The notes: generated by a model not told the origin, from the sequence alone. A stretch of 64,000 bases of DNA from Gammaproteobacteria bacterium (GCA_965243395.1 CBDEUS010000001.1:1024001-1088000), one strand, 5' to 3'; positions 1 through 64,000 are shown, counted from the stretch's first letter. Made by a program: numbers and translations.

Positions 1-2071
1 GATCTTGGGTAACTTCATCTAGATATGCTGGTTCACCCTTATCTTTCAAGAATGCTACAACTTTGTGTACTTCTTCGTCCGATACAAATGCACCATGCAC
101 ACGTTCCGGAATGGACGTACCACCCGGTAAAAATAACATGTCACCATGTCCAAGCAATTGCTCTGCACCCATTTGATCCAAAATTGTTCGTGAATCCACT
201 TTGGAAGATACCTGAAATGCAATTCGAGAAGGTATGTTGGCTTTTATCAAACCCGTGATGACATCAACTGAGGGACGTTGCGTAGCTAGAATCAAATGTA
301 TCCCGGCAGCACGCGCTTTTTGAGCGATACGCGCAATGAGTTCTTCAACTTTTTTACCTACCACCATCATCATGTCGGCAAGCTCATCGATTATGATGAC
401 GATGTTGGGTAACGGTGTGAGCTCCTCAGCTTGCTGAGGTTCTAATCCTTCAATTTGATCACTCTTAAATAGTGGATCTAGAATGGGCTCTTCTGAATCT
501 ATGGCTTTTTGCACTTTACTGTTGTATCCCGCCATACTACGTACGCCTAATGCTGACATGAGGTGATAACGTCGCTCCATTTCTGCAACACACCAACGCA
601 ATGCATTTGAAGCTTCTTTCATGTCCGTTACCACGGGTGAAAGTAAATGAGGGATACCTTCATAGACCGCCAGCTCCAACATCTTAGGGTCGATCAATAT
701 TAGTCGAACTTGTTGTGGAGTGGCTTTGTATAAAATGCTTAACAACATGGCATTGAGCGCAACCGACTTACCAGAACCTGTTGTTCCCGCTACCAGCAAA
801 TGAGGCATCTTGGCTAGATCAGCAACTACAGGACGACCACTAATGTCTTTACCTAAACCCAATGTTAGTGGCGATAATTCTTCGTCATAAGTTTCGGATT
901 CAATGATGTCATTGAGTACAACTAATTCACGATGTTCATTGGGAATTTCAAGACCTATGTATGATTTGCCCGGAATTACTTCAACAATTCGAACACTCGA
1001 CACAGAAAGTGCCCGAGCTAAGTCTTTAGCTAAATTTGTGACTTTGCTGACTTTAATTCCCGGAGCAAGCTGAATCGCAAACCTCGTAATAACTGGACCT
1101 GGGTGTACTTCTACAACTTCAGCTTCAATATTAAAATCAAGTAATTTAAGTTCAACCTGTCGCGAGATTGCTTCTAAAGCATCGTCAGAATAACCTTTAG
1201 ATGTGTCGATTACTTTATCGAGTATAGATATGGGTGGTAAATCTGTCGCTGCTGCAGCATTAAATAAAGGAATTTGTCGCTCTCTTTCTATTCTATCGCT
1301 CGGCTCTATTTCTTTTATTACAGGTTCAATTCTTGGTTTAGCATGTTTTTGAATTTTTACTTTTGTTTCTTTAACAATTTCAGCTCGTTCTACTTTTGCT
1401 TTTCTACTTGCATAATCTTCAAGAAATTCATTTATGTGACCCCAAGCCCACGAACTAAATTTGATTGTGTGCTTGCCGGTAAAATCAAGCAGCCATAGCC
1501 ATGAAAACCCGGAAAATATAGTGATGCCTGCAAAAAATAACGCTAACAATAAAAGCGTTGCGCCTACAAAACTAAATACTAAAACAAAGCCGTTTCCTGT
1601 AAGGTCACCAAATACTCCGCCAGCAAAGCTCGGCATGTACCCGGCTTGGAAATGTAAAGTCGCTAACCCGCAACCTGCGCCTAAAGTTAATAAAAATCCT
1701 GCCCATCGAACTCCCAATGTTCGATAATCAATTTGGCCATTTTCCAACTTTCCTTCATAGATCAGCCAACCACTATAGGCCACCATCAGAGGTGCAAGAT
1801 ACGCAAGGAAACCAAATAAAAAGAAGGACAAATCAGCAAAATACGCACCCACAGTACCCCCCATATTGCTGATCAAATGATTAGTACCTGTATGCGTCCA
1901 ACCTGGATCTGCTGGATCATAACTTAAAAGCGCCACCATAAAATAAGCACCCAATGCGACTAAAACAACTAATGCACTCTCCCGCAGTCCTTTTAACAAT
2001 GACAAATTGTGCGGCACTGAAGAGCTATTTCTGGATCTTGCAGCGGATTTCTTAAGTGTGGCTTGCCTCAA
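1..2071 (-). CDS. ftsK: DNA translocase FtsK (3' end runs off the window)
   Basis: Absent from the ORF track; read manually on the minus strand. Probable TTG start at 2071, N-terminal TM segments ([12 protein letters not shown]), Walker [55 protein letters not shown]. Divergent from trxB, the usual synteny. Confidence 0.96.
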
Positions 2072-2341
2072 TGTACTAACCCATAAATTCTTATTTTGAA
2101 TATAATAATATAGTTTAAAATAATATTATAACTAATTGTATTTTATAAATTTTATCTGCTTTAGCCAAACGTAAAATTGGTTTAGCATATTTTTTGTCTG
2201 GGGCCAGACTTTGGTAGGTCTTGTTATTGTAGTGCTAATTTATATGTTTAAAACCAGACGGTTAACATTGCACTTTAATGTATCTTATCAGTATAACATC
2301 AATTCTCTAGGCAACCTATTTTTAGTATATTCTCCTCCTGG

Positions 2342-2369
2342 TTGAAATTTCCCGTTTCACACCCATTAT
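2342..2369 (+). promoter_or_regulatory. Candidate sigma-32 (RpoH) promoter upstream of trxB
   Basis: TTGAAA-N14-CCCATTAT resembles the RpoH consensus TTGAAA-N13/14-CCCCATNT; ~130 bp upstream of trxB. Confidence 0.4.
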
Positions 2370-2415
2370 TTAATATCGTTAATATCGCTAAGCTAATTAT
2401 TATCGGCTGCAATAA

Positions 2416-3459
<1,044 letters not shown>

Positions 3460-3479
3460 TAGTTGACAATTATTCGCGA

Positions 3480-4673
3480 TTGGCAACAAAAGAGAGTCAT
3501 TCAGTTTTATCTACAAAAGACTTTACCTTTGAATTTGTAAGTTCGCTTAAGGATATTAAATGTGAAGAATGGAATTCATTGATTGATGATGAAGATCCAT
3601 TCCTATGTTATGAATTTTTATCCGCTCTAGAAAAAAACGATTGTTTGGGTGAAAAATATGGCTGGTATCCTCATCATTTAATCGTAAGGAATAAAAATAA
3701 CAATTTAGTAGCCGCAACCCCGCTTTATATAAAAACAAATTCTTATGGTGAATTTGTTTTTGATTGGGCTTGGGCCTCTGCTTATGAACAGACCGGATTA
3801 AATTATTATCCAAAAATTATTTCATCTATCCCTTATACTCCAGTTACAGGGAAACGCTTACTGCTATCTTCAAGATTAACTGCACAACTGCAATCCGACC
3901 TTGCAGCATCCATGATCCAAGTCACCTTAAGAGAATCTGACAATCTCAAAATGTCAGGCTGTCATTGGTTATTTAATCAATCAGGTGAATGCGCCTATTT
4001 TGATAAACAAGGCTTAATGTTTCGTATGGGTTATCAATTCCATTGGCAAAATCATGAATACACTTCTTTTGATCACTTCTTAGAAAGCTTGATATCTAGA
4101 AAGCGTAAAAAAATAAAGCAAGAACGCAGATATGTAAATGAACAAAATATTAATATTCATCGTATACATGGTAATGAGCTAAGTGAACAAGAATGGGAAA
4201 ATATTCACGCCTTTTATGAAAGTACATTTTATCGAAAAAGTGGAATACCAACATTGAGCTTAGATTTTTTTCAAGAAATTGGAGATACCATTGGTGATAA
4301 AATAATGCTGGTTTTAGCCTACAGCGAAAACGAGCTTGTTGCTTGTGCAATAAATCTATGCAGTTCAAAAAAATTATATGGGCGCTTTTGGGGGTGTAAT
4401 AAATCTTATAACAGCCTGCATTTTGAGGCTTGTTACTATCAAGGCATCGAATACGCCATTGAAAATAAACTGCAAACATTCGAGCCCGGAGCTCAAGGCG
4501 AACATAAAATCAGCCGCGGATTCTTACCAACCAAAACATGGTCAGCACATGCAATACATGATCCGCGATTTGAAATATCTATTCGTGATTTTTGCAAACG
4601 CGAACAAAATTTCATGCAAAATGATTATGATGATCTAATGAACCTATCACCTTATCGTTCAAATTCTGCCTAA
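3480..4673 (+). CDS. GNAT/FemAB-like acyltransferase (DUF482 family)
   Basis: SYGEFVFDWAWA, YYPK..IPYTPVTG, LYGRFWG, LHFEACYYQGIE, FEPGAQGEHKISRGF; typical neighbour of aat. Confidence 0.9.
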   Translation: MATKESHSVLSTKDFTFEFVSSLKDIKCEEWNSLIDDEDPFLCYEFLSALEKNDCLGEKYGWYPHHLIVRNKNNNLVAATPLYIKTNSYGEFVFDWAWASAYEQTGLNYYPKIISSIPYTPVTGKRLLLSSRLTAQLQSDLAASMIQVTLRESDNLKMSGCHWLFNQSGECAYFDKQGLMFRMGYQFHWQNHEYTSFDHFLESLISRKRKKIKQERRYVNEQNINIHRIHGNELSEQEWENIHAFYESTFYRKSGIPTLSLDFFQEIGDTIGDKIMLVLAYSENELVACAINLCSSKKLYGRFWGCNKSYNSLHFEACYYQGIEYAIENKLQTFEPGAQGEHKISRGFLPTKTWSAHAIHDPRFEISIRDFCKREQNFMQNDYDDLMNLSPYRSNSA

Positions 4674-4691
4674 ACTATGTAATTTGAAAAC

Positions 4692-5423
4692 ATGGATATA
4701 ACCTGGATAGATCCTAGCAACCCAGATGCTTCTTTTCCCAATGTCGAAGAAGCTTTGACAAATCCAGAAGGATTGCTGGCTGCAGGCGGTGATCTTTGTC
4801 AAACAAGGCTATTAAATGCTTATCGCAATGGCATCTTCCCTTGGTATGAAGAAGGTCAACCCATTTTGTGGTGGTCACCTAATCCTCGCGGTGTACTCTT
4901 TACAAATAAATTTAAAATATCTACCAGCTTAAGAAAAACATTACGCAAACATGATTGGACCATCACTTTCGATGGTGATTTTAAAAAAACAGTGATGGCA
5001 TGCGCTGCTCCCAGAAGTTATGCGCGAGGAACATGGATTACCAATGAAATGACAGACGCATATTGCCATTTACACGAGATAGGACATGCGCATTCGATAG
5101 AATTATGGGATCAACAAGAACGATTAATAGGCGGTATCTATGGTGTACTGATTGGCACAATGTTTTATGGTGAATCAATGTTTAGTTTTCAAACCAATGC
5201 ATCAAAAGTTGCATTAGCATATTTAGTCATGCATATGCACCATTGGGGATTTCCATTATTAGATTGCCAACTGCCTTCGCCACATTTGGCAAGTCTTGGT
5301 GCAGAATCAATTTGCAGGTCTGAGTATATTAAAACAATGATGCCATTATGCAATCAGTCAGTAGATTCTTTTAGTTGGAAACTAGATGAAACATTAGACA
5401 TATCTAGTTGGCAACAAAAATAG
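4692..5423 (+). CDS. aat: Leucyl/phenylalanyl-tRNA--protein transferase
   Basis: GLLAAGGDL, AYRNGIFPW, ILWWSPNPR, TWIT, AHSIE, GESMFS, NASKVA, LLDCQ. Confidence 0.97.
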   Translation: MDITWIDPSNPDASFPNVEEALTNPEGLLAAGGDLCQTRLLNAYRNGIFPWYEEGQPILWWSPNPRGVLFTNKFKISTSLRKTLRKHDWTITFDGDFKKTVMACAAPRSYARGTWITNEMTDAYCHLHEIGHAHSIELWDQQERLIGGIYGVLIGTMFYGESMFSFQTNASKVALAYLVMHMHHWGFPLLDCQLPSPHLASLGAESICRSEYIKTMMPLCNQSVDSFSWKLDETLDISSWQQK

Positions 5424-5430
5424 ATAATTG

Positions 5431-6186
5431 CTACCAGGGATCTATAGCAATGCCGTCTACTGGCAATCCACTCATTTTGTCTATCACTAGTGCTAAATCA
5501 TTATTTCTTCCTACTAAGGGTAAATATAAATAGTTATCTTTACTGCCTTTATGTTTTTGTAAAAATTTAACAATTTTCTTTTGTTCAGAGCTTTCATTTT
5601 TCACTAGCTCAGATAATGGTTTTGCTATTTGTATAACTTTTTCTTTATTTGAAAGATAAGGATGATAGTACTCAGGTCGCCGTTCAAGATCCGGTTTGCC
5701 CTCCATTACTGTTTCAATTACAAATTTATTTCGCTCTTCTCTATCCTCAGGAAAATCTGCATACACTAAAATAGGGCCTTTGGCTGGTTTAATTTTCAAT
5801 TCAGGGTATTTTATCTTATTTATGTCAATCTCAGCTTTGCCTATCACTTCAAATCGATCTACGGCAAAAGCTAAAAAGTATGGTCGCTCTCCATAAATAA
5901 CGTATACACCATAAACTAAGGCGGCAATTTGTATTGCTGCGACAATAGAAATATCCATCACTAAGCCTTTTTTTCCTCTTTTAAATAATACAAGTGTAAG
6001 TAAAGGTCCAAGGATAAGATCTACCATTACTAAAATTCGCAGAACCGTCCAGGCTCCATTAGCTTCAAAGTATGGGCTTGGATACCAATAGAAAAAAATT
6101 AACGCAATGACAATACCAACAATCAATGCACTTATAGTTAGATGAATTAAAAATGCTTTGATTTTATCTGCGGAGAAAAACATCAA
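5431..6186 (-). CDS. TfpX/TfpZ-family type IV pilin accessory membrane protein
   Basis: AFLIHLTIS, WYPSPYF, VDLILGPLLTLVL..GKKGLVMD...IQIAALVYG, RPYFLAFAVDRFE, C-terminal IDPW. Confidence 0.8.
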   Translation of the reverse strand: MMFFSADKIKAFLIHLTISALIVGIVIALIFFYWYPSPYFEANGAWTVLRILVMVDLILGPLLTLVLFKRGKKGLVMDISIVAAIQIAALVYGVYVIYGERPYFLAFAVDRFEVIGKAEIDINKIKYPELKIKPAKGPILVYADFPEDREERNKFVIETVMEGKPDLERRPEYYHPYLSNKEKVIQIAKPLSELVKNESSEQKKIVKFLQKHKGSKDNYLYLPLVGRNNDLALVIDKMSGLPVDGIAIDPW

Positions 6187-6289
6187 TAACGAGAGAAATC
6201 TAAAAACAGAAAATATTTTATCTATAAACTAGTTTTTGACAATCACAGATATTCCTGCAGATTTACCATTTATCGACTTTTTTCAAGTT

Positions 6290-7426
6290 CTAGATACTAT
6301 CTAAGATAGCTCGCTTTACGGATTCAAGTTCAGCGTCAATAGTAATCATTTCAGCAGTGCTTTGCTTAATTGCAATATCAGGATCTTTTAAACCATGTCC
6401 GGTAAGCGTACAAACCACTGTACTACCTTCAGGAATATTGCCCATTTTAATATCATGCAATGCCCCAGTTACCGAAGTTGCTGATGCGGGTTCACAAAAT
6501 ACACCCTCCATAGAAGCAAGTAGTTTTTGTGTCGCTAAAATTTCGTCATCTGTAAAACAATTAAACCATCCGCCAGATTCTTTGACAGCGGCATGAGCAA
6601 ATTCCCAACTTTGTGGATGGCCGATGCGAATCGCAGTAGCTACCGTATCCGGCTTGTCTACCATACTACCTTGTATAAAGGGTGCTGCTCCGGCTGCTTG
6701 ATAACCCAACATTTTAGGTCTTGATGCAACTTGCGGTTCACTCACAAATTTACAATCACCATTACAAAAACCACATGCACCAGTAACATTCTTGCCTGAA
6801 CTAGCTGCTAACTCTGAATAGCCGGTCCAGTGTGCAGAAATATTTCCGGCATTTCCTACTGGTATACAATGAAAATCGGGCGCACGACCTAATGCTTCTA
6901 CAATCTCATACGAAGCTGTCTTCTGTCCTTGTAAACGATAGGGATTGATTGAGTTAACAATATTTACAGGCGCTTCGTTTGCAACTTCTTTGACTAATCG
7001 CATACCATCATCAAAGTTGCCACGTATTTGCAAAATGATCGCGCCATGCATCATTGCTTGAGCAAGTTTGCCCATGGCAATTTTTCCATCGGGTATCAAC
7101 ACAAATGCTTTTATACCTGCACGTGCAGCATAAGCTGCTGCTGATGCAGAGGTATTACCTGTTGATGCACAAATTATAGCTTGGCTACCTTCCGAAACCG
7201 CATGTGTTACTGCAACAGTCATACCGCGATCTTTAAATGATCCTGTTGGGTTTAAGCCTTCAAATTTAAAATACAGTTTAATATTTTTATCGTTTACCAG
7301 CTTTATATTGTGGCATTGAATTAAAGGCGTATCTCCTTCACATAAACTTATTACTTTGCAATCACGCGCAAGAGGTAAAACTGAACGATAACGGTCTATC
7401 AAACCTGTGTAATGTTGTGCTTTCAT
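6290..7426 (-). CDS. thrC: Threonine synthase (short fold-type II form)
   Basis: EGLNPTGSFKDRG PLP lysine, CASTGNTSAS, PVGNAGN, EGVFCEPASA, TLTGHGLKDP; follows hom. Confidence 0.96.
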   Translation of the reverse strand: MKAQHYTGLIDRYRSVLPLARDCKVISLCEGDTPLIQCHNIKLVNDKNIKLYFKFEGLNPTGSFKDRGMTVAVTHAVSEGSQAIICASTGNTSASAAAYAARAGIKAFVLIPDGKIAMGKLAQAMMHGAIILQIRGNFDDGMRLVKEVANEAPVNIVNSINPYRLQGQKTASYEIVEALGRAPDFHCIPVGNAGNISAHWTGYSELAASSGKNVTGACGFCNGDCKFVSEPQVASRPKMLGYQAAGAAPFIQGSMVDKPDTVATAIRIGHPQSWEFAHAAVKESGGWFNCFTDDEILATQKLLASMEGVFCEPASATSVTGALHDIKMGNIPEGSTVVCTLTGHGLKDPDIAIKQSTAEMITIDAELESVKRAILDSI

Positions 7427-7452
7427 TAGTAAATTATATTAATTGAAAATGA

Positions 7453-8772
7453 TTACGAAAGTGTCTCTAACCTAATTCGCATTACTTTATTCGTCACAGC
7501 TTCAAGCTTTTCAATCTCGTCAATAGCTTGGTTCATGTTTTGCTCACTTACTTCGTGAGTGAGAATGACAATAGGCACGATTGAAATATTTGCTTGTGGT
7601 TCTTTCTGAATTATTGCTTCTATACTAATTGAATGATCAGCAAAGATTTGTGTGACATCTGCCAATACACCAGCTTTATCTTGAACATGAATCCGCAAAT
7701 AGTAGGCAGTAGCAACATCATCCATTGTCAATACTGGAATATCAGACAATGCCCCTGGCTGAAACGCTAAGTGTGGTACACGATTTTCCGGATCTGAAGT
7801 CAGTGCGCGCACAACATCTACTAAATCTGCCACAACAGCGGAACCTGTTGGCTCGGCCCCAGCACCCGCACCGTAATAAAGACTTGGACCTAACGCATCA
7901 GCTTTTACAACTACTGCGTTCATCACGCCATCAACATTAGCTACTAATCTACGATGAGGGATAAGTGTAGGATGTACGCGTAACTCAAGTCCTTTTGTAC
8001 TCCGCTTGGCAATTCCTAAATGTTTAATTCGGTAACCTAATTCTGCAGCATATGCTACATCATCACGCGTGATTTCAGTTATTCCTTCGGTATACACTTT
8101 TTCAAACTGTAACGGCACACCAAATGCAATCGACGCTAAAATTGTTAATTTATGTGCGGCGTCTATGCCTTCAACATCAAATGTCGGATCAGCCTCTGCA
8201 TACCCTAGCTGTTGAGCTTCTTTTAAGACATCATCAAAATCGCGACCTTTGTCTCGCATTTCAGTAAGGATAAAATTTCCCGTTCCATTAATTATGCCCG
8301 CTAACCATTGAATAGCATTTCCAGATAAGCCTTCGCGTATAGCTTTAATAATGGGAATACCCCCAGCCACAGCTGCCTCAAATGCAACGGTTACGCCCTT
8401 ATCTTGTGCGCGTTGAAAAATTTCATTTCCATGAAGGGCAATTAGCGCTTTATTTGCTGTTACAACATGCTTGCCATGTTCTATTGCTTTAAGCACTAAA
8501 CTTCTAGCTTCATCTGTTCCTCCAATTAACTCAAGAATTATTTCTACATCAGGGTCAGTGACAACTTTGTTTGAATCTTCAGTTAAAGCTATTGATGATG
8601 TATCGCAAGCACGCTGTTTTTTTATATCACGCATACTAGCAATTGAAATTTCAATACCTCGACCTGCTCTTCGCGCAATCTCATCTGCATTACGAGACAA
8701 TATGTTTGCGGTACCACAACCAACGGTACCTAAACCTAAGACTCCTACTTTTACTGGTTTCAGCAAAGACAT
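7453..8772 (-). CDS. hom: Homoserine dehydrogenase with C-terminal ACT domain
   Basis: GLGTVG, VTANKA, FEAAVAGGIP, GYAEADPTFDVEGIDAAHK, GAGAGAEPT, ACT (DKAGVLADVT). Confidence 0.97.
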   Translation of the reverse strand: MSLLKPVKVGVLGLGTVGCGTANILSRNADEIARRAGRGIEISIASMRDIKKQRACDTSSIALTEDSNKVVTDPDVEIILELIGGTDEARSLVLKAIEHGKHVVTANKALIALHGNEIFQRAQDKGVTVAFEAAVAGGIPIIKAIREGLSGNAIQWLAGIINGTGNFILTEMRDKGRDFDDVLKEAQQLGYAEADPTFDVEGIDAAHKLTILASIAFGVPLQFEKVYTEGITEITRDDVAYAAELGYRIKHLGIAKRSTKGLELRVHPTLIPHRRLVANVDGVMNAVVVKADALGPSLYYGAGAGAEPTGSAVVADLVDVVRALTSDPENRVPHLAFQPGALSDIPVLTMDDVATAYYLRIHVQDKAGVLADVTQIFADHSISIEAIIQKEPQANISIVPIVILTHEVSEQNMNQAIDEIEKLEAVTNKVMRIRLETLS

Positions 8773-8785
8773 ATATATTTACCCA

Positions 8786-9961
8786 CTAAGATTCTCTAAA
8801 CATTTTTTTTATACTACGAACAGCTTGTCTAGTTCGATGTACATTTTCAATTAAGCTAAAACGTACATGAGCATCGCCATATTTACCAAAACCTATACCT
8901 GGAGAAACTGCTACTTTTGCTTCTTCTAATAGTTTTTTAGAAAATTCTAATGATCCCAAATGAGCATACTCTTGAGGGATTTTAGCCCAAACGAACATTG
9001 TGGCTTTAGGCTTTTCAACATTCCATCCTGCATTGCATAAACCTTCACAAAGCACATCACGTCTTCTTTTATATGTTTCACGGACCTCATCAATCACTTC
9101 CTGTGGGCTGTTTAAAGCCTCAATTGCTGCTACCTGGATAGGAGTAAACATGCCGTAATCCAAATAAGATTTAATGCGCGATAGTGCCTCGACTAAAGTA
9201 GGATTACCACACATAAAACCCACCCGCCAACCTGGCATGTTGTAAGTTTTTGATAAAGAGTAAAACTCAACGGCAATTTCTTTGGCACCTGCTACTTGCA
9301 AAATTGATGGAGCTTCATAACCGTCAAAGGTAATTTCGCCATATGCGATATCATGAACGAGCCACATTTGATGTTGTTTAGCAATCATCACCAAGCGTTC
9401 TAAAAAATCAAGATCTACACATTGTGTAGTGGGATTACCAGGAAAATTCACAATTAGCATCTTCGGCTTAGGCCATGAATCTTCTATAGCTTTTTCTAAT
9501 TCGGAGAAAAAATCGGTGTCCTCTGTCAAAGGAACATAAATGATATCCGCACCAGCGATCACACAACCATAGGGATGTATTGGATAAGCAGGATTTGGCA
9601 CCAACACTGCATCACCCGGGCCTAAGGTCGCAAGGGTTAAATGCGCTAGGCCCTCTTTTGAGCCAATAGTTACGATAGCTTCTTTATCTGGGTCAATTAC
9701 GACATTAAATTTACGCTCATACCAATCCGCTACTGCTTTTCGCAATCGCGGAATTCCTCTAGACAATGAATAACGATGGGTATTATCACGTTGGGCGGCT
9801 TCTACTAATTTATCTGTAATATGCTTAGGAGCAGGCTTATCAGGGTTCCCCATACCAAAATCGACAATATCTTCACCACGTGCTCGAGCACTCGCTTTGA
9901 GTTCATTCACAATATTGAAAACGTACGGGGGGAGCCGTGAAATTCTGGGAAAATCTTCCAT
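8786..9961 (-). CDS. alaC: Class I aminotransferase, AlaC-type alanine transaminase
   Basis: [45 protein letters not shown]; conserved alaC-hom-thrC order. Confidence 0.88.
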
Positions 9962-10060
9962 TTGATTCTTCTATCCTATAAGCGCTGAGTATAATACTCG
10001 ATTCGCCAACATGTGCCTAACCCTATCTACAACTGAAAACATGGCCTAACATCATCTAAG

Positions 10061-10438
10061 ATGGATATTACACAAGACTTTGCCGATGCAAAATTCATGA
10101 TCACAGGTTATGACCAAGAATGTGTAATGATCAATAACACTCCCCATCATCATAGTGTGCTGGTCAGTTCAGATATTCTTATTTCACCCTGGCAAGTTAA
10201 AAACATAAGTGACTTAAATGAATCCAACTTAAATGAGATTTTTCAACAACAACCAGAAATTGCAATCATAGGCACAGGCAAAAATTTAGTTCTTCCTGAG
10301 CCAAAAATTATCGCATTATTTTCACAATATGGAATTGGACTTGAGACAATGAATACCAGTGCTGCATGTAGAACTTACGGTATACTCATTGCTGAAGGTA
10401 GAAAAACTATGGCAGGAATAATTTTTCCAGATAACTAA
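10061..10438 (+). CDS. Mth938-like (DUF498) protein
   Basis: PEIAIIGTG, ETMNTSAACRTYGILIAEGR. Confidence 0.9.
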   Translation: MDITQDFADAKFMITGYDQECVMINNTPHHHSVLVSSDILISPWQVKNISDLNESNLNEIFQQQPEIAIIGTGKNLVLPEPKIIALFSQYGIGLETMNTSAACRTYGILIAEGRKTMAGIIFPDN

Positions 10439-11154
10439 AGTTTTGGTAAATACTTTAACGGGTCAACAGGCTTACCTTTATAGCGAATCTCAAAATGAAG
10501 TTTGGGCTCTGTTGTTCCAGACCTACCCAGTTCTGCAATTTTTTCACCAAGCTTTACTTCGCCTCCTTCTTTAACAAATAATCTTTTATTATGCGCGTAA
10601 GCACTTAAAAACTGCTCGCTATGCTTAACAATAATTAAATTTCCATAACCTGCTAAACCATTTCCGCTATATACTACTTTTCCTGATGATGCAGCCAATA
10701 CTGGCTGCCCTATTTTGCCCGCTATATCAATACCTTTATTACCTCCTAAGCGTGAAGAGTATGTTCGAATTACTTTTCCTTTAGTTGGCCAATTCCATTT
10801 ATGATTAATTATCTTTTCAGGTTTTTTATTCGCTGGTTTTTTTGTAACCGTTTTACTAGATTTTTTTGCAGCTTTGGCTTTAGCAGCATATGTTTTTGAT
10901 GTGACATGTGGGCGCGTTAGTTTAAGACGCTGCCCTGCATAGATTGTGTAAGGTGGACGGATGCTATTCCATCTAGCTAGAATTTTATAATCAATACCAT
11001 GTCGAAATGCTATTGAATATAAAGTTTCACCTTTTAGCACCGTGTGATAGCCATGATCATAATCATAATAAACTTGGCTATTACGATTTGATACGCATGA
11101 AACTAACGATAATAAAAGCAAATAGAAAATTACTTTTCTTGTGAGACTTCGCAT
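10435..11154 (-). CDS. nlpD: LysM + M23 lipoprotein NlpD
   Basis: Lipobox LVSC, LysM (GETLYSIAF), degenerate M23 (NKGIDI, AYAHN, LHFEIR); in the surE-pcm operon. Confidence 0.9.
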   Translation of the reverse strand: MRSLTRKVIFYLLLLSLVSCVSNRNSQVYYDYDHGYHTVLKGETLYSIAFRHGIDYKILARWNSIRPPYTIYAGQRLKLTRPHVTSKTYAAKAKAAKKSSKTVTKKPANKKPEKIINHKWNWPTKGKVIRTYSSRLGGNKGIDIAGKIGQPVLAASSGKVVYSGNGLAGYGNLIIVKHSEQFLSAYAHNKRLFVKEGGEVKLGEKIAELGRSGTTEPKLHFEIRYKGKPVDPLKYLPKL

Positions 11155-11738
11155 TAATGTAAATACTTAAAATAAACAATCGCTACAATAAGTAATAAGA
11201 CCGTAATCCAACCAATCCATTCCACATATTTTAATACCAAAGGCTCGAGCTTTGGGCCAACATACTTAAGTAATCCAGCGACTAAGAAAAATCGTGAGCC
11301 GCGACCTATAAAAGAGGCAATAATAAACGGGATTATTGCTAAAGATAGTAATCCAGCTGTTACGGTAAATAATTTATAAGGTATAGGTGAAAAACCAGCA
11401 ACAAATACAACCCATATACCCCACTCATCAAACCAAACTTTTGCGGTTTCAAACTTTGATGAGTAGCTTGAAGATAAGATCCATGGCTCAATAAATTCAA
11501 ATGCAAAGGCACCAATAAAATATCCTAAAATTCCTCCTAGCACAGAAGTCACAGTAGTTAAAAATGCAAACCACCATGCTTTATTAGGTCGCGCTAATGA
11601 CATAGGCGCCAACATCACATCAGGCGGAATTGGAAAAAAAGAAGACTCAGCAAAACTCAATGCACCCAAATAATAAGATGCATGAGGATGCTTAGACCAT
11701 CCGATAACCTTATCGTAAAGCCAGCTAAATATTCTCAT
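11154..11738 (-). CDS. yqaA: YqaA/DedA-family membrane protein
   Basis: SFAESSFFPIPPD, FSPIPYK, GRGSRFF. Confidence 0.88.
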   Translation of the reverse strand: MRIFSWLYDKVIGWSKHPHASYYLGALSFAESSFFPIPPDVMLAPMSLARPNKAWWFAFLTTVTSVLGGILGYFIGAFAFEFIEPWILSSSYSSKFETAKVWFDEWGIWVVFVAGFSPIPYKLFTVTAGLLSLAIIPFIIASFIGRGSRFFLVAGLLKYVGPKLEPLVLKYVEWIGWITVLLLIVAIVYFKYLH

Positions 11739-11756
11739 ATAGGAGTTTCATTTTAT

Positions 11757-12422
11757 TCATACACCACCCTGTATAAGTGGTACAAAACTTACCAGATCTA
11801 AACGTTCTTGTTTGAGCCCTTCATAAGTTTTATGTAATAACAATAAATCCTGGACCTCAGAAGTTTTCCCAACCGGTATGACTAAGCGGCCGTTGACATC
11901 TAGTTGATCGATGAGTGCTTGAGGTATTTCTTTTGGTGCAGCAGTAACAACGATTGCATCAAATGGTGCATAACTCTCCCATCCCCATGAACCATCTGAA
12001 AGCTTAAATCTTATATTTCGCAAACCCATTTCCATTGCTCTTCTTCGGGCTTGTTGATACAAAGGTTCAATTCTCTCCACTGTATACACTTCTTTAACAA
12101 TGGCAGCGAGTATCGCCGCTTGATACCCGGAACCTGTCCCAACTTCTAAAACTTTTTCAGGAATACCATCCTTTAAAATTGCTTCAGTCATTCGTGCAAC
12201 AACATATGGTTGCGAAATTGTTTGTTTATGACCAATAGGTAATGCGGTGTCTTCATACGCACGCGATGCCAAGGCTTCATCAACAAAAAGATGCCTTGGA
12301 GTCATACGCATAGCTTCTAATACACGTACATTTTTAATTCCCTTTTCTTCGAGACGTGTAATTAATCGGTCTCGAGTACGTTGAGATGTCATGCCTATCC
12401 CGGCATGATTTTTTGTATTCAT
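11757..12422 (-). CDS. pcm: Protein-L-isoaspartate O-methyltransferase
   Basis: [38 protein letters not shown]. Confidence 0.97.
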
Positions 12423-12440
12423 TTGATTGTTCTCAGAAGT

Positions 12441-13193
12441 TTATATCTCACAATTAGAAATCCATTTTTCAACATCTTCCATGGCTTTATAATGCGTTAA
12501 ATCAAGATGCATAGGAGAAACAGAAATATAATTGTTATTCACGGCATAAAAATCGGTTCCAATACCGGCATCTTGTTCAGGACCTGCCGCACCTACCCAA
12601 TAAATCGGTTTGCCACGAGGATCTTTGTCTTCAATTACTGGCTCAGCCTTATGCCGATTACCCAAACGAGTCGTTTGCACACCTTTTAACTCACTTTTCG
12701 CCGCATCCGGAATATTCACATTTATAATCACATCATTGGGTAAAGTCGTCTTGGATAAATTTGCAATTAATTCAAAGCTTACTTGTGCTGCATCATCCAT
12801 ATACCGAGGCTGAAATGAGGTTAATGAAATCGCAACAGCGGGTAAGCCCAAAAATCGGCCTTCAATTGCTGCAGCCACTGTACCCGAATAAATTACATCG
12901 TCACCCAAATTGGCTCCAGCATTGATACCGGATACCACGATATCAGGTTCATCGCCTAAAAGCCCTGTGATAGCCAAGTGCACACAGTCCGTAGGGGTAC
13001 CATCCACACTGTACCAATTTTCAGCAACTTGCTGGGCACGAATGGGTCTTTCTAGTGTCAAAGAATTACTGGCGGCACTGCGATTACGATTCGGCGCCAC
13101 CACAGATATTTTACCCAAGGGCGCAAGTGCCTCAGCCAATAGTCTCAGTCCGCTGGCATGTATGCCATCGTCATTACTTAATAATAGATGCAT
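12441..13193 (-). CDS. surE: 5'/3'-nucleotidase SurE
   Basis: [36 protein letters not shown]. Confidence 0.98.
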
Positions 13194-13287
13194 GTGGTTT
13201 TCTGAAATTAGGTAAAATTATTATGAGCGGTAAATAGAATACTGTCTATGCTGAAAATAGTAACAAATTCAAATACTAAAATGGAAA

Positions 13288-13860
13288 TTGCTCATGCCAC
13301 GGAATAAAGAACCTGATAATAGTTCAGCCCTCGAAGAGGAACTAAGTTTTGAGGATCTACTTGAAAACGTCAAACCTTTACATAGAGATCATCAAAACCG
13401 GGCTACTTATCAAAGCCCGAAACCAAATCCCACACCAAGGGAAACGCTTAAAGATGAGCAACGTGTTTTAGAAGAATCTTTGGAAATTAGTTCTGAATCA
13501 GATGATTTGCAACCCGGAGATAGTTTATCTTTTTGTCGCCCAGGTATACAAAAGAGTGTTTTCAAAAAGCTGAGAAAAGGTCAATACAACATCGGCGCCG
13601 AATTGGATTTACATGGCCATACTCAAGCTGAAGCTCAAGTCGCGCTTTCAAAATTCATTCAGACAGTAAGAGAAGAAAACATACGGTGCGTACGCATTAT
13701 TCATGGCAAAGGATATGGGTCGAGCAATCAAGGGCCCAAAATTAAACCTTTGGTAAATAAATGGCTACAAAAAAGAAACGAGATCCTTGCATTTTGTTCT
13801 GCAAGGCCCATTGATGGTGGTACAGGAGCAGTATATGTCCTTCTAAAGTCTCTACGTTAA
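13288..13860 (+). CDS. Smr/MutS2-domain protein
   Basis: LDLHG, IIHGKG, GGTGA Smr motifs. Confidence 0.92.
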   Translation: MLMPRNKEPDNSSALEEELSFEDLLENVKPLHRDHQNRATYQSPKPNPTPRETLKDEQRVLEESLEISSESDDLQPGDSLSFCRPGIQKSVFKKLRKGQYNIGAELDLHGHTQAEAQVALSKFIQTVREENIRCVRIIHGKGYGSSNQGPKIKPLVNKWLQKRNEILAFCSARPIDGGTGAVYVLLKSLR

Positions 13861-13947
13861 ATGATTTTATACACCCGATCTAATATTACTTGGGATTAAT
13901 TTTATAAAAACTAGTAGACGAATTTTAAAAATCGATGGTTAATGTAA

Positions 13948-14259
13948 CTAAAATTTTGTTGATGTGATTTCAATCTTTGACTGACCAATCAGCGCCAGTG
14001 CTTTTTCAACATAAACCCCGCAACCTGAACACTGTTCAGCTTTGGGTTGCTCTAACTCACACTTTGGGCAAGTCATTAGATTTTCTTTATTTTCGGAATT
14101 TTCATCATTACGCACCTGTACAAGTGCTTCATTAGACTCTTCTACAGGCGTAATCGGTTCAGCTTGCACTACCGGTTCTAACTTTTTGGTTTTTACAGGT
14201 TCTGCGTCCTCTAGTGACAACCCTTCTAGATTAAACTTATCAAATTCTGTATTACTCAT
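13948..14259 (-). CDS. Hypothetical protein with zinc ribbon
   Basis: CPKC-x9-CSGC; acidic N-terminus; 4 bp downstream of the upstream paralogue. Confidence 0.75.
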   Translation of the reverse strand: MSNTEFDKFNLEGLSLEDAEPVKTKKLEPVVQAEPITPVEESNEALVQVRNDENSENKENLMTCPKCELEQPKAEQCSGCGVYVEKALALIGQSKIEITSTKF

Positions 14260-14263
14260 AATC

Positions 14264-15427
14264 CTAACCTTCCCCTATTCCCATTTTAAATGCAGTTCCA
14301 ACCCCTAAAAAGAGAAACAGTATTCCCATTAATCCAAAATCTAAGAACATGAGTGATGTTGTAGACATAGCTTCAACATTCTCTTGAAAGCTTCCTTCTA
14401 ACCATTCCTCAAAACTAGGGTTTGTTTCAGTAATTCGTTTTAAGTGAGGCACAACATATTCATTAAAATCTGCAATTTCCGCATCAGATATGTTTTCAAC
14501 ATCATAATATTCAGAGTATCCATGCTCACTCAGAAATGCTATTAGCTCTTTTTTATCATCAATACCATCACCAAATGCTTCCGCAGCTTTTAAATCTTGC
14601 TGATAATATTCCCTATATATAGCTTCTTCGCCTTCTATTGCAGCAGTGATGTCTTGAGTCCACGTCTCTTGCAAATGAGACATCGCCATATACTTACCGC
14701 CAAATATTGATAAAAGAGTAAAGATGGCACAAATCACACCGGTTGCTATCCCTTGCGATTCAAACATCACAGCAACGATGCCTACTGCTGCACCAATTCC
14801 AATTGCAATAATGGCAAACTCATAACCAAACCACACAGTAATATATTTCCAAAGCAATGCACCTATAATTGCTACTACTGCAGCAGCAGCGACACCTTTA
14901 ACATTTAATGCTTTATCTTGTTTCACGTTAACATTAGCTGGAGCTGCTTGAACAGCAGATGATTGCGGATCGTCTTGTTTAGAATCTTGTGGAGCTTTTA
15001 TGATAGTAGATGGCCCGATAACTGTATCACTTGCCGACGGTGCCAATAACTTTTTAACGTAAACACCGCATCCTGAGCATTGTTCAGCTTTTTGCTGGTG
15101 TAAATTACATTTGGGACACGTCATTGTTGTGTCTTCTTTAAGGGGCTGCTTTTTCTCAATTGACAAAGACATCCCATCATTCTTGACTTCGGATTTATGT
15201 TCTTTTAAGGCGATCACCATGCCAATTTGTTCAAGACGAGATTTTAGTGCCTTTGCCTTAGCAAGCTCCAAATCTTTTTTAAGTATTTTTTGAACTCCGA
15301 CATAATTGCCGGCTTTCTCGGGCGTGGTTTTAAATAACTTTGCAAAGCTATTTTTAACGTCTTCAAGGCCAAAATCTTCTTGAAGCTGACCGGTACTAAT
15401 TACCGTATAAGTGGATGATTCGCTCAT
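14264..15427 (-). CDS. Membrane protein with N-terminal soluble domain, zinc ribbon and ~4 TM helices
   Basis: CPKC-x9-CSGC motif, three adjacent hydrophobic segments, an acidic loop and a C-terminal TM. Confidence 0.8.
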   Translation of the reverse strand: MSESSTYTVISTGQLQEDFGLEDVKNSFAKLFKTTPEKAGNYVGVQKILKKDLELAKAKALKSRLEQIGMVIALKEHKSEVKNDGMSLSIEKKQPLKEDTTMTCPKCNLHQQKAEQCSGCGVYVKKLLAPSASDTVIGPSTIIKAPQDSKQDDPQSSAVQAAPANVNVKQDKALNVKGVAAAAVVAIIGALLWKYITVWFGYEFAIIAIGIGAAVGIVAVMFESQGIATGVICAIFTLLSIFGGKYMAMSHLQETWTQDITAAIEGEEAIYREYYQQDLKAAEAFGDGIDDKKELIAFLSEHGYSEYYDVENISDAEIADFNEYVVPHLKRITETNPSFEEWLEGSFQENVEAMSTTSLMFLDFGLMGILFLFLGVGTAFKMGIGEG

Positions 15428-15685
15428 AGTAGCTCAATCTAAATCTTTGATTAAATTGTATTAATCTGAGCGAAAACACCTAGCCGTATAACGACAAAAG
15501 GCATTATGGCTGGCACCATTGACCTAAAAAACTGCTGAAACAGCTAAACCTTATCGATTGGATATACTAGTAATTTAGACAGGCAATTTTCTTCAGAAAT
15601 AGCCTGATTGGATAATACATATTAAACACAGAGATATTTAACGTTTCCCTAAAGTTAAAAATATCAATCTATGTTTCTTTTGGTA

Positions 15686-16456
15686 TTAAAGTAATTTTTT
15701 AAGTTTCTCCCCAGCCCCACCAATATCTTTAAGCTTATCTAAAGCTTTATCATCAATGTTTAACTTTTCTTTCCCTAATTGCTTTAACATCTCTTCATTC
15801 ATCAACGAACGCAAATCAAGCTTACTCGCAGCAGAACCTATTTGATTTGTAAGCACTGCAATTACTTTTTTTGCAACTTCGCCAGGTGTTGCGCCACCTG
15901 AGTCTTTGCCTATATCACGTAGATGAATCGCCGGAAGTGGAGTGGATAACGTTTTGCCTTTGACCATATCAGATGACACTTCCACTTCACCATTTTTAAT
16001 AATTAAATTCTCTATAATTAATTTTGGCCCACTACTCTCATCACTTCCTGAACCACCAGCAGTATATGCTTCTACATTCTTTTTAACAGCATCAACGTTA
16101 CTGCCATTTTTACTAAGCTCATAAACTATAGATGGACCATCCAATAGTATTTGTTCAATAACGATTAACTCAGTAGTTGTTCTCTCTAAACTAAGTTGTA
16201 CACTCGTGTTGTCCATTTTAAACAGATGCTTATTCGAAAATCCTTTAGGATTGGCTACGCTCAAATTAGAAATCGCGCCTAAGCCATCTGATAGTCCGAT
16301 TTTAACTCCTCCCACACCAACACTGGTTTGGGTAACTTCTGAGCCATACTTTTCAATTGCTGCTTTAACAATGTTGTCAAGATTGCCTAATAAATAATAA
16401 GCGCCTACAGCAATAACAACTGTAAGTACTAATATGCTGATGAGTATTTTTTTCAT
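15686..16456 (-). CDS. Short AsmA-like/DUF748-type periplasmic protein
   Basis: N-terminal anchor, LSVANPKGF, IEQILLDGPSIVYE..SN, LPAIHLRDIG. Confidence 0.7.
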   Translation of the reverse strand: MKKILISILVLTVVIAVGAYYLLGNLDNIVKAAIEKYGSEVTQTSVGVGGVKIGLSDGLGAISNLSVANPKGFSNKHLFKMDNTSVQLSLERTTTELIVIEQILLDGPSIVYELSKNGSNVDAVKKNVEAYTAGGSGSDESSGPKLIIENLIIKNGEVEVSSDMVKGKTLSTPLPAIHLRDIGKDSGGATPGEVAKKVIAVLTNQIGSAASKLDLRSLMNEEMLKQLGKEKLNIDDKALDKLKDIGGAGEKLKKLL

Positions 16457-16468
16457 ATATTTACGTTT

Positions 16469-16930
16469 TTACGTTTTCATATAACCTTGAGGGCGAATTG
16501 CTACGGTACATTCCACTTGAGCACAAAGCGTTCCATCATTTAAGTAGTATGCATAAGTAAAGGTGGGTGTGCTACGGTTTTTTTCATTTAATTCTTTTTC
16601 TATTACAGGTTCTAATTCTGCTGGAAAATCAAAGCGAAGCTCGAGATCTGTTGTTCCTGCACGCAAAAAATCTATAGTTAATTTGCGCGTCCATGCAGCA
16701 TACCCTGGAAATAGTTTACCACATGATAGAGCAGCAACAGGATCTGCAAGAGATGCCATGAATCCGCCAAACATTGTACCCTGATGGTTGGTAGCGGCTT
16801 TAGATAGAGGCAACAATAATTTTATCGAGCGCCAGTCCGGTGAAAGCTCCAAAATTTGCACTTGCATCATTTTAAAAGGCTCGAAATTCTCGAGCCTTTT
16901 AATTGCACCGCCTAATTCCGCATCGGACAT
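16469..16930 (-). CDS. PaaI/hot-dog thioesterase-like protein (DUF4442-like)
   Basis: NHQGTMFGG...ADP motif; 10 bp downstream of fadE. Confidence 0.8.
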   Translation of the reverse strand: MSDAELGGAIKRLENFEPFKMMQVQILELSPDWRSIKLLLPLSKAATNHQGTMFGGFMASLADPVAALSCGKLFPGYAAWTRKLTIDFLRAGTTDLELRFDFPAELEPVIEKELNEKNRSTPTFTYAYYLNDGTLCAQVECTVAIRPQGYMKT

Positions 16931-16940
16931 TTATATTTCT

Positions 16941-19400
16941 CTAGGCTGCTTTTTTAGTTGTTTTCCTCTTAGACACAGCTTTTTGCGGAGGGAAATCATC
17001 CACCATAATTGCTTCACGTGTAGCTGCATGAGCCACTTCTACAAGTTTAGCCTCTTCTTTTGTTATCACACCCTGTGACACGGCATCATCCAACCAATTT
17101 GCAGGTCTACCAAGTTCTGGTGGACTAATACGAGCTTTCTTAAGTTTCTTTTCAGCTTCATAAGCTGCTGCCACTGCCTGAAACGCATATTGCACACAAC
17201 CAATAGGATCATTTGGATCTGTAGTTTTGTAAACTCCATCTGTTAATCGATCTCTAGTTTCAGAGGGTTCAATTAGTCGCTTCGCAACTTCGTGACCTAC
17301 CCGATCATTTGGATAGCGCAAACTCTTGCCGGTTGGGAATACAATAAGTCGTAAAATTTGACCAACTATGACTGATGGGAAATTACGTAAAATTTCATCT
17401 AGCGCGTCTTGGACATTATACAAACAATACTTTGTACTCCATTCAACAAAGGGTAAATCCTCTGCCGGGCGACCAGTGTCTTCGAAACGCTTTAGGATTG
17501 CTGAGCTAAGATACATATAACTGAGCGCATCGGCAAAACGTCCAGAAAGTTTTTCTTTTCGCTTTAAACCACCGCCTAAAAACAACATGGCAAAGTCAGA
17601 AACAAATGAATAGCTAGCACTCATTCTAGCTAAGCGTTTAAAGTAACCACGTGTAGGTCCATCGATTGGGCTGGACGCAAGACGACTTCGTGTTAACCCA
17701 TATAAGAACGAACGCGCACCATTACACACTGCGTACCCAAGATGTTTGAATAATGCCTGATCAAAGCGTTGTAAACCTTCCTCTTTATTTTCAAGCGAAG
17801 CTGCCGTGACTTCTTCTATTAAATAGGGATGACACCGCATTGCACCTTGACCAAAAATTATCAAACTCCTGGTTAATATATTGGCACCTTCTACAGTTAT
17901 ACTGATAGGAATGGATTGATAAGCACGTGCTAAATAGTTGCTGGGGCCAATACAAATTCCACGACCCCCATGCACATCCATAGCATCATTGATAACTTGA
18001 CGCATGCCTTCTGTATTATGGTATTTAAGTATTGCCGTTACTACAGACGGTTTTTCACCATGGTCAATGGCTGAAGCCGTTAATCTTCGCCCAGCCTCCA
18101 TCATATATGTCAGTCCACCTATTCGTGTCAGCGCTTCTTCCACGCCTTCGAATTTACCAATCTGTACATTAAATTGTTTGCGAATAGCAGCATATGCACC
18201 AGTCATATAGCTGGCAAACTTTCCTGCTCCCGTTCCTAATGCAGGTAATGATATTCCTCGACCAACGGATAAACATTCCACCAACATGCGCCAACCTTTT
18301 CCAATTTGTTCTTGTCCTCCAATTATCCAATCCATTGGAATGAAAACATCTTCACCCCAATTCGGTCCATTTTGGAATGCAGAGTTAAGGGGATTATGTC
18401 GATTTCCTATACTTACCCCAGGGGTTGTTGTAGGTATCAGGGCACATGTAATACCTAAATCTTCTTCACCACCTAACAAACCGTCGGGATCATAAGCTTT
18501 AAAAGCTAAACCTAACACTGTAGCAATAGGTCCTAAGGTTATGTAACGTTTTTCCCAATTTAATCGCAAACCTAAAACTTCTTTTCCTTCATGTTTGCCC
18601 ATGCAAACAATTCCCGTATCAGGAATCGCTCCTGCATCCGAACCAGCATTAGGCCCGGTTAATGCAAAACATGGAATTTCTTCACCAACTGCTAAGCGTG
18701 GCAAATAATAGTCTTTTTGTTCTTCTGTCCCATAATGTAAAAGTAGCTCAGCCGGACCGAGTGAGTTAGGTACCATAACTGAAACACCCGCCGTACCACT
18801 CCGTGTAGAAATTTTCATTACAACGGATGAATGTGCAATCGCAGAAAACTCCAAACCACCATATTTTTTCGGAATAATCATCCCAAGAAATTTATTCTTC
18901 TTGATAAATTCCCAGGTTTCAGGCGAGAGGTCATTCAAGTCATTGGTGACTTGCCAATCATCAATCATGCGGCAGAGTTCATCTGTAGGACCGTCTAAAA
19001 ATTCTTGCTCTTCTTTTGAAAGTTCTGAAACATTATGATCAAGAAGTTGGTCCCAATTCGGTTGTCCACGAAATAGCTCTGCTTCCCACCAAGCTGTGCC
19101 AGCCTCAATTGCATCACGCTCCGTTTGTGACATTGGAGGTAGAATTTTCTTTACATATGCCAACATCGGTTTACTAAGAACAGAAATACGCAAGTCATCA
19201 ATATTGAGTAATGCGATAGGAATGAATAAAAGCCAAAGAATCCATGCAGCAATACCGCCGAGAAAAGGTGTAAAAGTAAGCACTAAAAGTGCACCACCGA
19301 TTACTGCCGTCCAAACTGCAAAAGACCATTTCGCTTTAGCCAAGCCGTAAACCAACGCTCCAATTGCTACCAACCAAACTAAAAATGTCATGGTATTCAC
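16941..19400 (-). CDS. fadE: Membrane-anchored acyl-CoA dehydrogenase FadE
   Basis: LPPMSQTERDAIEAG, MVPNSLGPAELL, CFALTGPNAGSDA, RYITLGP, ITVEGANILTRS, DUF1974-like tail. Confidence 0.95.
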   Translation of the reverse strand: MNTMTFLVWLVAIGALVYGLAKAKWSFAVWTAVIGGALLVLTFTPFLGGIAAWILWLLFIPIALLNIDDLRISVLSKPMLAYVKKILPPMSQTERDAIEAGTAWWEAELFRGQPNWDQLLDHNVSELSKEEQEFLDGPTDELCRMIDDWQVTNDLNDLSPETWEFIKKNKFLGMIIPKKYGGLEFSAIAHSSVVMKISTRSGTAGVSVMVPNSLGPAELLLHYGTEEQKDYYLPRLAVGEEIPCFALTGPNAGSDAGAIPDTGIVCMGKHEGKEVLGLRLNWEKRYITLGPIATVLGLAFKAYDPDGLLGGEEDLGITCALIPTTTPGVSIGNRHNPLNSAFQNGPNWGEDVFIPMDWIIGGQEQIGKGWRMLVECLSVGRGISLPALGTGAGKFASYMTGAYAAIRKQFNVQIGKFEGVEEALTRIGGLTYMMEAGRRLTASAIDHGEKPSVVTAILKYHNTEGMRQVINDAMDVHGGRGICIGPSNYLARAYQSIPISITVEGANILTRSLIIFGQGAMRCHPYLIEEVTAASLENKEEGLQRFDQALFKHLGYAVCNGARSFLYGLTRSRLASSPIDGPTRGYFKRLARMSASYSFVSDFAMLFLGGGLKRKEKLSGRFADALSYMYLSSAILKRFEDTGRPAEDLPFVEWSTKYCLYNVQDALDEILRNFPSVIVGQILRLIVFPTGKSLRYPNDRVGHEVAKRLIEPSETRDRLTDGVYKTTDPNDPIGCVQYAFQAVAAAYEAEKKLKKARISPPELGRPANWLDDAVSQGVITKEEAKLVEVAHAATREAIMVDDFPPQKAVSKRKTTKKAA

Positions 19401-19619
19401 CTCTATTAAATGGGGCTGTATATCAATTTATTATGAATATTGTACTGCAATAGACCGGTATCTCGTGGTTTTACGTGCAGTACGAACATACCTATTCAAA
19501 CGATTTGGAATCTATTTATGAGCGGTATGAATTAAATTTACACATATGACAGAATTTAAATTAATAAAATTATATAATTTATTGATAAATATATAATTTA
19601 AAAAATATATGCGTTTTTA

Positions 19620-20312
19620 TTACTCTAGTATATATGTATAGGCCATCAACTGGCCTGAGCGATCTATCTCAACTGTGATTTCAGGTACATCCGTTAACTC
19701 CTGAATCGTTTGCATGAATAACTCAGATTGCGATGCAGAGACACCATTTACAGATTTAATTACGTCCCCATTATGCAGGCCTAATGACGCCGCTTTTGTG
19801 TCAGGCTTAATCTTGGATAAGGTATAGCCAACCACTTGCTGCTCTTCTATGAGTGGCAGAAAGCCTATTTCAGAAACCAAGCGTTGTTTCTCGCTAACAT
19901 AGTCAGCCACTTCATTTTTCGAAAGCACTACTGTTGCTTTTTGTGTTAAAGATTCTTCATAGTCTGCCTGTAACAATAGATCTCCCACACTGCTTCGAAG
20001 CTGCAAATCATAGTCGCTACCCTTACAACGAAGTTTTGCAGAATCATGCAAAACATCCATTAGTTCACATCCCTGAATGTCATCACCTAATTGAACTAAT
20101 AGCTCATCGCCATTTTCATCAACAAACATAGCGTGAGCATTTTTTGCATTCAAAAATGTCCCGCTTAACACCCAATTGGGTTGGTCAGCAATTGCAATAG
20201 GTATGTGTAAAACAAATATGACTAGCATTAAATATGCTAGCCATATGGTTTTACGTAGGATAGAAATCAATTGGATAATTGAAATTGAACGGTGGAACAT
20301 CTTCTGCTCCAA
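19620..20312 (-). CDS. GspC-like protein (T2SS-C HR domain + PDZ); true start may be ATG 20228
   Basis: Hydrophobic N-terminus, LSGT..AMF..ELLVQLGDDI.G.EL..V HR-like pattern, PDZ (GYTLSKIKPD..LGLHNGDVIKSVNG). Confidence 0.65.
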   Translation of the reverse strand: MEQKMFHRSISIIQLISILRKTIWLAYLMLVIFVLHIPIAIADQPNWVLSGTFLNAKNAHAMFVDENGDELLVQLGDDIQGCELMDVLHDSAKLRCKGSDYDLQLRSSVGDLLLQADYEESLTQKATVVLSKNEVADYVSEKQRLVSEIGFLPLIEEQQVVGYTLSKIKPDTKAASLGLHNGDVIKSVNGVSASQSELFMQTIQELTDVPEITVEIDRSGQLMAYTYILE

Positions 20313-21234
20313 AGTTAATTAGTTTCACGCGTTGTAGAATTTTATTTTCGAGTTGTGCGTTACCTAATTGACTAGAAATAATACTTGCACTTGTCACTTT
20401 ACCTGAAGGAGCAATTGTTATATTCAGTACCACTTTTCCTTGTAAAGAAGCATCTTTGCGTAATTCACGGTTATACAAGGTAAATAATCCACTCTTGTTG
20501 CGATCAAACATGATTTGAATTTTTTCTAAATCACGTGTCTTACCATATCCGGCTCCATCACCCGAACCAGAACCATCACCACCACCAGAGCCAGTACCAC
20601 TTCCACCAATTCCAGAACCCCCTACGGAACCCGCAGCACGACCACCCAGCCCATTGCCGCCAGTGCTTGTGCTTAAACTCGCAGTGTTAATACCGCCACT
20701 AGATTTTCCGTAATTTTTAGTGACTAAAGATCGTTTGGTTGTCTGTCCAGTTGTTCCACTTGTATTAAGAGAACGTTCACCTAACGCTGCCGAGGAAGAA
20801 GTTTTCTTAATATCAGATAGATCATCCTTCATGGCTAACAACCCCGAACTCGCGGCTATTTCTTTTGCCGACTTTTTAGGTATAGGTGCTTTTTTAGGTT
20901 TTGTAGCCGTTTTAATAGGTTCTTTTTTAGGTTGCGGCTTAGGCTTGACCTTTTTTGGTTTAGGTTTAGGTTTCACCTTTCTCTCAACCGGCACTACTTT
21001 AGGTGGTGGCGGTGGAGGAACTTCAACTTTAGGAATAAGTTTAACCAGGCGTTCTGGTTCTTGTTTTTCAGGCTCTTCAGGTTCTGGTAGCGGCAAGATT
21101 GCAAATAAAAATACTAAGAAAAATACTGCAACAACGGACCAACGTAATAATTTATTAAAACGAGCCTGTTGCTCTGGATTAATCGTCCAGGGCAAGTCAT
21201 GCGGGAAATATGAATTTTGAATTACAGCAGCCAT
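20251..21234 (-). CDS. TonB-like energy transducer with AgmX/PglI-type C-terminal domain (GltG-like)
   Basis: Single TM, Pro/Lys-rich then Gly-rich linker, C-terminal LYNRELRKDASLQGKVVLNITIAPSGKV...YPIDF. Confidence 0.8.
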   Translation of the reverse strand: MAAVIQNSYFPHDLPWTINPEQQARFNKLLRWSVVAVFFLVFLFAILPLPEPEEPEKQEPERLVKLIPKVEVPPPPPPKVVPVERKVKPKPKPKKVKPKPQPKKEPIKTATKPKKAPIPKKSAKEIAASSGLLAMKDDLSDIKKTSSSAALGERSLNTSGTTGQTTKRSLVTKNYGKSSGGINTASLSTSTGGNGLGGRAAGSVGGSGIGGSGTGSGGGDGSGSGDGAGYGKTRDLEKIQIMFDRNKSGLFTLYNRELRKDASLQGKVVLNITIAPSGKVTSASIISSQLGNAQLENKILQRVKLINFGAEDVPPFNFNYPIDFYPT

Positions 21235-21241
21235 ATTAGTA

Positions 21242-21742
21242 TTAAGACTCTAATTGAGTTTCTTTTTGTATTACCGATAAAGAAATTTTTGAAAAACCTG
21301 CATAGTTAGCACATAAACGCATTACACGATCCAGTACTTTATATGGCACTTCTTTATCGCCCATTATTGTTACTTCTCTTTCCGGATCTTCTTCTGAGAC
21401 AGGCTCCACCTCATCCGCCAATTGTTTTAATTTTTCAACAAATAGCGAAACTTCAGTAGAGTCTTCCTTCATTACTTCTTCGATTGTAATGACATCTTCA
21501 CCTTGAAGCCTTACCGTCTCTTTACTCAGCATTACTACTACAGATTCCTGAGGTGTAACTTCAGAAATTGATTCAGGCATTTCAATGCCTTTTGGATTAG
21601 GCAGTGGAGTAATCTCGTTTGTGTTCACCAATAAGAAAAACACCAATATTGTGAAAATATCCATCAATGAGACAACATTAAATGGAGGTTGCTTATTGCG
21701 ACTATGTTGTCGTTCCATGCGTTTTAGTCTGCGATCATTCAC
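21242..21742 (-). CDS. ExbD/TolR-family protein (AglS/Q-like)
   Basis: NVVSLMDIFTILVFFLL TM with the conserved Asp; IMGDKEVPY..L..VM. Confidence 0.9.
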   Translation of the reverse strand: MNDRRLKRMERQHSRNKQPPFNVVSLMDIFTILVFFLLVNTNEITPLPNPKGIEMPESISEVTPQESVVVMLSKETVRLQGEDVITIEEVMKEDSTEVSLFVEKLKQLADEVEPVSEEDPEREVTIMGDKEVPYKVLDRVMRLCANYAGFSKISLSVIQKETQLES

Positions 21743-21775
21743 TATTATTTTCCTATTTAGTTCCTTAAATATCCC

Positions 21776-22276
21776 TTAGGCAGGAGCATCACCTAATGAT
21801 ATTTCGGGAAATAATTCAGCACGTGTGAAATTACCCTGCTCATCCTCAATATCAATCGCTCTTACTGCGTCCATAACCAATACTAAACTCTCATAACCTA
21901 TATCAGGTTCAAGTAGAATTGATGCGGCTACGTTGTCAGGAAATTTACTTTTAAGAGATTGCAAAGTTTGTGAAAGTAATTCAACATCATAACTTTCATC
22001 TTTCTTCTCAATCATATATCTGCGAAAACTTCCGTTCTTATCTTGAACAATTAAATAATCTTCTTTAACGATAACTTCTAAAACCAATTCTCTTTTATTT
22101 GGTTTAACTTCATTGGATGCAGCAGGTAAATGTATTTCTAAAATTGTAATCTTAGCGAAAACCAGCATGATCAGTAGAAACGGAACCAAGATCACCATCA
22201 AATTCATGAATGGCGTTACACTTAGCTCTGCTTCATTTTTTGCGAAGCGTTTTTTCCAACGTTTTCTGTTACGCAT
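21776..22276 (-). CDS. ExbD/TolR-family protein (AglQ/S-like), Asn at the Asp position
   Basis: ELSVTPFMNLMVILVPFLL TM; EPDIGYESLVLVMDAVR..LFPEISL. Confidence 0.88.
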   Translation of the reverse strand: MRNRKRWKKRFAKNEAELSVTPFMNLMVILVPFLLIMLVFAKITILEIHLPAASNEVKPNKRELVLEVIVKEDYLIVQDKNGSFRRYMIEKKDESYDVELLSQTLQSLKSKFPDNVAASILLEPDIGYESLVLVMDAVRAIDIEDEQGNFTRAELFPEISLGDAPA

Positions 22277-22305
22277 ACCTGGTTCCTTTAAGTCGATGCA
22301 ATTGC

Positions 22306-23055
22306 TTAGGCTGCAGTTGCCTCAGGTTGACTATCAGTTACAAAGTTAAGAACCTTTACCGATGCCATTTCAAGACTATCAACAATTTCAGTCGTCTTGG
22401 TTGAAAGCCATGCATGTATTAGCAATAAAGGAATACCTACCATCAAACCAAATGCAGTGGTGTTCATTGCTACAGAAATATTTGCTGATAAGATATCTGC
22501 TTTATCCGCAGGATTAGCTTCTGCAATTGATGTAAATGCACCAATCAAACCAATAATAGTTCCAAGCAATCCAAGTAAAGTGGCAATATTTGCGAAGGTG
22601 GCAAGATAGTGCGTACGTTTTTCTAGTTTCGGCAACACTTCCATTAAGCCTTCTTCCATTGCAATTTCAACATCATCACGACGTCGTGTAGTTTTTGCAC
22701 GTAGAAAACCATAGTGAATAATGCGACTTACCGCTGCTTTGGATTTTTCTGCAAAACCCATTGCTTGTGACAAATTCCCACTTCTTAAAGCAGACTGTAG
22801 TTTGTTCCAAGCTAACTGGTTACGCGTACGTGACGCTGAAAGATAAAGATATCTTTCAATTGCAATCGCAATACCAATTGCAAGAATGATTGCAATTGGA
22901 ATCATGAATGGCCCACCTGATTGGAAAAAAGAAACTACCGTTTCATAAAGGCTCGGATCATGCACTTCAGGAGTGAGTAACATTTCTGTACCATCTTCCA
23001 TCATTACAGTCTCTGAACCATCGGTAGTGATGATTTCTGACCCGTTCTCTTCCAT
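22306..23055 (-). CDS. MotA/TolQ/ExbB proton-channel protein (AglR-like)
   Basis: GGPFM..IAIER, ANIATLLGLLGTIIGLI..F, ISVAMNTTAFGL; AAGGAG RBS upstream. Confidence 0.93.
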   Translation of the reverse strand: MEENGSEIITTDGSETVMMEDGTEMLLTPEVHDPSLYETVVSFFQSGGPFMIPIAIILAIGIAIAIERYLYLSASRTRNQLAWNKLQSALRSGNLSQAMGFAEKSKAAVSRIIHYGFLRAKTTRRRDDVEIAMEEGLMEVLPKLEKRTHYLATFANIATLLGLLGTIIGLIGAFTSIAEANPADKADILSANISVAMNTTAFGLMVGIPLLLIHAWLSTKTTEIVDSLEMASVKVLNFVTDSQPEATAA

Positions 23056-23090
23056 TTTTTTGCTCCTTAGCGTTTAACGCTTTAATAAAA

Positions 23091-23108
23091 TCCAGCTCAC
23101 TAGCTGGA
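23091..23108 (-). terminator. Intra-operon hairpin (possible weak terminator or mRNA stabiliser)
   Basis: Perfect 7-bp stem TCCAGCT-N4-AGCTGGA followed on the minus strand by TTTTATT. Confidence 0.45.
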
Positions 23109-23122
23109 ATGAAAACTTAAAA

Positions 23123-23407
23123 TTAATAATATTGTTCGTAATAACTTACTTTTCTTTTGTGCACATCCTTATCTACAGGACCTAGTACTTCATCTAGTAA
23201 ACTTTGCAGAGGCGACCCGTCTAATTTTCCTGGCTCCGGTGCCTTCCAGGGAACAATAACCAACGCCTTGGGTAATTCACGATTACCTATAACTGAAATA
23301 CCCTCTAATTCTTGAGTAGGGCCCACTTGTTTTACTCTTGGATTGTCTTCAGCCGTTACAACACAACATGTTAGAAATAAACTGACAAAAACTAATATTT
23401 TTTTCAT
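23123..23407 (-). CDS. Small exported protein in the GltF/CglF position
   Basis: Signal peptide, LEGISVIGNRELPKALVIVPWK; lies between the TPR lipoprotein and exbB. Confidence 0.65.
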   Translation of the reverse strand: MKKILVFVSLFLTCCVVTAEDNPRVKQVGPTQELEGISVIGNRELPKALVIVPWKAPEPGKLDGSPLQSLLDEVLGPVDKDVHKRKVSYYEQYY

Positions 23408-23412
23408 TTTAC

Positions 23413-24078
23413 TTAGCTACCCTGCTTCTTTAACTGAGACATCCACGCAATTACTTGCTTATCCTGCCCACCAGATAAATCCAAATATTCTTGATAATGG
23501 TTTAATGCGCACCCTATTTTCCTTAAATAGACATCACACAAAATAGCTAGATTCAGATGGGCGTTTTTATAATCCGGATACGCGGCCAGAGCTTTAATAT
23601 ATAGCTTCTCAGCTTCATCAAACTCGCCATTTTCACGCTTTAAAATAGCTAGTTGGTTCAAGGCATATGGATTATTTGGGTTGATCATAATCGCTTTTTC
23701 AAAGGCAAGTTGTGCGCGTTTAGTGTCACCCAGTTCTTTATAAGCGACGCCAATATTTACCCATGGCCCGGAGACTCGTCGATCCATCTTGGCCACGTTT
23801 TGCATTTCAATAATGGCCGTATCGTAATTTTTTGCACTCATATGCTTTAATGCTTCGTTGTAAGCCGTTATTGTTTTCTTGCTAATCCTAAATTTAGGTT
23901 GTGCTAATAATTTTTCTGCAGGCTTTTCATTTTTTGTTGCACTAGTTTTTGAATTCGCCGGCTTTTTAAGGCTTGGTAAATTTGCACAACTAGACAACGT
24001 TGTAATAGCAAATACCATTACACCGAGAACTACTAAAAATTTAATAGATGTTTTGTACAAGGTTTTCACTCCGTTCAA
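23413..24078 (-). CDS. TPR lipoprotein (GltE/AglT-like)
   Basis: Lipobox LSSC; TPRs (PWVNIGVAY, ALNQLAIL..G.FDEAEKLY, AHLNLAILCDVY). Confidence 0.82.
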   Translation of the reverse strand: MNGVKTLYKTSIKFLVVLGVMVFAITTLSSCANLPSLKKPANSKTSATKNEKPAEKLLAQPKFRISKKTITAYNEALKHMSAKNYDTAIIEMQNVAKMDRRVSGPWVNIGVAYKELGDTKRAQLAFEKAIMINPNNPYALNQLAILKRENGEFDEAEKLYIKALAAYPDYKNAHLNLAILCDVYLRKIGCALNHYQEYLDLSGGQDKQVIAWMSQLKKQGS

Positions 24079-26857
24079 CTTTCACATATTGTGCCGGTGA
24101 TAAAATTGCTAATTCAGTCATACTTTTCTTAACCCACTCGTCATACACCTCGGCTGAAATACGTGCTGCATTTAATTCGTGTACTTCAATTGCCTGTTCT
24201 TCAAACGGATAAGCTTGTTCTTCTAAAAGTATTTCATATTGTTCAATTTCTTCACTAGACAATCCTTTAGGACGATCAGATTCCATCATCGCGATCGCAA
24301 AGTCTTGATAAATTCTTCCAGTCCAATACGTTGCTGCTGTAGTTACTTGTGCAACTTTATAATTACTTGCGGTTTCATAAGCATCTAATGCAACCTGCAT
24401 TTGTTTCTTCTTGCGTTTCAGATTTTTTTCTAATGGATGTCGTAAAGAAATTAGCTTATATGCCTCATACTGAATTTTAGCCAAATCCAATGTAGCGTTA
24501 GCAGCCAAAAACTTTGTGCGGTCATTTCGCTCTGCTCCAGCCTGAGCATCGGTATCGATCAATCTACGTTGCCAAGTGCGCTTTTCTTTAATTTTTTTAC
24601 GCCCGTCATACATTTCGATAAGTTTCTGCATTGATTCCATTGCAGGTTCAACAGGCTTCGGATGTTCTTCCACGTAAGCAATTAAACTTTTTTCTGCACC
24701 ATAAAAATCTCCCCCCTTGTCATAGAGACTCGCAGCTTGTAAATGTGCCTCTCGTTTCAATTTAAGATCGCTTGAGCTTGCACCAATAACCTCATATTCT
24801 TTTGCAGCTTTCAGATGTTGGCCGCCTTTGTCGTACGACACCGCAAGTTTTTTAGTTACATCACTTTGCAATTCATGCTCTGGATAGCGCATACGAAAGT
24901 CTTCTAAAGTTGTAGAAGCACGATTCCAATCCTCAAGTTCTAGCAATGCTGCAGAAGCATCATACTGAGCAGTTGCACGAATCTTTGCATCAGGAACGAC
25001 TTGACCCACCCTTAGATAATGAGAAACGGCAGCATCCAAATCGCCTTCTTTTTTACTTGCTTCACCTTGTTTGTAAACTGAAGCTGCCAGTCGATCTTTT
25101 AATGGTTCACGTAACTCCTTATTAGCTTCAACTCTACGCAAAGCTTCAACATATGCCTTTTCTGAACTGGCAAACTGATTTGTATCGAAAGCTGAGTTAG
25201 CTTTAACGGCCCAAGCCGATAACACCAGTTTTTGATCCGCACTCGAGTGCTCTTTAATAATAATGTCGGATGCTTCAGTAGCACGTTCATAATCTTTACG
25301 TGCGTAAAGTTCTTCAGCAGTAACTGTCATTACCTTAGGTACTTCAGGATGCTCAGGATGATTTTCATTAAACTTGAATGAACTATCGATGAGTTGATTT
25401 TTTATTGCTGATTGTTGAGCAGCACTGTTTTCTAACTTAAGCCACTCGTTATAAGCAATAATTGCGGCGTAACCAGCCTCTGCAGATTTAGGATGTTTCT
25501 TGTAATCGTAAGCAGTCTTTTCATAAGACTGTACAGCGTTAGCATATTGCTTGGTTTCATATTGAACTTCCGCTAAATAGAAGTTCATTTCAGATGCTTT
25601 TTCATCCTCAGGGAAAGAATCTAGATAAGCCGTATACCACGTTGCAGCTTCATCATAGAATTCTTTAGGCTTATTACGCTCTTTCTGTGCAACTGAATGA
25701 TAATGTTTTGCAAGATCGGTAATTGTAGATTTAAGCAGTGAAACAATATCTTCTGAATCAGTTATTTCATTGTGAACCCAATATTCAGACTTTAAATTGT
25801 AGTCCACAACAAATTCTTTCTTTGCACGTAGAACTTCTGTAGGAAAGTTGCCTTTCTTATACGCATCAATGGATTTAATTTGAAAATGCGGTGCCTTAGG
25901 GCTGAATCTATGTGTTTCTACAAACTGCCTGTAAGTATTAGCAGCGTCACTCCAACGACGTTTTTCTAGATATTGCTCGCCCAATCGTTCATAGACTAAA
26001 ATCTCATATGGTTTTCTTCCAGATTTTGCAAAAAATCCAGATACCTCATCCGGTCCACCTAAATATGCAAAACTTAAGCTAATTGCACGTAACGTATCGT
26101 CTACGAGTTCTTGATCAGGTTGAGATAGTTGCGCAATTTGTTCTTTTTCAACACCATTGACAAGTAAATTATCCAAAACCAAGTTAAAAGATGGGAGACC
26201 ATAATCATAATCGACTTGCTTGAAGTGCGACCAACCATGTTTATAAAGTGAATGAATATAAAAACGACTTTCAGATCCATGATTTATAACAGACTCATAT
26301 GCATCTTCTGCTTGTGCATATTGTTTTTCAACAAATAAAATTTCGGCACGTCTAAATTGTGTTTCCGCAAAATATGCCGACTGAGGATATTCATAAACCA
26401 ATTGATCCAATGCCTTTAAAGCTTTTTCATGTTCACCACTAAGCTCATAGGCGCGTGAGATTTGATATAGCACACGATCTCTTCCTTCGTAAGTAGTGTG
26501 CTTAGCCAATATATCTTCATATAATTTAATAGTTTCTGCATAACTAGACTTGTTAGGTACTTGAACATTTTCGGCCAAATGATCTTCTGTCTCCTCCATT
26601 CGCAAATCACCTAAGCGACGCAGAACCTCAGGATGCACATCGTCTGGATTTTCTTTAACTATTTTTCTATATTGACTAATTGCTTTGGTTCGACTGCTTT
26701 TTACAGGAACATCTTCATTTACTTTGACTTTCTTCTTGCTAACACTGCCAATAGTATGGCCACGCCCCTTGCCAAAGCTTCCACACGAAACCAGTAAGCT
26801 AGCAATCATGATTGCAAGAATAATTTTTTGAACGAGGCCTACCAAAACTTCCACCAT
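24041..26857 (-). CDS. Large TPR lipoprotein (GltD/AgmU-like)
   Basis: Lipobox LVSC, many TPRs (VLYQISRAYE, ETQFRRAEILF, SLYKHGWSHFK), C-terminal YEILLEEQAYPFEEQAIEVHELN. Confidence 0.82.
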   Translation of the reverse strand: MVEVLVGLVQKIILAIMIASLLVSCGSFGKGRGHTIGSVSKKKVKVNEDVPVKSSRTKAISQYRKIVKENPDDVHPEVLRRLGDLRMEETEDHLAENVQVPNKSSYAETIKLYEDILAKHTTYEGRDRVLYQISRAYELSGEHEKALKALDQLVYEYPQSAYFAETQFRRAEILFVEKQYAQAEDAYESVINHGSESRFYIHSLYKHGWSHFKQVDYDYGLPSFNLVLDNLLVNGVEKEQIAQLSQPDQELVDDTLRAISLSFAYLGGPDEVSGFFAKSGRKPYEILVYERLGEQYLEKRRWSDAANTYRQFVETHRFSPKAPHFQIKSIDAYKKGNFPTEVLRAKKEFVVDYNLKSEYWVHNEITDSEDIVSLLKSTITDLAKHYHSVAQKERNKPKEFYDEAATWYTAYLDSFPEDEKASEMNFYLAEVQYETKQYANAVQSYEKTAYDYKKHPKSAEAGYAAIIAYNEWLKLENSAAQQSAIKNQLIDSSFKFNENHPEHPEVPKVMTVTAEELYARKDYERATEASDIIIKEHSSADQKLVLSAWAVKANSAFDTNQFASSEKAYVEALRRVEANKELREPLKDRLAASVYKQGEASKKEGDLDAAVSHYLRVGQVVPDAKIRATAQYDASAALLELEDWNRASTTLEDFRMRYPEHELQSDVTKKLAVSYDKGGQHLKAAKEYEVIGASSSDLKLKREAHLQAASLYDKGGDFYGAEKSLIAYVEEHPKPVEPAMESMQKLIEMYDGRKKIKEKRTWQRRLIDTDAQAGAERNDRTKFLAANATLDLAKIQYEAYKLISLRHPLEKNLKRKKKQMQVALDAYETASNYKVAQVTTAATYWTGRIYQDFAIAMMESDRPKGLSSEEIEQYEILLEEQAYPFEEQAIEVHELNAARISAEVYDEWVKKSMTELAILSPAQYVKVERSENLVQNIY

Positions 26858-28809
26858 CTTTTAGATTTTTTAGACTGATTTTCTACATCAACATCTATTT
26901 GTTGTTGCCCTGGTGGCGTTGAAGCGACTGCATCATATGCAGCAGCTAGTTCATAACGTGCATGTTTTTCATAGCCTGCTAGTATTTTTTCACGCTTCTT
27001 TAATTCTTTTACAGCTACGTGCTCAAGATAGCGTGATTGCTCTAAAAACACTCGCTCGGCAATTGGAATGAGTCTTTTTATTTCTTTATGTAAAGCTAGT
27101 ATTCGTGCTTCGAATTCATCAAATTTTTCTACACTTTCTGAAATTGCTTTTTTTATTGAAACACTTTTATCAGGTGTTATAGACAAATGCTTTTCAATTT
27201 CTGATATTTTTTGCTTATGATTCCATTTGCGCTCAATGTAGGCACTATGAATTTGCCATTTCATTATTCCTCGCATCAAATCTACTTTTTCTCGCATTTG
27301 AGCAATTTTATTGTTATCAGGTTCTTGCTTTGCTAGTAAATCAAGACGTTCTTCAAGCTCATCTATTTTCGCTAATTTATGCTTTTCTTCAGCGGTTGCT
27401 AACTGAATGAAAGCATCATCATTTTCAATTTCGTTTAATACAAATGACAAAGTATCTTTTTGTGATTGCAATTTACTTAAATCTAACTCATGCAATCGAG
27501 CTTTTACGAGAGGTAAATATTTTTGGTAACGAGCTTTGCGCGTATCAAGCATAGTGAGATAAATTTGTATATTTTCATCCCAATACATTAAATTTTTCTT
27601 TAAAAATAATAAGTCACGAAAATTTTTCAATGCTTCATGAAATTCATGCTCAGCCAATAATTCTGTAAAATATTTAACTTCAGGCAATTCGGGTAAGTCA
27701 CGAAGTGTCCAAAACCATCCCATTTGGGGGCCACCTTTAGTTCTATCGAGTAAAGCACTGACTAATGCGCCTTGTTCAATTTCATTCGCTGCATAAGAAA
27801 GCTCTTGCGCTTCTGTTAAATAAATATCTGCAGCTTTTTCGTATGCTTGTACGGCTCTTCCATGCAAACCCATAGCATTATATGCATGCGCCAAAGCCAG
27901 AATCCCTTCTTGTACTTCAGAGTGGTATGCACTGCGGTTACGTAGTTCCATTAGTGGGGCTAACGCATAATTATGTCTGTTGGCATTAGTATTTGCCCAA
28001 CCAATGCCCAGTAATGCCAAGTTGGAATAAAGACCTTCAAGGCGAACTTTTTCTAAATATTCAATCGCATCTTCAGGTCGATCATTTTGAATAAGTGTTA
28101 GACCTGAAGCGAGATTAGCGCGATCACGAAGTGTGCGCAGCGTCTCAGTTTCTGCTTTTAACTTACCAACCTTTTTTAAGTAATCGATACCTGTTTCAAT
28201 ATCACCGCGTTTTGTATGAGCAATGCCTAAATTATAATTTGCATAATGTTTGTAATTCTTTGAAGCCTTCCAATTATCTAAACTAGAAATTGCCGCGCCA
28301 TAATTTCCTTGCGACATATATACTTGACCGGTGAGTAGTTTCAATTCACCAAAAATACTTTCTTGAACCGGTCCACTTACATTACTTAAAAATTCAGCAG
28401 ATTCGTCTAAATAACCACGCTGAAAATAAATTTTTGCCAGGTAATAGTATGCACGGTTCTTTATCGTTTCACGTACATTACCTTCTAAAAGTTTATTGAA
28501 AATGCGTTTTGACTCTTTATGCAAACCATAAGACAAGTCGATACCGCCAAGTAACAACTCATCTTCTGGCACATGATTGGACGTGCGATTTAAATCACGT
28601 GCTGCTAGTAAATGAACAATAGAGGTAAAATAGTCTTCTTGATAAAAATGAAATAAAACTTCACCGTAGTGAAGGTCCTTGATAATATTTGGATCTTCTG
28701 TTTTTGCGTGAGTTAGCCCAGAAAATAGCAAAAGTATAGAAACGCAAAAAGCCAAGTTTCCCTTGGCTTTATATTTGTTTATCGCCGATAATAATTTAAC
28801 GATTAACAT
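26839..28809 (-). CDS. Exported TPR/coiled-coil protein (GltC-like)
   Basis: Signal peptide, DLHYGEVLFHFYQ, TPRs (AYYYLAKIYF, ALLGIGWA), C-terminal coiled coil. Confidence 0.75.
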   Translation of the reverse strand: MLIVKLLSAINKYKAKGNLAFCVSILLLFSGLTHAKTEDPNIIKDLHYGEVLFHFYQEDYFTSIVHLLAARDLNRTSNHVPEDELLLGGIDLSYGLHKESKRIFNKLLEGNVRETIKNRAYYYLAKIYFQRGYLDESAEFLSNVSGPVQESIFGELKLLTGQVYMSQGNYGAAISSLDNWKASKNYKHYANYNLGIAHTKRGDIETGIDYLKKVGKLKAETETLRTLRDRANLASGLTLIQNDRPEDAIEYLEKVRLEGLYSNLALLGIGWANTNANRHNYALAPLMELRNRSAYHSEVQEGILALAHAYNAMGLHGRAVQAYEKAADIYLTEAQELSYAANEIEQGALVSALLDRTKGGPQMGWFWTLRDLPELPEVKYFTELLAEHEFHEALKNFRDLLFLKKNLMYWDENIQIYLTMLDTRKARYQKYLPLVKARLHELDLSKLQSQKDTLSFVLNEIENDDAFIQLATAEEKHKLAKIDELEERLDLLAKQEPDNNKIAQMREKVDLMRGIMKWQIHSAYIERKWNHKQKISEIEKHLSITPDKSVSIKKAISESVEKFDEFEARILALHKEIKRLIPIAERVFLEQSRYLEHVAVKELKKREKILAGYEKHARYELAAAYDAVASTPPGQQQIDVDVENQSKKSKRWWKFW

Positions 28810-28816
28810 TAATTTA

Positions 28817-29365
28817 TTATTCCCATTCTTTAACTATGAAATCAGGCTGATGCTTTGGAGTCCTGTCTGTAATTTTCAACTCTAAATATTTTGCCCCTAG
28901 ACCTTTATCGATTATTCGATTTGCGCCGCGTTTAAAATCTCTTCCTTTAGGACCTCTGCCGACAAAATATGCTACAAGCTCATGTTCACCTGACGGTAGA
29001 TTACCTATATATATTTGATGTACCCCGCCACGTAGTAATGCATCAACTTCGCGCTCAGTGTAAAGATAATTCGCTACAACCTTTTCGTTTAACATGACTT
29101 GAACAGAATCCAAATCAAAAAAATCACCTACATCAACTGATACGTAAACAGCAACTTGAGTACTGGATGGATAAAGAAGCTCTTCTTCTAAAATATAAAG
29201 GTCACGATTTAATTCAAGTACTTCTTCTTTTAACACTTGAATATCATCATCCAAACCTTGGAAGTCTTGTTCTTCACTAGCATTTAATTCGCCAATGTCA
29301 GCACCTACACTGCATACAAATGCCAGCAAAACAGTACTAATTATTAAAATAAATTTCTTATGCAT
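28817..29365 (-). CDS. Exported hypothetical protein of the Glt-like cluster
   Basis: Signal peptide, coiled coil LKEEVLELNRDL..LEEELL, beta-rich C-terminal domain; no HTH visible. Confidence 0.75.
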   Translation of the reverse strand: MHKKFILIISTVLLAFVCSVGADIGELNASEEQDFQGLDDDIQVLKEEVLELNRDLYILEEELLYPSSTQVAVYVSVDVGDFFDLDSVQVMLNEKVVANYLYTEREVDALLRGGVHQIYIGNLPSGEHELVAYFVGRGPKGRDFKRGANRIIDKGLGAKYLELKITDRTPKHQPDFIVKEWE

Positions 29366-29423
29366 ATTTTTTCTCCACCGACACTTCTACTGTACTTTTA
29401 TTAATCCTTGGTTAAATTACTCA

Positions 29424-30560
29424 CTAGAACCAAGAAGAAATGTAGAACTGTATGGTTGTAGCATCAAATGAATACCCGCCTCCTAAACTTGCGGTATCAG
29501 CAACTGACTCTATTCCCGAATAATCGTCATAGTCATAGTCCAAATACTCAACTGCGAGATTTAATGAAGCTGTGCGTAAAAATTTGTAGTCTTTAAATAA
29601 GTCGTAACGAACACGCCCACCTATTGCAAAGCTATCAAACGTACTAAGCTCTTTATCCCGCGCCATATATCTCAATCGAGTGCTGAAATTGTCGCTATAG
29701 AAATCCGCCTTATCCTGGGTGTAATAGCGACCATAAACGTCAACAACCCATTGATTTCCAATGTATTGTGAATAATTAAGGTCTACGGTATGTGAACGAA
29801 TGTCCCAAGTGTCCCTATAAAACCGATAACCGACTGATGTTGAAGCTCTATGCTGCCAGTATTTAATACCTTTCAAAGAATAGGCTTGTCCTGTCCTTGT
29901 ATCAGGATATTCTTCAGAGCCGCTACCTTGAGAAACACCGTTTACAAATACAAAACGATAGGGGTTATTTAGAAAGCCTTCTTCAACGGTTGCTTCATAA
30001 TCAAACTGCATGGCAATCGTTTTTGTAATCACCTGTGAGATCCCAGCACGGAATAGATAACGATCTAAATCCTCTGCAAAACTATCTAAATCAACTCTTT
30101 CTATATCATCGGTACCAATTGAAGCGCCGATATTCATTTTAGTCATGGCTCCAAACATTTCGTGTGAAATGTCGAAACTCACTAAATTAGCTTCGTAATC
30201 ATCTTCGTCACTGAAGGTATAAGACAGATCCATTAAAGTATTGTCATATAAGTAAGTACCTCCAAGCGTGAATTCGTCACGTTCTTCGTCATATTCGCTT
30301 GCACCTGCTAAAACATCTGGCGATGCGCCACTGATACTGTCATGGTGATAGCCACCATAAATAGAATATTTACCTGCAAAATTTTTACGTACCAGCATTG
30401 TCGCACCATCAACCTCTACCCCTCCTCCATCATAGTAGTGGTAACCTATGTCTGCTCGTTCTTCTGGCAATACTTCTGCCCACACATGATGACTACTAAA
30501 CATTGTTAGCAGTAAAATTAGAAAATATTTTTTGTAATATTTTTTAATCATTATGCTCAA
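29424..30560 (-). CDS. DUF3570-like outer-membrane beta-barrel, probable flavinylation substrate
   Basis: Signal peptide, YYDGGGVEV, DSISGAS, GFLNNPYR, YRFYRDTWDIRSHT, C-terminal Phe. Confidence 0.85.
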   Translation of the reverse strand: MSIMIKKYYKKYFLILLLTMFSSHHVWAEVLPEERADIGYHYYDGGGVEVDGATMLVRKNFAGKYSIYGGYHHDSISGASPDVLAGASEYDEERDEFTLGGTYLYDNTLMDLSYTFSDEDDYEANLVSFDISHEMFGAMTKMNIGASIGTDDIERVDLDSFAEDLDRYLFRAGISQVITKTIAMQFDYEATVEEGFLNNPYRFVFVNGVSQGSGSEEYPDTRTGQAYSLKGIKYWQHRASTSVGYRFYRDTWDIRSHTVDLNYSQYIGNQWVVDVYGRYYTQDKADFYSDNFSTRLRYMARDKELSTFDSFAIGGRVRYDLFKDYKFLRTASLNLAVEYLDYDYDDYSGIESVADTASLGGGYSFDATTIQFYISSWF

Positions 30561-30562
30561 AT

Positions 30563-30829
30563 TTAATTACAACCACACCCACCACCATGCGAATAGCCAG
30601 CACCACGTGCACCTTCACGTGTGTTAAATACATGCTGTCTATATTTGTTAGATAAAGGATCTTTATTAAAACTCATAATGGGGTCTGCCAAATATTCGCG
30701 CTCATAAGGTGCGACCCAAGGCTCTAATTCAGGCAAACTTGGTAAACGAAATGATGAACAAGCACTTAAAGTAATAAGAACTACAGAAATAAATAAAAAC
30801 TGCGCAACTTTTTTAGAAATAATCAACAT
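30563..30829 (-). CDS. DUF4266-like lipoprotein
   Basis: Lipobox LSAC, VAPYEREYLADPIM, REGARG, C-terminal GGGCGCN. Confidence 0.9.
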   Translation of the reverse strand: MLIISKKVAQFLFISVVLITLSACSSFRLPSLPELEPWVAPYEREYLADPIMSFNKDPLSNKYRQHVFNTREGARGAGYSHGGGCGCN

Positions 30830-30832
30830 GAC

Positions 30833-31342
30833 TTATTCCTTTCTTAAGGCTTGAATTTGGCGGTGATAGCGTTCGATATAGCCTTTCTTATATCCTTTAT
30901 TTACATGACGAATTTTTCCTGAGCGATCAATGATGATCGTGGTTGGCATGGCTTTGATATCAAAACTTCTGCTGACGTTTTTGTCTTCATCAAATAAGAC
31001 AGGAAAATTAACTTTTAATTTTTTTGCTAAATACATTGCTTTAGACTGATCTTCGTCAATATTGATGCCTAGTAATTCAAAGTCATACGGGTCTAAAGAT
31101 TCATGCAATTCATTTAGACGGGGAATTTCTTCTGTACATGGACCACACCATGTAGCCCAAAAATTTAGCATTACAATACGTCCTTTTAATTCACTTAAAC
31201 GTATATTCTTTCCGGAAGCACTTTTTAGTGTGAAATCTGGCGCTGTATCAACTTTAATCTTGGCAAATGAGATTACGCTTGCAGCACTAACTACAAGTAA
31301 TAAAGTTAAGATCCCTATAACTAATATATATTTTTTACTCAT
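30833..31342 (-). CDS. TlpA-family thioredoxin-like disulfide oxidoreductase
   Basis: APDFTL, NFWATWCGPC, cis-Pro AMPTT, N-terminal anchor. Confidence 0.93.
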   Translation of the reverse strand: MSKKYILVIGILTLLLVVSAASVISFAKIKVDTAPDFTLKSASGKNIRLSELKGRIVMLNFWATWCGPCTEEIPRLNELHESLDPYDFELLGINIDEDQSKAMYLAKKLKVNFPVLFDEDKNVSRSFDIKAMPTTIIIDRSGKIRHVNKGYKKGYIERYHRQIQALRKE

Positions 31343-31362
31343 GATGTTACTTTTCTGAATAA

Positions 31363-32001
31363 TTAGAAGAACACACCTACGTTGGCTGTAATTTCAAAAT
31401 TATTTGTAAATTCGTTATCGCCTAATAAATCAGTTTCATAGACAATGTCACGTACATCAAAACGAAATGACAACCAATCTGTTGGCAAGACCTTCAAGCC
31501 AAAACCAACGTTGTAGGCAAACTCATCTTCGTCATTAAATTCCACATTGCCTACTCCAAACATCAGGTAAAAGCTACTGGTCATTGCTATATCGCTGCCA
31601 AGAAATACTTCTCCAGGAAAGATGTTGTAACCGATTGAAACGTTGTAGTAGGTGATGTCTTCATCTTGTAAAATATTGAAAGTGGTTAAGTTTTCTAAAG
31701 TTTCATCTGAAGACTCAGACATTCCAATTGAGCCTTCTATAAAAAAGTCTTCTGTAACATGGTAGGCTGCACGTAATCCATACGCGGGCTCTGTTCCAAA
31801 GTCTTCTACATCCAATACTCCGTAATAGGCCGTAATTTCAAAATTTTCAGTGTCAATACGTGGTACAACGATATCTCTTCGGTAAATATCGGGTTCAATT
31901 ACCTGTTCCTGGCTAGACTCAGGTTCGGGTGCTTCCTCGTCTGCATTCACCGGTTGCAAAAGAAATATAATTAATAAAATAAAAAGTAATTTAGTTTTCA
32001 T
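31363..32001 (-). CDS. Outer-membrane beta-barrel (OmpA-like, GltA/B/H-type)
   Basis: Signal peptide, IDTENFE, YHVTEDFFIE, GYNIFPGE, RFDVRD, C-terminal VFF. Confidence 0.82.
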   Translation of the reverse strand: MKTKLLFILLIIFLLQPVNADEEAPEPESSQEQVIEPDIYRRDIVVPRIDTENFEITAYYGVLDVEDFGTEPAYGLRAAYHVTEDFFIEGSIGMSESSDETLENLTTFNILQDEDITYYNVSIGYNIFPGEVFLGSDIAMTSSFYLMFGVGNVEFNDEDEFAYNVGFGLKVLPTDWLSFRFDVRDIVYETDLLGDNEFTNNFEITANVGVFF

Positions 32002-32022
32002 ATGATGTCCTAAGTTTTAGCA

Positions 32023-32817
32023 TCAGAAAAAAAATGAAACCCCTGCGCTGAATTCATCAAACTCATCATTTCGATCGTCTTCTGATAAAACGATGTAGCG
32101 TCGATAATCTCCACGCAAAAAGAATCTTTTAGTTAAGTAATAGCGAACCCCCAGCCCTAAGTTTGCCAAGTCATCTTCCGTTTCAATGTCTTGTATAAGT
32201 GCACCTTTAGGCTCATTTTCAAAACGCCCGTAACCAACCGTAAAATGTGGTGTAAGACGCCAATCCGGAAAAGGTGTTGAAACCAAATTTACTGCGTAAA
32301 TATCTGAACTTGATAATTTCCCTGCAACTTTTGAAACCTGAAATTCAAGCGCGATATTTTCAGTAAATTTGTATGCGAGTCTGGCAGAAACAATTGGGTC
32401 ACTATCAAATTCACCTGCAGAAATTCCAAATTCAATTCGTCTATGCAAGTAATCATCGTATAAAACATCTCTAAACGATTTCGGTATACCTGCAACTGTT
32501 AATGTTTGTTCGATTTGTTTACGACTTACCCAACCTTCAACACCACGATCGTCTTTTATCTTGAACCAATCCGTTTTGCGTTTCATGATGTCAATCCAAG
32601 TGTGTCGCTTTACAACATGAAAGATCGGGTAACCACGACCAGGACCGGTATGTAATTCAATATAGGGGTCAACTATTTTTACGCGTTGGTATTCCTTTTC
32701 ACCAAAAAGATCTGCTAGAGCAGTTGAGAAAGGTATAAATAATAAAATCACTATAAATAAGTGAGTTACACTCTTTGTCAGGCCAAAATAATCTCTATGC
32801 TTATTTGCTATTAACAT
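32023..32817 (-). CDS. SH3-domain + outer-membrane beta-barrel protein
   Basis: PYIELHTGPGRGYPIF..WFKI..GVEGWV SH3b pattern followed by a barrel ending SFFF. Confidence 0.82.
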   Translation of the reverse strand: MLIANKHRDYFGLTKSVTHLFIVILLFIPFSTALADLFGEKEYQRVKIVDPYIELHTGPGRGYPIFHVVKRHTWIDIMKRKTDWFKIKDDRGVEGWVSRKQIEQTLTVAGIPKSFRDVLYDDYLHRRIEFGISAGEFDSDPIVSARLAYKFTENIALEFQVSKVAGKLSSSDIYAVNLVSTPFPDWRLTPHFTVGYGRFENEPKGALIQDIETEDDLANLGLGVRYYLTKRFFLRGDYRRYIVLSEDDRNDEFDEFSAGVSFFF

Positions 32818-32823
32818 TGAGTT

Positions 32824-33348
32824 TTATAGTCCGCAGGCGTTAATTAGAATGGCAGGGTTTGCGGCATTACTAATGGCTGTACAACTTGGAATTGTTGCAG
32901 GAGCAACCATGCATGCTGAACCATCCGTAGGAGCAGGTGTTGAAGCCCATTCAGAAATTGCGTTGTAACATAAATCCCCAACCGTAAGTTGTTGCCCACC
33001 ACCATGAGAATTTCCAGTAGCTTTGCTTAGAAGTAAGCTGTTATTAAGAGTCCTTGCTTCTACTTGAGGAAAATTGTTAGTCATTAATTGTGTTGGGGTA
33101 GGAGGGTTAAATAAGAAAAATCCACCTTGTCCAATTGGAGGTGCATGGCAACCTGACTGCGAGCATGAATTGCCTGTGACAGCATTCTTTGTTCGATTGT
33201 GCATAATAGGTTCAATACACATTTCATAAAGATTGATGCATAGACTTATGCCACTGTTAGGCAGCTCTTCATTCGATGTGCTGTCACATCCTTGGATAAG
33301 ACACACGGGTGCTACTACAGCTAGTAGCACCAGCCGTATTAACTTCAC
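32824..33348 (-). CDS. Cys-rich lipoprotein with atypical CX4CH heme-like motif
   Basis: Lipobox IQGC, IEPIM..CSQSGCH, SLLLSKATG.SHGGG, several extra Cys. Confidence 0.65.
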   Translation of the reverse strand: MKLIRLVLLAVVAPVCLIQGCDSTSNEELPNSGISLCINLYEMCIEPIMHNRTKNAVTGNSCSQSGCHAPPIGQGGFFLFNPPTPTQLMTNNFPQVEARTLNNSLLLSKATGNSHGGGQQLTVGDLCYNAISEWASTPAPTDGSACMVAPATIPSCTAISNAANPAILINACGL

Positions 33349-33369
33349 GACAAACCTCTGTTTTAATTA

Positions 33370-36306
33370 CTAATTTAGACAGGTTGGATTACTAGCAGCA
33401 CCCATGCTAATCCAGGTCAAAATGGTGTCATAGGAGGATCCTGGACCGGTGTCTGAAAATACCGGCTGAGTGGCACTGTTAGGATCATTGATATCAGACA
33501 AGATCTGAGGATGCGGCAAATTCGGTGCTACATTGTTAGAAATAGGTCTTAATAGCAAATCATTATTTTGCGGATCACAAAGATTATTAATCATTGCGCG
33601 TGCCATATTAAAGTCACCTGCTTGATTTCCTGTTAACACAAATAGGTTGAAATTATTTGCGTCTTCATCATCTAGCGGATCAACTGTTGACTCGATATTC
33701 GAACCTTCAGCAACGTGACACGATAAACATTCAGCATTCAGTATTGGATGAATTTGATCATTAAATACTTGGCGACTCACACTTCGGCTTGAAACGATCG
33801 CATCACGAACTATGTATTGCCCATTAACCAATTCGTATGGCTCATTTGTATATTGAGCACCCACATCCACCCATGTAGAAATGAACCACTTTTCATCAGC
33901 CGTTAACATCGAAGCATGATCAGTAGGTCCTAATGCGAAACGCGAACCTGCTCGGAGCTTAGTATTATATATAGTCTCAATTAGATGGCTCGTTCTTGAA
34001 CTATGTGCGGCATTTCCTACATATGCTAATGATGGGCCTCGCTGAAAATATACCAACCCACTTTCTGAAACCACAGGTGGTAGCGGTACGCCATTTTCAT
34101 CTAGTAATAAAGAACCACGTAAAATATTCTGATAAGAAATTACTCGTCCGGCAAATCCTGATAATCCACCCTCTAAACTTAAGCCGGCTGAAACTGGATC
34201 TGCCAACAAACTATTTCGGTGACAGTTTGTACACGTATTTGCACCACGATCTTTATCCCATAACGGTTGAATATGATTTACATAATCAATACGGCCGTTA
34301 TCTGGAACGGGCGTTTCAATATTTGCTAATGAGAATGAAAAGTCTGCTTCAAGACCTACTGACCAATACTCTGCAAAGTCAACACTTTGACTTAAACTTG
34401 GTGCAGATTCATTATTTAAACGTGCGCGTGTTTCTGCCATGGTTTCTGCACCATTGGCATTCGCATGGCTTCCAGCAATAGGAGCAATGTTGATCGAACT
34501 CAATGCACGTCTTGGTGAGTGACATCCATTACAAGTGCGTGTTTCACCAGGACGAACTTGCAACCAATTGGTGTGTGTTTGAAAAGCACGACCAGATTTA
34601 TCTATAACAGAAATTGTTAATGCGCTATCCGCAGGAACTTTTGCCAAAATTGAACCATCAGGTTCAACAGGCACATAACCTAGGATTTCCTGCATCTCAA
34701 ATTTATTACGACTAATTGCACCTTTTGAAATTCCAGGAGGAGTAGGCAAAGCACGGGTTACACGTGCAAAATATCCAGGACGATTCAAATAACTTGGGTT
34801 ATTTGGATCCTTCATGGCTAATAAATCAGGAACATCATCACCAACAGTAGGTATATTTTCTCCTAATGCAGACACCAATACACGATCACCCATGATGTCC
34901 AAAAAGTCAGTGTGGTAAACAGAACGCACACCCAATACACCCATACCTTGTCCACCCAAACCATTTGGTTCAGTCGCCATAACAGGGTCGACTGGTTTAT
35001 TAGGGAGAATGGCAGGTACATCACTCAATGGGCGTGGGAAAAGTGCTACAGGGTCTAAATAAGCTAGTCCATTTGCAGGGGCGGTCTCAACAGGTCTTGC
35101 ATCGCCGTTAAAATCTACCATCCAAATACGATAGTTTGATGGACCAAATACTTGTTTTTGGCTGCCATCCAATGGATGTGTTTCTATTGGAATGGGGTTA
35201 AATGTTCCATCTGGAGCCAATGCACGTGATAACAATACGCGCCCTGTTCCATCCCATAATGGATCCGGAGTGGTGTAACGACCACCAGGTGAAAAACTTC
35301 CATCAAATGTAACTTCGGCCAGATTTACTAAACCATCTGGTTTCACTTGACCGTTGCAACCTGGCGCTATACCCGGAGCAGGCTCACAGTTTTCCGAATA
35401 ATTGACTGCATCAATCGCAAATAATGCGCCGCCTTCGTCCGTACCCGATAAAGGCATGGCAGTAGTCAAAATGGTTCCATTTTGCTGTTCCATTGGATGC
35501 AAATAAGAATTACCAGGACTAAATGCTCCATAAAGAACAAATAAATCTGTTCCATCAGGATTTATTGTAAAAATTGGAAAATGATTTCGAGTGGCTAAAT
35601 GATCCCAACGACTAAACATAATTCGACCATCTCTTAAAACCGATGGATTTCGATCGTGACTTTGGTTAAATGATATTTGTGTAATATCTTGTGTAAGCGG
35701 ATCTAGAACATGTAAATTCAGGGTTTCTTCACGTTCATATTCATCTAATGTTTTATGTTGGGCAATATTTTGTTCCAACAACATCTCTTGCATGCGCTTT
35801 TGACGGTTTGAAGTAAATACAATGCGTCCGTCAGGCAAGTATGCGGGATCTACATCATCACCAAGTTCTGCTAATACGGGATCTAAAACTAAACGTGTAT
35901 ACTGTCTAGTTGCAACATCCATCTCCCAAAGGCTGAAAGTTTCATCATCTGGGCCACGCATAGAAAACGCAACTTTTGTTGCATCATAATTTACTGCTGG
36001 ATCTGAAACATCACCTTGGCCTTGTGTATATGCCGATGTAATGTTTATAGGTACGATGGAACCGGTAGATGCATCTTTGTACATAAGATCACCACCAGGA
36101 GCAAAAGTCACACCATCGGTTGGATTACCCAATGCAGACATACTTCTTTGTACGTACACCATTGGATAATTGCCATTTACAGTGGCAAACCCGTCGGTAG
36201 ACTCTGACGAACCTGTCTTACAACCTTGCATAATTCCAAGTGATGCACACAAGGAAATTATTACAACCCAAATTTGACCAAAGTTCCTTTTCATAACCAA
36301 CTCCAA
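33370..36306 (-). CDS. HzsA-like beta-propeller tri-heme c lipoprotein (probable start ATG 36294)
   Basis: GGAG RBS before 36294, lipobox MQGC, PD40/TolB-like repeats (DVDPAYLPDGRIVFTSNR, DRNPSVLRDGRIMFSRWD), HZS-alpha-middle-like VPVEPDGS...WLQVRPGETRTCNGCH, plus CTNCH and CLSCH. Confidence 0.8.
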   Translation of the reverse strand: MELVMKRNFGQIWVVIISLCASLGIMQGCKTGSSESTDGFATVNGNYPMVYVQRSMSALGNPTDGVTFAPGGDLMYKDASTGSIVPINITSAYTQGQGDVSDPAVNYDATKVAFSMRGPDDETFSLWEMDVATRQYTRLVLDPVLAELGDDVDPAYLPDGRIVFTSNRQKRMQEMLLEQNIAQHKTLDEYEREETLNLHVLDPLTQDITQISFNQSHDRNPSVLRDGRIMFSRWDHLATRNHFPIFTINPDGTDLFVLYGAFSPGNSYLHPMEQQNGTILTTAMPLSGTDEGGALFAIDAVNYSENCEPAPGIAPGCNGQVKPDGLVNLAEVTFDGSFSPGGRYTTPDPLWDGTGRVLLSRALAPDGTFNPIPIETHPLDGSQKQVFGPSNYRIWMVDFNGDARPVETAPANGLAYLDPVALFPRPLSDVPAILPNKPVDPVMATEPNGLGGQGMGVLGVRSVYHTDFLDIMGDRVLVSALGENIPTVGDDVPDLLAMKDPNNPSYLNRPGYFARVTRALPTPPGISKGAISRNKFEMQEILGYVPVEPDGSILAKVPADSALTISVIDKSGRAFQTHTNWLQVRPGETRTCNGCHSPRRALSSINIAPIAGSHANANGAETMAETRARLNNESAPSLSQSVDFAEYWSVGLEADFSFSLANIETPVPDNGRIDYVNHIQPLWDKDRGANTCTNCHRNSLLADPVSAGLSLEGGLSGFAGRVISYQNILRGSLLLDENGVPLPPVVSESGLVYFQRGPSLAYVGNAAHSSRTSHLIETIYNTKLRAGSRFALGPTDHASMLTADEKWFISTWVDVGAQYTNEPYELVNGQYIVRDAIVSSRSVSRQVFNDQIHPILNAECLSCHVAEGSNIESTVDPLDDEDANNFNLFVLTGNQAGDFNMARAMINNLCDPQNNDLLLRPISNNVAPNLPHPQILSDINDPNSATQPVFSDTGPGSSYDTILTWISMGAASNPTCLN

Positions 36307-36556
36307 AATGTAGCAAGATCCTTCTTATCAAAAACTCACGTAGATTCAGCCACTAATATTTAATTTAGTGTGTCCACAACGTCCTTTATCAAATAGCCCT
36401 ATCTCCTTGATTTTTAAGGACTATACGGTATCGATTATTTCTCGATTAAATGAATCAAACCGCGACAGGCGCATCAACGGGTTAAAGAAACAGATAGAAG
36501 GTAAGGAGCTTTACCCTTTGAAATTAGATACGAGATTTAAGCAGGTTAAACGTGAA

Positions 36557-37573
36557 TCAATTCACGTTTGCATTGTGATTTACAGCACTCTCGGGCTGTT
36601 GAAGCCCTTCTGAATAGTAGAGTTTTCGATTCTGATCAACCACTACACCTTCAACCCCTTCCAAACGATTGAGTAATTCAAGACCTTTGCTAACACCCAT
36701 AACAAATATGCTTGTTGATAATGCATCTGTAGTTGTAGCATCACTCGCAATAATTGACACGCTTCGCACTTCGCTTACAGATTTGCCTGTGCTTGGATGA
36801 ATGATATGGTGATATTTTTCACCATCTTCTATGAAAAAGCGTTCGTAATCGCCGGAAGTCGACAATGCTTCATCCTCTAGTGGCAACATCGCAATGACCT
36901 CTTCTGTATTAGCAGGATCACGTATCCCCACTAGCCATGCGCGCCCACGGCGATCACCCAATAACCGTGTGTCTCCTCCTGCAGAAACTAAAGCATGTTC
37001 TATTCCTAAATCTTGTAAATGTTGAATCGATTGATCCACTGCAAAACCTTTTGCAATTCCTCCCAAATCAATTTTTACACCATGCTTTAAAAAGCTAACA
37101 GTAAATTGATTTTTATCTATAACTACATTTTTATAGTCGATTAATTCTTTAGCTTGTTCAATTTCAGCATCCGTAGGTTTAATTTCTTTTCTATAATTGA
37201 ATAAATGTCCAACACTTGCATAGGTAATATCAAATGCACCATCCGTGAGACGCGAAACTTCTAATGATTTTTCAATTACATGGAATAAATCACGGTCAAC
37301 TTCTACTGGCTTCTCATGTGCTACTTTGTTGATTTTAGAAAGTTGACTATCCTCAATATACGGGCTCATTAAATGGTTAACTCGCTCCATTTCATTTAAA
37401 ACACTATCAATACCCTCTTGTCGTTTGTCTGCATCTGAGTGCCAAATTTCAACACGAATTTTTGTACCCATTATTGCCGCATCTTCTGTCTGCCACTCCG
37501 CTGCCAGCGGTAAGGAAAACAGCGACAAAATTAAACTAAATAATTGAAATTTGACTAATTGCTTAAATCGCAT
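36557..37573 (-). CDS. apbE: FAD:protein FMN transferase
   Basis: IMGT, GAFDIT, IDLGGIAKGFAVD, AGGD, STSGDYERF, YHHII, DALST; signal peptide. Confidence 0.95.
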   Translation of the reverse strand: MRFKQLVKFQLFSLILSLFSLPLAAEWQTEDAAIMGTKIRVEIWHSDADKRQEGIDSVLNEMERVNHLMSPYIEDSQLSKINKVAHEKPVEVDRDLFHVIEKSLEVSRLTDGAFDITYASVGHLFNYRKEIKPTDAEIEQAKELIDYKNVVIDKNQFTVSFLKHGVKIDLGGIAKGFAVDQSIQHLQDLGIEHALVSAGGDTRLLGDRRGRAWLVGIRDPANTEEVIAMLPLEDEALSTSGDYERFFIEDGEKYHHIIHPSTGKSVSEVRSVSIIASDATTTDALSTSIFVMGVSKGLELLNRLEGVEGVVVDQNRKLYYSEGLQQPESAVNHNANVN

Positions 37574-37694
37574 TGGTTAGATATAGATTAATACTAAAAA
37601 TATGAATCAGCTGTTTGACACTAGATTGAAGTTCACGTTCATACATGGTTACCATTATACTAAGAAATGTTAGGGCATGAACTGACAAAACAAA

Positions 37695-38978
37695 ATGACC
37701 TCTATGAACACCAAAACCATAAAGCATGACCCAAGTTGTATGGATGACTTTGATCCAGCATCACTTGATGCCGATAAAGCGTTACAAAATATTATAGATA
37801 CAATTACCTCTTCGGATGAGATCGAAAAATTACCTATTCGTGACATACTTGGCCGTGTTTTAGCCGAAGATATTAGTTCTAAAATCAATGTCCCGGGACA
37901 TACCAATTCTGCAATGGATGGCTACGCCATTAATGGATCTGAAATCCCTCAACAAGGTACCACCACACTAAAAAATATTGGCACTGCTTGGGCAGGAAAG
38001 CCCTATTCTGGTGAAGCCAATAAAGGTGAATGCGTACGAATTATGACGGGTGCGGCAATGCCTGCTAATACTGACACTGTGATCATGCAAGAACATGTCC
38101 AAGTGAATGGTGATGACATCACTATTGATCACACTAATAAACTTGGTCAAAACGTACGTTTAGCCGGTGAAGATATTCCAATGGGTGGGCAAGTTCTTAG
38201 TAAAGGCAAACTTTTAACACCGGCAGATATAGGACTCATTGCCTCTGTTGGTATTAGTGAAGTAAAAGTTAATAAAAAAACACGCGTGGCTTTTTTTTCT
38301 ACGGGTGATGAATTACGTCCGGTAGGGAGTAAATTAGAGGTTGGACAAATTTATGACAGCAATCGTTACACATTACATGGCATGCTTTCTAAATTGCGCG
38401 TTGAAATAATTGATTTAGGCGTAATCGAAGATAAACGCGAAGCTGTTGAACAAGCTTTTTTAAATGCCGCCAACAAAGCAGATGTCATTATAACTTCTGG
38501 CGGGGTATCGGTTGGCGAAGCTGATTTTGTTAAAGAAACGCTTGAAAAGATAGGTAAAGTTAATTTTTGGAAAGTTGCAATGAAACCTGGGCGACCTCTT
38601 GCATTTGGAAAAATCAAAAACGCATGGTTTTTTGGTTTACCGGGGAACCCTGTATCTGTAATGGTGACTTTTTATATGTTTGTTCAACCAGCACTTAAAA
38701 AATTAATGGGATTAGAATACAAAGAGCCGTTAATGATAAATGCAAGTTGCAAAACGAAGCTACGTAAACGACCTGGTCGTGTCGAATATCAACGCGGAAT
38801 ACTTACACGAAATCATGACAATCCTACTGGATATGATGTAGTTAAAACCGGAGCACAGGGTTCTGGAATTTTGCGTTCAATGTCTGATGCGAACTGTTTT
38901 ATCATATTACCTATGGAGTCAAGTGGAGTAGAGGTTGAGGACCAAGTTCAAGTACTCCCCTTTGAAGCAATAATTTAA
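37695..38978 (+). CDS. moeA: Molybdopterin molybdenumtransferase
   Basis: SAMDGYA, RIMTGA, STGDEL, SGGVSVG..D, KPGRP, GLPGNPVS. Confidence 0.97.
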   Translation: MTSMNTKTIKHDPSCMDDFDPASLDADKALQNIIDTITSSDEIEKLPIRDILGRVLAEDISSKINVPGHTNSAMDGYAINGSEIPQQGTTTLKNIGTAWAGKPYSGEANKGECVRIMTGAAMPANTDTVIMQEHVQVNGDDITIDHTNKLGQNVRLAGEDIPMGGQVLSKGKLLTPADIGLIASVGISEVKVNKKTRVAFFSTGDELRPVGSKLEVGQIYDSNRYTLHGMLSKLRVEIIDLGVIEDKREAVEQAFLNAANKADVIITSGGVSVGEADFVKETLEKIGKVNFWKVAMKPGRPLAFGKIKNAWFFGLPGNPVSVMVTFYMFVQPALKKLMGLEYKEPLMINASCKTKLRKRPGRVEYQRGILTRNHDNPTGYDVVKTGAQGSGILRSMSDANCFIILPMESSGVEVEDQVQVLPFEAII

Positions 38979-38985
38979 AAATTCT

Positions 38986-39423
38986 TTAAGCTGGAGTATT
39001 TTTCTCTACCCAACGATCTTCATCTTTGGTTAAAGTTTCTTTTTTCCAAAATGGCGCTTTAGATTTTAAATCCTCCATAATAAATCGATTTGCATCATAA
39101 GCAGGTCCACGATGTATAGACCACACTACTACACATACAATCGGGTCACTGGGAAACACTTCTCCAACACGATGTAATATATACACATCTAAAATATCAA
39201 ACTTGTTCAATGCTTGGTTCGCGATTGTTTCCAAGTGCTTTTGCGTCATTTCTGGGTAATGCTCCAGCACCATTGAAGCAACCAAGTCCCCTTCATTCAT
39301 ATCGCGCATTGATCCAATAAAAATTGATTTAGCGCCATGCTCGCCCTTACGCAGAAACTCATTTTCATATTCACAAGCCTCCTGCCATGGATCAAATTGT
39401 GATTCTCTTATCTCGACTTTCAT
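38986..39423 (-). CDS. moaE: Molybdopterin synthase catalytic subunit
   Basis: LEHYPEMT, HRVG, HRGPA, LKSKAPFWKKE. Confidence 0.96.
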   Translation of the reverse strand: MKVEIRESQFDPWQEACEYENEFLRKGEHGAKSIFIGSMRDMNEGDLVASMVLEHYPEMTQKHLETIANQALNKFDILDVYILHRVGEVFPSDPIVCVVVWSIHRGPAYDANRFIMEDLKSKAPFWKKETLTKDEDRWVEKNTPA

Positions 39424-39489
39424 TTTCTATGACATTAAATGCTAAGTACGCTACATTAAGACAATAAATTAACTGAAACACTATTATAT

Positions 39490-40014
39490 ATGAGCAGCAA
39501 AGAACGTTCTTTCAAGCCTTTAAATATTGCCGTTCTGACGATTTCGGATTCCCGCACAGAAGCTGATGATAAATCAGGCAAGCTTTTATGTGATCGGTTA
39601 ACTTCAGCGGGCCATGATTTACGTGAAAAGATAATCGTACCTGATGATATATACAAAATCCGTGCAGTAGTTGCTGCATGGATTGCAGAAGAAAAACCAG
39701 ATGTCGTGTTGACGACAGGCGGCACAGGTGTAACCGGAAGAGATGGGACCCCTGAAGCTATTCGCCCATTATTAGACAAAGAAATTTCGGGTTTTGGTGA
39801 AATGTTTCGTGTACTTTCTTTTGAAACCATTAAAACTTCTACCCTTCAATCTCGTGCGTTTGCGGGAGTGGCGAATGCCACTTATATCTTTTGTTTGCCG
39901 GGGTCTGCAGGCGCTTGTGCAGAAGCATGGGATAAATTGATTTCACATCAATTGGATTACAGGAGTCGGCCCTGTAATTTGGTTGAGTTGATGCCGAGAT
40001 TGAAAGAAAAATGA
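39490..40014 (+). CDS. moaB: Molybdenum cofactor biosynthesis protein B
   Basis: VLTISDSR, DKSG, TTGGTG..RDGTPEA, GFGEMFR, LPGS, RPCN. Confidence 0.95.
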   Translation: MSSKERSFKPLNIAVLTISDSRTEADDKSGKLLCDRLTSAGHDLREKIIVPDDIYKIRAVVAAWIAEEKPDVVLTTGGTGVTGRDGTPEAIRPLLDKEISGFGEMFRVLSFETIKTSTLQSRAFAGVANATYIFCLPGSAGACAEAWDKLISHQLDYRSRPCNLVELMPRLKEK

Positions 40015-40043
40015 ATGTACGCTTATGGTCAATCGCAGCCATT
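40014..40043 (+). repeat. 30-bp imperfect palindrome, copy A
   Basis: AATGTACGC-TTATGGTCAATC-GCAGCCATT, beginning on the last base of the moaB stop codon. Confidence 0.6.
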
Positions 40044-40212
40044 TTAAATTTTCACCATAGCTATGATTACAGTATGTTTCTCAGTAAGTTAAAAGCCACT
40101 TTGAATAAACTGCTCCCTTAGACAAACGATATATGGTAACGAATGAATAGGTTTAGTTTCACATCTATCCTTTAATAGTTACAAAATCTAATTAAAATAC
40201 GCAATCATCCTG

Positions 40213-40623
40213 TTGTATCTATATTGCATGACACCAGAGAAGGACATCATTGCTGGTTGTATCGCAGCCATTGAAGCATTACAAACGGAAGGTTCAGCTT
40301 CCCTGAGCTTTAATCATATGCAAATTCTAATGCATATCTTTTTAAATGATGGAATTAGTAGAAAAGAATTAAGGGAACGTATCAAAAATTCCTCAAAAGA
40401 AGCAATTCAACGACATACGAAAGACTTACTATTTAAGCACAAATATATATCGGAAACTGAAAGCAAACAGGATTCTAGATATAAAGATCTTCATCTAACA
40501 GAAGAAGGTTATTCAGTAATCATCACCGTAGTCAAAAAAATGCAAGATTGTGCAACATGCTTGCAGCCCGACTACAATCCAAATGCTAGGTTAAACTTAT
40601 TTGCAGACGAAGAAATACATTAA
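40213..40623 (+). CDS. MarR-like winged-helix protein (probable start ATG 40228)
   Basis: QILMHI..DGISRKEL..SKEAIQRH, SKQDSRYKDLHLTEEG (DxR..LT..G wing motif). Confidence 0.7.
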   Translation: MYLYCMTPEKDIIAGCIAAIEALQTEGSASLSFNHMQILMHIFLNDGISRKELRERIKNSSKEAIQRHTKDLLFKHKYISETESKQDSRYKDLHLTEEGYSVIITVVKKMQDCATCLQPDYNPNARLNLFADEEIH

Positions 40624-40685
40624 TCTAAGTCGTATTTCTCAAACAATCCAAAGAGGATAATTTTCTCTCAAATTTTTTTAAAAAG

Positions 40686-40715
40686 AGTTGCTGCTTTCGG
40701 CTAATAGCAGTCATA
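40686..40715 (-). repeat. 30-bp imperfect palindrome, copy B
   Basis: Minus strand TATGACTGC-TATTAGCCGAAA-GCAGCAACT; contains the TGA stop of ORF 40711-41166. Confidence 0.6.
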
Positions 40716-41166
40716 AAATCTCAAAGAAAATATGCCTTAGATAGATAATTGAATAAGGGATATCAAAAATAAATGAAAATAGCATTACAACAGTAATTAC
40801 GCCTGACCAGATTGAGAAAGCCGACAACTTCTTGGATAAGAACGGTCGTTTAGTTAGTAATAAATACAAAGATGGAGACCAGAAAATAACGTGGATTAAT
40901 GCGTTGAATCCCGCGAGCTTTAGCTGAACTAGACCAAATACAGATGAAAAAACCAAAGTCAAAAATCCTGCTATATAGCCACCAACTACCCAACGCGCAA
41001 TAGAATGTCGCTTAACAAAAAATATTCCGACTACAAAACAGGCTGTCGCTAACACTATCCAAATCATCACCCAAAGTGGTGTAGCTTCCATTCCTTGAGC
41101 ATCAAAAATTTCTAAAGCACGATAACCTTTTTGATAATCGATTGATTGTCCAAGTAGCTCAATCAT
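40711..41166 (-). CDS. Hypothetical 4-TM membrane protein
   Basis: Four hydrophobic segments; PLWVMIW, HVIFWSP, SFIFD. Confidence 0.75.
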   Translation of the reverse strand: MIELLGQSIDYQKGYRALEIFDAQGMEATPLWVMIWIVLATACFVVGIFFVKRHSIARWVVGGYIAGFLTLVFSSVFGLVQLKLAGFNALIHVIFWSPSLYLLLTKRPFLSKKLSAFSIWSGVITVVMLFSFIFDIPYSIIYLRHIFFEIL

Positions 41167-41174
41167 TATTTTTG

Positions 41175-41240
41175 ATCACCTAACTTTAATCTGCTGCATC
41201 GTCCCTGATGGAAATCTTATTCGCACATCCATGTGCTCAC
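41175..41240 (-). repeat. ~65-bp REP-like double-hairpin element, copy 1
   Basis: Minus strand GTGAGCACATGGATGTGCGAATAAGA...TAAAGTTAGGT; starts on the moaA stop codon; 53/66 ungapped identity to copy 2 by manual alignment. Confidence 0.8.
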
Positions 41241-42262
41241 TAACCGCCAATATATGACATCTCCACTTTTGGAAGCAAAACGGTTTCTGACGTTCTTAAT
41301 TCAGAGTAACGGTCATTTCGTTTTTTCCAAATAGCGCTAATCACTTCTTGGATATGATCTTCCTCTGCGCCTTCACGAAGGAGATGACGCAAATCTTTAC
41401 CTTGCGTAGCAAATAAGCAGGTATACAACTTTCCTTCTGCTGAAAGTCTTGCACGCGTGCAGGATTGGCAAAATGGTTGGGTCACGGATGAAATAATTCC
41501 AATTTCACCTCCACCATCTTTGTATTGCCAACGTTTGGCGACTTCTCCGTGGTAATTTGCTTCCGCAGGTTCGATAGGTAATTCCTGGTTTATTACATTA
41601 GAAATTTCTTTTGCCGAAAACACATCATCCATTTGCCATTGGTTGGTACTGCCGACATCCATGAATTCAATAAAGCGCAAGATAATTCCGCTGTTATGAA
41701 AATGTTTCGCCATTGGAAGAATAGAGTGTTCATTTACACCTTTTTTTACCACCATATTAATTTTAATGGGATCTAGACCTACAGTTTGCGCATGTTCAAT
41801 TGCAGTTAAAACTTTATCTACATCAAAAGCTACATCACTAATATTTTTAAATGTTTCATCATCTAGCGCATCTAGACTAATGGTTATGCGTTGCAACCCT
41901 GCACTTTTTAGTTGTTTAGCAACATCAGAAGTAAGCAATACACCATTTGTGGTTAAACTAATATCTTCAATACCATCAATCTTGGAAAGCTGTTGAATAA
42001 GGACAGGAAGATTTTTCCTTAATAAGGGTTCGCCACCTGTTAAACGTATTTTTTTCACGCCAAGTCGGGCGAATATTTTGGAGATTCTGGTAATTTCTTC
42101 AAAACTGAGTAAATCATCTCTGCGTAAAAACTCATATTCAGAATTAAAAACCTCTTTCGGCATACAATACGTGCAACGGAAGTTACAGCGATCCGTGACC
42201 GATATTCTTAGATCCCGAATAGGTCGTGATAAGGTGTCTTGAATTTGAGTATTTGTTTGCAT
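41240..42262 (-). CDS. moaA: GTP 3',8-cyclase
   Basis: LRISVTDRCNFRCTYC radical-SAM motif, TGGEPLLR, FCQSCTRARLSAEG..TCLF, MSYIGG terminus. Confidence 0.98.
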   Translation of the reverse strand: MQTNTQIQDTLSRPIRDLRISVTDRCNFRCTYCMPKEVFNSEYEFLRRDDLLSFEEITRISKIFARLGVKKIRLTGGEPLLRKNLPVLIQQLSKIDGIEDISLTTNGVLLTSDVAKQLKSAGLQRITISLDALDDETFKNISDVAFDVDKVLTAIEHAQTVGLDPIKINMVVKKGVNEHSILPMAKHFHNSGIILRFIEFMDVGSTNQWQMDDVFSAKEISNVINQELPIEPAEANYHGEVAKRWQYKDGGGEIGIISSVTQPFCQSCTRARLSAEGKLYTCLFATQGKDLRHLLREGAEEDHIQEVISAIWKKRNDRYSELRTSETVLLPKVEMSYIGG

Positions 42263-42343
42263 CGCAAAGTAAGCCAGTATCCAACTGATATTCTATCGAA
42301 TGGAAATTTTTAAAGGTATATCAAAGCATTAGACTAAAGAGAT

Positions 42344-43855
42344 ATGAATTCAGCTCAATTCAAGGTTATTTGGCTTATCACAGGCCCTATATTGGCTTTG
42401 GCAATCTATTGGTGGCTACCTGACCAATATATTGCTAGTGATGGTAAGAAAACACTCCTCACACATCCTGCCAAGGCCACCATAGCCTTGTTGGTGTGGA
42501 TGGCTACCTGGTGGTTGACCGAAGCAACTCATATCACAGTTACGGCATTACTTCCTATCGCATTGTTTCCATTATTTGAGGTGGCTTCCATAAAAGATGC
42601 AACAGCTCCCTATGCTTCTCATATTATCTTTTTGTTCTTAGGCGGCTTTATTATTGCTATTGCTATTCAGCGCTGGAAATTAGATAAACGCATCGCGTTG
42701 GGCATTCTCACAAAAATTGGTAGCTCTCCTTCAAGAATTGTAGGGGGTTTCATGTTGGCTACTGCTTTTCTAAGTGCCTTTATCTCAAATACCGCAACTA
42801 CAGCAATGATGCTACCAATTGGTTTAAGTGTTATCGCATTGCTAACAGGAAAAGAATTTAAACAACGCGCTTTTGCGACTTGTATTATGTTAAGCATTGC
42901 ATACGCCGCCAATATTGGAGGAATTGCAACCGTGATTGGTACCGCACCCAATCTATTTGTAGCTTCTTTTATTAGAGATGCAATTGATACACCTTTTCAG
43001 CAAGATATTAGTTTTTTGCAATGGTCTAAAGTTGGTGTGCCCGTTGTATGTGTTTTATTACCAATTGCTTGGTGGCTATTAACCAAGCTTATTTACAAAG
43101 TAGACAAAATTACATTGCAAAACTCTTCACAATCTCTGCTAGAACAAAAGCACGCACTCGGAAAAATGAGTTATGAAGAAAAAATGGTTTGCATGATTTT
43201 TTCTTTTACTGTTTTTTTATGGTTAAGTCGCACATTTCTACAAGGTTTAGAGTTTTCGTTCAACGAAAATAGCTATAAACCACTATTGGGTCTTACAGAT
43301 TCCAGTATTGCAATTTTTTCCGCTATTTTGTTATTTCTAATCCCGACCAAATCAACCAACGATTCCTTTATTTTGCAATGGGAGAATTTAAAAGAGTTAC
43401 CCTGGGGAATATTAATATTGCTAGGTGGAGGATTAAGTTTGGCAGCTGCTGTAAAAGCAAATGGTGTAACTGAATTTATTGGAGCGCAAGCTACGATTCT
43501 TTCAGTGTTACCACCATTGTTAATTCTTTTAGTTATTGTAACTGCTGTAGTCTTTTTAACCGAGCTCACTTCAAACACTGCGACTACGGCAACACTTGTA
43601 CCAGTTCTCGCCGCTATTGCCCCTGTTCTAAATTTACATCCTTATGTGCTCATCATACCTGCAGCTATTGCAGCAAGTTGTGCATTCATGTTGCCTATCG
43701 CAACACCGCCTAACGCAATTGTATTTGGATCAGGTCATATCTCAATGCAAGAGATGCGCAAAACCGGTTTTTGGTTGAATTTGTTAAGTTTGCTGATCCT
43801 CACCTCTCTAGCGTATGGATTAAGCACTTATTTAATAAAGATACTGGAAGCTTAA
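42344..43855 (+). CDS. DASS/SLC13 sodium:di-/tricarboxylate (or sulfate) symporter
   Basis: Two SNT motifs (ISNTATT, TSNTATT), IGTAPN, AFMLPIATPPNAI; many TMs. Confidence 0.92.
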   Translation: MNSAQFKVIWLITGPILALAIYWWLPDQYIASDGKKTLLTHPAKATIALLVWMATWWLTEATHITVTALLPIALFPLFEVASIKDATAPYASHIIFLFLGGFIIAIAIQRWKLDKRIALGILTKIGSSPSRIVGGFMLATAFLSAFISNTATTAMMLPIGLSVIALLTGKEFKQRAFATCIMLSIAYAANIGGIATVIGTAPNLFVASFIRDAIDTPFQQDISFLQWSKVGVPVVCVLLPIAWWLLTKLIYKVDKITLQNSSQSLLEQKHALGKMSYEEKMVCMIFSFTVFLWLSRTFLQGLEFSFNENSYKPLLGLTDSSIAIFSAILLFLIPTKSTNDSFILQWENLKELPWGILILLGGGLSLAAAVKANGVTEFIGAQATILSVLPPLLILLVIVTAVVFLTELTSNTATTATLVPVLAAIAPVLNLHPYVLIIPAAIAASCAFMLPIATPPNAIVFGSGHISMQEMRKTGFWLNLLSLLILTSLAYGLSTYLIKILEA

Positions 43856-43867
43856 AGAAATACTTAT

Positions 43868-44746
43868 TTACTTAACTCCGTATTTTTCTGACTGCTTATA
43901 CTTATCCTCCACCCCAATCAAATCGTTAAATTCTTCAAAGTTTAATAAATTGCTCTCCATTCCAAGCGTAGTACCATCATTGTGTAACTTGGTATAAATA
44001 TCATTCATGATTTTACCTGCAGCGTACAAGCCTGTAAGAGGATAAAGAATTAGATGAAACCCCATAGCAGCGAGTTCATCTTTTTGTAGTACGGGTGTTT
44101 TTCCACCCTCTATCATATTTGCAACATTCGGATGTGGTGATTCCTGACCAATCCTTTTTAACTGCTCTAGTGAACCCGGCGCTTCTACAAAACTTGCATT
44201 TGCACCAATTTCACGTGCAGCCTTTACTCTTGCGATCGCTTCATCTAATCCTAAAACCGCTTCTGCATCGGTGCGTGCAACAATAAAAAAATCATTTTCT
44301 CCTCTTGCATCCACTGCAGCCTGGATTTTATATAAGTATTCATCACGTTCGATTACTTTTTTATTACGCATATGTCCACATTTTTTAGGCCAGACTTGAT
44401 CTTCCAAAAAGCAACCCTTTGCGCCAGCATCGATTAATTGCCTAACGGTTCGATGAACATTAAGTGGATTTCCATAGCCTGTATCAGCGTCCACGATAAT
44501 AGGCATGGAAACACTACTGCATATTGCGCGTGCACGATCCACCACTTCAGTTTGTGTAAGCAAACCAAAATCGGGTTCGCCTATGGTCGCGGCGGCTAAT
44601 GAATAACCCGAGATAAACCCCATTGGAAACCCGACTTGTTCAGCTATTTTTGCAGAAAGTGTGTCGTAGATTCCGGGGAATGCTAAAGACCCTACTTCAT
44701 CTAACACACTTTGAATACTACTATTTGGAACGTTTTTATTAGACAT
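43868..44746 (-). CDS. Isocitrate lyase/PEP mutase family enzyme (PrpB/dimethylmalate lyase-like)
   Basis: VDADTGYG, LEDQVWPKKCGH, IVARTDA, ANMIEGGKTP. Confidence 0.9.
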   Translation of the reverse strand: MSNKNVPNSSIQSVLDEVGSLAFPGIYDTLSAKIAEQVGFPMGFISGYSLAAATIGEPDFGLLTQTEVVDRARAICSSVSMPIIVDADTGYGNPLNVHRTVRQLIDAGAKGCFLEDQVWPKKCGHMRNKKVIERDEYLYKIQAAVDARGENDFFIVARTDAEAVLGLDEAIARVKAAREIGANASFVEAPGSLEQLKRIGQESPHPNVANMIEGGKTPVLQKDELAAMGFHLILYPLTGLYAAGKIMNDIYTKLHNDGTTLGMESNLLNFEEFNDLIGVEDKYKQSEKYGVK

Positions 44747-44871
44747 ATTTGTTAGCTCAGAGTTAGTTCTGTATATTAGTACACTGTATCGGAACTATCG
44801 AATTATCCACAAAATCTAAGTTAAATTCAGCGTACAATCTGCTTAGATCGCTAAAATTTTTACCTGCCAAA

Positions 44872-45381
44872 ATGACCATGAAACCCATATTTTCAAATTT
44901 AAAGATTCGGTTATCTCTATTTATTGCAATATTGCTACTTTGCAGTATTTCAATAGCATCCGACTGGACAGAGGTAAGAACATTAGAAGGCAAATTTACA
45001 ACTTTATCCCAACACTTTGAAAAAGATAAATGGACACTTGTAATGCTGTGGACTATGGATTGTGGGATTTGCCAGCGTGAATACCCTATTATTTCAGAAT
45101 TTCATGACAAGCATAAAGACACTAAGGCAAAAGTAATCGGGGTATCTTTAGACGGTTATTCTAAACTGGATAAAATTACTGAACATATTGAAGAGATGCC
45201 CATGACTTTTGGTAATCTCATCGGCGAACTTACGGTTGTTGCGTTTAATTATCAAACTGCTACCGAAGAGACTCTTCGTGGAACTCCTACTTTTTTAATG
45301 TTCAACCCGGACGGTTACTTAGTTGGTCACAACCCAGGACCTGTTAAACCTGAAGCACTTGAAGCATTTATTTCGCGATAA
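44872..45381 (+). CDS. Exported thioredoxin-like (TlpA/redoxin) protein
   Basis: Signal peptide, MLWTMDCGIC, GVSLD, GTPTF. Confidence 0.85.
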   Translation: MTMKPIFSNLKIRLSLFIAILLLCSISIASDWTEVRTLEGKFTTLSQHFEKDKWTLVMLWTMDCGICQREYPIISEFHDKHKDTKAKVIGVSLDGYSKLDKITEHIEEMPMTFGNLIGELTVVAFNYQTATEETLRGTPTFLMFNPDGYLVGHNPGPVKPEALEAFISR

Positions 45382-45397
45382 AATTAGATCAACCAAA

Positions 45398-45763
45398 TCA
45401 ATTTCTATCTAAAGCATATTTAGCCAATACTTCTAGTTCTACATACTCCAGAACTGAGCTATGTGTTGCTTTTAAATAAATGTTTGGCGCTTTATTTTCT
45501 TCCAAAGCTTCGATCCAACGCTGCACACACAAACACCATTTATCACCGGGCTTTAATCCAGGAAAATCTGCATCCGGATAAGGCGTGGTTAAATCATTAC
45601 CTTTTGCTTTAGAAAATTCCAAGAATTCTTTTGTTACATTCGCACAAACAGTATGCATTCCTATATCATGTTCATCTGTATCACAACGCCCATTTCGATA
45701 ATATCCTGTCAGTAACTCTTCACAACAACTTTGCAAATCCCCACCAAGTACATTTTTTTGCAT
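45398..45763 (-). CDS. DUF2237 family protein
   Basis: NVLGG.LQSC, TGYYRNG.C, H.VCA, GNDLTTP, PGLKPGDKWCLC, ATH. Confidence 0.92.
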   Translation of the reverse strand: MQKNVLGGDLQSCCEELLTGYYRNGRCDTDEHDIGMHTVCANVTKEFLEFSKAKGNDLTTPYPDADFPGLKPGDKWCLCVQRWIEALEENKAPNIYLKATHSSVLEYVELEVLAKYALDRN

Positions 45764-45786
45764 TCTATTTCCCTTTAGTTTTATTT

Positions 45787-46689
45787 TTAAAATCTAGCAA
45801 ATGATAATTTCTTTCGCTGTGCAATCGCAATTCCAAGCAATATTATAATCAATGCAATTATCGCATTAACACCTATCTTTTCATTTAAAAACATAACGCC
45901 AATTATAACGGCCCAAACAGGTATCAAATAATTTATCTGCGATAAAAATGATGGTCCTACTCTGGCAATAACTGCAAAATAAATAATTGTGGCTAATGCA
46001 GTGGGGAAAATTCCTAATAACAACAGAGAAACAAATTCAATACTGTTCACAGAAAAGTCCCAATCAAAATTTGATAAAAATACTATTGGCAACATAAGTA
46101 CACTGGCAATCAACAGCACTGCACCGGACATTGCAACAAAACTTTCTTTCGGTAGTTTTTTGGCAATTATTGTATTAATTGCATAGCTAACAGCTCCCCC
46201 TAAAATCGCTATCATTGCAAGCAACCTGGCCATATCATTTTCAAAATTTGCTAGCGCACTTTCACCAAACAAAACAAGTATTCCAATAAACCCTAAAATA
46301 AACCCAATGACTTTATTCAGCGACAGTTTTTCTCCAGCGACGAAAAAGTGCGCTAAAACAATAGTCGTTAAAGGCATGACGGCCATTAGAATTCCTGCAA
46401 TGCTGCTATCTACTGTTTGCTGGCCCCAGCTAATAAGGTAAAAAGGCAGACAATTACCAAAAAAGGCTAACGCAACTAACAAACCGACGCGCCCTTTTAT
46501 AAATGCAAAAGAATCACGTCTTAAAATCGAAACTAAAACCAAAAAAATAGCAGCAATAGTAATTCTTCCTCCAGCAACAACAGCAGGCGGATACTCCTGT
46601 ACAGAAATTTTGATAAGCATGAAGGCACTTCCAAACATGATGACGAGAGCCGCCATACCGAGCCAGTCTAGCGGCTTTGCATTATACAT
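45787..46689 (-). CDS. DMT/EamA-family transporter
   Basis: About 10 TMs in two EamA repeats; GSAF, PFYLISWG, NYLIPVWA. Confidence 0.9.
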   Translation of the reverse strand: MYNAKPLDWLGMAALVIMFGSAFMLIKISVQEYPPAVVAGGRITIAAIFLVLVSILRRDSFAFIKGRVGLLVALAFFGNCLPFYLISWGQQTVDSSIAGILMAVMPLTTIVLAHFFVAGEKLSLNKVIGFILGFIGILVLFGESALANFENDMARLLAMIAILGGAVSYAINTIIAKKLPKESFVAMSGAVLLIASVLMLPIVFLSNFDWDFSVNSIEFVSLLLLGIFPTALATIIYFAVIARVGPSFLSQINYLIPVWAVIIGVMFLNEKIGVNAIIALIIILLGIAIAQRKKLSFARF

Positions 46690-46728
46690 TGTAAATAAGA
46701 ATCCCTAGAGATTAATTAGAAAATGCCA

Positions 46729-48189
46729 TTAGTAGCGGATTAATACATCATAACTTAATGTAGTTTTTCCTTCAGCAGGAATTTTAATTCTCCACTCTGC
46801 AGTGCCTGCTGCTACTTTTTTATGTTTATGACTTTCTTGCTTCATTTTCCAATCACCAGGAATAGGTTCTTGAACTACTACTTCAATATCTTCGTCCTTA
46901 GCATTTTTAAGATCGATTTGGAAGCTCGCTGTATATGCGTAGTTATATTTCCCTATTGCATGGGCCTTCTTGAATTGAGTTTGTTTCTTGTCAGCCGTAA
47001 CATCAAATGCATCGCCCAGTTTTAACTTTACCTCTTCATTTTTAGGCGTATGATCAATATGGTCCTCACCTATAAATTGCGCATTGCCTGATTTATCGTT
47101 TTTATATACGCGCACAATACCTTTAGGTAAAGGAAGGCCTAGATTGGATTTTTTATCGTTTTTGAGCTCTACAAAAACCCCTACTTTCATTTTTTGACCA
47201 ATTGATCCATAAGAACTCTGATAGTAGTAATTTTGACCTTTAAGCAAAAATTCTTTTTTAACCGGAATTTTGGTCGCACTTAATAATGAAACTTGTTTTG
47301 TTTGATTTTCTTTTATAGTTGTCGGTCGTTGTAATGTATATAAGTGATATTCAAACAAAGCCTCTTCAACCATATCAGCTTCTGCAGCCACCGACTTTTG
47401 AGCAAGCATTTCAAATCTCCTTTTAGCTTCTCTAAAATCATCTTGAACTCGATTTACATCACCTGCGACCAATTGTAATTTGGCATTTTTGTATGTAGCA
47501 CCACTTTGATTATTTAACGTTACCCAGCCTGTCAGATCAATAAACTGATCTGATTCATCAAGCTCGGCTACATAATCAGCCTTCCAAGACAGTCCACCAG
47601 TTAAATAACTAAGCTGTAATTGTTGGGCTTTTGATGTTGCACTATTAAGTTCCATCACCAGTGTCGGACGGTCGCGTAAATTGCCTGGGACTTCGTCGAA
47701 TACAATGCGTCCTGGAACACCCGTCTCAATGCGGTCTCCGATTTTTAATACCACTCCATTATTTACACTCAATACAATAGCATCGAGTAATTTTTCTTTG
47801 CCAGTCGTGGGGTGTGTTTTAACAATCTTAACTTTCTTGCCGACATATTTTTCTAATAGTTTTTGAGGCGTTAACAAATCAAAATCGAAATTTTGCTCAA
47901 TTAAACGAAAACCATCTGAATAATTCAGACTGCGGAGTAAGGCAGTTTCAGGACGTATTTGAGCGCTTACCTCGCGAAATGCAAGTTTATTAAAACCACT
48001 ATCTAAGCGAATGGTGCGCACATCTTTTACCAGGGCTAGTTGATCGTTATAAATCGTAACCGCCACTTCGGTTTGATCCTGTAATGTACTTCGATATTCA
48101 GTTACATGAGTTTTAGCGCTCACCTGACCCAATATGAGGCTGAATAGAAAAGTAATAATGAATACAGACTTGGTTTTAGCTCGTTTCAT
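46729..48189 (-). CDS. DUF4139-domain exported protein
   Basis: VAVTIYN, EQNFDFDL, SYLTGGLSWKADY, LQLVAGDV, EYHLY, GEDHIDHTP. Confidence 0.88.
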   Translation of the reverse strand: MKRAKTKSVFIITFLFSLILGQVSAKTHVTEYRSTLQDQTEVAVTIYNDQLALVKDVRTIRLDSGFNKLAFREVSAQIRPETALLRSLNYSDGFRLIEQNFDFDLLTPQKLLEKYVGKKVKIVKTHPTTGKEKLLDAIVLSVNNGVVLKIGDRIETGVPGRIVFDEVPGNLRDRPTLVMELNSATSKAQQLQLSYLTGGLSWKADYVAELDESDQFIDLTGWVTLNNQSGATYKNAKLQLVAGDVNRVQDDFREAKRRFEMLAQKSVAAEADMVEEALFEYHLYTLQRPTTIKENQTKQVSLLSATKIPVKKEFLLKGQNYYYQSSYGSIGQKMKVGVFVELKNDKKSNLGLPLPKGIVRVYKNDKSGNAQFIGEDHIDHTPKNEEVKLKLGDAFDVTADKKQTQFKKAHAIGKYNYAYTASFQIDLKNAKDEDIEVVVQEPIPGDWKMKQESHKHKKVAAGTAEWRIKIPAEGKTTLSYDVLIRY

Positions 48190-48344
48190 ATGTAATCCTT
48201 TATATTTAGTAGATTTACATACTTAAACGATAGAAATAGCCATATGGGTTAAAATAAGGCTAAATTATTTTACAGACACAAAACAACACACTAAATTTGA
48301 GTAACGGAACCTCTAATTATCTCTCTTGAGTATTTATCTTCTCT

Positions 48345-48824
48345 ATGAATCAAATCTTAATTATTGCTGGAATTGTAGGCATTTTGCTGTTCCTAAGATG
48401 GCTACGTAAACAACCAAAAAATAAGCAAATACAAGCCATTCTTATATTTGCGGCTATTGTATTGATCATAATGGCCGCCACAGGAAGACTACATTGGCTA
48501 TTTGCGATCATTGCAGCTGCTGTAGCAATGTTTCAGAAATTTGCAGGTCTATTGAGGTTTCTTCCTTTTCTACAAAGAATTTTTACAAGATCTCCTACTG
48601 AGAACTCCTCTTATGAAGCCAGCAATAGCCAAAATTCCAACATGACAATTGAGGAGGCATGCAAAGTATTAGGTATTGAAAAAGATGCTACTGAAGAAGA
48701 AATTATTGAAGCGCACCGAAAATTAATTCAAAAAATTCATCCTGATCGCGGCGGAAATGATTATCTCGCTACAAAAATTAATCAGGCAAAAGAGTTTATG
48801 CTTAAAAATTTACATAAAAGATGA
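48345..48824 (+). CDS. Membrane-anchored J-domain protein
   Basis: N-terminal TMs; C-terminal EEACKVLG..AHRKLIQKIHPDRGGNDYLATKINQAK with the HPD motif. Confidence 0.9.
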   Translation: MNQILIIAGIVGILLFLRWLRKQPKNKQIQAILIFAAIVLIIMAATGRLHWLFAIIAAAVAMFQKFAGLLRFLPFLQRIFTRSPTENSSYEASNSQNSNMTIEEACKVLGIEKDATEEEIIEAHRKLIQKIHPDRGGNDYLATKINQAKEFMLKNLHKR

Positions 48825-48840
48825 AAGGAATATACTAATT

Positions 48841-51099
48841 ATGTTTTGGAAAAAACAATGGAAGAAACTCCAAAACAAAGATGGAAGTGAAGAATATGAA
48901 ATTCCTGCCTACAGTAAAGATGGCGGACATATTAAATCACTTGAAAGGCAAGGAGGTTTAACAACTAGCGCAACATATGGAGGAATGGGTGTTCGTGAAC
49001 TGCAATTGCGAATGGAGCTTATTGTTGAACCTATATTATCAAAGCAAAACAGTGTTTTTGAACCTGCAAAAGAACTCGCTGTATTCTCTAAAGTTGATCA
49101 AGATCGATTTTTACAGTCAGTCGAAAAAATATCTAAAACCGATACTGCTCTAGCTTTTAAGTTTTGCCATTTTGGGCCACTAAGCTTGCAATTAGTAGAC
49201 GAAGAAAATTGGAACGATTGGACAAGTGAAATCCTAACTGTTTATAACAAAGAAGGACTAGATTCAGCAATAAATACAATAAAGGATGTCAATCACTACA
49301 TTGAATCCTATACACATGCTCCTTCAAACGTTGCCTTAAATGAAGTTTCAAGAATTTTAGAAAGTTTCATTATTGGATTAAGCGGAAGACAACTATCTAT
49401 TGAAGCGAGCGAAAGTTTTTATACTGATACAGAATCAGTAAGACTGCCTGAAAACGTATCTCAATTTGATCGTCAAGAAGATAATTTTGCCTTATATAAA
49501 GCCATGGCGGTTCACCAATGGGCACAGACCTGGTTTGGTACTTGGAGAATGAATATAGATGCCATGGCTAAAACATATCAAGACCCAGATCGTGCACTGA
49601 AATTATTTCATAAGTTAGAAACTATAAGATTAGACGCTTGCATTAAACGCGAACTACCAGGTATTGCAAAAACCGTAAAAAATTTATTTGGAGAACTGGA
49701 TACAACAAAACTATCAAAAAAATGGCAGTTTGCTATCGAAAAAATGCGGGAAAGTGATACCACTGTAAGAGACACTTTTTTTCTCTTAGAAACAATCTAT
49801 AAAGAAAATGATTCACCTGAAGATAGGCCATACCAAGGTGAATTAAGGCCACGAGAAACCTGGAAAACAATTCAAGAAAGAACAGATAAAGAAAGAGAAT
49901 TATTTAAAGCTAAACTTGCAGAGCTAAAAAATGATCTACAGCAAAAATCATCTGAGGCTTCTATGAGTAATGATTCAGATGAAAATGATGATGGCTTCTC
50001 TATAGATGTAAATGAAAATGATTCCATGTCAGAGGGCTATAACATCGAACTACGCTTTGATGATGAAGCAGTTGAGCCTCCAGAAGAGTTGCAGGAGCTA
50101 TTAGAGTCAATTTTACAAGATCTAGGTGAAATTCCTGATGATTATTTATTACCTAGCACATATCAAACTGATGATATTGAAGATGAAAATGACGATCAGA
50201 ATTTATCCCCTTCATTAGACAATGAAGAAAATGTTTATATTTATGATGAATGGGATCATTCAAGGCAAAAATATAGAAAGGAATGGTGCTACTTAAAAGA
50301 ATTAGAAATTAAACCTGTTTATGACAATTTTGCTAACTCGACTATACATAAGCATCGAAACTTACTAAAACATTTACGTAGAACATTTGAAGCTCTGCGT
50401 GAAGACGATAAACGTCTAAAACGGCAACCATATGGAGATGACATAGATTTAGATGCTGTCATTGAGTCCTATACAGATATTAAAATAGGGCTCGAAGCCT
50501 CACAAAATCTTTTTACCAAATCCAGAAAGATCGATCGAAATATAGCGGTAATGTTTATGATTGATATGAGCGGATCAACTGCTGGTTGGATAAATGAAAT
50601 GGAACGCGAAGCTTTGGTTTTATTATGTGAGTCGCTGCAACTATTAGGCGATCGTTATGCAATCTATGGTTTTTCCGGTATTACGCATGAGCGTTGCGAG
50701 CTCTATGTCATTAAGGAGTTTGACGAAGGATATGATGACCAAGTTAAAGCGCGTATTAGCGGTATTCAACCACAAGACTATACTCGCATGGGCGCCGCTA
50801 TTCGGCATTTAACAAAAAAACTTCATCAAGTAGAAGCGCGCACGAAATTACTCATTACACTTTCTGATGGAAGACCCGATGACAAAGATGGGTATCGTGG
50901 ACCATATGGAATTGAAGACACAAGACGCGCCTTAATAGAAGCAAAATTTTTAGGTATACATCCTTTTTGCATAACGATAGATGAAGAAGCAATGGATTAT
51001 TTACAACATATGTATGGAGCAGTTAACTTTGCTGTAATTGATCATGTCGATAAATTGCCTTATAAAGTATCTGATATCTATCGACGTATCACAGTTTAA
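48841..51099 (+). CDS. NorD/CbbO-family VWA-domain protein (ORF open from 48757; ATG 48841 preferred)
   Basis: YDEWD, GDDIDLDA, MIDAS DMSGST, YTRMGAAIRH, LLITLSDGRPDD, YGIEDTR. Confidence 0.88.
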   Translation: MFWKKQWKKLQNKDGSEEYEIPAYSKDGGHIKSLERQGGLTTSATYGGMGVRELQLRMELIVEPILSKQNSVFEPAKELAVFSKVDQDRFLQSVEKISKTDTALAFKFCHFGPLSLQLVDEENWNDWTSEILTVYNKEGLDSAINTIKDVNHYIESYTHAPSNVALNEVSRILESFIIGLSGRQLSIEASESFYTDTESVRLPENVSQFDRQEDNFALYKAMAVHQWAQTWFGTWRMNIDAMAKTYQDPDRALKLFHKLETIRLDACIKRELPGIAKTVKNLFGELDTTKLSKKWQFAIEKMRESDTTVRDTFFLLETIYKENDSPEDRPYQGELRPRETWKTIQERTDKERELFKAKLAELKNDLQQKSSEASMSNDSDENDDGFSIDVNENDSMSEGYNIELRFDDEAVEPPEELQELLESILQDLGEIPDDYLLPSTYQTDDIEDENDDQNLSPSLDNEENVYIYDEWDHSRQKYRKEWCYLKELEIKPVYDNFANSTIHKHRNLLKHLRRTFEALREDDKRLKRQPYGDDIDLDAVIESYTDIKIGLEASQNLFTKSRKIDRNIAVMFMIDMSGSTAGWINEMEREALVLLCESLQLLGDRYAIYGFSGITHERCELYVIKEFDEGYDDQVKARISGIQPQDYTRMGAAIRHLTKKLHQVEARTKLLITLSDGRPDDKDGYRGPYGIEDTRRALIEAKFLGIHPFCITIDEEAMDYLQHMYGAVNFAVIDHVDKLPYKVSDIYRRITV

Positions 51100-51109
51100 C
51101 TAATTTAGT

Positions 51110-52270
51110 ATGCAAAACAGTAAACGGCTGGATGCTGTTCAAGCTCCTATTATTCCTTACATAGGTGAACTAAGCCGTAATAACCCGGGCACTATTTCGT
51201 TTGGACAAGGCATTGCGTTTTATGGCCCTCCCAAACAAGCATTTGAATATGTGCAAAAACACCTTGATGATGATTCGATTAACCGTTATGGGCCAGTTGA
51301 AGGCATTCCTGAGCTGCAACTAGCACTGATTAACAAATTAAGCTCTGTAAACAAAATAATTATTAACGATGACAATGCCGTTGTTGTTACCGCCGGATCA
51401 AATATGGCTTTTAATACCGCCATTCTTGCTATTACAGACCCTGGTGATGAGGTTATTTTAACTCTCCCTTATTATTTTAATCATGAAATGTCTTTAGTTA
51501 TGGAACGCTGCGTTCCGGTATTGATACCAAGCCAAGAAAATTTTCACCTAGACATTAATAAAATAGAAGCTGCTATAACTAAAAAAACAAAAGCCATTGT
51601 TACGATTAGTCCAAACAATCCAAGTGGGGCGGTCTACTCAAAAAAAGAATTAATTGAAATAAATACTTTGTGCAAACAACATGGTATTTATCATATTAAT
51701 GACGAAGCCTATGAAGATTTTTATTATGAGAGTTACCAACATTTTTCGCCCGCATCCATAGAAGATGCGCGCTCACATACCATTTCATTATTCTCATTTT
51801 CTAAAGGTTATGGTTTTGCCGGCTGGCGAATTGGTTATATGGTCATTCCTGTGACATTACTTGCTGCGGTTAAAAAAATTCAAGATACAATATTAATTTC
51901 GCCCCCTATTATCTCTCAATATGCCGCAATTGGTGCATTAAGCGCAGAGACATCTTTTCTCGAAGATAAACGCATCACCATGAATACAAAACGCGATTTA
52001 GTTATTAATAAATTAAGTAAATTAAAACATTTAAATAAACAACCCATTTCTGAAGGAGCTTTCTATACTCTCTTAAGTGTAGACTCTAATCAAAACGACA
52101 TGGCTCTAGCGGAACAATTAATTAAAAAATACAAAGTAGCTACTATTCCAGGCTCAGCATTTGGAATTGAATCGGGATGTTATTTGCGGTTGTCTTATGG
52201 CGCTCTATTAGATAATGAAATTAATGAAGGCCTCAATAGAATTATTCAAGGCCTAAACGAATTAATGTGA
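51110..52270 (+). CDS. PLP-dependent class I/II aminotransferase
   Basis: SFGQG, TAGSNMAF, SPNNPSG, DEAYE, SFSKGYGFAGWRIGY. Confidence 0.92.
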   Translation: MQNSKRLDAVQAPIIPYIGELSRNNPGTISFGQGIAFYGPPKQAFEYVQKHLDDDSINRYGPVEGIPELQLALINKLSSVNKIIINDDNAVVVTAGSNMAFNTAILAITDPGDEVILTLPYYFNHEMSLVMERCVPVLIPSQENFHLDINKIEAAITKKTKAIVTISPNNPSGAVYSKKELIEINTLCKQHGIYHINDEAYEDFYYESYQHFSPASIEDARSHTISLFSFSKGYGFAGWRIGYMVIPVTLLAAVKKIQDTILISPPIISQYAAIGALSAETSFLEDKRITMNTKRDLVINKLSKLKHLNKQPISEGAFYTLLSVDSNQNDMALAEQLIKKYKVATIPGSAFGIESGCYLRLSYGALLDNEINEGLNRIIQGLNELM

Positions 52271-52633
52271 TTCTGGCATAAGCGATGAATGATGATCTAT
52301 GATTTTAAATTCCCCATTATCTTGCTTATAAATCACAAACGAAAAGCGTGCAGGGCATTTTACTAACTCTTCACTTTGATAGGAAAATTCATACTCGCCA
52401 GAATAAATTGCAGCCTGACCAAAACTTCTTACATTAGTGGCGCCAAAATTCACCTTTAAATCTTGCATTAAAAACAAAGCTTCAAAATATTCATGAATCA
52501 ATTTATGGTTGTCACGTATAATTTCTGAAAAAGTTCCCCACAACACAGCATTCTCTGCATACAAATTTACAATACCATCCAGGTCGCAATTATTTAAACA
52601 AGCTTCCCATTTTCGGAGTATGTTCTCTGGCAT
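52262..52633 (-). CDS. NTF2/SnoaL-like fold protein
   Basis: LYAENAVL.GT, YF..L, ARFSFV, IIDHHSSLMP. Confidence 0.8.
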   Translation of the reverse strand: MPENILRKWEACLNNCDLDGIVNLYAENAVLWGTFSEIIRDNHKLIHEYFEALFLMQDLKVNFGATNVRSFGQAAIYSGEYEFSYQSEELVKCPARFSFVIYKQDNGEFKIIDHHSSLMPESH

Positions 52634-52641
52634 TGTTGAAA

Positions 52642-54132
52642 TTACCTGCCCTTAAATATCGAACCCATTATTCCACGAATAATGGATTGACCTAACCTTG
52701 AGGTTACAACTTTAGTTGCACTCTTAATTACAGTTTGTGTAGTTGTTTCACGTCTTGAACGCGATTTGCGTTTACTAGCAGAACGTTTAGGTTTATTTGC
52801 TTTATATTCTCTTTCTTTATCAATTTGTTTTTCTGCCTTTTCAGCGGCATCTTCTGTGCGTGCTCTCAATTTTTCAGCCGCACTTTCACGATCCACACGT
52901 TTATCGTAAACGTCTTTTATTGGACTCTTGTCAAATACTTCTTTGCGCTCAGGTTTGGTCGCGGGCCCCATACGAGATTCTGGGGGACGGATTTTTGTTT
53001 GCTGCACTATCGTAGGCACACCATCAGGGTCTAGAACCGATACCAAAGCCTCACCCACACCTAATTCAGTAATTACTTTTTCTGTATTTAAATCTGGGTT
53101 TTCTCTAAAAGTTGTTGCAGCCGCTTTAACAGCTTTTTTATCGCGTGGTGTATATGCACGCAAGGCGTGTTGAATTCGATTACCAAGTTGCCCTAACACT
53201 TCATCCGGAACATCAATAGGATTTTGGGTTACGAAATATACGCCGATACCTTTGGAGCGAATGAGCCTTACAACCTGCTCTACTTTCTGGATTAAAGCTT
53301 TTGGAGCATCGTTAAACAACAAATGAGCTTCATCAAAGAAAAACACCAATTTGGGTTTATCCGGATCACCCACTTCTGGGAGCTCTTCAAATAATTCTGA
53401 TAAAAGCCAAAGTAAGAATGTTGAATAGAGGCGTGGATTTTGCATCAATTCATCTGCTGCAAATAAATTGATGTATCCTTGACCTTCCTCCGTCGTACGC
53501 ATCAGGTCTTTTAGTTCCAATGCGGGCTCGCCAAAAAAATTCTTTGCGCCTTGCTGCTCGAGAACTAATAATCGTCTTTGTATGGCCCCTATCGATTGTT
53601 TACTGACATTACCGTAGTCCACAGTAAATGATGCTGCATTCTCACCAACGTGATTAAGAATAGCTCGTAAATCCTTGAAATCTAGTAGCAATAGCCCTTG
53701 ATCATCCGCTAATTTAAAAGCGATATTTAAAACGCCTTCTTGTGTGTCGTTTAAATCTAGCAGGCGCGACAGAAGCAATGGTCCCATTTCAGAAATTGTG
53801 GTGCGAACGGGATGACCTTGCTTGCCGAAAATATCCCAGAAGATGGTCGGAAACCCTCGAGGAGAATAACCTTCTACCCCCGTTTTAGACGCACGCTCTA
53901 CAAGTTTAGGTTTCTCTTCAATCGCTTGACTGATCCCACTTAAATCACCTTTTATATCGGCTGCAAATACTGGCACACCGGCTTGGGAAAAGCCTTCTGC
54001 CAGAATCTGTAAGGTAACGGTTTTACCTGTCCCGGTTGCACCCGCGATCAAGCCATGCCGGTTAGCACGCGAAAGAAAAAGACGCTGTACAGCATCGCTC
54101 TTTCCAACAACGATTGTATTTTCTGAAATCAA
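52642..54132 (-). CDS. HerA-like ATPase, DUF853/YjgR family
   Basis: [54 protein letters not shown]. Confidence 0.93.
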
Positions 54133-54472
54133 AGGATTTTTCTATTATTTTTATGGTCTTTATTCTAGTACGCTAAAGGGCCTACTGTGAGAACTTAGCT
54201 TCTGCCAGCTTATCGTATTTGAGTAGCCCTTCATGCTGCTTTATTAGTAAAAGCATAGCAAGTTAAATATAGTCCTTACAATCAATTGCTTACAACTATA
54301 TACTGAATAATTTAAGGCAAAATAAGGCAAAAACCAAAATAGATCACTTCACTGATCAAGTTTGAAGTATAAAATTTAATCTATATTAATCATCTATAAA
54401 GATTCGCACCAAGTACTGGAATATCTAGTTATCAAAATCGCATAGCAAAAACGCTGACCTAATAATACTATT

Positions 54473-56548
54473 TTGAAAAAACTATCACACAAATTGAAGT
54501 TTCTAAGCATTGTTGTAATTACTTTTTGTATCACCAGCAGTATAAGTTACAGCAATACAAACGATATCCTTGCGCCAGAGAAACAACATAATCGTGCAAC
54601 CAAACTTATTGCGCATTTTTTAGATAAGTATCACTACAAAGAATTTAATATTAACAACTCGCTTTCAAGCGAAATTCTTAATGCTTATCTTGAAGCTCTA
54701 GATCCTAATCGAAGCTACTTCTATCAAAAAGATATTAATAGTTTTCAAATTTTTCGATTCAAACTTGATGAAGCCATTACAAAACCCGAACTCAGCGCCC
54801 CATTTCAAATATTTCGCTTGTATCAAGCACGTGTTGAAGAACGTGTGTTATTTGCTCTAGAGCTCTTAGATACTAAATTTAATTTTAAAATTGATGAAGA
54901 GCTCAGATTTGACCGCATTGACTTACCTTGGGCAAAAAATAGTAATGAATTAAACGAAATATGGCGCAAACGCGTTAAAAATGATGTTCTCACTTTAAAA
55001 CTAGCAGACAAGAAGCCTGCAGAAATTAAAGAAACGTTAGAAAAACGTTATAACGGAATCGCAAAACGAAGTACTCAAGTAGATGCGGAAGACGTTTATC
55101 AACTATTTATTAATGCTTTTGCTAGCACCTTAGAACCACACACTAATTATTTATCGCCAAGAACATCTGAAAATTTCGAAATTCGCATGAGTCTTTCCCT
55201 AGAAGGAATTGGTGCACTATTACGAACAGATGGAGAATATACTGTAGTAGAAAAAGTAATTCCTGGTGGTCCAGCAGACTTAAGTGATTTACTTCATAGC
55301 TCGGATAGAATCGTTGGTATATCACAAGATGGTGATAAAGAATTTAAAGATGTAGTTGGCTGGCGATTAGAAGAAGTCGTAGCACTAATTCGTGGTGCAA
55401 AAGGTACTAAGGTAAATTTACAAATATTACCTGGTGACGAAGGTCAAGCCGCGAAAATAAAAGAAATTCAAATCACTCGCGATAAAATTAAATTAGAAGA
55501 ACAAGCTGCCAAAAGCGAAATCATTGAAATAGAGGAAGATTCTTTAAAGTATAGAATTGGCATTATAGATGTGCCAACTTTCTATATAGATTTTGCAGCT
55601 TATCAACGTGGTGATAAAGATTACCGTAGTACAACACGTGATGTAGATAATCTTATCACTGATCTTAAAGAACAAAAGATCGATTCACTTATACTTGATC
55701 TACGTGGTAACGGCGGCGGTTCACTTACTGAAGCGACTCAGCTGGCCGGATTATTCATTGATGAAGGACCTATTGTTCAAGTTCAGGATTCCAGTGGACA
55801 CATTGAAGTTCATCGTGATCGTGATTCAAAAATTTCTTATTACGGCCCTTTAGTTGTTTTAGTAGATCGATATAGCGCTTCAGCATCTGAAATTGTTGCT
55901 AGTGCCATTCAAGATTACCATCGAGGTATCGTCGTAGGTGAAACTACTTTTGGTAAAGGTACGGTACAGCAGTTAGTTGACTTAAATAACTTCAGCACCA
56001 GTGATGATGAAAAACTTGGCCAACTGAAAGCCACAATCGCTCAATACTTTCGAATTAACGGTAGCAGTACTCAACATAGTGGTGTTATTCCAGACATAGA
56101 CTTTCACACACTTTTTGAAGATGAAGAATATGGTGAACGTGCATTAAAAAACGCATTACCCACAAACACTATCACGCCTGTTAAACACCACTATGGCGAC
56201 ATAGACGAAAGAATCATTATACAAACTGCCGAGATGCACAGAAATAGAACTCACACAGATGAAAAATTTAATTCCCTTATCGAAATGTTTCAGCTTGATT
56301 ATGATGTAAGAAACCAGAAAACCATTTCTTTATTAGAGTCCACACGAAAAGCTGAATATCAACGCGTTGAATCAACCCGCTCAGAGTACGAGGCGTTGCT
56401 AAAAGACACTGAAGAAAACCTAAACAAACTGGATGACGACGAAGCGTTTATAGATGTGCTCTTAGACGAAACGGCACATATTGCAACCGATCTTGCCAAG
56501 CTATTAAAAGCACAAAACTCAAGTTCCTTTGTTTATAGAAATTATTAA
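54473..56548 (+). CDS. prc: Carboxy-terminal processing (tail-specific) protease
   Basis: PHTNY, LEGIGA PDZ, DLRGNGGGSL, SASASEI, TFGKGTVQ, STQ..GV.PDI. Confidence 0.93.
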   Translation: MKKLSHKLKFLSIVVITFCITSSISYSNTNDILAPEKQHNRATKLIAHFLDKYHYKEFNINNSLSSEILNAYLEALDPNRSYFYQKDINSFQIFRFKLDEAITKPELSAPFQIFRLYQARVEERVLFALELLDTKFNFKIDEELRFDRIDLPWAKNSNELNEIWRKRVKNDVLTLKLADKKPAEIKETLEKRYNGIAKRSTQVDAEDVYQLFINAFASTLEPHTNYLSPRTSENFEIRMSLSLEGIGALLRTDGEYTVVEKVIPGGPADLSDLLHSSDRIVGISQDGDKEFKDVVGWRLEEVVALIRGAKGTKVNLQILPGDEGQAAKIKEIQITRDKIKLEEQAAKSEIIEIEEDSLKYRIGIIDVPTFYIDFAAYQRGDKDYRSTTRDVDNLITDLKEQKIDSLILDLRGNGGGSLTEATQLAGLFIDEGPIVQVQDSSGHIEVHRDRDSKISYYGPLVVLVDRYSASASEIVASAIQDYHRGIVVGETTFGKGTVQQLVDLNNFSTSDDEKLGQLKATIAQYFRINGSSTQHSGVIPDIDFHTLFEDEEYGERALKNALPTNTITPVKHHYGDIDERIIIQTAEMHRNRTHTDEKFNSLIEMFQLDYDVRNQKTISLLESTRKAEYQRVESTRSEYEALLKDTEENLNKLDDDEAFIDVLLDETAHIATDLAKLLKAQNSSSFVYRNY

Positions 56549-56552
56549 ATGA

Positions 56553-56618
56553 GTGAGCGCAAGAATGCGCGAGTAAGAGTTGCATCTGGGATGATACAAG
56601 AGATTAAAGTTAGATGAT
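56553..56618 (+). repeat. ~65-bp REP-like element, copy 2
   Basis: GTGAGCGCAAGAATGCGCGAGTAAGA...TAAAGTTAGAT, 4 bp after the prc stop; compensatory A-T to G-C pair in hairpin 1 relative to copy 1. Confidence 0.8.
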
Positions 56619-56623
56619 TTCCA

Positions 56624-56653
56624 TATGACCGCTTTCGACTGATCGCGGTTAAC
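56624..56653 (+). repeat. 30-bp imperfect palindrome, copy C
   Basis: TATGACCGC-TTTCGACTGATC-GCGGTTAAC. Confidence 0.6.
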
Positions 56654-56777
56654 CACGTGTTACATTTCACCGATGGGGCGTATAAATAATTGGTCCAAGT
56701 TATTTACTTATCTATTTAGAACCAACAATTTTAGCCGTTAAAGATAATTGATCAAATTTCAATTACTTTAGCTATAT

Positions 56778-57224
56778 ATGGATACTACGATACATCAGTT
56801 AGTCTACATCAGTGCTGCAAAGCACGAATTCTCAGAAGAAGAATTACAGGATTTATTAATTAAAGCGCGTACTAATAACCAAAAGCTTGGAATTTCTGGG
56901 ATGCTATTATTTCATCAAGGGTCATTCATTCAAGCCTTAGAAGGCCCCAAAGAAGATGTTGAAAGACTATATGAAAAGATAGGAGAAGATCGACGTCATA
57001 CTGAATCCAGAGTGTTATTTCGTGGCGACTTAGATGAACGAGATTTTGATGGTTGGTCTATGGGATTCTATCGATCAAATCAAAGTACCAAAGAGAACCT
57101 AGATGGATTTCATCGATTTTTAAAAACAGGTTTTCGTAGAGAAGTTAAAGAGGATGAAAGTCTTGCGCGTAAAGCACTTTTACAATTCAGAGAGGGAAAT
57201 TGGAGACAAAGTGTAGAAACATAG
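56778..57224 (+). CDS. Stand-alone BLUF blue-light photoreceptor
   Basis: LVYIS (Tyr), ARTNN..LGISGMLL, FIQALEG (Gln), IGEDRRH, RDFDGWSM (Trp/Met). Confidence 0.93.
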   Translation: MDTTIHQLVYISAAKHEFSEEELQDLLIKARTNNQKLGISGMLLFHQGSFIQALEGPKEDVERLYEKIGEDRRHTESRVLFRGDLDERDFDGWSMGFYRSNQSTKENLDGFHRFLKTGFRREVKEDESLARKALLQFREGNWRQSVET

Positions 57225-57227
57225 CTT

Positions 57228-57243
57228 AATGTCCGCTTTGGGT
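57228..57243 (+). repeat. 30-bp palindrome family, left half only (copy D)
   Basis: AATGTCCGC-TTTGGGT 3 bp after the BLUF stop; right arm degenerate. Confidence 0.5.
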
Positions 57244-57263
57244 TGTGTATACATTTTAAGTAT

Positions 57264-57327
57264 ACCTGACTTTATATTGTTCACGTCATCCATGACGTGA
57301 CTCGTATTCGCACTTCCCTGTGCTCAC
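57264..57327 (-). repeat. ~65-bp REP-like element, copy 3
   Basis: Minus strand GTGAGCACAGGGAAGTGCGAATACGAG-TCACGTCATGGATGACGTGA...TAAAGTCAGGT; first 23 nt 21/23 identical to copy 1; perfect 9-bp hairpin 2. Confidence 0.8.
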
Positions 57328-57500
57328 CACTTATCGTGAAAACTTACATCAATATTATTCATGTAAGACATAAGTAAAAAATTATCAGTCCAAGTGTCTG
57401 TAAATCCAAACCCTTTGGATAATATAGAGTATTAATGCTTAGCTTTTAATCACACCGGCCGCTTAAGATGTTAGCACCACTCTGTTAAAGGGAGTTAACA

Positions 57501-57863
57501 ATGTCAAAGGCTATAAGTGTCTTTTCAATTTTATTCTTCATTATTGCCATTCCTAACCAGGCTCTTTCAGAAGAACATCCTGAACTTAATAGATTTTGCA
57601 TGTGGAAAGCGAGCGCTGCGCAAGTAATTGCTATGAATCGTGATATTGGACTTGATGAGATAAAAATTACAGCACAATATCTTAAACAAGAAGCTGATTA
57701 TAATGAACAGTTAATTGTTCTGGGCTTAATCGACAGAATTTATGGTACTTATGAGTTTGTCACACATGACACAATATATTCACAAACTAAAAAAACTTGT
57801 TTGCGTGATTTTTATATTGACAAAACTCAAGAAGTCTTTTTATCGCAGAATACTGGCAAATAA
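57501..57863 (+). CDS. Hypothetical exported protein
   Basis: GGGAG RBS, signal peptide (..NQALS), two Cys. Confidence 0.7.
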   Translation: MSKAISVFSILFFIIAIPNQALSEEHPELNRFCMWKASAAQVIAMNRDIGLDEIKITAQYLKQEADYNEQLIVLGLIDRIYGTYEFVTHDTIYSQTKKTCLRDFYIDKTQEVFLSQNTGK

Positions 57864-57869
57864 CATTAG

Positions 57870-59051
57870 CTAAGTTAGTTGCCCGAAAATTCTGAATCCA
57901 GCTACGTAAGTTCCGATTGCAGATCCTAACGAACTTAGCACGAAAATTAATAATATTCGTGCAACTCTGTTTTTACGCCAACCCAATGCCGTTGAAGTAT
58001 CTTTGCGTAAATCGCTAAAATCACTCACAGTTGGCTTACGTATAAATAACTCCATTGCTGCAGTAACCATGCCTGCACCAATCGTTGGGTTAAGTGAAGT
58101 GATCGGAGCCGCTATAAATGCAGTTATTATCGTCAACAAATGTGCACCCGCAATAGCTGCGCCTAAGGCCGATAAACTTCCATTAATAATTACCCACTGC
58201 CAAATTAAACTCCAACCTAAATCAGGACCTTTTTGAAAACCCAGGTAAAAACCAAATAAAATTAAGGCAACAATTACCCAAGGTATAAATTTTAACCATG
58301 ATCTTTTCTTTGGAATTACATCTAATTCTGTAATAACCTCGTCTACCTGCATAGCATCATCTTGAAGATAGTTCATCATACCTTTCATATGCCCTGCCCC
58401 GACAATTGCTAACAAATTTTTACCAGGATTTTGCAGAAGCACTTTACGTATCTTTGCAGCCATATATTGATCACGTTCGTCAATCAAGGGAACAAACAAA
58501 TCATTTGCATCTTCAGAAAATTGAGCAAACGTAGTCTCTAACAAATCTCCGCTTTTTAATTTTTCAATTTCTTCCTCTGATACTGTCTCACGCGAAACCA
58601 CACTCGTAAACAAACCTGAGATTATATAAAGACGCTTCCAAAAGGGAACATTATGATAAACACGTTTAAGTGTTGTACCCACTTCTCTATCAATAAGTTC
58701 TAAAATTAAATTTTGTTCGTTCGAAAATTTAATTGCAGTTTTCATTTCTAAACCAGGTTCAATTCCTAATTGTTCAGCCATACGCTGTTGATAAGAACCT
58801 AATGCTAAACTCGCGGTTACCATGCTTGCTTTGCCGCTACGTATCACATCAAACAAATCCATTTTTGCTAATGCATTTGGATCTGTTATGGCATTAAATC
58901 TGCTTTGACAAAGCTCAATGCATACCACATCAAATTCCCCAGACTGGATAAGCTCTTGTGTTTTTTCAGCACTTACCCGCGAGACATGCGCAGTGCCTAA
59001 AATGGTAAGTTTGCTCTCGCCAAAAGAGAGCGATTGAATGGGTTCTTGCAC
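57870..59051 (-). CDS. TraB/GumN (TraB/PrgY) family protein
   Basis: LGTAHVS, CIELC..R, PGLEM, LIDRE, LIDERD.YM, IVGAGH, APITSLNP. Confidence 0.92.
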   Translation of the reverse strand: MQEPIQSLSFGESKLTILGTAHVSRVSAEKTQELIQSGEFDVVCIELCQSRFNAITDPNALAKMDLFDVIRSGKASMVTASLALGSYQQRMAEQLGIEPGLEMKTAIKFSNEQNLILELIDREVGTTLKRVYHNVPFWKRLYIISGLFTSVVSRETVSEEEIEKLKSGDLLETTFAQFSEDANDLFVPLIDERDQYMAAKIRKVLLQNPGKNLLAIVGAGHMKGMMNYLQDDAMQVDEVITELDVIPKKRSWLKFIPWVIVALILFGFYLGFQKGPDLGWSLIWQWVIINGSLSALGAAIAGAHLLTIITAFIAAPITSLNPTIGAGMVTAAMELFIRKPTVSDFSDLRKDTSTALGWRKNRVARILLIFVLSSLGSAIGTYVAGFRIFGQLT

Positions 59052-59102
59052 GACTTGAATTAAATAAAGAAGTTATAAATGTAATTGAAAGGCTATATAA
59101 AT

Positions 59103-59465
59103 TTATGCCTCATCATACTCATTATATTTTTTTGAACTGCCTTTCACTTTATCAACTGGATAACGTTTTTCATTAAGTTCCATTTTACGTTTCGTGATTT
59201 CCATTAAATCAATATTAAGTTGATCCGATAAACGAAGTAAAAAAATAAATATATCCGCCATTTCAAATGCCACGGCTGCATGTCGTTGAGGTTCAAGCTC
59301 ACAACTATCTTTCTCACTCATCCATTGAAAATGTTCTAGTAATTCAGATGCTTCTACTGATAAAGCCATAGAAAGGTTTTTAGGGCAATGAAATTGTTCC
59401 CAGTCTCTAACTTGAGCAAATTCTTTTAATTTTAGCTTCAATTCCTCAATTGCCGGTTCACTCAT
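59103..59465 (-). CDS. MazG-like nucleotide pyrophosphohydrolase
   Basis: RDWEQFHCPKNL..ALSVEASELLEHFQW, EMADI, KRYP. Confidence 0.92.
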   Translation of the reverse strand: MSEPAIEELKLKLKEFAQVRDWEQFHCPKNLSMALSVEASELLEHFQWMSEKDSCELEPQRHAAVAFEMADIFIFLLRLSDQLNIDLMEITKRKMELNEKRYPVDKVKGSSKKYNEYDEA

Positions 59466-59467
59466 AT

Positions 59468-60862
59468 CTATTTATTCCTAACTTTTGAAATTTCAGTTAC
59501 TGAATTATTCTTTTTACTATCAAGGTCATTAGCATCTGAATAATCAGATGATTTAACAACATCTCGAATTGTTTTACTACCAAGCAGTTGCTCAAGGCTG
59601 TAATCCATATCTTTAATCAGTTTGTTTATTAGTGAGTGGCTTCGGCTTTGCATAGATTTCAAATAATTATTTGGACCAGGCTCACGAACCGTATCAATAA
59701 CAGACTTTAAATTAAGTTCTTCGAGAGGTCTGGCAGGTGTATATGCCAACGTATCTGATTCGACTTTTATTAATAAACCATGTTCTTCAAACAAACTTAA
59801 CTGCTCTTCAATTGACTGCTTAGGCTGCTTTAGATCATATACAATACTATCAATTTCAATTGGTGATTGATTGTTATAAAAACGCTTACCAATTGCTGTC
59901 ATGATCTGTAAGGCCAGCTCCTCTTTTTGCCGATTCGTTAAGCTAAGGTCATGTGAATTAATGTATAGATATTCAGGGTGTTGTTTATAAAAAGCGACAC
60001 TTGATCCAATAAGCAAAATCAACCAACTCCACCATAACCAAATCATAAACACAAACAAAAAGGCGAAACTTGAATAAATAGCTGTGTAGCTGGTAGACAT
60101 GGATGCTGAAATAAATGTTGCAAACACCCAACCAATGGTTTGCCATAAGATACCTGCAACAATCCCGCCCACCAACGCTGGTATAAATCTAACTCTTGTA
60201 TTTGGTGTAAATAAATATGCTGCAGTAAAGGCTGCGATAATCATTAAGTAAGGAAGCAAGCGAGTTGCAAAACTTAATAAGGTCCCAAAAGGTTCAACTG
60301 CCAAAATAGCTTGCGCCACGTTTGAGTTCAATGCAGTACCTGTTACGGCTATCGCGCCAAACACTAATACAAACCCAAACATAATAACGACATAATTGCC
60401 TAGTCTTCTAATCAAAGAGCCTGTTTGTTTTATTCTCCAGGTATAGTTAAACGAAAACTCAATTTTTTTAATAAGTCGTGCGATTACATAAAATAATACT
60501 AACAATCCCAAAATTCCTAACGCACCTACTTTTATATTATTTACAAATCCCATTATCTGTTGTGCAATTTCTTCTCCTTGCGCACCCAGAGGTGCAAGAT
60601 ATTGTAATAACATAGGTTCCATTTGATTATGCATGCCAAATGCTTTCATCACTGCAAAACTTACTGCTATAAGTGGCACAATTGAAAGCATAGTTGTGAA
60701 AACTAAACTCATTGCACGCAGATTTAATTGCCCATCCAGAAAATCAACCATTAAGATATACATAAAACGCACAATGCTTAATAGAGATGCCTGCCACCAT
60801 GGAAGTGAGTTGATGTCCACGTTCCAGATTTTGTTGTCTATTTTTTCTTTTATGGGCAGCAT
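59468..60862 (-). CDS. YihY/BrkB-family membrane protein with C-terminal winged-helix-like domain
   Basis: RAMSLVFTTMLSIVP, IEFSFN..W, PNTRV, IYSSFA..FMIWL, soluble C-terminus (PARP). Confidence 0.9.
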   Translation of the reverse strand: MLPIKEKIDNKIWNVDINSLPWWQASLLSIVRFMYILMVDFLDGQLNLRAMSLVFTTMLSIVPLIAVSFAVMKAFGMHNQMEPMLLQYLAPLGAQGEEIAQQIMGFVNNIKVGALGILGLLVLFYVIARLIKKIEFSFNYTWRIKQTGSLIRRLGNYVVIMFGFVLVFGAIAVTGTALNSNVAQAILAVEPFGTLLSFATRLLPYLMIIAAFTAAYLFTPNTRVRFIPALVGGIVAGILWQTIGWVFATFISASMSTSYTAIYSSFAFLFVFMIWLWWSWLILLIGSSVAFYKQHPEYLYINSHDLSLTNRQKEELALQIMTAIGKRFYNNQSPIEIDSIVYDLKQPKQSIEEQLSLFEEHGLLIKVESDTLAYTPARPLEELNLKSVIDTVREPGPNNYLKSMQSRSHSLINKLIKDMDYSLEQLLGSKTIRDVVKSSDYSDANDLDSKKNNSVTEISKVRNK

Positions 60863-61063
60863 AGATTATGGTTTATGGCTTATATTCGGATATGAATTGT
60901 AGCAGATACCTAGATATCCCCTAGAAATCAATCATTCATCGATAATTAGACGAATGATAGTTATTGGCGGCAGATTATTGAGACTATTGTTAGATAACCC
61001 CTTATAGAAGGTTCTAACTAAACGAAACGATACTGCAATGAAAAATAGCTAATTTTTATGAAT

Positions 61064-61681
61064 CTATTTCTGAACCCAGTTGCCAGAACCATCCTGATAC
61101 CAGGTACCCGCCGCAACTTCTTCGATCCAGACACGTGCAAAAGTTGAACGGATATCCGCTTCCCATTCTGGATGATTATTTGCACGAGCAATTTCGGCAT
61201 ACAATGCCCCTCGTTCTTTATTTTCATCCGCAACTAATTTTTTAACCTGATTTCGCTCTTTTAGTGAAATTAAAGATTGATCTCTAATTTGCACATTTGC
61301 ATTTGAGGTAAGACCCACCGCTCCACTTGCATAATGTGGTTTCAAAGCGATTGCACGTTTTTTCAAACTAGCACGCAATGCACTAATTGCAGGGGTGTTA
61401 ATATTTATATCCGCTTCTGCGTGCGCGGGTGTTATAAGTAAATTTAAAAGTGTACCTGCAACCAAATAAGTCAAATTACCAAAACTTTCAACACTGCTTT
61501 GTTCGTTAGATGTTTCTTGCTTTTCTTTTGAAATATCAGCTTCTTCTTCATTCAATACATCGCGAACAATAATTCTTGCAGCATCTTCTGCGGCGGCTGC
61601 TGGAAAATAAATATTGATCGTTACACATGCTGACAACATCAATCCAAATAGAAAACTACTTATTATTGACTTATGCTTCAT
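61064..61681 (-). CDS. YdbL (DUF1318) protein with N-terminal YnbE-like lipoprotein segment
   Basis: Lipobox LSAC-VTINIYFPAAAAE; C-terminal LVADENKER.ALY.EIA..N, WYQ..G.W.QK. Confidence 0.82.
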   Translation of the reverse strand: MKHKSIISSFLFGLMLSACVTINIYFPAAAAEDAARIIVRDVLNEEEADISKEKQETSNEQSSVESFGNLTYLVAGTLLNLLITPAHAEADININTPAISALRASLKKRAIALKPHYASGAVGLTSNANVQIRDQSLISLKERNQVKKLVADENKERGALYAEIARANNHPEWEADIRSTFARVWIEEVAAGTWYQDGSGNWVQK

Positions 61682-61767
61682 TGTCTTACCACCCTAAATA
61701 ATCCATGTACAAATTTGACATAGTTAATGAATATTAAGTTCCTAGCTCTTAGTTACCTAAATTTATA

Positions 61768-63840
61768 TTAATTTACAATAACTTCCTTAGTACTTATAAC
61801 GCGTTTCAGACGTGCGGTTAATACAGACCAGGATACTTCATCTGTGAACCCCACAATATCAATTCGCGGTACACCGCTGCCCTTAACGATATAAAAACCT
61901 TGTTTATTTGCTGCACTAAAGCCCTCTACTCCACGCATTTTGCAAACATTATTATTTAAGCTACACCCTAGACCTAACTTATCATAACCAAAGCTATCGA
62001 AGAATTTAAGAAAACTCTTCGACAGAACATTCGAGGTACCGTTACCAACTTGCGTTAGATTATCTACTGCCGTTTGACTGATTCGATGCCTTGAATTGTC
62101 ATTTTCGGGAGTTCCAAACCACGCATCAAATTTTACGGGCGACCAGCTAACAAATTGCAACCCATTAATCATGCCACTCATCTTTCCGGTAATTTCGCCA
62201 AATGAAAACGTTTCTGTTAATGAACTTAAATCTAAATTGTTAAGCTGAATATCAGCATATAATTTTGGCGTTATACTGAATATATCTTGTACTTTTAAAT
62301 TATGAATCGTTGTGGTTCCTCCAAACCCTCTCACCAGCAAAGCCCCACCAACTTCAATATCACCTTTCTTATAATGAACTTTGGGAGCATAACCTGCCAA
62401 ATTCCCACTCATCTCTGGCCAACCTAATGATGTGGAAAATTTTGACATGGACACCGGAGTAAGGCTGATATCCATCGTTGCATACTGACTATCTTTACCT
62501 GGCTGGTTAATTTGAAAAGATTCTATATTAATAGAACCATCAAATAGCGGCACTTTTACCGGCTTTGAAAGCTCTAAAGCTGACCCATGATTTATAAATG
62601 AAAACGAACTAGACCCTAATTTTATTTTATATAAATCCGCTAATTCAAAACTGAGCGAATAATGTTGATCGACGTAAACATCTCCCCATCCGATAGCTCC
62701 GTTCAGATTAGTGATGGAAAAGCGTTTCTGATTATCTGCCAGCGACAAATTATCTAAACTCAGATCAACCTGTGTTACTTTAAAATCATCTATGAGCACT
62801 TGCCCGGATAAGCGTCCACTAGTAGCAAGATCGGCAGCATTAGTTTCAAATAAAAATGGCTGAATATAAGAATCATAAACATTTGGGAATAAAGCATAAT
62901 TAACTTTTGCTTGAATTGGGCTAATTATTTTCTTTTTTTCATAATCAAATATTGTTGATAAGTCTACATGCATCGAGTTTTGATCTTCAAAATTAAAATC
63001 GAACAATTCAACTTGTTTAGATCCTATTTCCCAATTTATATTTCCAAAAAGATCCTTTGAGTTCTCATTAGCATCTAGAAATATAGGATCTAAATATAAC
63101 TCTCCCTTGAATATCGTTGAATCTAGCTTTGTTCTCCAAACATCGCCAGATCGTTGACTAACAAACGTAAATCGGGAAGCAACATCTTCACCAACCATTG
63201 TGCTTTCTTCATTTGCGAAGCTGATATTTTTAAGTGACACGTCACCATTAATCATTGTTAAAGTATTATGCTTGCCAAAAAAGCTAACTGTACTCTTTGC
63301 TAAACCAGAAAAGAGCATTTTCGGAAACAATGGAAATTGTTCACGCAGATTTATAAATGATATTTCTTCGCTAATGATTGTTGCCAGCCACCCATCTGTG
63401 TTCATTTCTGCTTTTAATCTTGCAGAACCACCAGCCAAACTAAACTCATCTAATTGCAAATCAATATTGCCACCCTCTCTCCAATAGAACTGAATAGTAG
63501 TTTTTTCTGCGCTAGCCAATGAATCATTAAATGATAGTTCACCTTCGTCACATATGATTTCAAGATTTGAAATAAATCCTTTGTGACATTGCAATAAAAT
63601 ATCTTCAATATCGCCATAATTTTCAGGCAAATTTATAGAACCAATTTGAATTGAATATGATGAGCTTCTTTTGAATAAAGAATCAAAACTTAACACTACA
63701 TCACTAAGCTTGATTCCATGACCATCTATAGTTTCTATATTAATAGATGTTTTTATATCAAAGTTTTCAGCTAAACAATATATTGGTGAACAGCACAGAA
63801 GTAATGCTATTAGATAGTATTTACGATGAGCACGTTGCAC
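61768..63840 (-). CDS. YdbH-like AsmA-family bridge protein
   Basis: Long beta-rich protein, VPLFDGSI, LDLSSLT..FSFGEITG, HRISQTAVDNL, FGYDKLGLGC; upstream of the ydbL-like gene. Confidence 0.72.
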   Translation of the reverse strand: MQRAHRKYYLIALLLCCSPIYCLAENFDIKTSINIETIDGHGIKLSDVVLSFDSLFKRSSSYSIQIGSINLPENYGDIEDILLQCHKGFISNLEIICDEGELSFNDSLASAEKTTIQFYWREGGNIDLQLDEFSLAGGSARLKAEMNTDGWLATIISEEISFINLREQFPLFPKMLFSGLAKSTVSFFGKHNTLTMINGDVSLKNISFANEESTMVGEDVASRFTFVSQRSGDVWRTKLDSTIFKGELYLDPIFLDANENSKDLFGNINWEIGSKQVELFDFNFEDQNSMHVDLSTIFDYEKKKIISPIQAKVNYALFPNVYDSYIQPFLFETNAADLATSGRLSGQVLIDDFKVTQVDLSLDNLSLADNQKRFSITNLNGAIGWGDVYVDQHYSLSFELADLYKIKLGSSSFSFINHGSALELSKPVKVPLFDGSINIESFQINQPGKDSQYATMDISLTPVSMSKFSTSLGWPEMSGNLAGYAPKVHYKKGDIEVGGALLVRGFGGTTTIHNLKVQDIFSITPKLYADIQLNNLDLSSLTETFSFGEITGKMSGMINGLQFVSWSPVKFDAWFGTPENDNSRHRISQTAVDNLTQVGNGTSNVLSKSFLKFFDSFGYDKLGLGCSLNNNVCKMRGVEGFSAANKQGFYIVKGSGVPRIDIVGFTDEVSWSVLTARLKRVISTKEVIVN

Positions 63841-64000
63841 ATTTAGGGTCTTTTTTAATTTCTATACTACGCCACTCCATATTTAGTGCATCCACTAGTA
63901 ATAATTTGTTTGAAAGCGTTTGACCAATATTAATTAGCAGTTTAATAGTCTCAGTGGCTTGTATGCTACCAATTAGACCAGTGACAGAGCCAAGGATTCC
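63821..64000 (-). CDS. moeB: MoeB/ThiF adenylyltransferase, C-terminal 59 aa (5' part outside the window)
   Basis: Manual translation: GILGSVTGLIGSIQATETIKLL...LLLVDALNMEWRSIEIKKDPKCATCSS*, with a terminal Zn CxxC. Confidence 0.85.
   Translation of the reverse strand, partial: GILGSVTGLIGSIQATETIKLLINIGQTLSNKLLLVDALNMEWRSIEIKKDPKCATCSS

Follow-up and report, generated by a model that had tools for sequence, protein, structure and literature searches.

Eighteen co-directional genes on the minus strand of a gammaproteobacterial genome, at positions 19620-37573 of the 64,000-nucleotide stretch analyzed here (the window), may together encode one envelope-spanning, PMF-coupled redox machine of the outer membrane (OM), a reading whose function we infer and to which we give a probability of roughly 0.55. 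The machine would comprise three blocks. The first, from genes 14-17, would pair a proton-driven stator of the inner membrane (an ExbB with a mixed pair of ExbD proteins) with a force transducer of the TonB-like kind, and the second would be a periplasmic scaffold (genes 09-13), the putative counterpart of GltC/D/E in the Agl-Glt core of Myxococcus. The third would be an OM module (genes 02-08) that combines two small barrels, a 16-strand DUF3570 protein, a DUF4266 protein with a CxC motif, TlpA and one or two c-heme lipoproteins. ApbE, encoded by gene 01, would attach FMN to DUF3570. The proposal builds on the gene content observed, its conservation, and the co-occurrence and modular linkage of its parts across genomes.

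The preliminary description of this locus had listed 18 co-directional and mostly tightly spaced genes, and the ORF listing of the window together with Pfam and NCBIfam searches bore out both the count and each family label; the models for ApbE, DUF3570, DUF4266, HZS_alpha, OMP_myx_plus and the AgmX/PglI C-terminal domain all found their match. The ORFs run from 37573 down to 19620 and, from their coordinates, 16 of the 17 gene junctions are overlaps or gaps of at most 67 bp, the sole wider one (250 bp) separating ApbE from the heme protein. At the border between the redox and motor "halves" of the preliminary description, DUF3570 and the next gene, hyp182, are 58 bp apart, and a gap of 7 bp follows. 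Such spacing looks operon-like. The cluster is followed across a 219-bp gap by an acyl-CoA dehydrogenase gene (fadE, 16941-19400) and preceded by moeA (37695-38978), which lies on the opposite strand. In the translations, each of the 18 products has a signal peptide, lipobox or transmembrane (TM) anchor and none is cytoplasmic. The lack of cytoplasmic gliding adaptors remarked upon earlier holds, as Pfam searches and inspection of the translations found no cytoplasmic adaptor domain among the products of the cluster and no FHA domain in its TonB-like protein.

The redox and OM genes come first in the direction of transcription. Gene 01 (36557-37573) encodes ApbE, an FAD:protein FMN transferase that carries a signal peptide at its N-terminus (Pfam PF02424, 285.8 bits); its orthologues in related clusters are 38-58% identical and shift in position, the gene being mobile within the cluster or encoded elsewhere. 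Gene 02 (33370-36306) encodes a 978-aa lipoprotein (lipobox MQGC) in which a propeller of the PD40/TolB-like kind is combined with an HZS_alpha middle domain (70.6 bits); its CxxCH heme sites are three, a number that varies among the 49 complete orthologues (two in 26, three in 14 and one in 9). The product of gene 03 (32824-33348), a 174-aa lipoprotein without a family match in Pfam or NCBIfam, has a single CX4CH motif, kept in 12/12 orthologues, and a C-terminal Cys-Gly; this gene is found in 12 loci, compared to 63 for gene 02. Two small barrels follow. Gene 04 (32023-32817) encodes an exported product that joins an SH3 domain to a small OM beta-barrel (Pfam SH3_3/SH3_4; OMP_b-brl, 47.1 bits), and has a colinear orthologue in all complete modules. 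Gene 05 (31363-32001) encodes an OMP_myx_plus small OM barrel (TIGR04565, 145.3 bits for a cut-off of 60; also Pfam OMP_b-brl), whose N-terminal periplasmic extension ahead of the barrel is conserved in an alignment of 23 rows.

The thiol and flavin components lie next to these barrels. Gene 06 (30833-31342) encodes a membrane-anchored thioredoxin of the TlpA/ResA type with a WCGPC motif (AhpC-TSA, 114.6 bits; Redoxin, 102.7 bits; also Thioredoxin_8 in Pfam), and gene 07 (30563-30829) a DUF4266 lipoprotein (PF14086, 77.7 bits) that ends in GCGCN, the C-terminal CxC being present in 25/25 orthologues. The product of gene 08 (29424-30560) is a DUF3570 protein of a short type (PF12094, 133.2 bits), which covers positions 113-414 only of the profile. 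Its AlphaFold2 model (pLDDT 90.4, pTM 0.82) gives a confident prediction of an OM barrel, with 16 strands; the Foldseek matches of the model are OM barrels, the nearest folds being FadL, PelB, OmpG and AlgE. A candidate flavinylation site, DSISGAS, sits in this model at the connection of strands 3 and 4. The relaxed motif D..[ST][GS]A[ST] occurs in 31/35 orthologues, compared to only 15/35 short-type orthologues for the strict motif [S/T]GA[S/T]. The window protein itself has one exact site (SGAS), and the second published site reads AGAS. The genome encodes one DsbD, outside the cluster.

The scaffold genes open with hyp182 (gene 09, 28817-29365), which encodes an exported protein of 182 aa without a family match in Pfam or NCBIfam, predicted to consist of a long helix and a beta-sandwich (AlphaFold2 pLDDT 82.9). 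Gene 10 (26839-28809) encodes an exported TPR protein of 656 aa (TPR families in Pfam), GltC-like by size and position, and gene 11 (24041-26857) a TPR lipoprotein of 938 aa (TPR_6, TPR_16; lipobox LVSC), GltD-like by size and position, which matches the YbgF model over five TPR stretches (96.8 bits for a cut-off of 90.1) and a BamD-like model (72.7 bits). The third TPR protein, a GltE-like lipoprotein of 221 aa (gene 12, 23413-24078; TPR families; lipobox LSSC), is the sole one of the three with a direct Glt match, at 40.4 bits to the GltE model and so below its cut-off of 225. Gene 13 (23123-23407) encodes an exported product of 94 aa with a signal peptide and no match in Pfam or NCBIfam. 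The positions of genes 10 and 13 are the same in clusters linked to redox genes and in stand-alone cores; the latter also carry hyp182, at 22-44% identity.

The motor genes complete the set. Gene 14 (22306-23055) encodes a proton channel of the ExbB/TolQ/AglR type (MotA_ExbB PF01618, 97.3 bits), one of five MotA/ExbB loci in the genome. Two proteins of the ExbD/TolR type follow (PF02472), from gene 15 (21776-22276; 51.4 bits), with an Asn at the position of the usual transmembrane Asp, and gene 16 (21242-21742; 59.9 bits), with the Asp itself. In gene 15 this column holds N in 37 and D in 37 of the linked rows and N in 20/20 stand-alone rows, while the Asp of gene 16 is kept in 71/71 linked and 20/20 stand-alone rows. 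Gene 17 (20251-21234) encodes a TonB-like bitopic protein with a TM helix, a Pro/Lys-rich rod, a Gly/Ser-rich linker and an AgmX/PglI C-terminal domain, of which it is the single instance in the genome (NF033768, 60.5 bits for a cut-off of 40; NCBIfam tonB_Cterm, 36.9 bits; Pfam TonB_C, 23.4 bits and below its cut-off of 24.6). Gene 18 (19620-20312), which encodes a membrane-anchored PDZ/GspC-like protein (PDZ, 23.7 bits), occurs in only 8 loci versus 70 for gene 17 and is a lineage-specific addition. Its identification as the GspC of type II secretion was rejected: the GspC models score below their cut-offs (67.7 for 150 and 55.8 for 101.6), its neighbors are the TonB-like gene and fadE, and the flanking genes examined include none of type II secretion.

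The linkage of motor and redox genes was assessed in 400 scored genomes drawn evenly from the Gammaproteobacteria, with the AgmX domain and the short-type DUF3570 as markers. AgmX was present in 73 genomes, the short DUF3570 in 58 and both in 52, whereas about 10.6 genomes with both would be expected if the two were independent. Both markers lie on one contig in 24 genomes and, in 23 of these, within 27.2 kb of each other, over 19 family codes. The motor-redox linkage is far beyond chance, and the rare adjacency in other genomes that would have refuted the preliminary description is not observed: adjacency is frequent and spread over many families. Among close kin, the markers are 9.1-9.7 kb apart on the same contig in 13/41 genomes of 4 genera; the remaining carriers are mostly fragmented over small contigs. 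Another 11 of the sampled genomes have a colinear cluster from gene 02 to gene 17, with protein identities of 27-73%. Within the best 80 hyp182 loci, which are skewed to the clade of the window, hyp182 is followed by gene 10 in 72/72 loci, genes 10, 11 and 14-17 are jointly present in 48/48, and in 65/70 the DNA less than 1.5 kb upstream of hyp182 holds the end of a DUF3570, TlpA or ApbE gene in the same orientation (of a TlpA gene in 46/70). The related genomes behind these counts do not represent independent observations. In a tree of hyp182 and the 938-aa TPR protein, the redox-associated sequences group together, with 7 label changes versus 17.5 in shuffled labels and 0/500 shuffles as low. 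A further analysis had a similar outcome.

The cluster is a modular unit, but the "two halves" into which the preliminary description divided it are not its natural units. Three blocks recur: genes 14-17 encode the stator with the TonB-like protein, genes 09-13 encode hyp182 with the three TPR proteins and the 94-aa product, and genes 02 and 04-08 make up the OM/redox module. The linkage of this module to the motor core is not obligate. Indeed, some genomes have a 9-gene core without redox genes: the short DUF3570 is missing from 21 of the 73 core-bearing genomes of the class sample, and 20 loci from 19 of these 21 genomes are cores with housekeeping genes on their flanks and no redox genes. 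In 7 genomes, the redox/OM module is joined to a second, motor-less copy of genes 09-13 and the full core is encoded elsewhere. In 7/37 resolved genomes the module is separate from all core genes, and among the sampled genomes module 02-08 without a core was seen in two fragmented drafts only. The other contig of the genome under study carries a stand-alone TlpA-DUF4266-DUF3570-ApbE cassette without a motor, so the redox chemistry does not need the motor.

In the machine that we propose, a DsbD from outside the cluster might hand reducing equivalents to TlpA, from which they would go on through DUF4266 and the FMN of DUF3570 to the heme lipoprotein or lipoproteins at the OM. The motor, acting through the TPR scaffold, would do mechanical work on the OM platform and thereby expose, position or gate its redox proteins, an action modeled on the Myxococcus motor and its GltABHK/CglB platform. 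Physical coupling, the direction of electron flow and the substrate are all parts that we infer. In its specific form, namely that a PMF motor of the Glt/Tol/Exb class gates, positions or surface-exposes a flavin/thiol/heme electron conduit of the OM, the mechanism is tentative and rather doubtful. If true, mechanical work powered by the PMF would for the first time be linked to extracytosolic electron transfer, and the ancestral Agl/Glt core of Gammaproteobacteria would have a redox job at the cell surface. The recurring pairing across many Gammaproteobacteria offers a shared, testable context for two systems of unknown function.

Energized reductive uptake, by analogy with TonB-dependent transport and periplasmic reduction, is an unlikely alternative reading, in which the TonB-like motor would open DUF3570 or the small barrels and a metal or oxidized nutrient would be imported and would be reduced or released at the OM by the flavin, thiol and heme proteins. 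The ExbB/ExbD proteins and the TonB-type C-terminal domain would suit such a role, as would the likeness in fold of the DUF3570 barrel model to OM transport barrels and the links reported between flavinylation and iron transporters, with 25 DUF3570 clusters that contain the iron transporter VIT1 (PMC8238504). However, neither this cluster nor related ones contain genes of inner-membrane or periplasmic transporters, Pfam brought up neither a plug domain nor a family of TonB-dependent receptors, a TPR scaffold of such size characterizes Glt and not TonB uptake systems, and stand-alone cores exist without an adjoining barrel.

It is similarly improbable that the two sets are co-regulated but mechanically independent, the module repairing or detoxifying oxidative damage of the OM and a Tol-like motor preserving the envelope under the same stress response. 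The canonical motor-less cassette elsewhere in the genome, the cores without module and modules apart from cores, and the echo of Tol-Pal in the YbgF-like TPR protein and the TolB-like propeller are all consistent with this view. On the contrary, the near absence of module 02-08 without a core, limited to the two fragmented drafts, speaks against it, and the scaffold copy that the module often retains when split from the stator (7 genomes) is hard to explain by co-regulation alone.

A role in surface transport or motility like that of Glt and Nfs is still less probable. Here the motor would move an OM platform, with gene 02 as a CglB-type adhesin or as cargo and the redox proteins as sensor or accessory. 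The core matches Agl-Glt in its gene content, and CglB, described as a beta-propeller lipoprotein of the OM that the GltABHK platform displays, parallels gene 02 and barrels 04, 05 and 08 (PMC11761067), yet cytoplasmic adaptor domains, an FHA domain in the TonB-like protein and, by Pfam, an adhesin (VWA) domain are absent from the cluster, all equivalog models of Glt gliding score below cut-off, and the core by itself has been argued not to drive movement (Luciano, 2011; PMC3169522). Finally, that unrelated systems became mere neighbors by chance or genomic hitch-hiking is very unlikely on present counts, for although the sets were described separately (PMC8238504; PMC3169522) and either can occur alone, they co-occur in 52 genomes versus about 10.6 expected, in 23/24 genomes with both on one contig the distance is within 27.2 kb (19 families), the gene order is kept at 27-73% protein identity, and the sets are linked in all of several differing arrangements.

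The redox proteins of the machine that we favor resemble a described flavinylation system of ApbE, DUF3570, a thioredoxin-like protein and DUF4266, with two [S/T]GA[S/T] motifs on DUF3570 (Meheust, 2021; PMC8238504), and the redox set named in the preliminary description contains this cassette. Flavinylation of DUF3570 by ApbE was demonstrated experimentally for the homologue of Chlorobium luteolum (PMC8238504). The window has members of all four families, among them the extracytosolic ApbE, the thioredoxin-like protein and the CxC-ending DUF4266. Unlike that system, its DUF3570 is of a shorter subtype, with one matching site and not two, always accompanied by the two small barrels and the HzsA-like heme lipoprotein and tied to a Glt-type core, and DsbD lies outside the cluster. 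The main text of PMC8238504 mentions no ExbB, MotA or tetratricopeptide, and TonB once, about PepSY-like clusters and not DUF3570. For gene 02, the sole PDB sequence match is the alpha subunit of hydrazine synthase (5c2v_A, E 8e-11), which shares the order of propeller, middle and c-heme domains; the alignment takes in the first of the heme motifs as well as the heme region at the C-terminus. Assignment as hydrazine synthase alpha was rejected (NF052339, 76 for a cut-off of 800), the cluster having neither beta and gamma subunits nor an anammox context; outside anammox, over 600 HZS_alpha proteins are reported, their function not being known (PMC12758564).

Tol-Pal also offers likenesses, with a TolQ/TolR-type stator, an elongated transducer of the TolA/TonB type, a PD40 propeller, a YbgF-like TPR protein and proteins anchored in the OM. 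Identity with Tol-Pal was rejected on NCBIfam scores (TolQ 59.1 for 221; TolR 30.5 and 35.8 for 127.3; TolB 25.8 for 343), the YbgF repeat model alone passing its cut-off, by way of the five TPR stretches of gene 11. Unlike in Tol-Pal, the propeller protein is a heme lipoprotein, and four other MotA/ExbB loci exist in the genome. Porin-cytochrome conduits of the Mtr type carry electrons over the outer membrane by means of an OM barrel and redox lipoproteins. The cluster likewise combines an OM barrel with redox lipoproteins that could serve this purpose. Mtr uses decaheme wires, whereas the carriers in the cluster would be FMN, thiols and few hemes; no homology was detected, and no motor is known to be coupled to Mtr.

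The known system closest to genes 09-17 is the Agl/Glt core complex reported in Gammaproteobacteria that are not known to glide, where its function is unknown (Luciano, 2011; PMC3169522). That core, the Group B genes, consists in a single region of a TolQ-like protein and two TolR-like proteins (AglR, AglQ, AglS), a GltG-type TonB-like protein, the TPR proteins GltC/D/E and one extra gene without homologues in Myxococcales. The gene content of the window agrees, as first proposed from its sequence: one ExbB-like and two ExbD-like proteins, a TonB-like protein of the GltG/PglI type with TM helix and Pro-rich rod, and three exported TPR proteins in conserved order, their likeness to GltC and GltD being one of size and position and that to GltE a match below cut-off. 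Two constant genes, hyp182 and the 94-aa gene, could each correspond to the extra gene. Stand-alone 9-gene versions of such a core exist in the same class; as neighbors of the core, ApbE, DUF3570, thioredoxin, heme proteins and barrels go unmentioned in the main text of PMC3169522. The gliding machine of Myxococcus proper was rejected as an identity, since its equivalogs score too low (GltJ 30.6 for 450; GltG 26.7 for 650, gene 17) and cytoplasmic proteins are lacking; by NCBIfam equivalogs, neither the Group A gliding genes (GltA, B, F, H, I, J, K) nor cytoplasmic adaptors are in the cluster.

In Myxococcus, one proton motor drives alternative periplasmic and OM sets, Agl-Glt for gliding and Agl-Nfs for the spore coat (PMC11761067; PMC3858216), and TPR proteins bridge the motor to a platform in the OM, where three barrels are combined with lipoproteins (PMC11761067). 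By analogy, the window could supply such a platform with its three barrels (04, 05, 08), lipoproteins (02, 03, 07) and TPR proteins (10-12), and in some genomes the module comes with a second transducer set that lacks a motor, the Myxococcus pattern in which several such sets share one motor. Unlike in Myxococcus, there are no cytoplasmic parts and the cargo would be redox proteins, not an adhesin or polysaccharide. We read the cluster not as a motility machine but as an output module for Glt-type motors, the third after those for gliding (Glt) and for assembly of the spore coat (Nfs).

The 18 genes that run on the minus strand from 37573 down to 19620 form, with a probability that we put at about 80%, one functional system. 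They are co-directional and tightly spaced, as first described: at 16 of the 17 junctions they overlap or are separated by no more than 67 bp; the sole wide junction (250 bp) separates ApbE from the heme protein, and the border between the two halves that were originally distinguished measures 58 bp, with 7 bp at the next junction. All the family labels of the preliminary description were recovered with Pfam and NCBIfam, the ORF starts being set mechanically. Gene 01 encodes ApbE (285.8 bits) and is followed by a redox and outer-membrane (OM) module, genes 02 to 08: a 978-aa heme lipoprotein with PD40 repeats, an HZS_alpha middle domain (70.6 bits) and, in the translation, three CxxCH motifs and a lipobox; a 174-aa lipoprotein with one CX4CH; an SH3 protein with a barrel; an OMP_myx_plus barrel (145.3 bits, cut-off 60); a TlpA/ResA-type thioredoxin (WCGPC); a DUF4266 protein (77.7 bits) ending in GCGCN; and a DUF3570 protein carrying DSISGAS that matches profile positions 113-414 only (133.2 bits), hereafter the short type. 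The scaffold genes 09 to 13 encode hyp182 (182 aa), three TPR proteins and a 94-aa protein; gene 03, hyp182 and the 94-aa protein are without a Pfam or NCBIfam family. MotA_ExbB and two ExbD proteins (genes 14-16) form the stator, gene 17 is TonB-like with an AgmX/PglI C-terminal domain (60.5 bits, cut-off 40), and gene 18 encodes a PDZ protein that GspC models matched below cut-off only. A signal peptide, lipobox or membrane anchor is seen in the translations of all 18 products.

The cluster is bordered by an acyl-CoA dehydrogenase gene on one side and a divergent moeA on the other. Since it is the dehydrogenase gene that adjoins gene 18, the latter is ruled out as the first gene of an operon for type II secretion. 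The region immediately upstream of the cluster carries molybdenum cofactor genes, namely moeA (37695-38978, plus strand), moaE (38986-39423, minus) and a moaA-like gene (41240-42262, minus), and the window further encodes a thioredoxin-like protein (44872-45381), a 780-aa VWA-domain protein (48757-51099) whose gene comes after a DnaJ-like one, a HerA-like ATPase (52642-54132) and a BLUF blue-light sensor (56778-57224). A scan of 18800-38200 was uninformative (promoter-like sites: 37 observed, 61.0 expected; terminator-like sites: 17 observed, 12.7 expected), and an Rfam search of the window matched no family. The 67 bp that separate the 94-aa gene from exbB contain a terminator-like hairpin with a T run (23091-23108, minus strand); it lies at the border of scaffold and stator, where other genomes split the cluster.

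Gene clusters of ApbE, DUF3570, a thioredoxin-like protein and DUF4266 have been published, with passages reporting that a Chlorobium DUF3570 is flavinylated by its own ApbE at two [S/T]GA[S/T] sites and proposing DsbD as electron supplier of the cassette, its function being left open (Meheust et al., 2021; PMC8238504). The genome studied here (2.58 Mb, two contigs) harbors a second cassette of this canonical kind, TlpA-DUF4266-DUF3570-ApbE, on its contig C2 at about 475.7-478.6 kb (fetched locus L003:9178-12149). Its DUF3570 is full-length (225 bits, profile positions 2-397). The cassette lies between genes for a Cys/Met PLP enzyme and a patatin-like protein, and neither a motor nor barrels nor a heme protein adjoin it. 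The genome has one DsbD gene, located away from the cluster.

Only 15 of 35 short DUF3570 proteins carry the strict [S/T]GA[S/T] motif, and the aligned site D-x-[IV]-[ST]-[GS]-A-S is found in nearly all of them (D..[ST][GS]A[ST] in 31/35). Going by published motifs, ApbE may tolerate Ser in place of Gly. A confident AlphaFold model of the DUF3570 protein (31-row alignment; pLDDT 90.4, pTM 0.82) has 16 strands, joined by short turns (even to odd) and long loops (odd to even). DSISGAS sits where strand 3 ends and the 79-89 loop starts, which by the usual topology of OM barrels would put it on the outer side or in the lumen. The Foldseek matches of the model are generic OM barrels only (FadL, the PelB barrel at TM 0.51, OmpG and AlgE). 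The C-terminal CxC of DUF4266 is conserved in 25/25 orthologues and the CX4CH of the 174-aa lipoprotein in 12/12, the latter protein co-occurring with the long, three-heme form of gene 02. Complete orthologues of the heme protein (n = 49) carry two CxxCH in 26 cases, three in 14 and one in 9. Hydrazine synthase alpha is the only PDB relative of gene 02 by sequence (E 8e-11); proteins of the HZS_alpha kind outside anammox bacteria are described as without known function (PMC12758564).

The products of genes 02, 03 and 07 all have a Cys a few residues before their C-terminal end (PTCLN, ACGL and GCGCN; codons at 33370-33390, 32824-32840 and 30563-30580, respectively); orthologues of gene 03 and of the long form of gene 02 share this C-terminal Cys. 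For genes 02 and 03 a JDVT-CTERM signal was rejected, as neither a transmembrane segment nor an Arg cluster, both required according to its description, follows the Cys. In the gene 03 product (32824-33348), the +2 residue following the lipobox Cys is Asp. An Asp at +2 favours retention in the inner membrane in E. coli, so that, judging by this residue, gene 03 may encode a heme protein facing the periplasm from the inner membrane. The model of hyp182 (pLDDT 82.9) shows a signal peptide, one long helix and a beta-sandwich, and a fold search yielded no match at E <= 0.001 and generic beta-sandwiches only. Public protein clusters automatically name the hyp182 family (28817-29365) "AraC family transcriptional regulator" (score 0.97), a name unfit for an exported protein modelled as helix plus beta-sandwich and probably a propagated misannotation.

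These parts can be assembled into a tentative mechanism. The stator would energise the TonB-like protein, whose C-terminal domain would engage the TPR scaffold, after the complex predicted in Myxococcus, with GltD and GltF as binding partners of GltG and the N-terminal extensions of the GltA/B barrels bound by GltC (PMC11761067, passages on the complex). The scaffold would in turn hold an OM platform made of the barrels 04, 05 and 08, which the motor would expose, position or gate. Electrons might pass from DsbD to TlpA, DUF4266, FMN-bearing DUF3570 and the heme lipoproteins, or in the reverse direction. Mechanical control of OM electron transfer in particular is put forward as a possibility and no stronger. 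Energised reductive uptake by the same genes seems to us unlikely. We give as little credit to envelope protection by two halves that are co-regulated and mechanically separate. The periplasmic N-terminal stretch of gene 05 is well conserved in the alignment, and a complex prediction of the GltC-like gene 10 (residues 36-656) with the gene 05 barrel (21-212) scored 0.01 and 0.00, which speaks neither for nor against binding.

The motor set had been matched at the outset to the Agl-Glt core, and this identification is supported. It agrees with the core complex described by Luciano et al. (2011; PMC3169522), which comprises, in the passages on the core, aglR, aglQ, aglS, gltC, gltD, gltE, gltG and one extra gene, and which is described there as clustered in Gammaproteobacteria, of unknown function and insufficient for gliding. 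The curated Glt equivalogs fell short of their cut-offs (GltE 40.4 against 225, GltG 26.7 against 650) and the TonB-like protein is devoid of a cytoplasmic FHA domain; the motor set is therefore classed with the core-complex kind and not with the gliding machine. Surface transport or motility as the output of these genes is a doubtful reading, less probable than uptake or protection. Curated cut-offs likewise ruled out hydrazine synthase, Tol-Pal and gliding membership. Among the stator proteins, the ExbD at 21242-21742 has the transmembrane, proton-binding Asp in 91/91 rows of the alignment; the ExbD at 21776-22276 has Asn at the proton-binding position in the window, in half of the rows linked to the module and in 20/20 rows from stand-alone cores.

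The association of the two halves recurs across genomes. Among 41 genomes of close kin, the AgmX domain and a short DUF3570 lie on one contig, 9.1-9.7 kb apart, in 13 genomes of four genera, and four further genomes of the window's genus have them on different small contigs. In an even sample of the class, AgmX was scored in 400 genomes (G271 left out) and DUF3570 in 401, the unpublished genome G063 being counted in the DUF3570 tallies only. The AgmX domain (E <= 1e-8) was found in 73 genomes and any DUF3570 in 90, with the short type in 58 and the full type in 50 by a rough rule based on the start of the profile match. AgmX and the short type occur together in 52 genomes against about 10.6 if independent; no formal test was applied because the sampled genomes are related. 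Of the remaining AgmX genomes, 13 are without any DUF3570 and 8 have the full type only. Three of six genomes scored as having a short DUF3570 without AgmX (G092, G325 and G339) were set aside as canonical cassettes matched in fragments; the others are two fragmented drafts and one genome with a 52-position fragment match only. Both markers share a contig in 24 genomes, within 27.2 kb in 23 of them, these representing 19 family codes: 12 pairs are 8.8-10.9 kb apart on the same strand and 8 are 19.5-21.6 kb apart and mostly divergent. In one genome the distance is 510 kb. In a phylum sample of 301 genomes (300 sampled plus the window's own), the AgmX domain was present in 10, 9 of them from the window's class, and the sole match outside (G569:C117:3114-3386) scored 51 bits in a 203-aa frame; the sampling covers this class and phylum, Glt-type systems being known from other phyla as well.

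Gene maps were drawn by tblastn of the 18 window proteins against fetched stretches (E <= 1e-4 or stricter), an approach that may miss distant homologues. The full colinear order 02-(03)-04-05-06-07-08-(01)-09-...-17 was found in 11 further sampled genomes at 27-73% identity, with ApbE at the 5' end, inserted between 08 and 09, or beyond the stretch. When species genomes were scanned with the hyp182 alignment, at least 586 encoding stretches came up among at least 595 pattern matches. The best 80 of these at least 586 loci, which as nearest relatives of the window's hyp182 are biased to its clade, belong to Gammaproteobacteria, of which a few are cultured and the others uncultured, among them Steroidobacteraceae, Woeseiaceae, Acidiferrobacterales, Chromatiales, Thiogranum and Lentisalinibacter sediminis C23, a cultured carrier whose locus (L063) runs ApbE-TlpA-hyp182...gene 17. 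Within these best 80, gene 10 follows hyp182 in 72/72 loci with room for it, the full set of genes 10, 11 and 14-17 occurs in 48/48, and in 65/70 a co-directional DUF3570 (11), TlpA (46) or ApbE (8) gene has its end upstream of hyp182 at a distance below 1.5 kb. Where the upstream part exceeds 9.5 kb (55 loci), the heme protein is encoded in 45.

The two halves had been described as joined in one gene cluster. Their linkage is indeed recurrent, but it is not a simple fusion, as stand-alone cores and split modules exist. Marker distance was dropped as the sole measure of linkage because motor-less copies of the transducer genes were found. In 37 genomes whose arrangement could be resolved, module and motor form one locus in 23, the module adjoins a motor-less scaffold copy in 7 and the two are apart in 7; the other 15 of the 52 were left out owing to contig ends. 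The motor-less copies (G109, G131, G136, G292, G299, G312 and G419) join module 02-08 to genes 09-11 or 09-13 without 14-17, and an AgmX locus lies elsewhere in these genomes, with its own TPR genes in 5 of the 6 fetched. Where the module is apart from any core gene (G128, G192, G205, G261, G275, G310 and G315), two genomes still have TlpA or ApbE beside the core; the stand-alone module of G128 and G310 (L165:12273-16602, L171:5235-9501) adjoins a histidine kinase, an MMPL transporter and two further genes, one LolA-like and one of unknown family. The divergent arrangement includes three more large genes between ApbE/hyp182 and the heme protein (L151:11481-16730, L153:11490-17398, L154:3794-9508, L149:4182-9449), one of them for an 830-920-aa protein with a Laminin_G_3 (ConA-like) domain that has no counterpart in the window. 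Stand-alone cores were mapped at 20 loci, in 19 of 21 core-bearing genomes without a short DUF3570. They consist of genes 09-17 only, contig permitting, with hyp182 at 22-44% identity, no redox genes by tblastn and unrelated housekeeping genes as neighbours (e.g., lptD/surA, pgi, ferrochelatase).

Trees were built with FastTree only and contain long branches. A first tree (ExbB, ExbD1, ExbD2 and hyp182; 84 rows) requires 4 label changes against 14.0 in shuffles, and a second (hyp182 and TPR938, the gene 11 product; 55 rows, class sample) 7 against 17.5, with 0/500 shuffles as low in either case. Redox-associated sequences cluster on both, in groups that are not strictly single clades, and on the second tree the motor-less copies are placed next to redox-associated rows. 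The strongest counterpoint to a single system is that both parts can stand alone, the canonical cassette without a motor in the same genome and cores without the module; given the recurrent linkage, we nevertheless consider it highly improbable that the two halves are mere neighbours.

Both building blocks are already published, and it is their systematic coupling that is new relative to the literature examined, as far as its available parts go. The main text of Meheust et al. (2021; PMC8238504) contains no ExbB, MotA or tetratricopeptide and mentions TonB only for PepSY-like clusters; the passages on the core in Luciano et al. (2011; PMC3169522) are without flavin or redox neighbours, although the supplementary gene tables of both papers may show such neighbours. 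Among the matches listed in literature searches, those on DUF3570 and DUF4266 held nothing on motors, and those on Agl-Glt or gliding together with ApbE or flavinylation held no ApbE or flavinylation term. Two function questions on widespread envelope systems stand behind these genes, that of the Agl/Glt core complex outside gliding bacteria (since 2011) and that of DUF3570 flavinylation (since 2021). One clade of Agl/Glt cores is systematically tied to a special DUF3570 form, an HzsA-like heme lipoprotein and two barrels, so that the two questions become a single, tractable experiment, to be done in environmental Gammaproteobacteria (e.g., Steroidobacteraceae, Woeseiaceae, Acidiferrobacterales or Chromatiales). 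If the coupling is mechanical, it would represent a new mode of control of OM electron transfer.

With this tie, the notion that a single motor can serve several output modules reaches past Myxococcus. The parallel with Myxococcus is close in form: according to the passages on the platform (PMC11761067), three barrels (GltABH), a small lipoprotein (GltK) and a surface-displayed propeller lipoprotein (CglB) make up the Myxococcus platform, and the cluster described here likewise combines three barrels, a small lipoprotein and a large lipoprotein with PD40 repeats.
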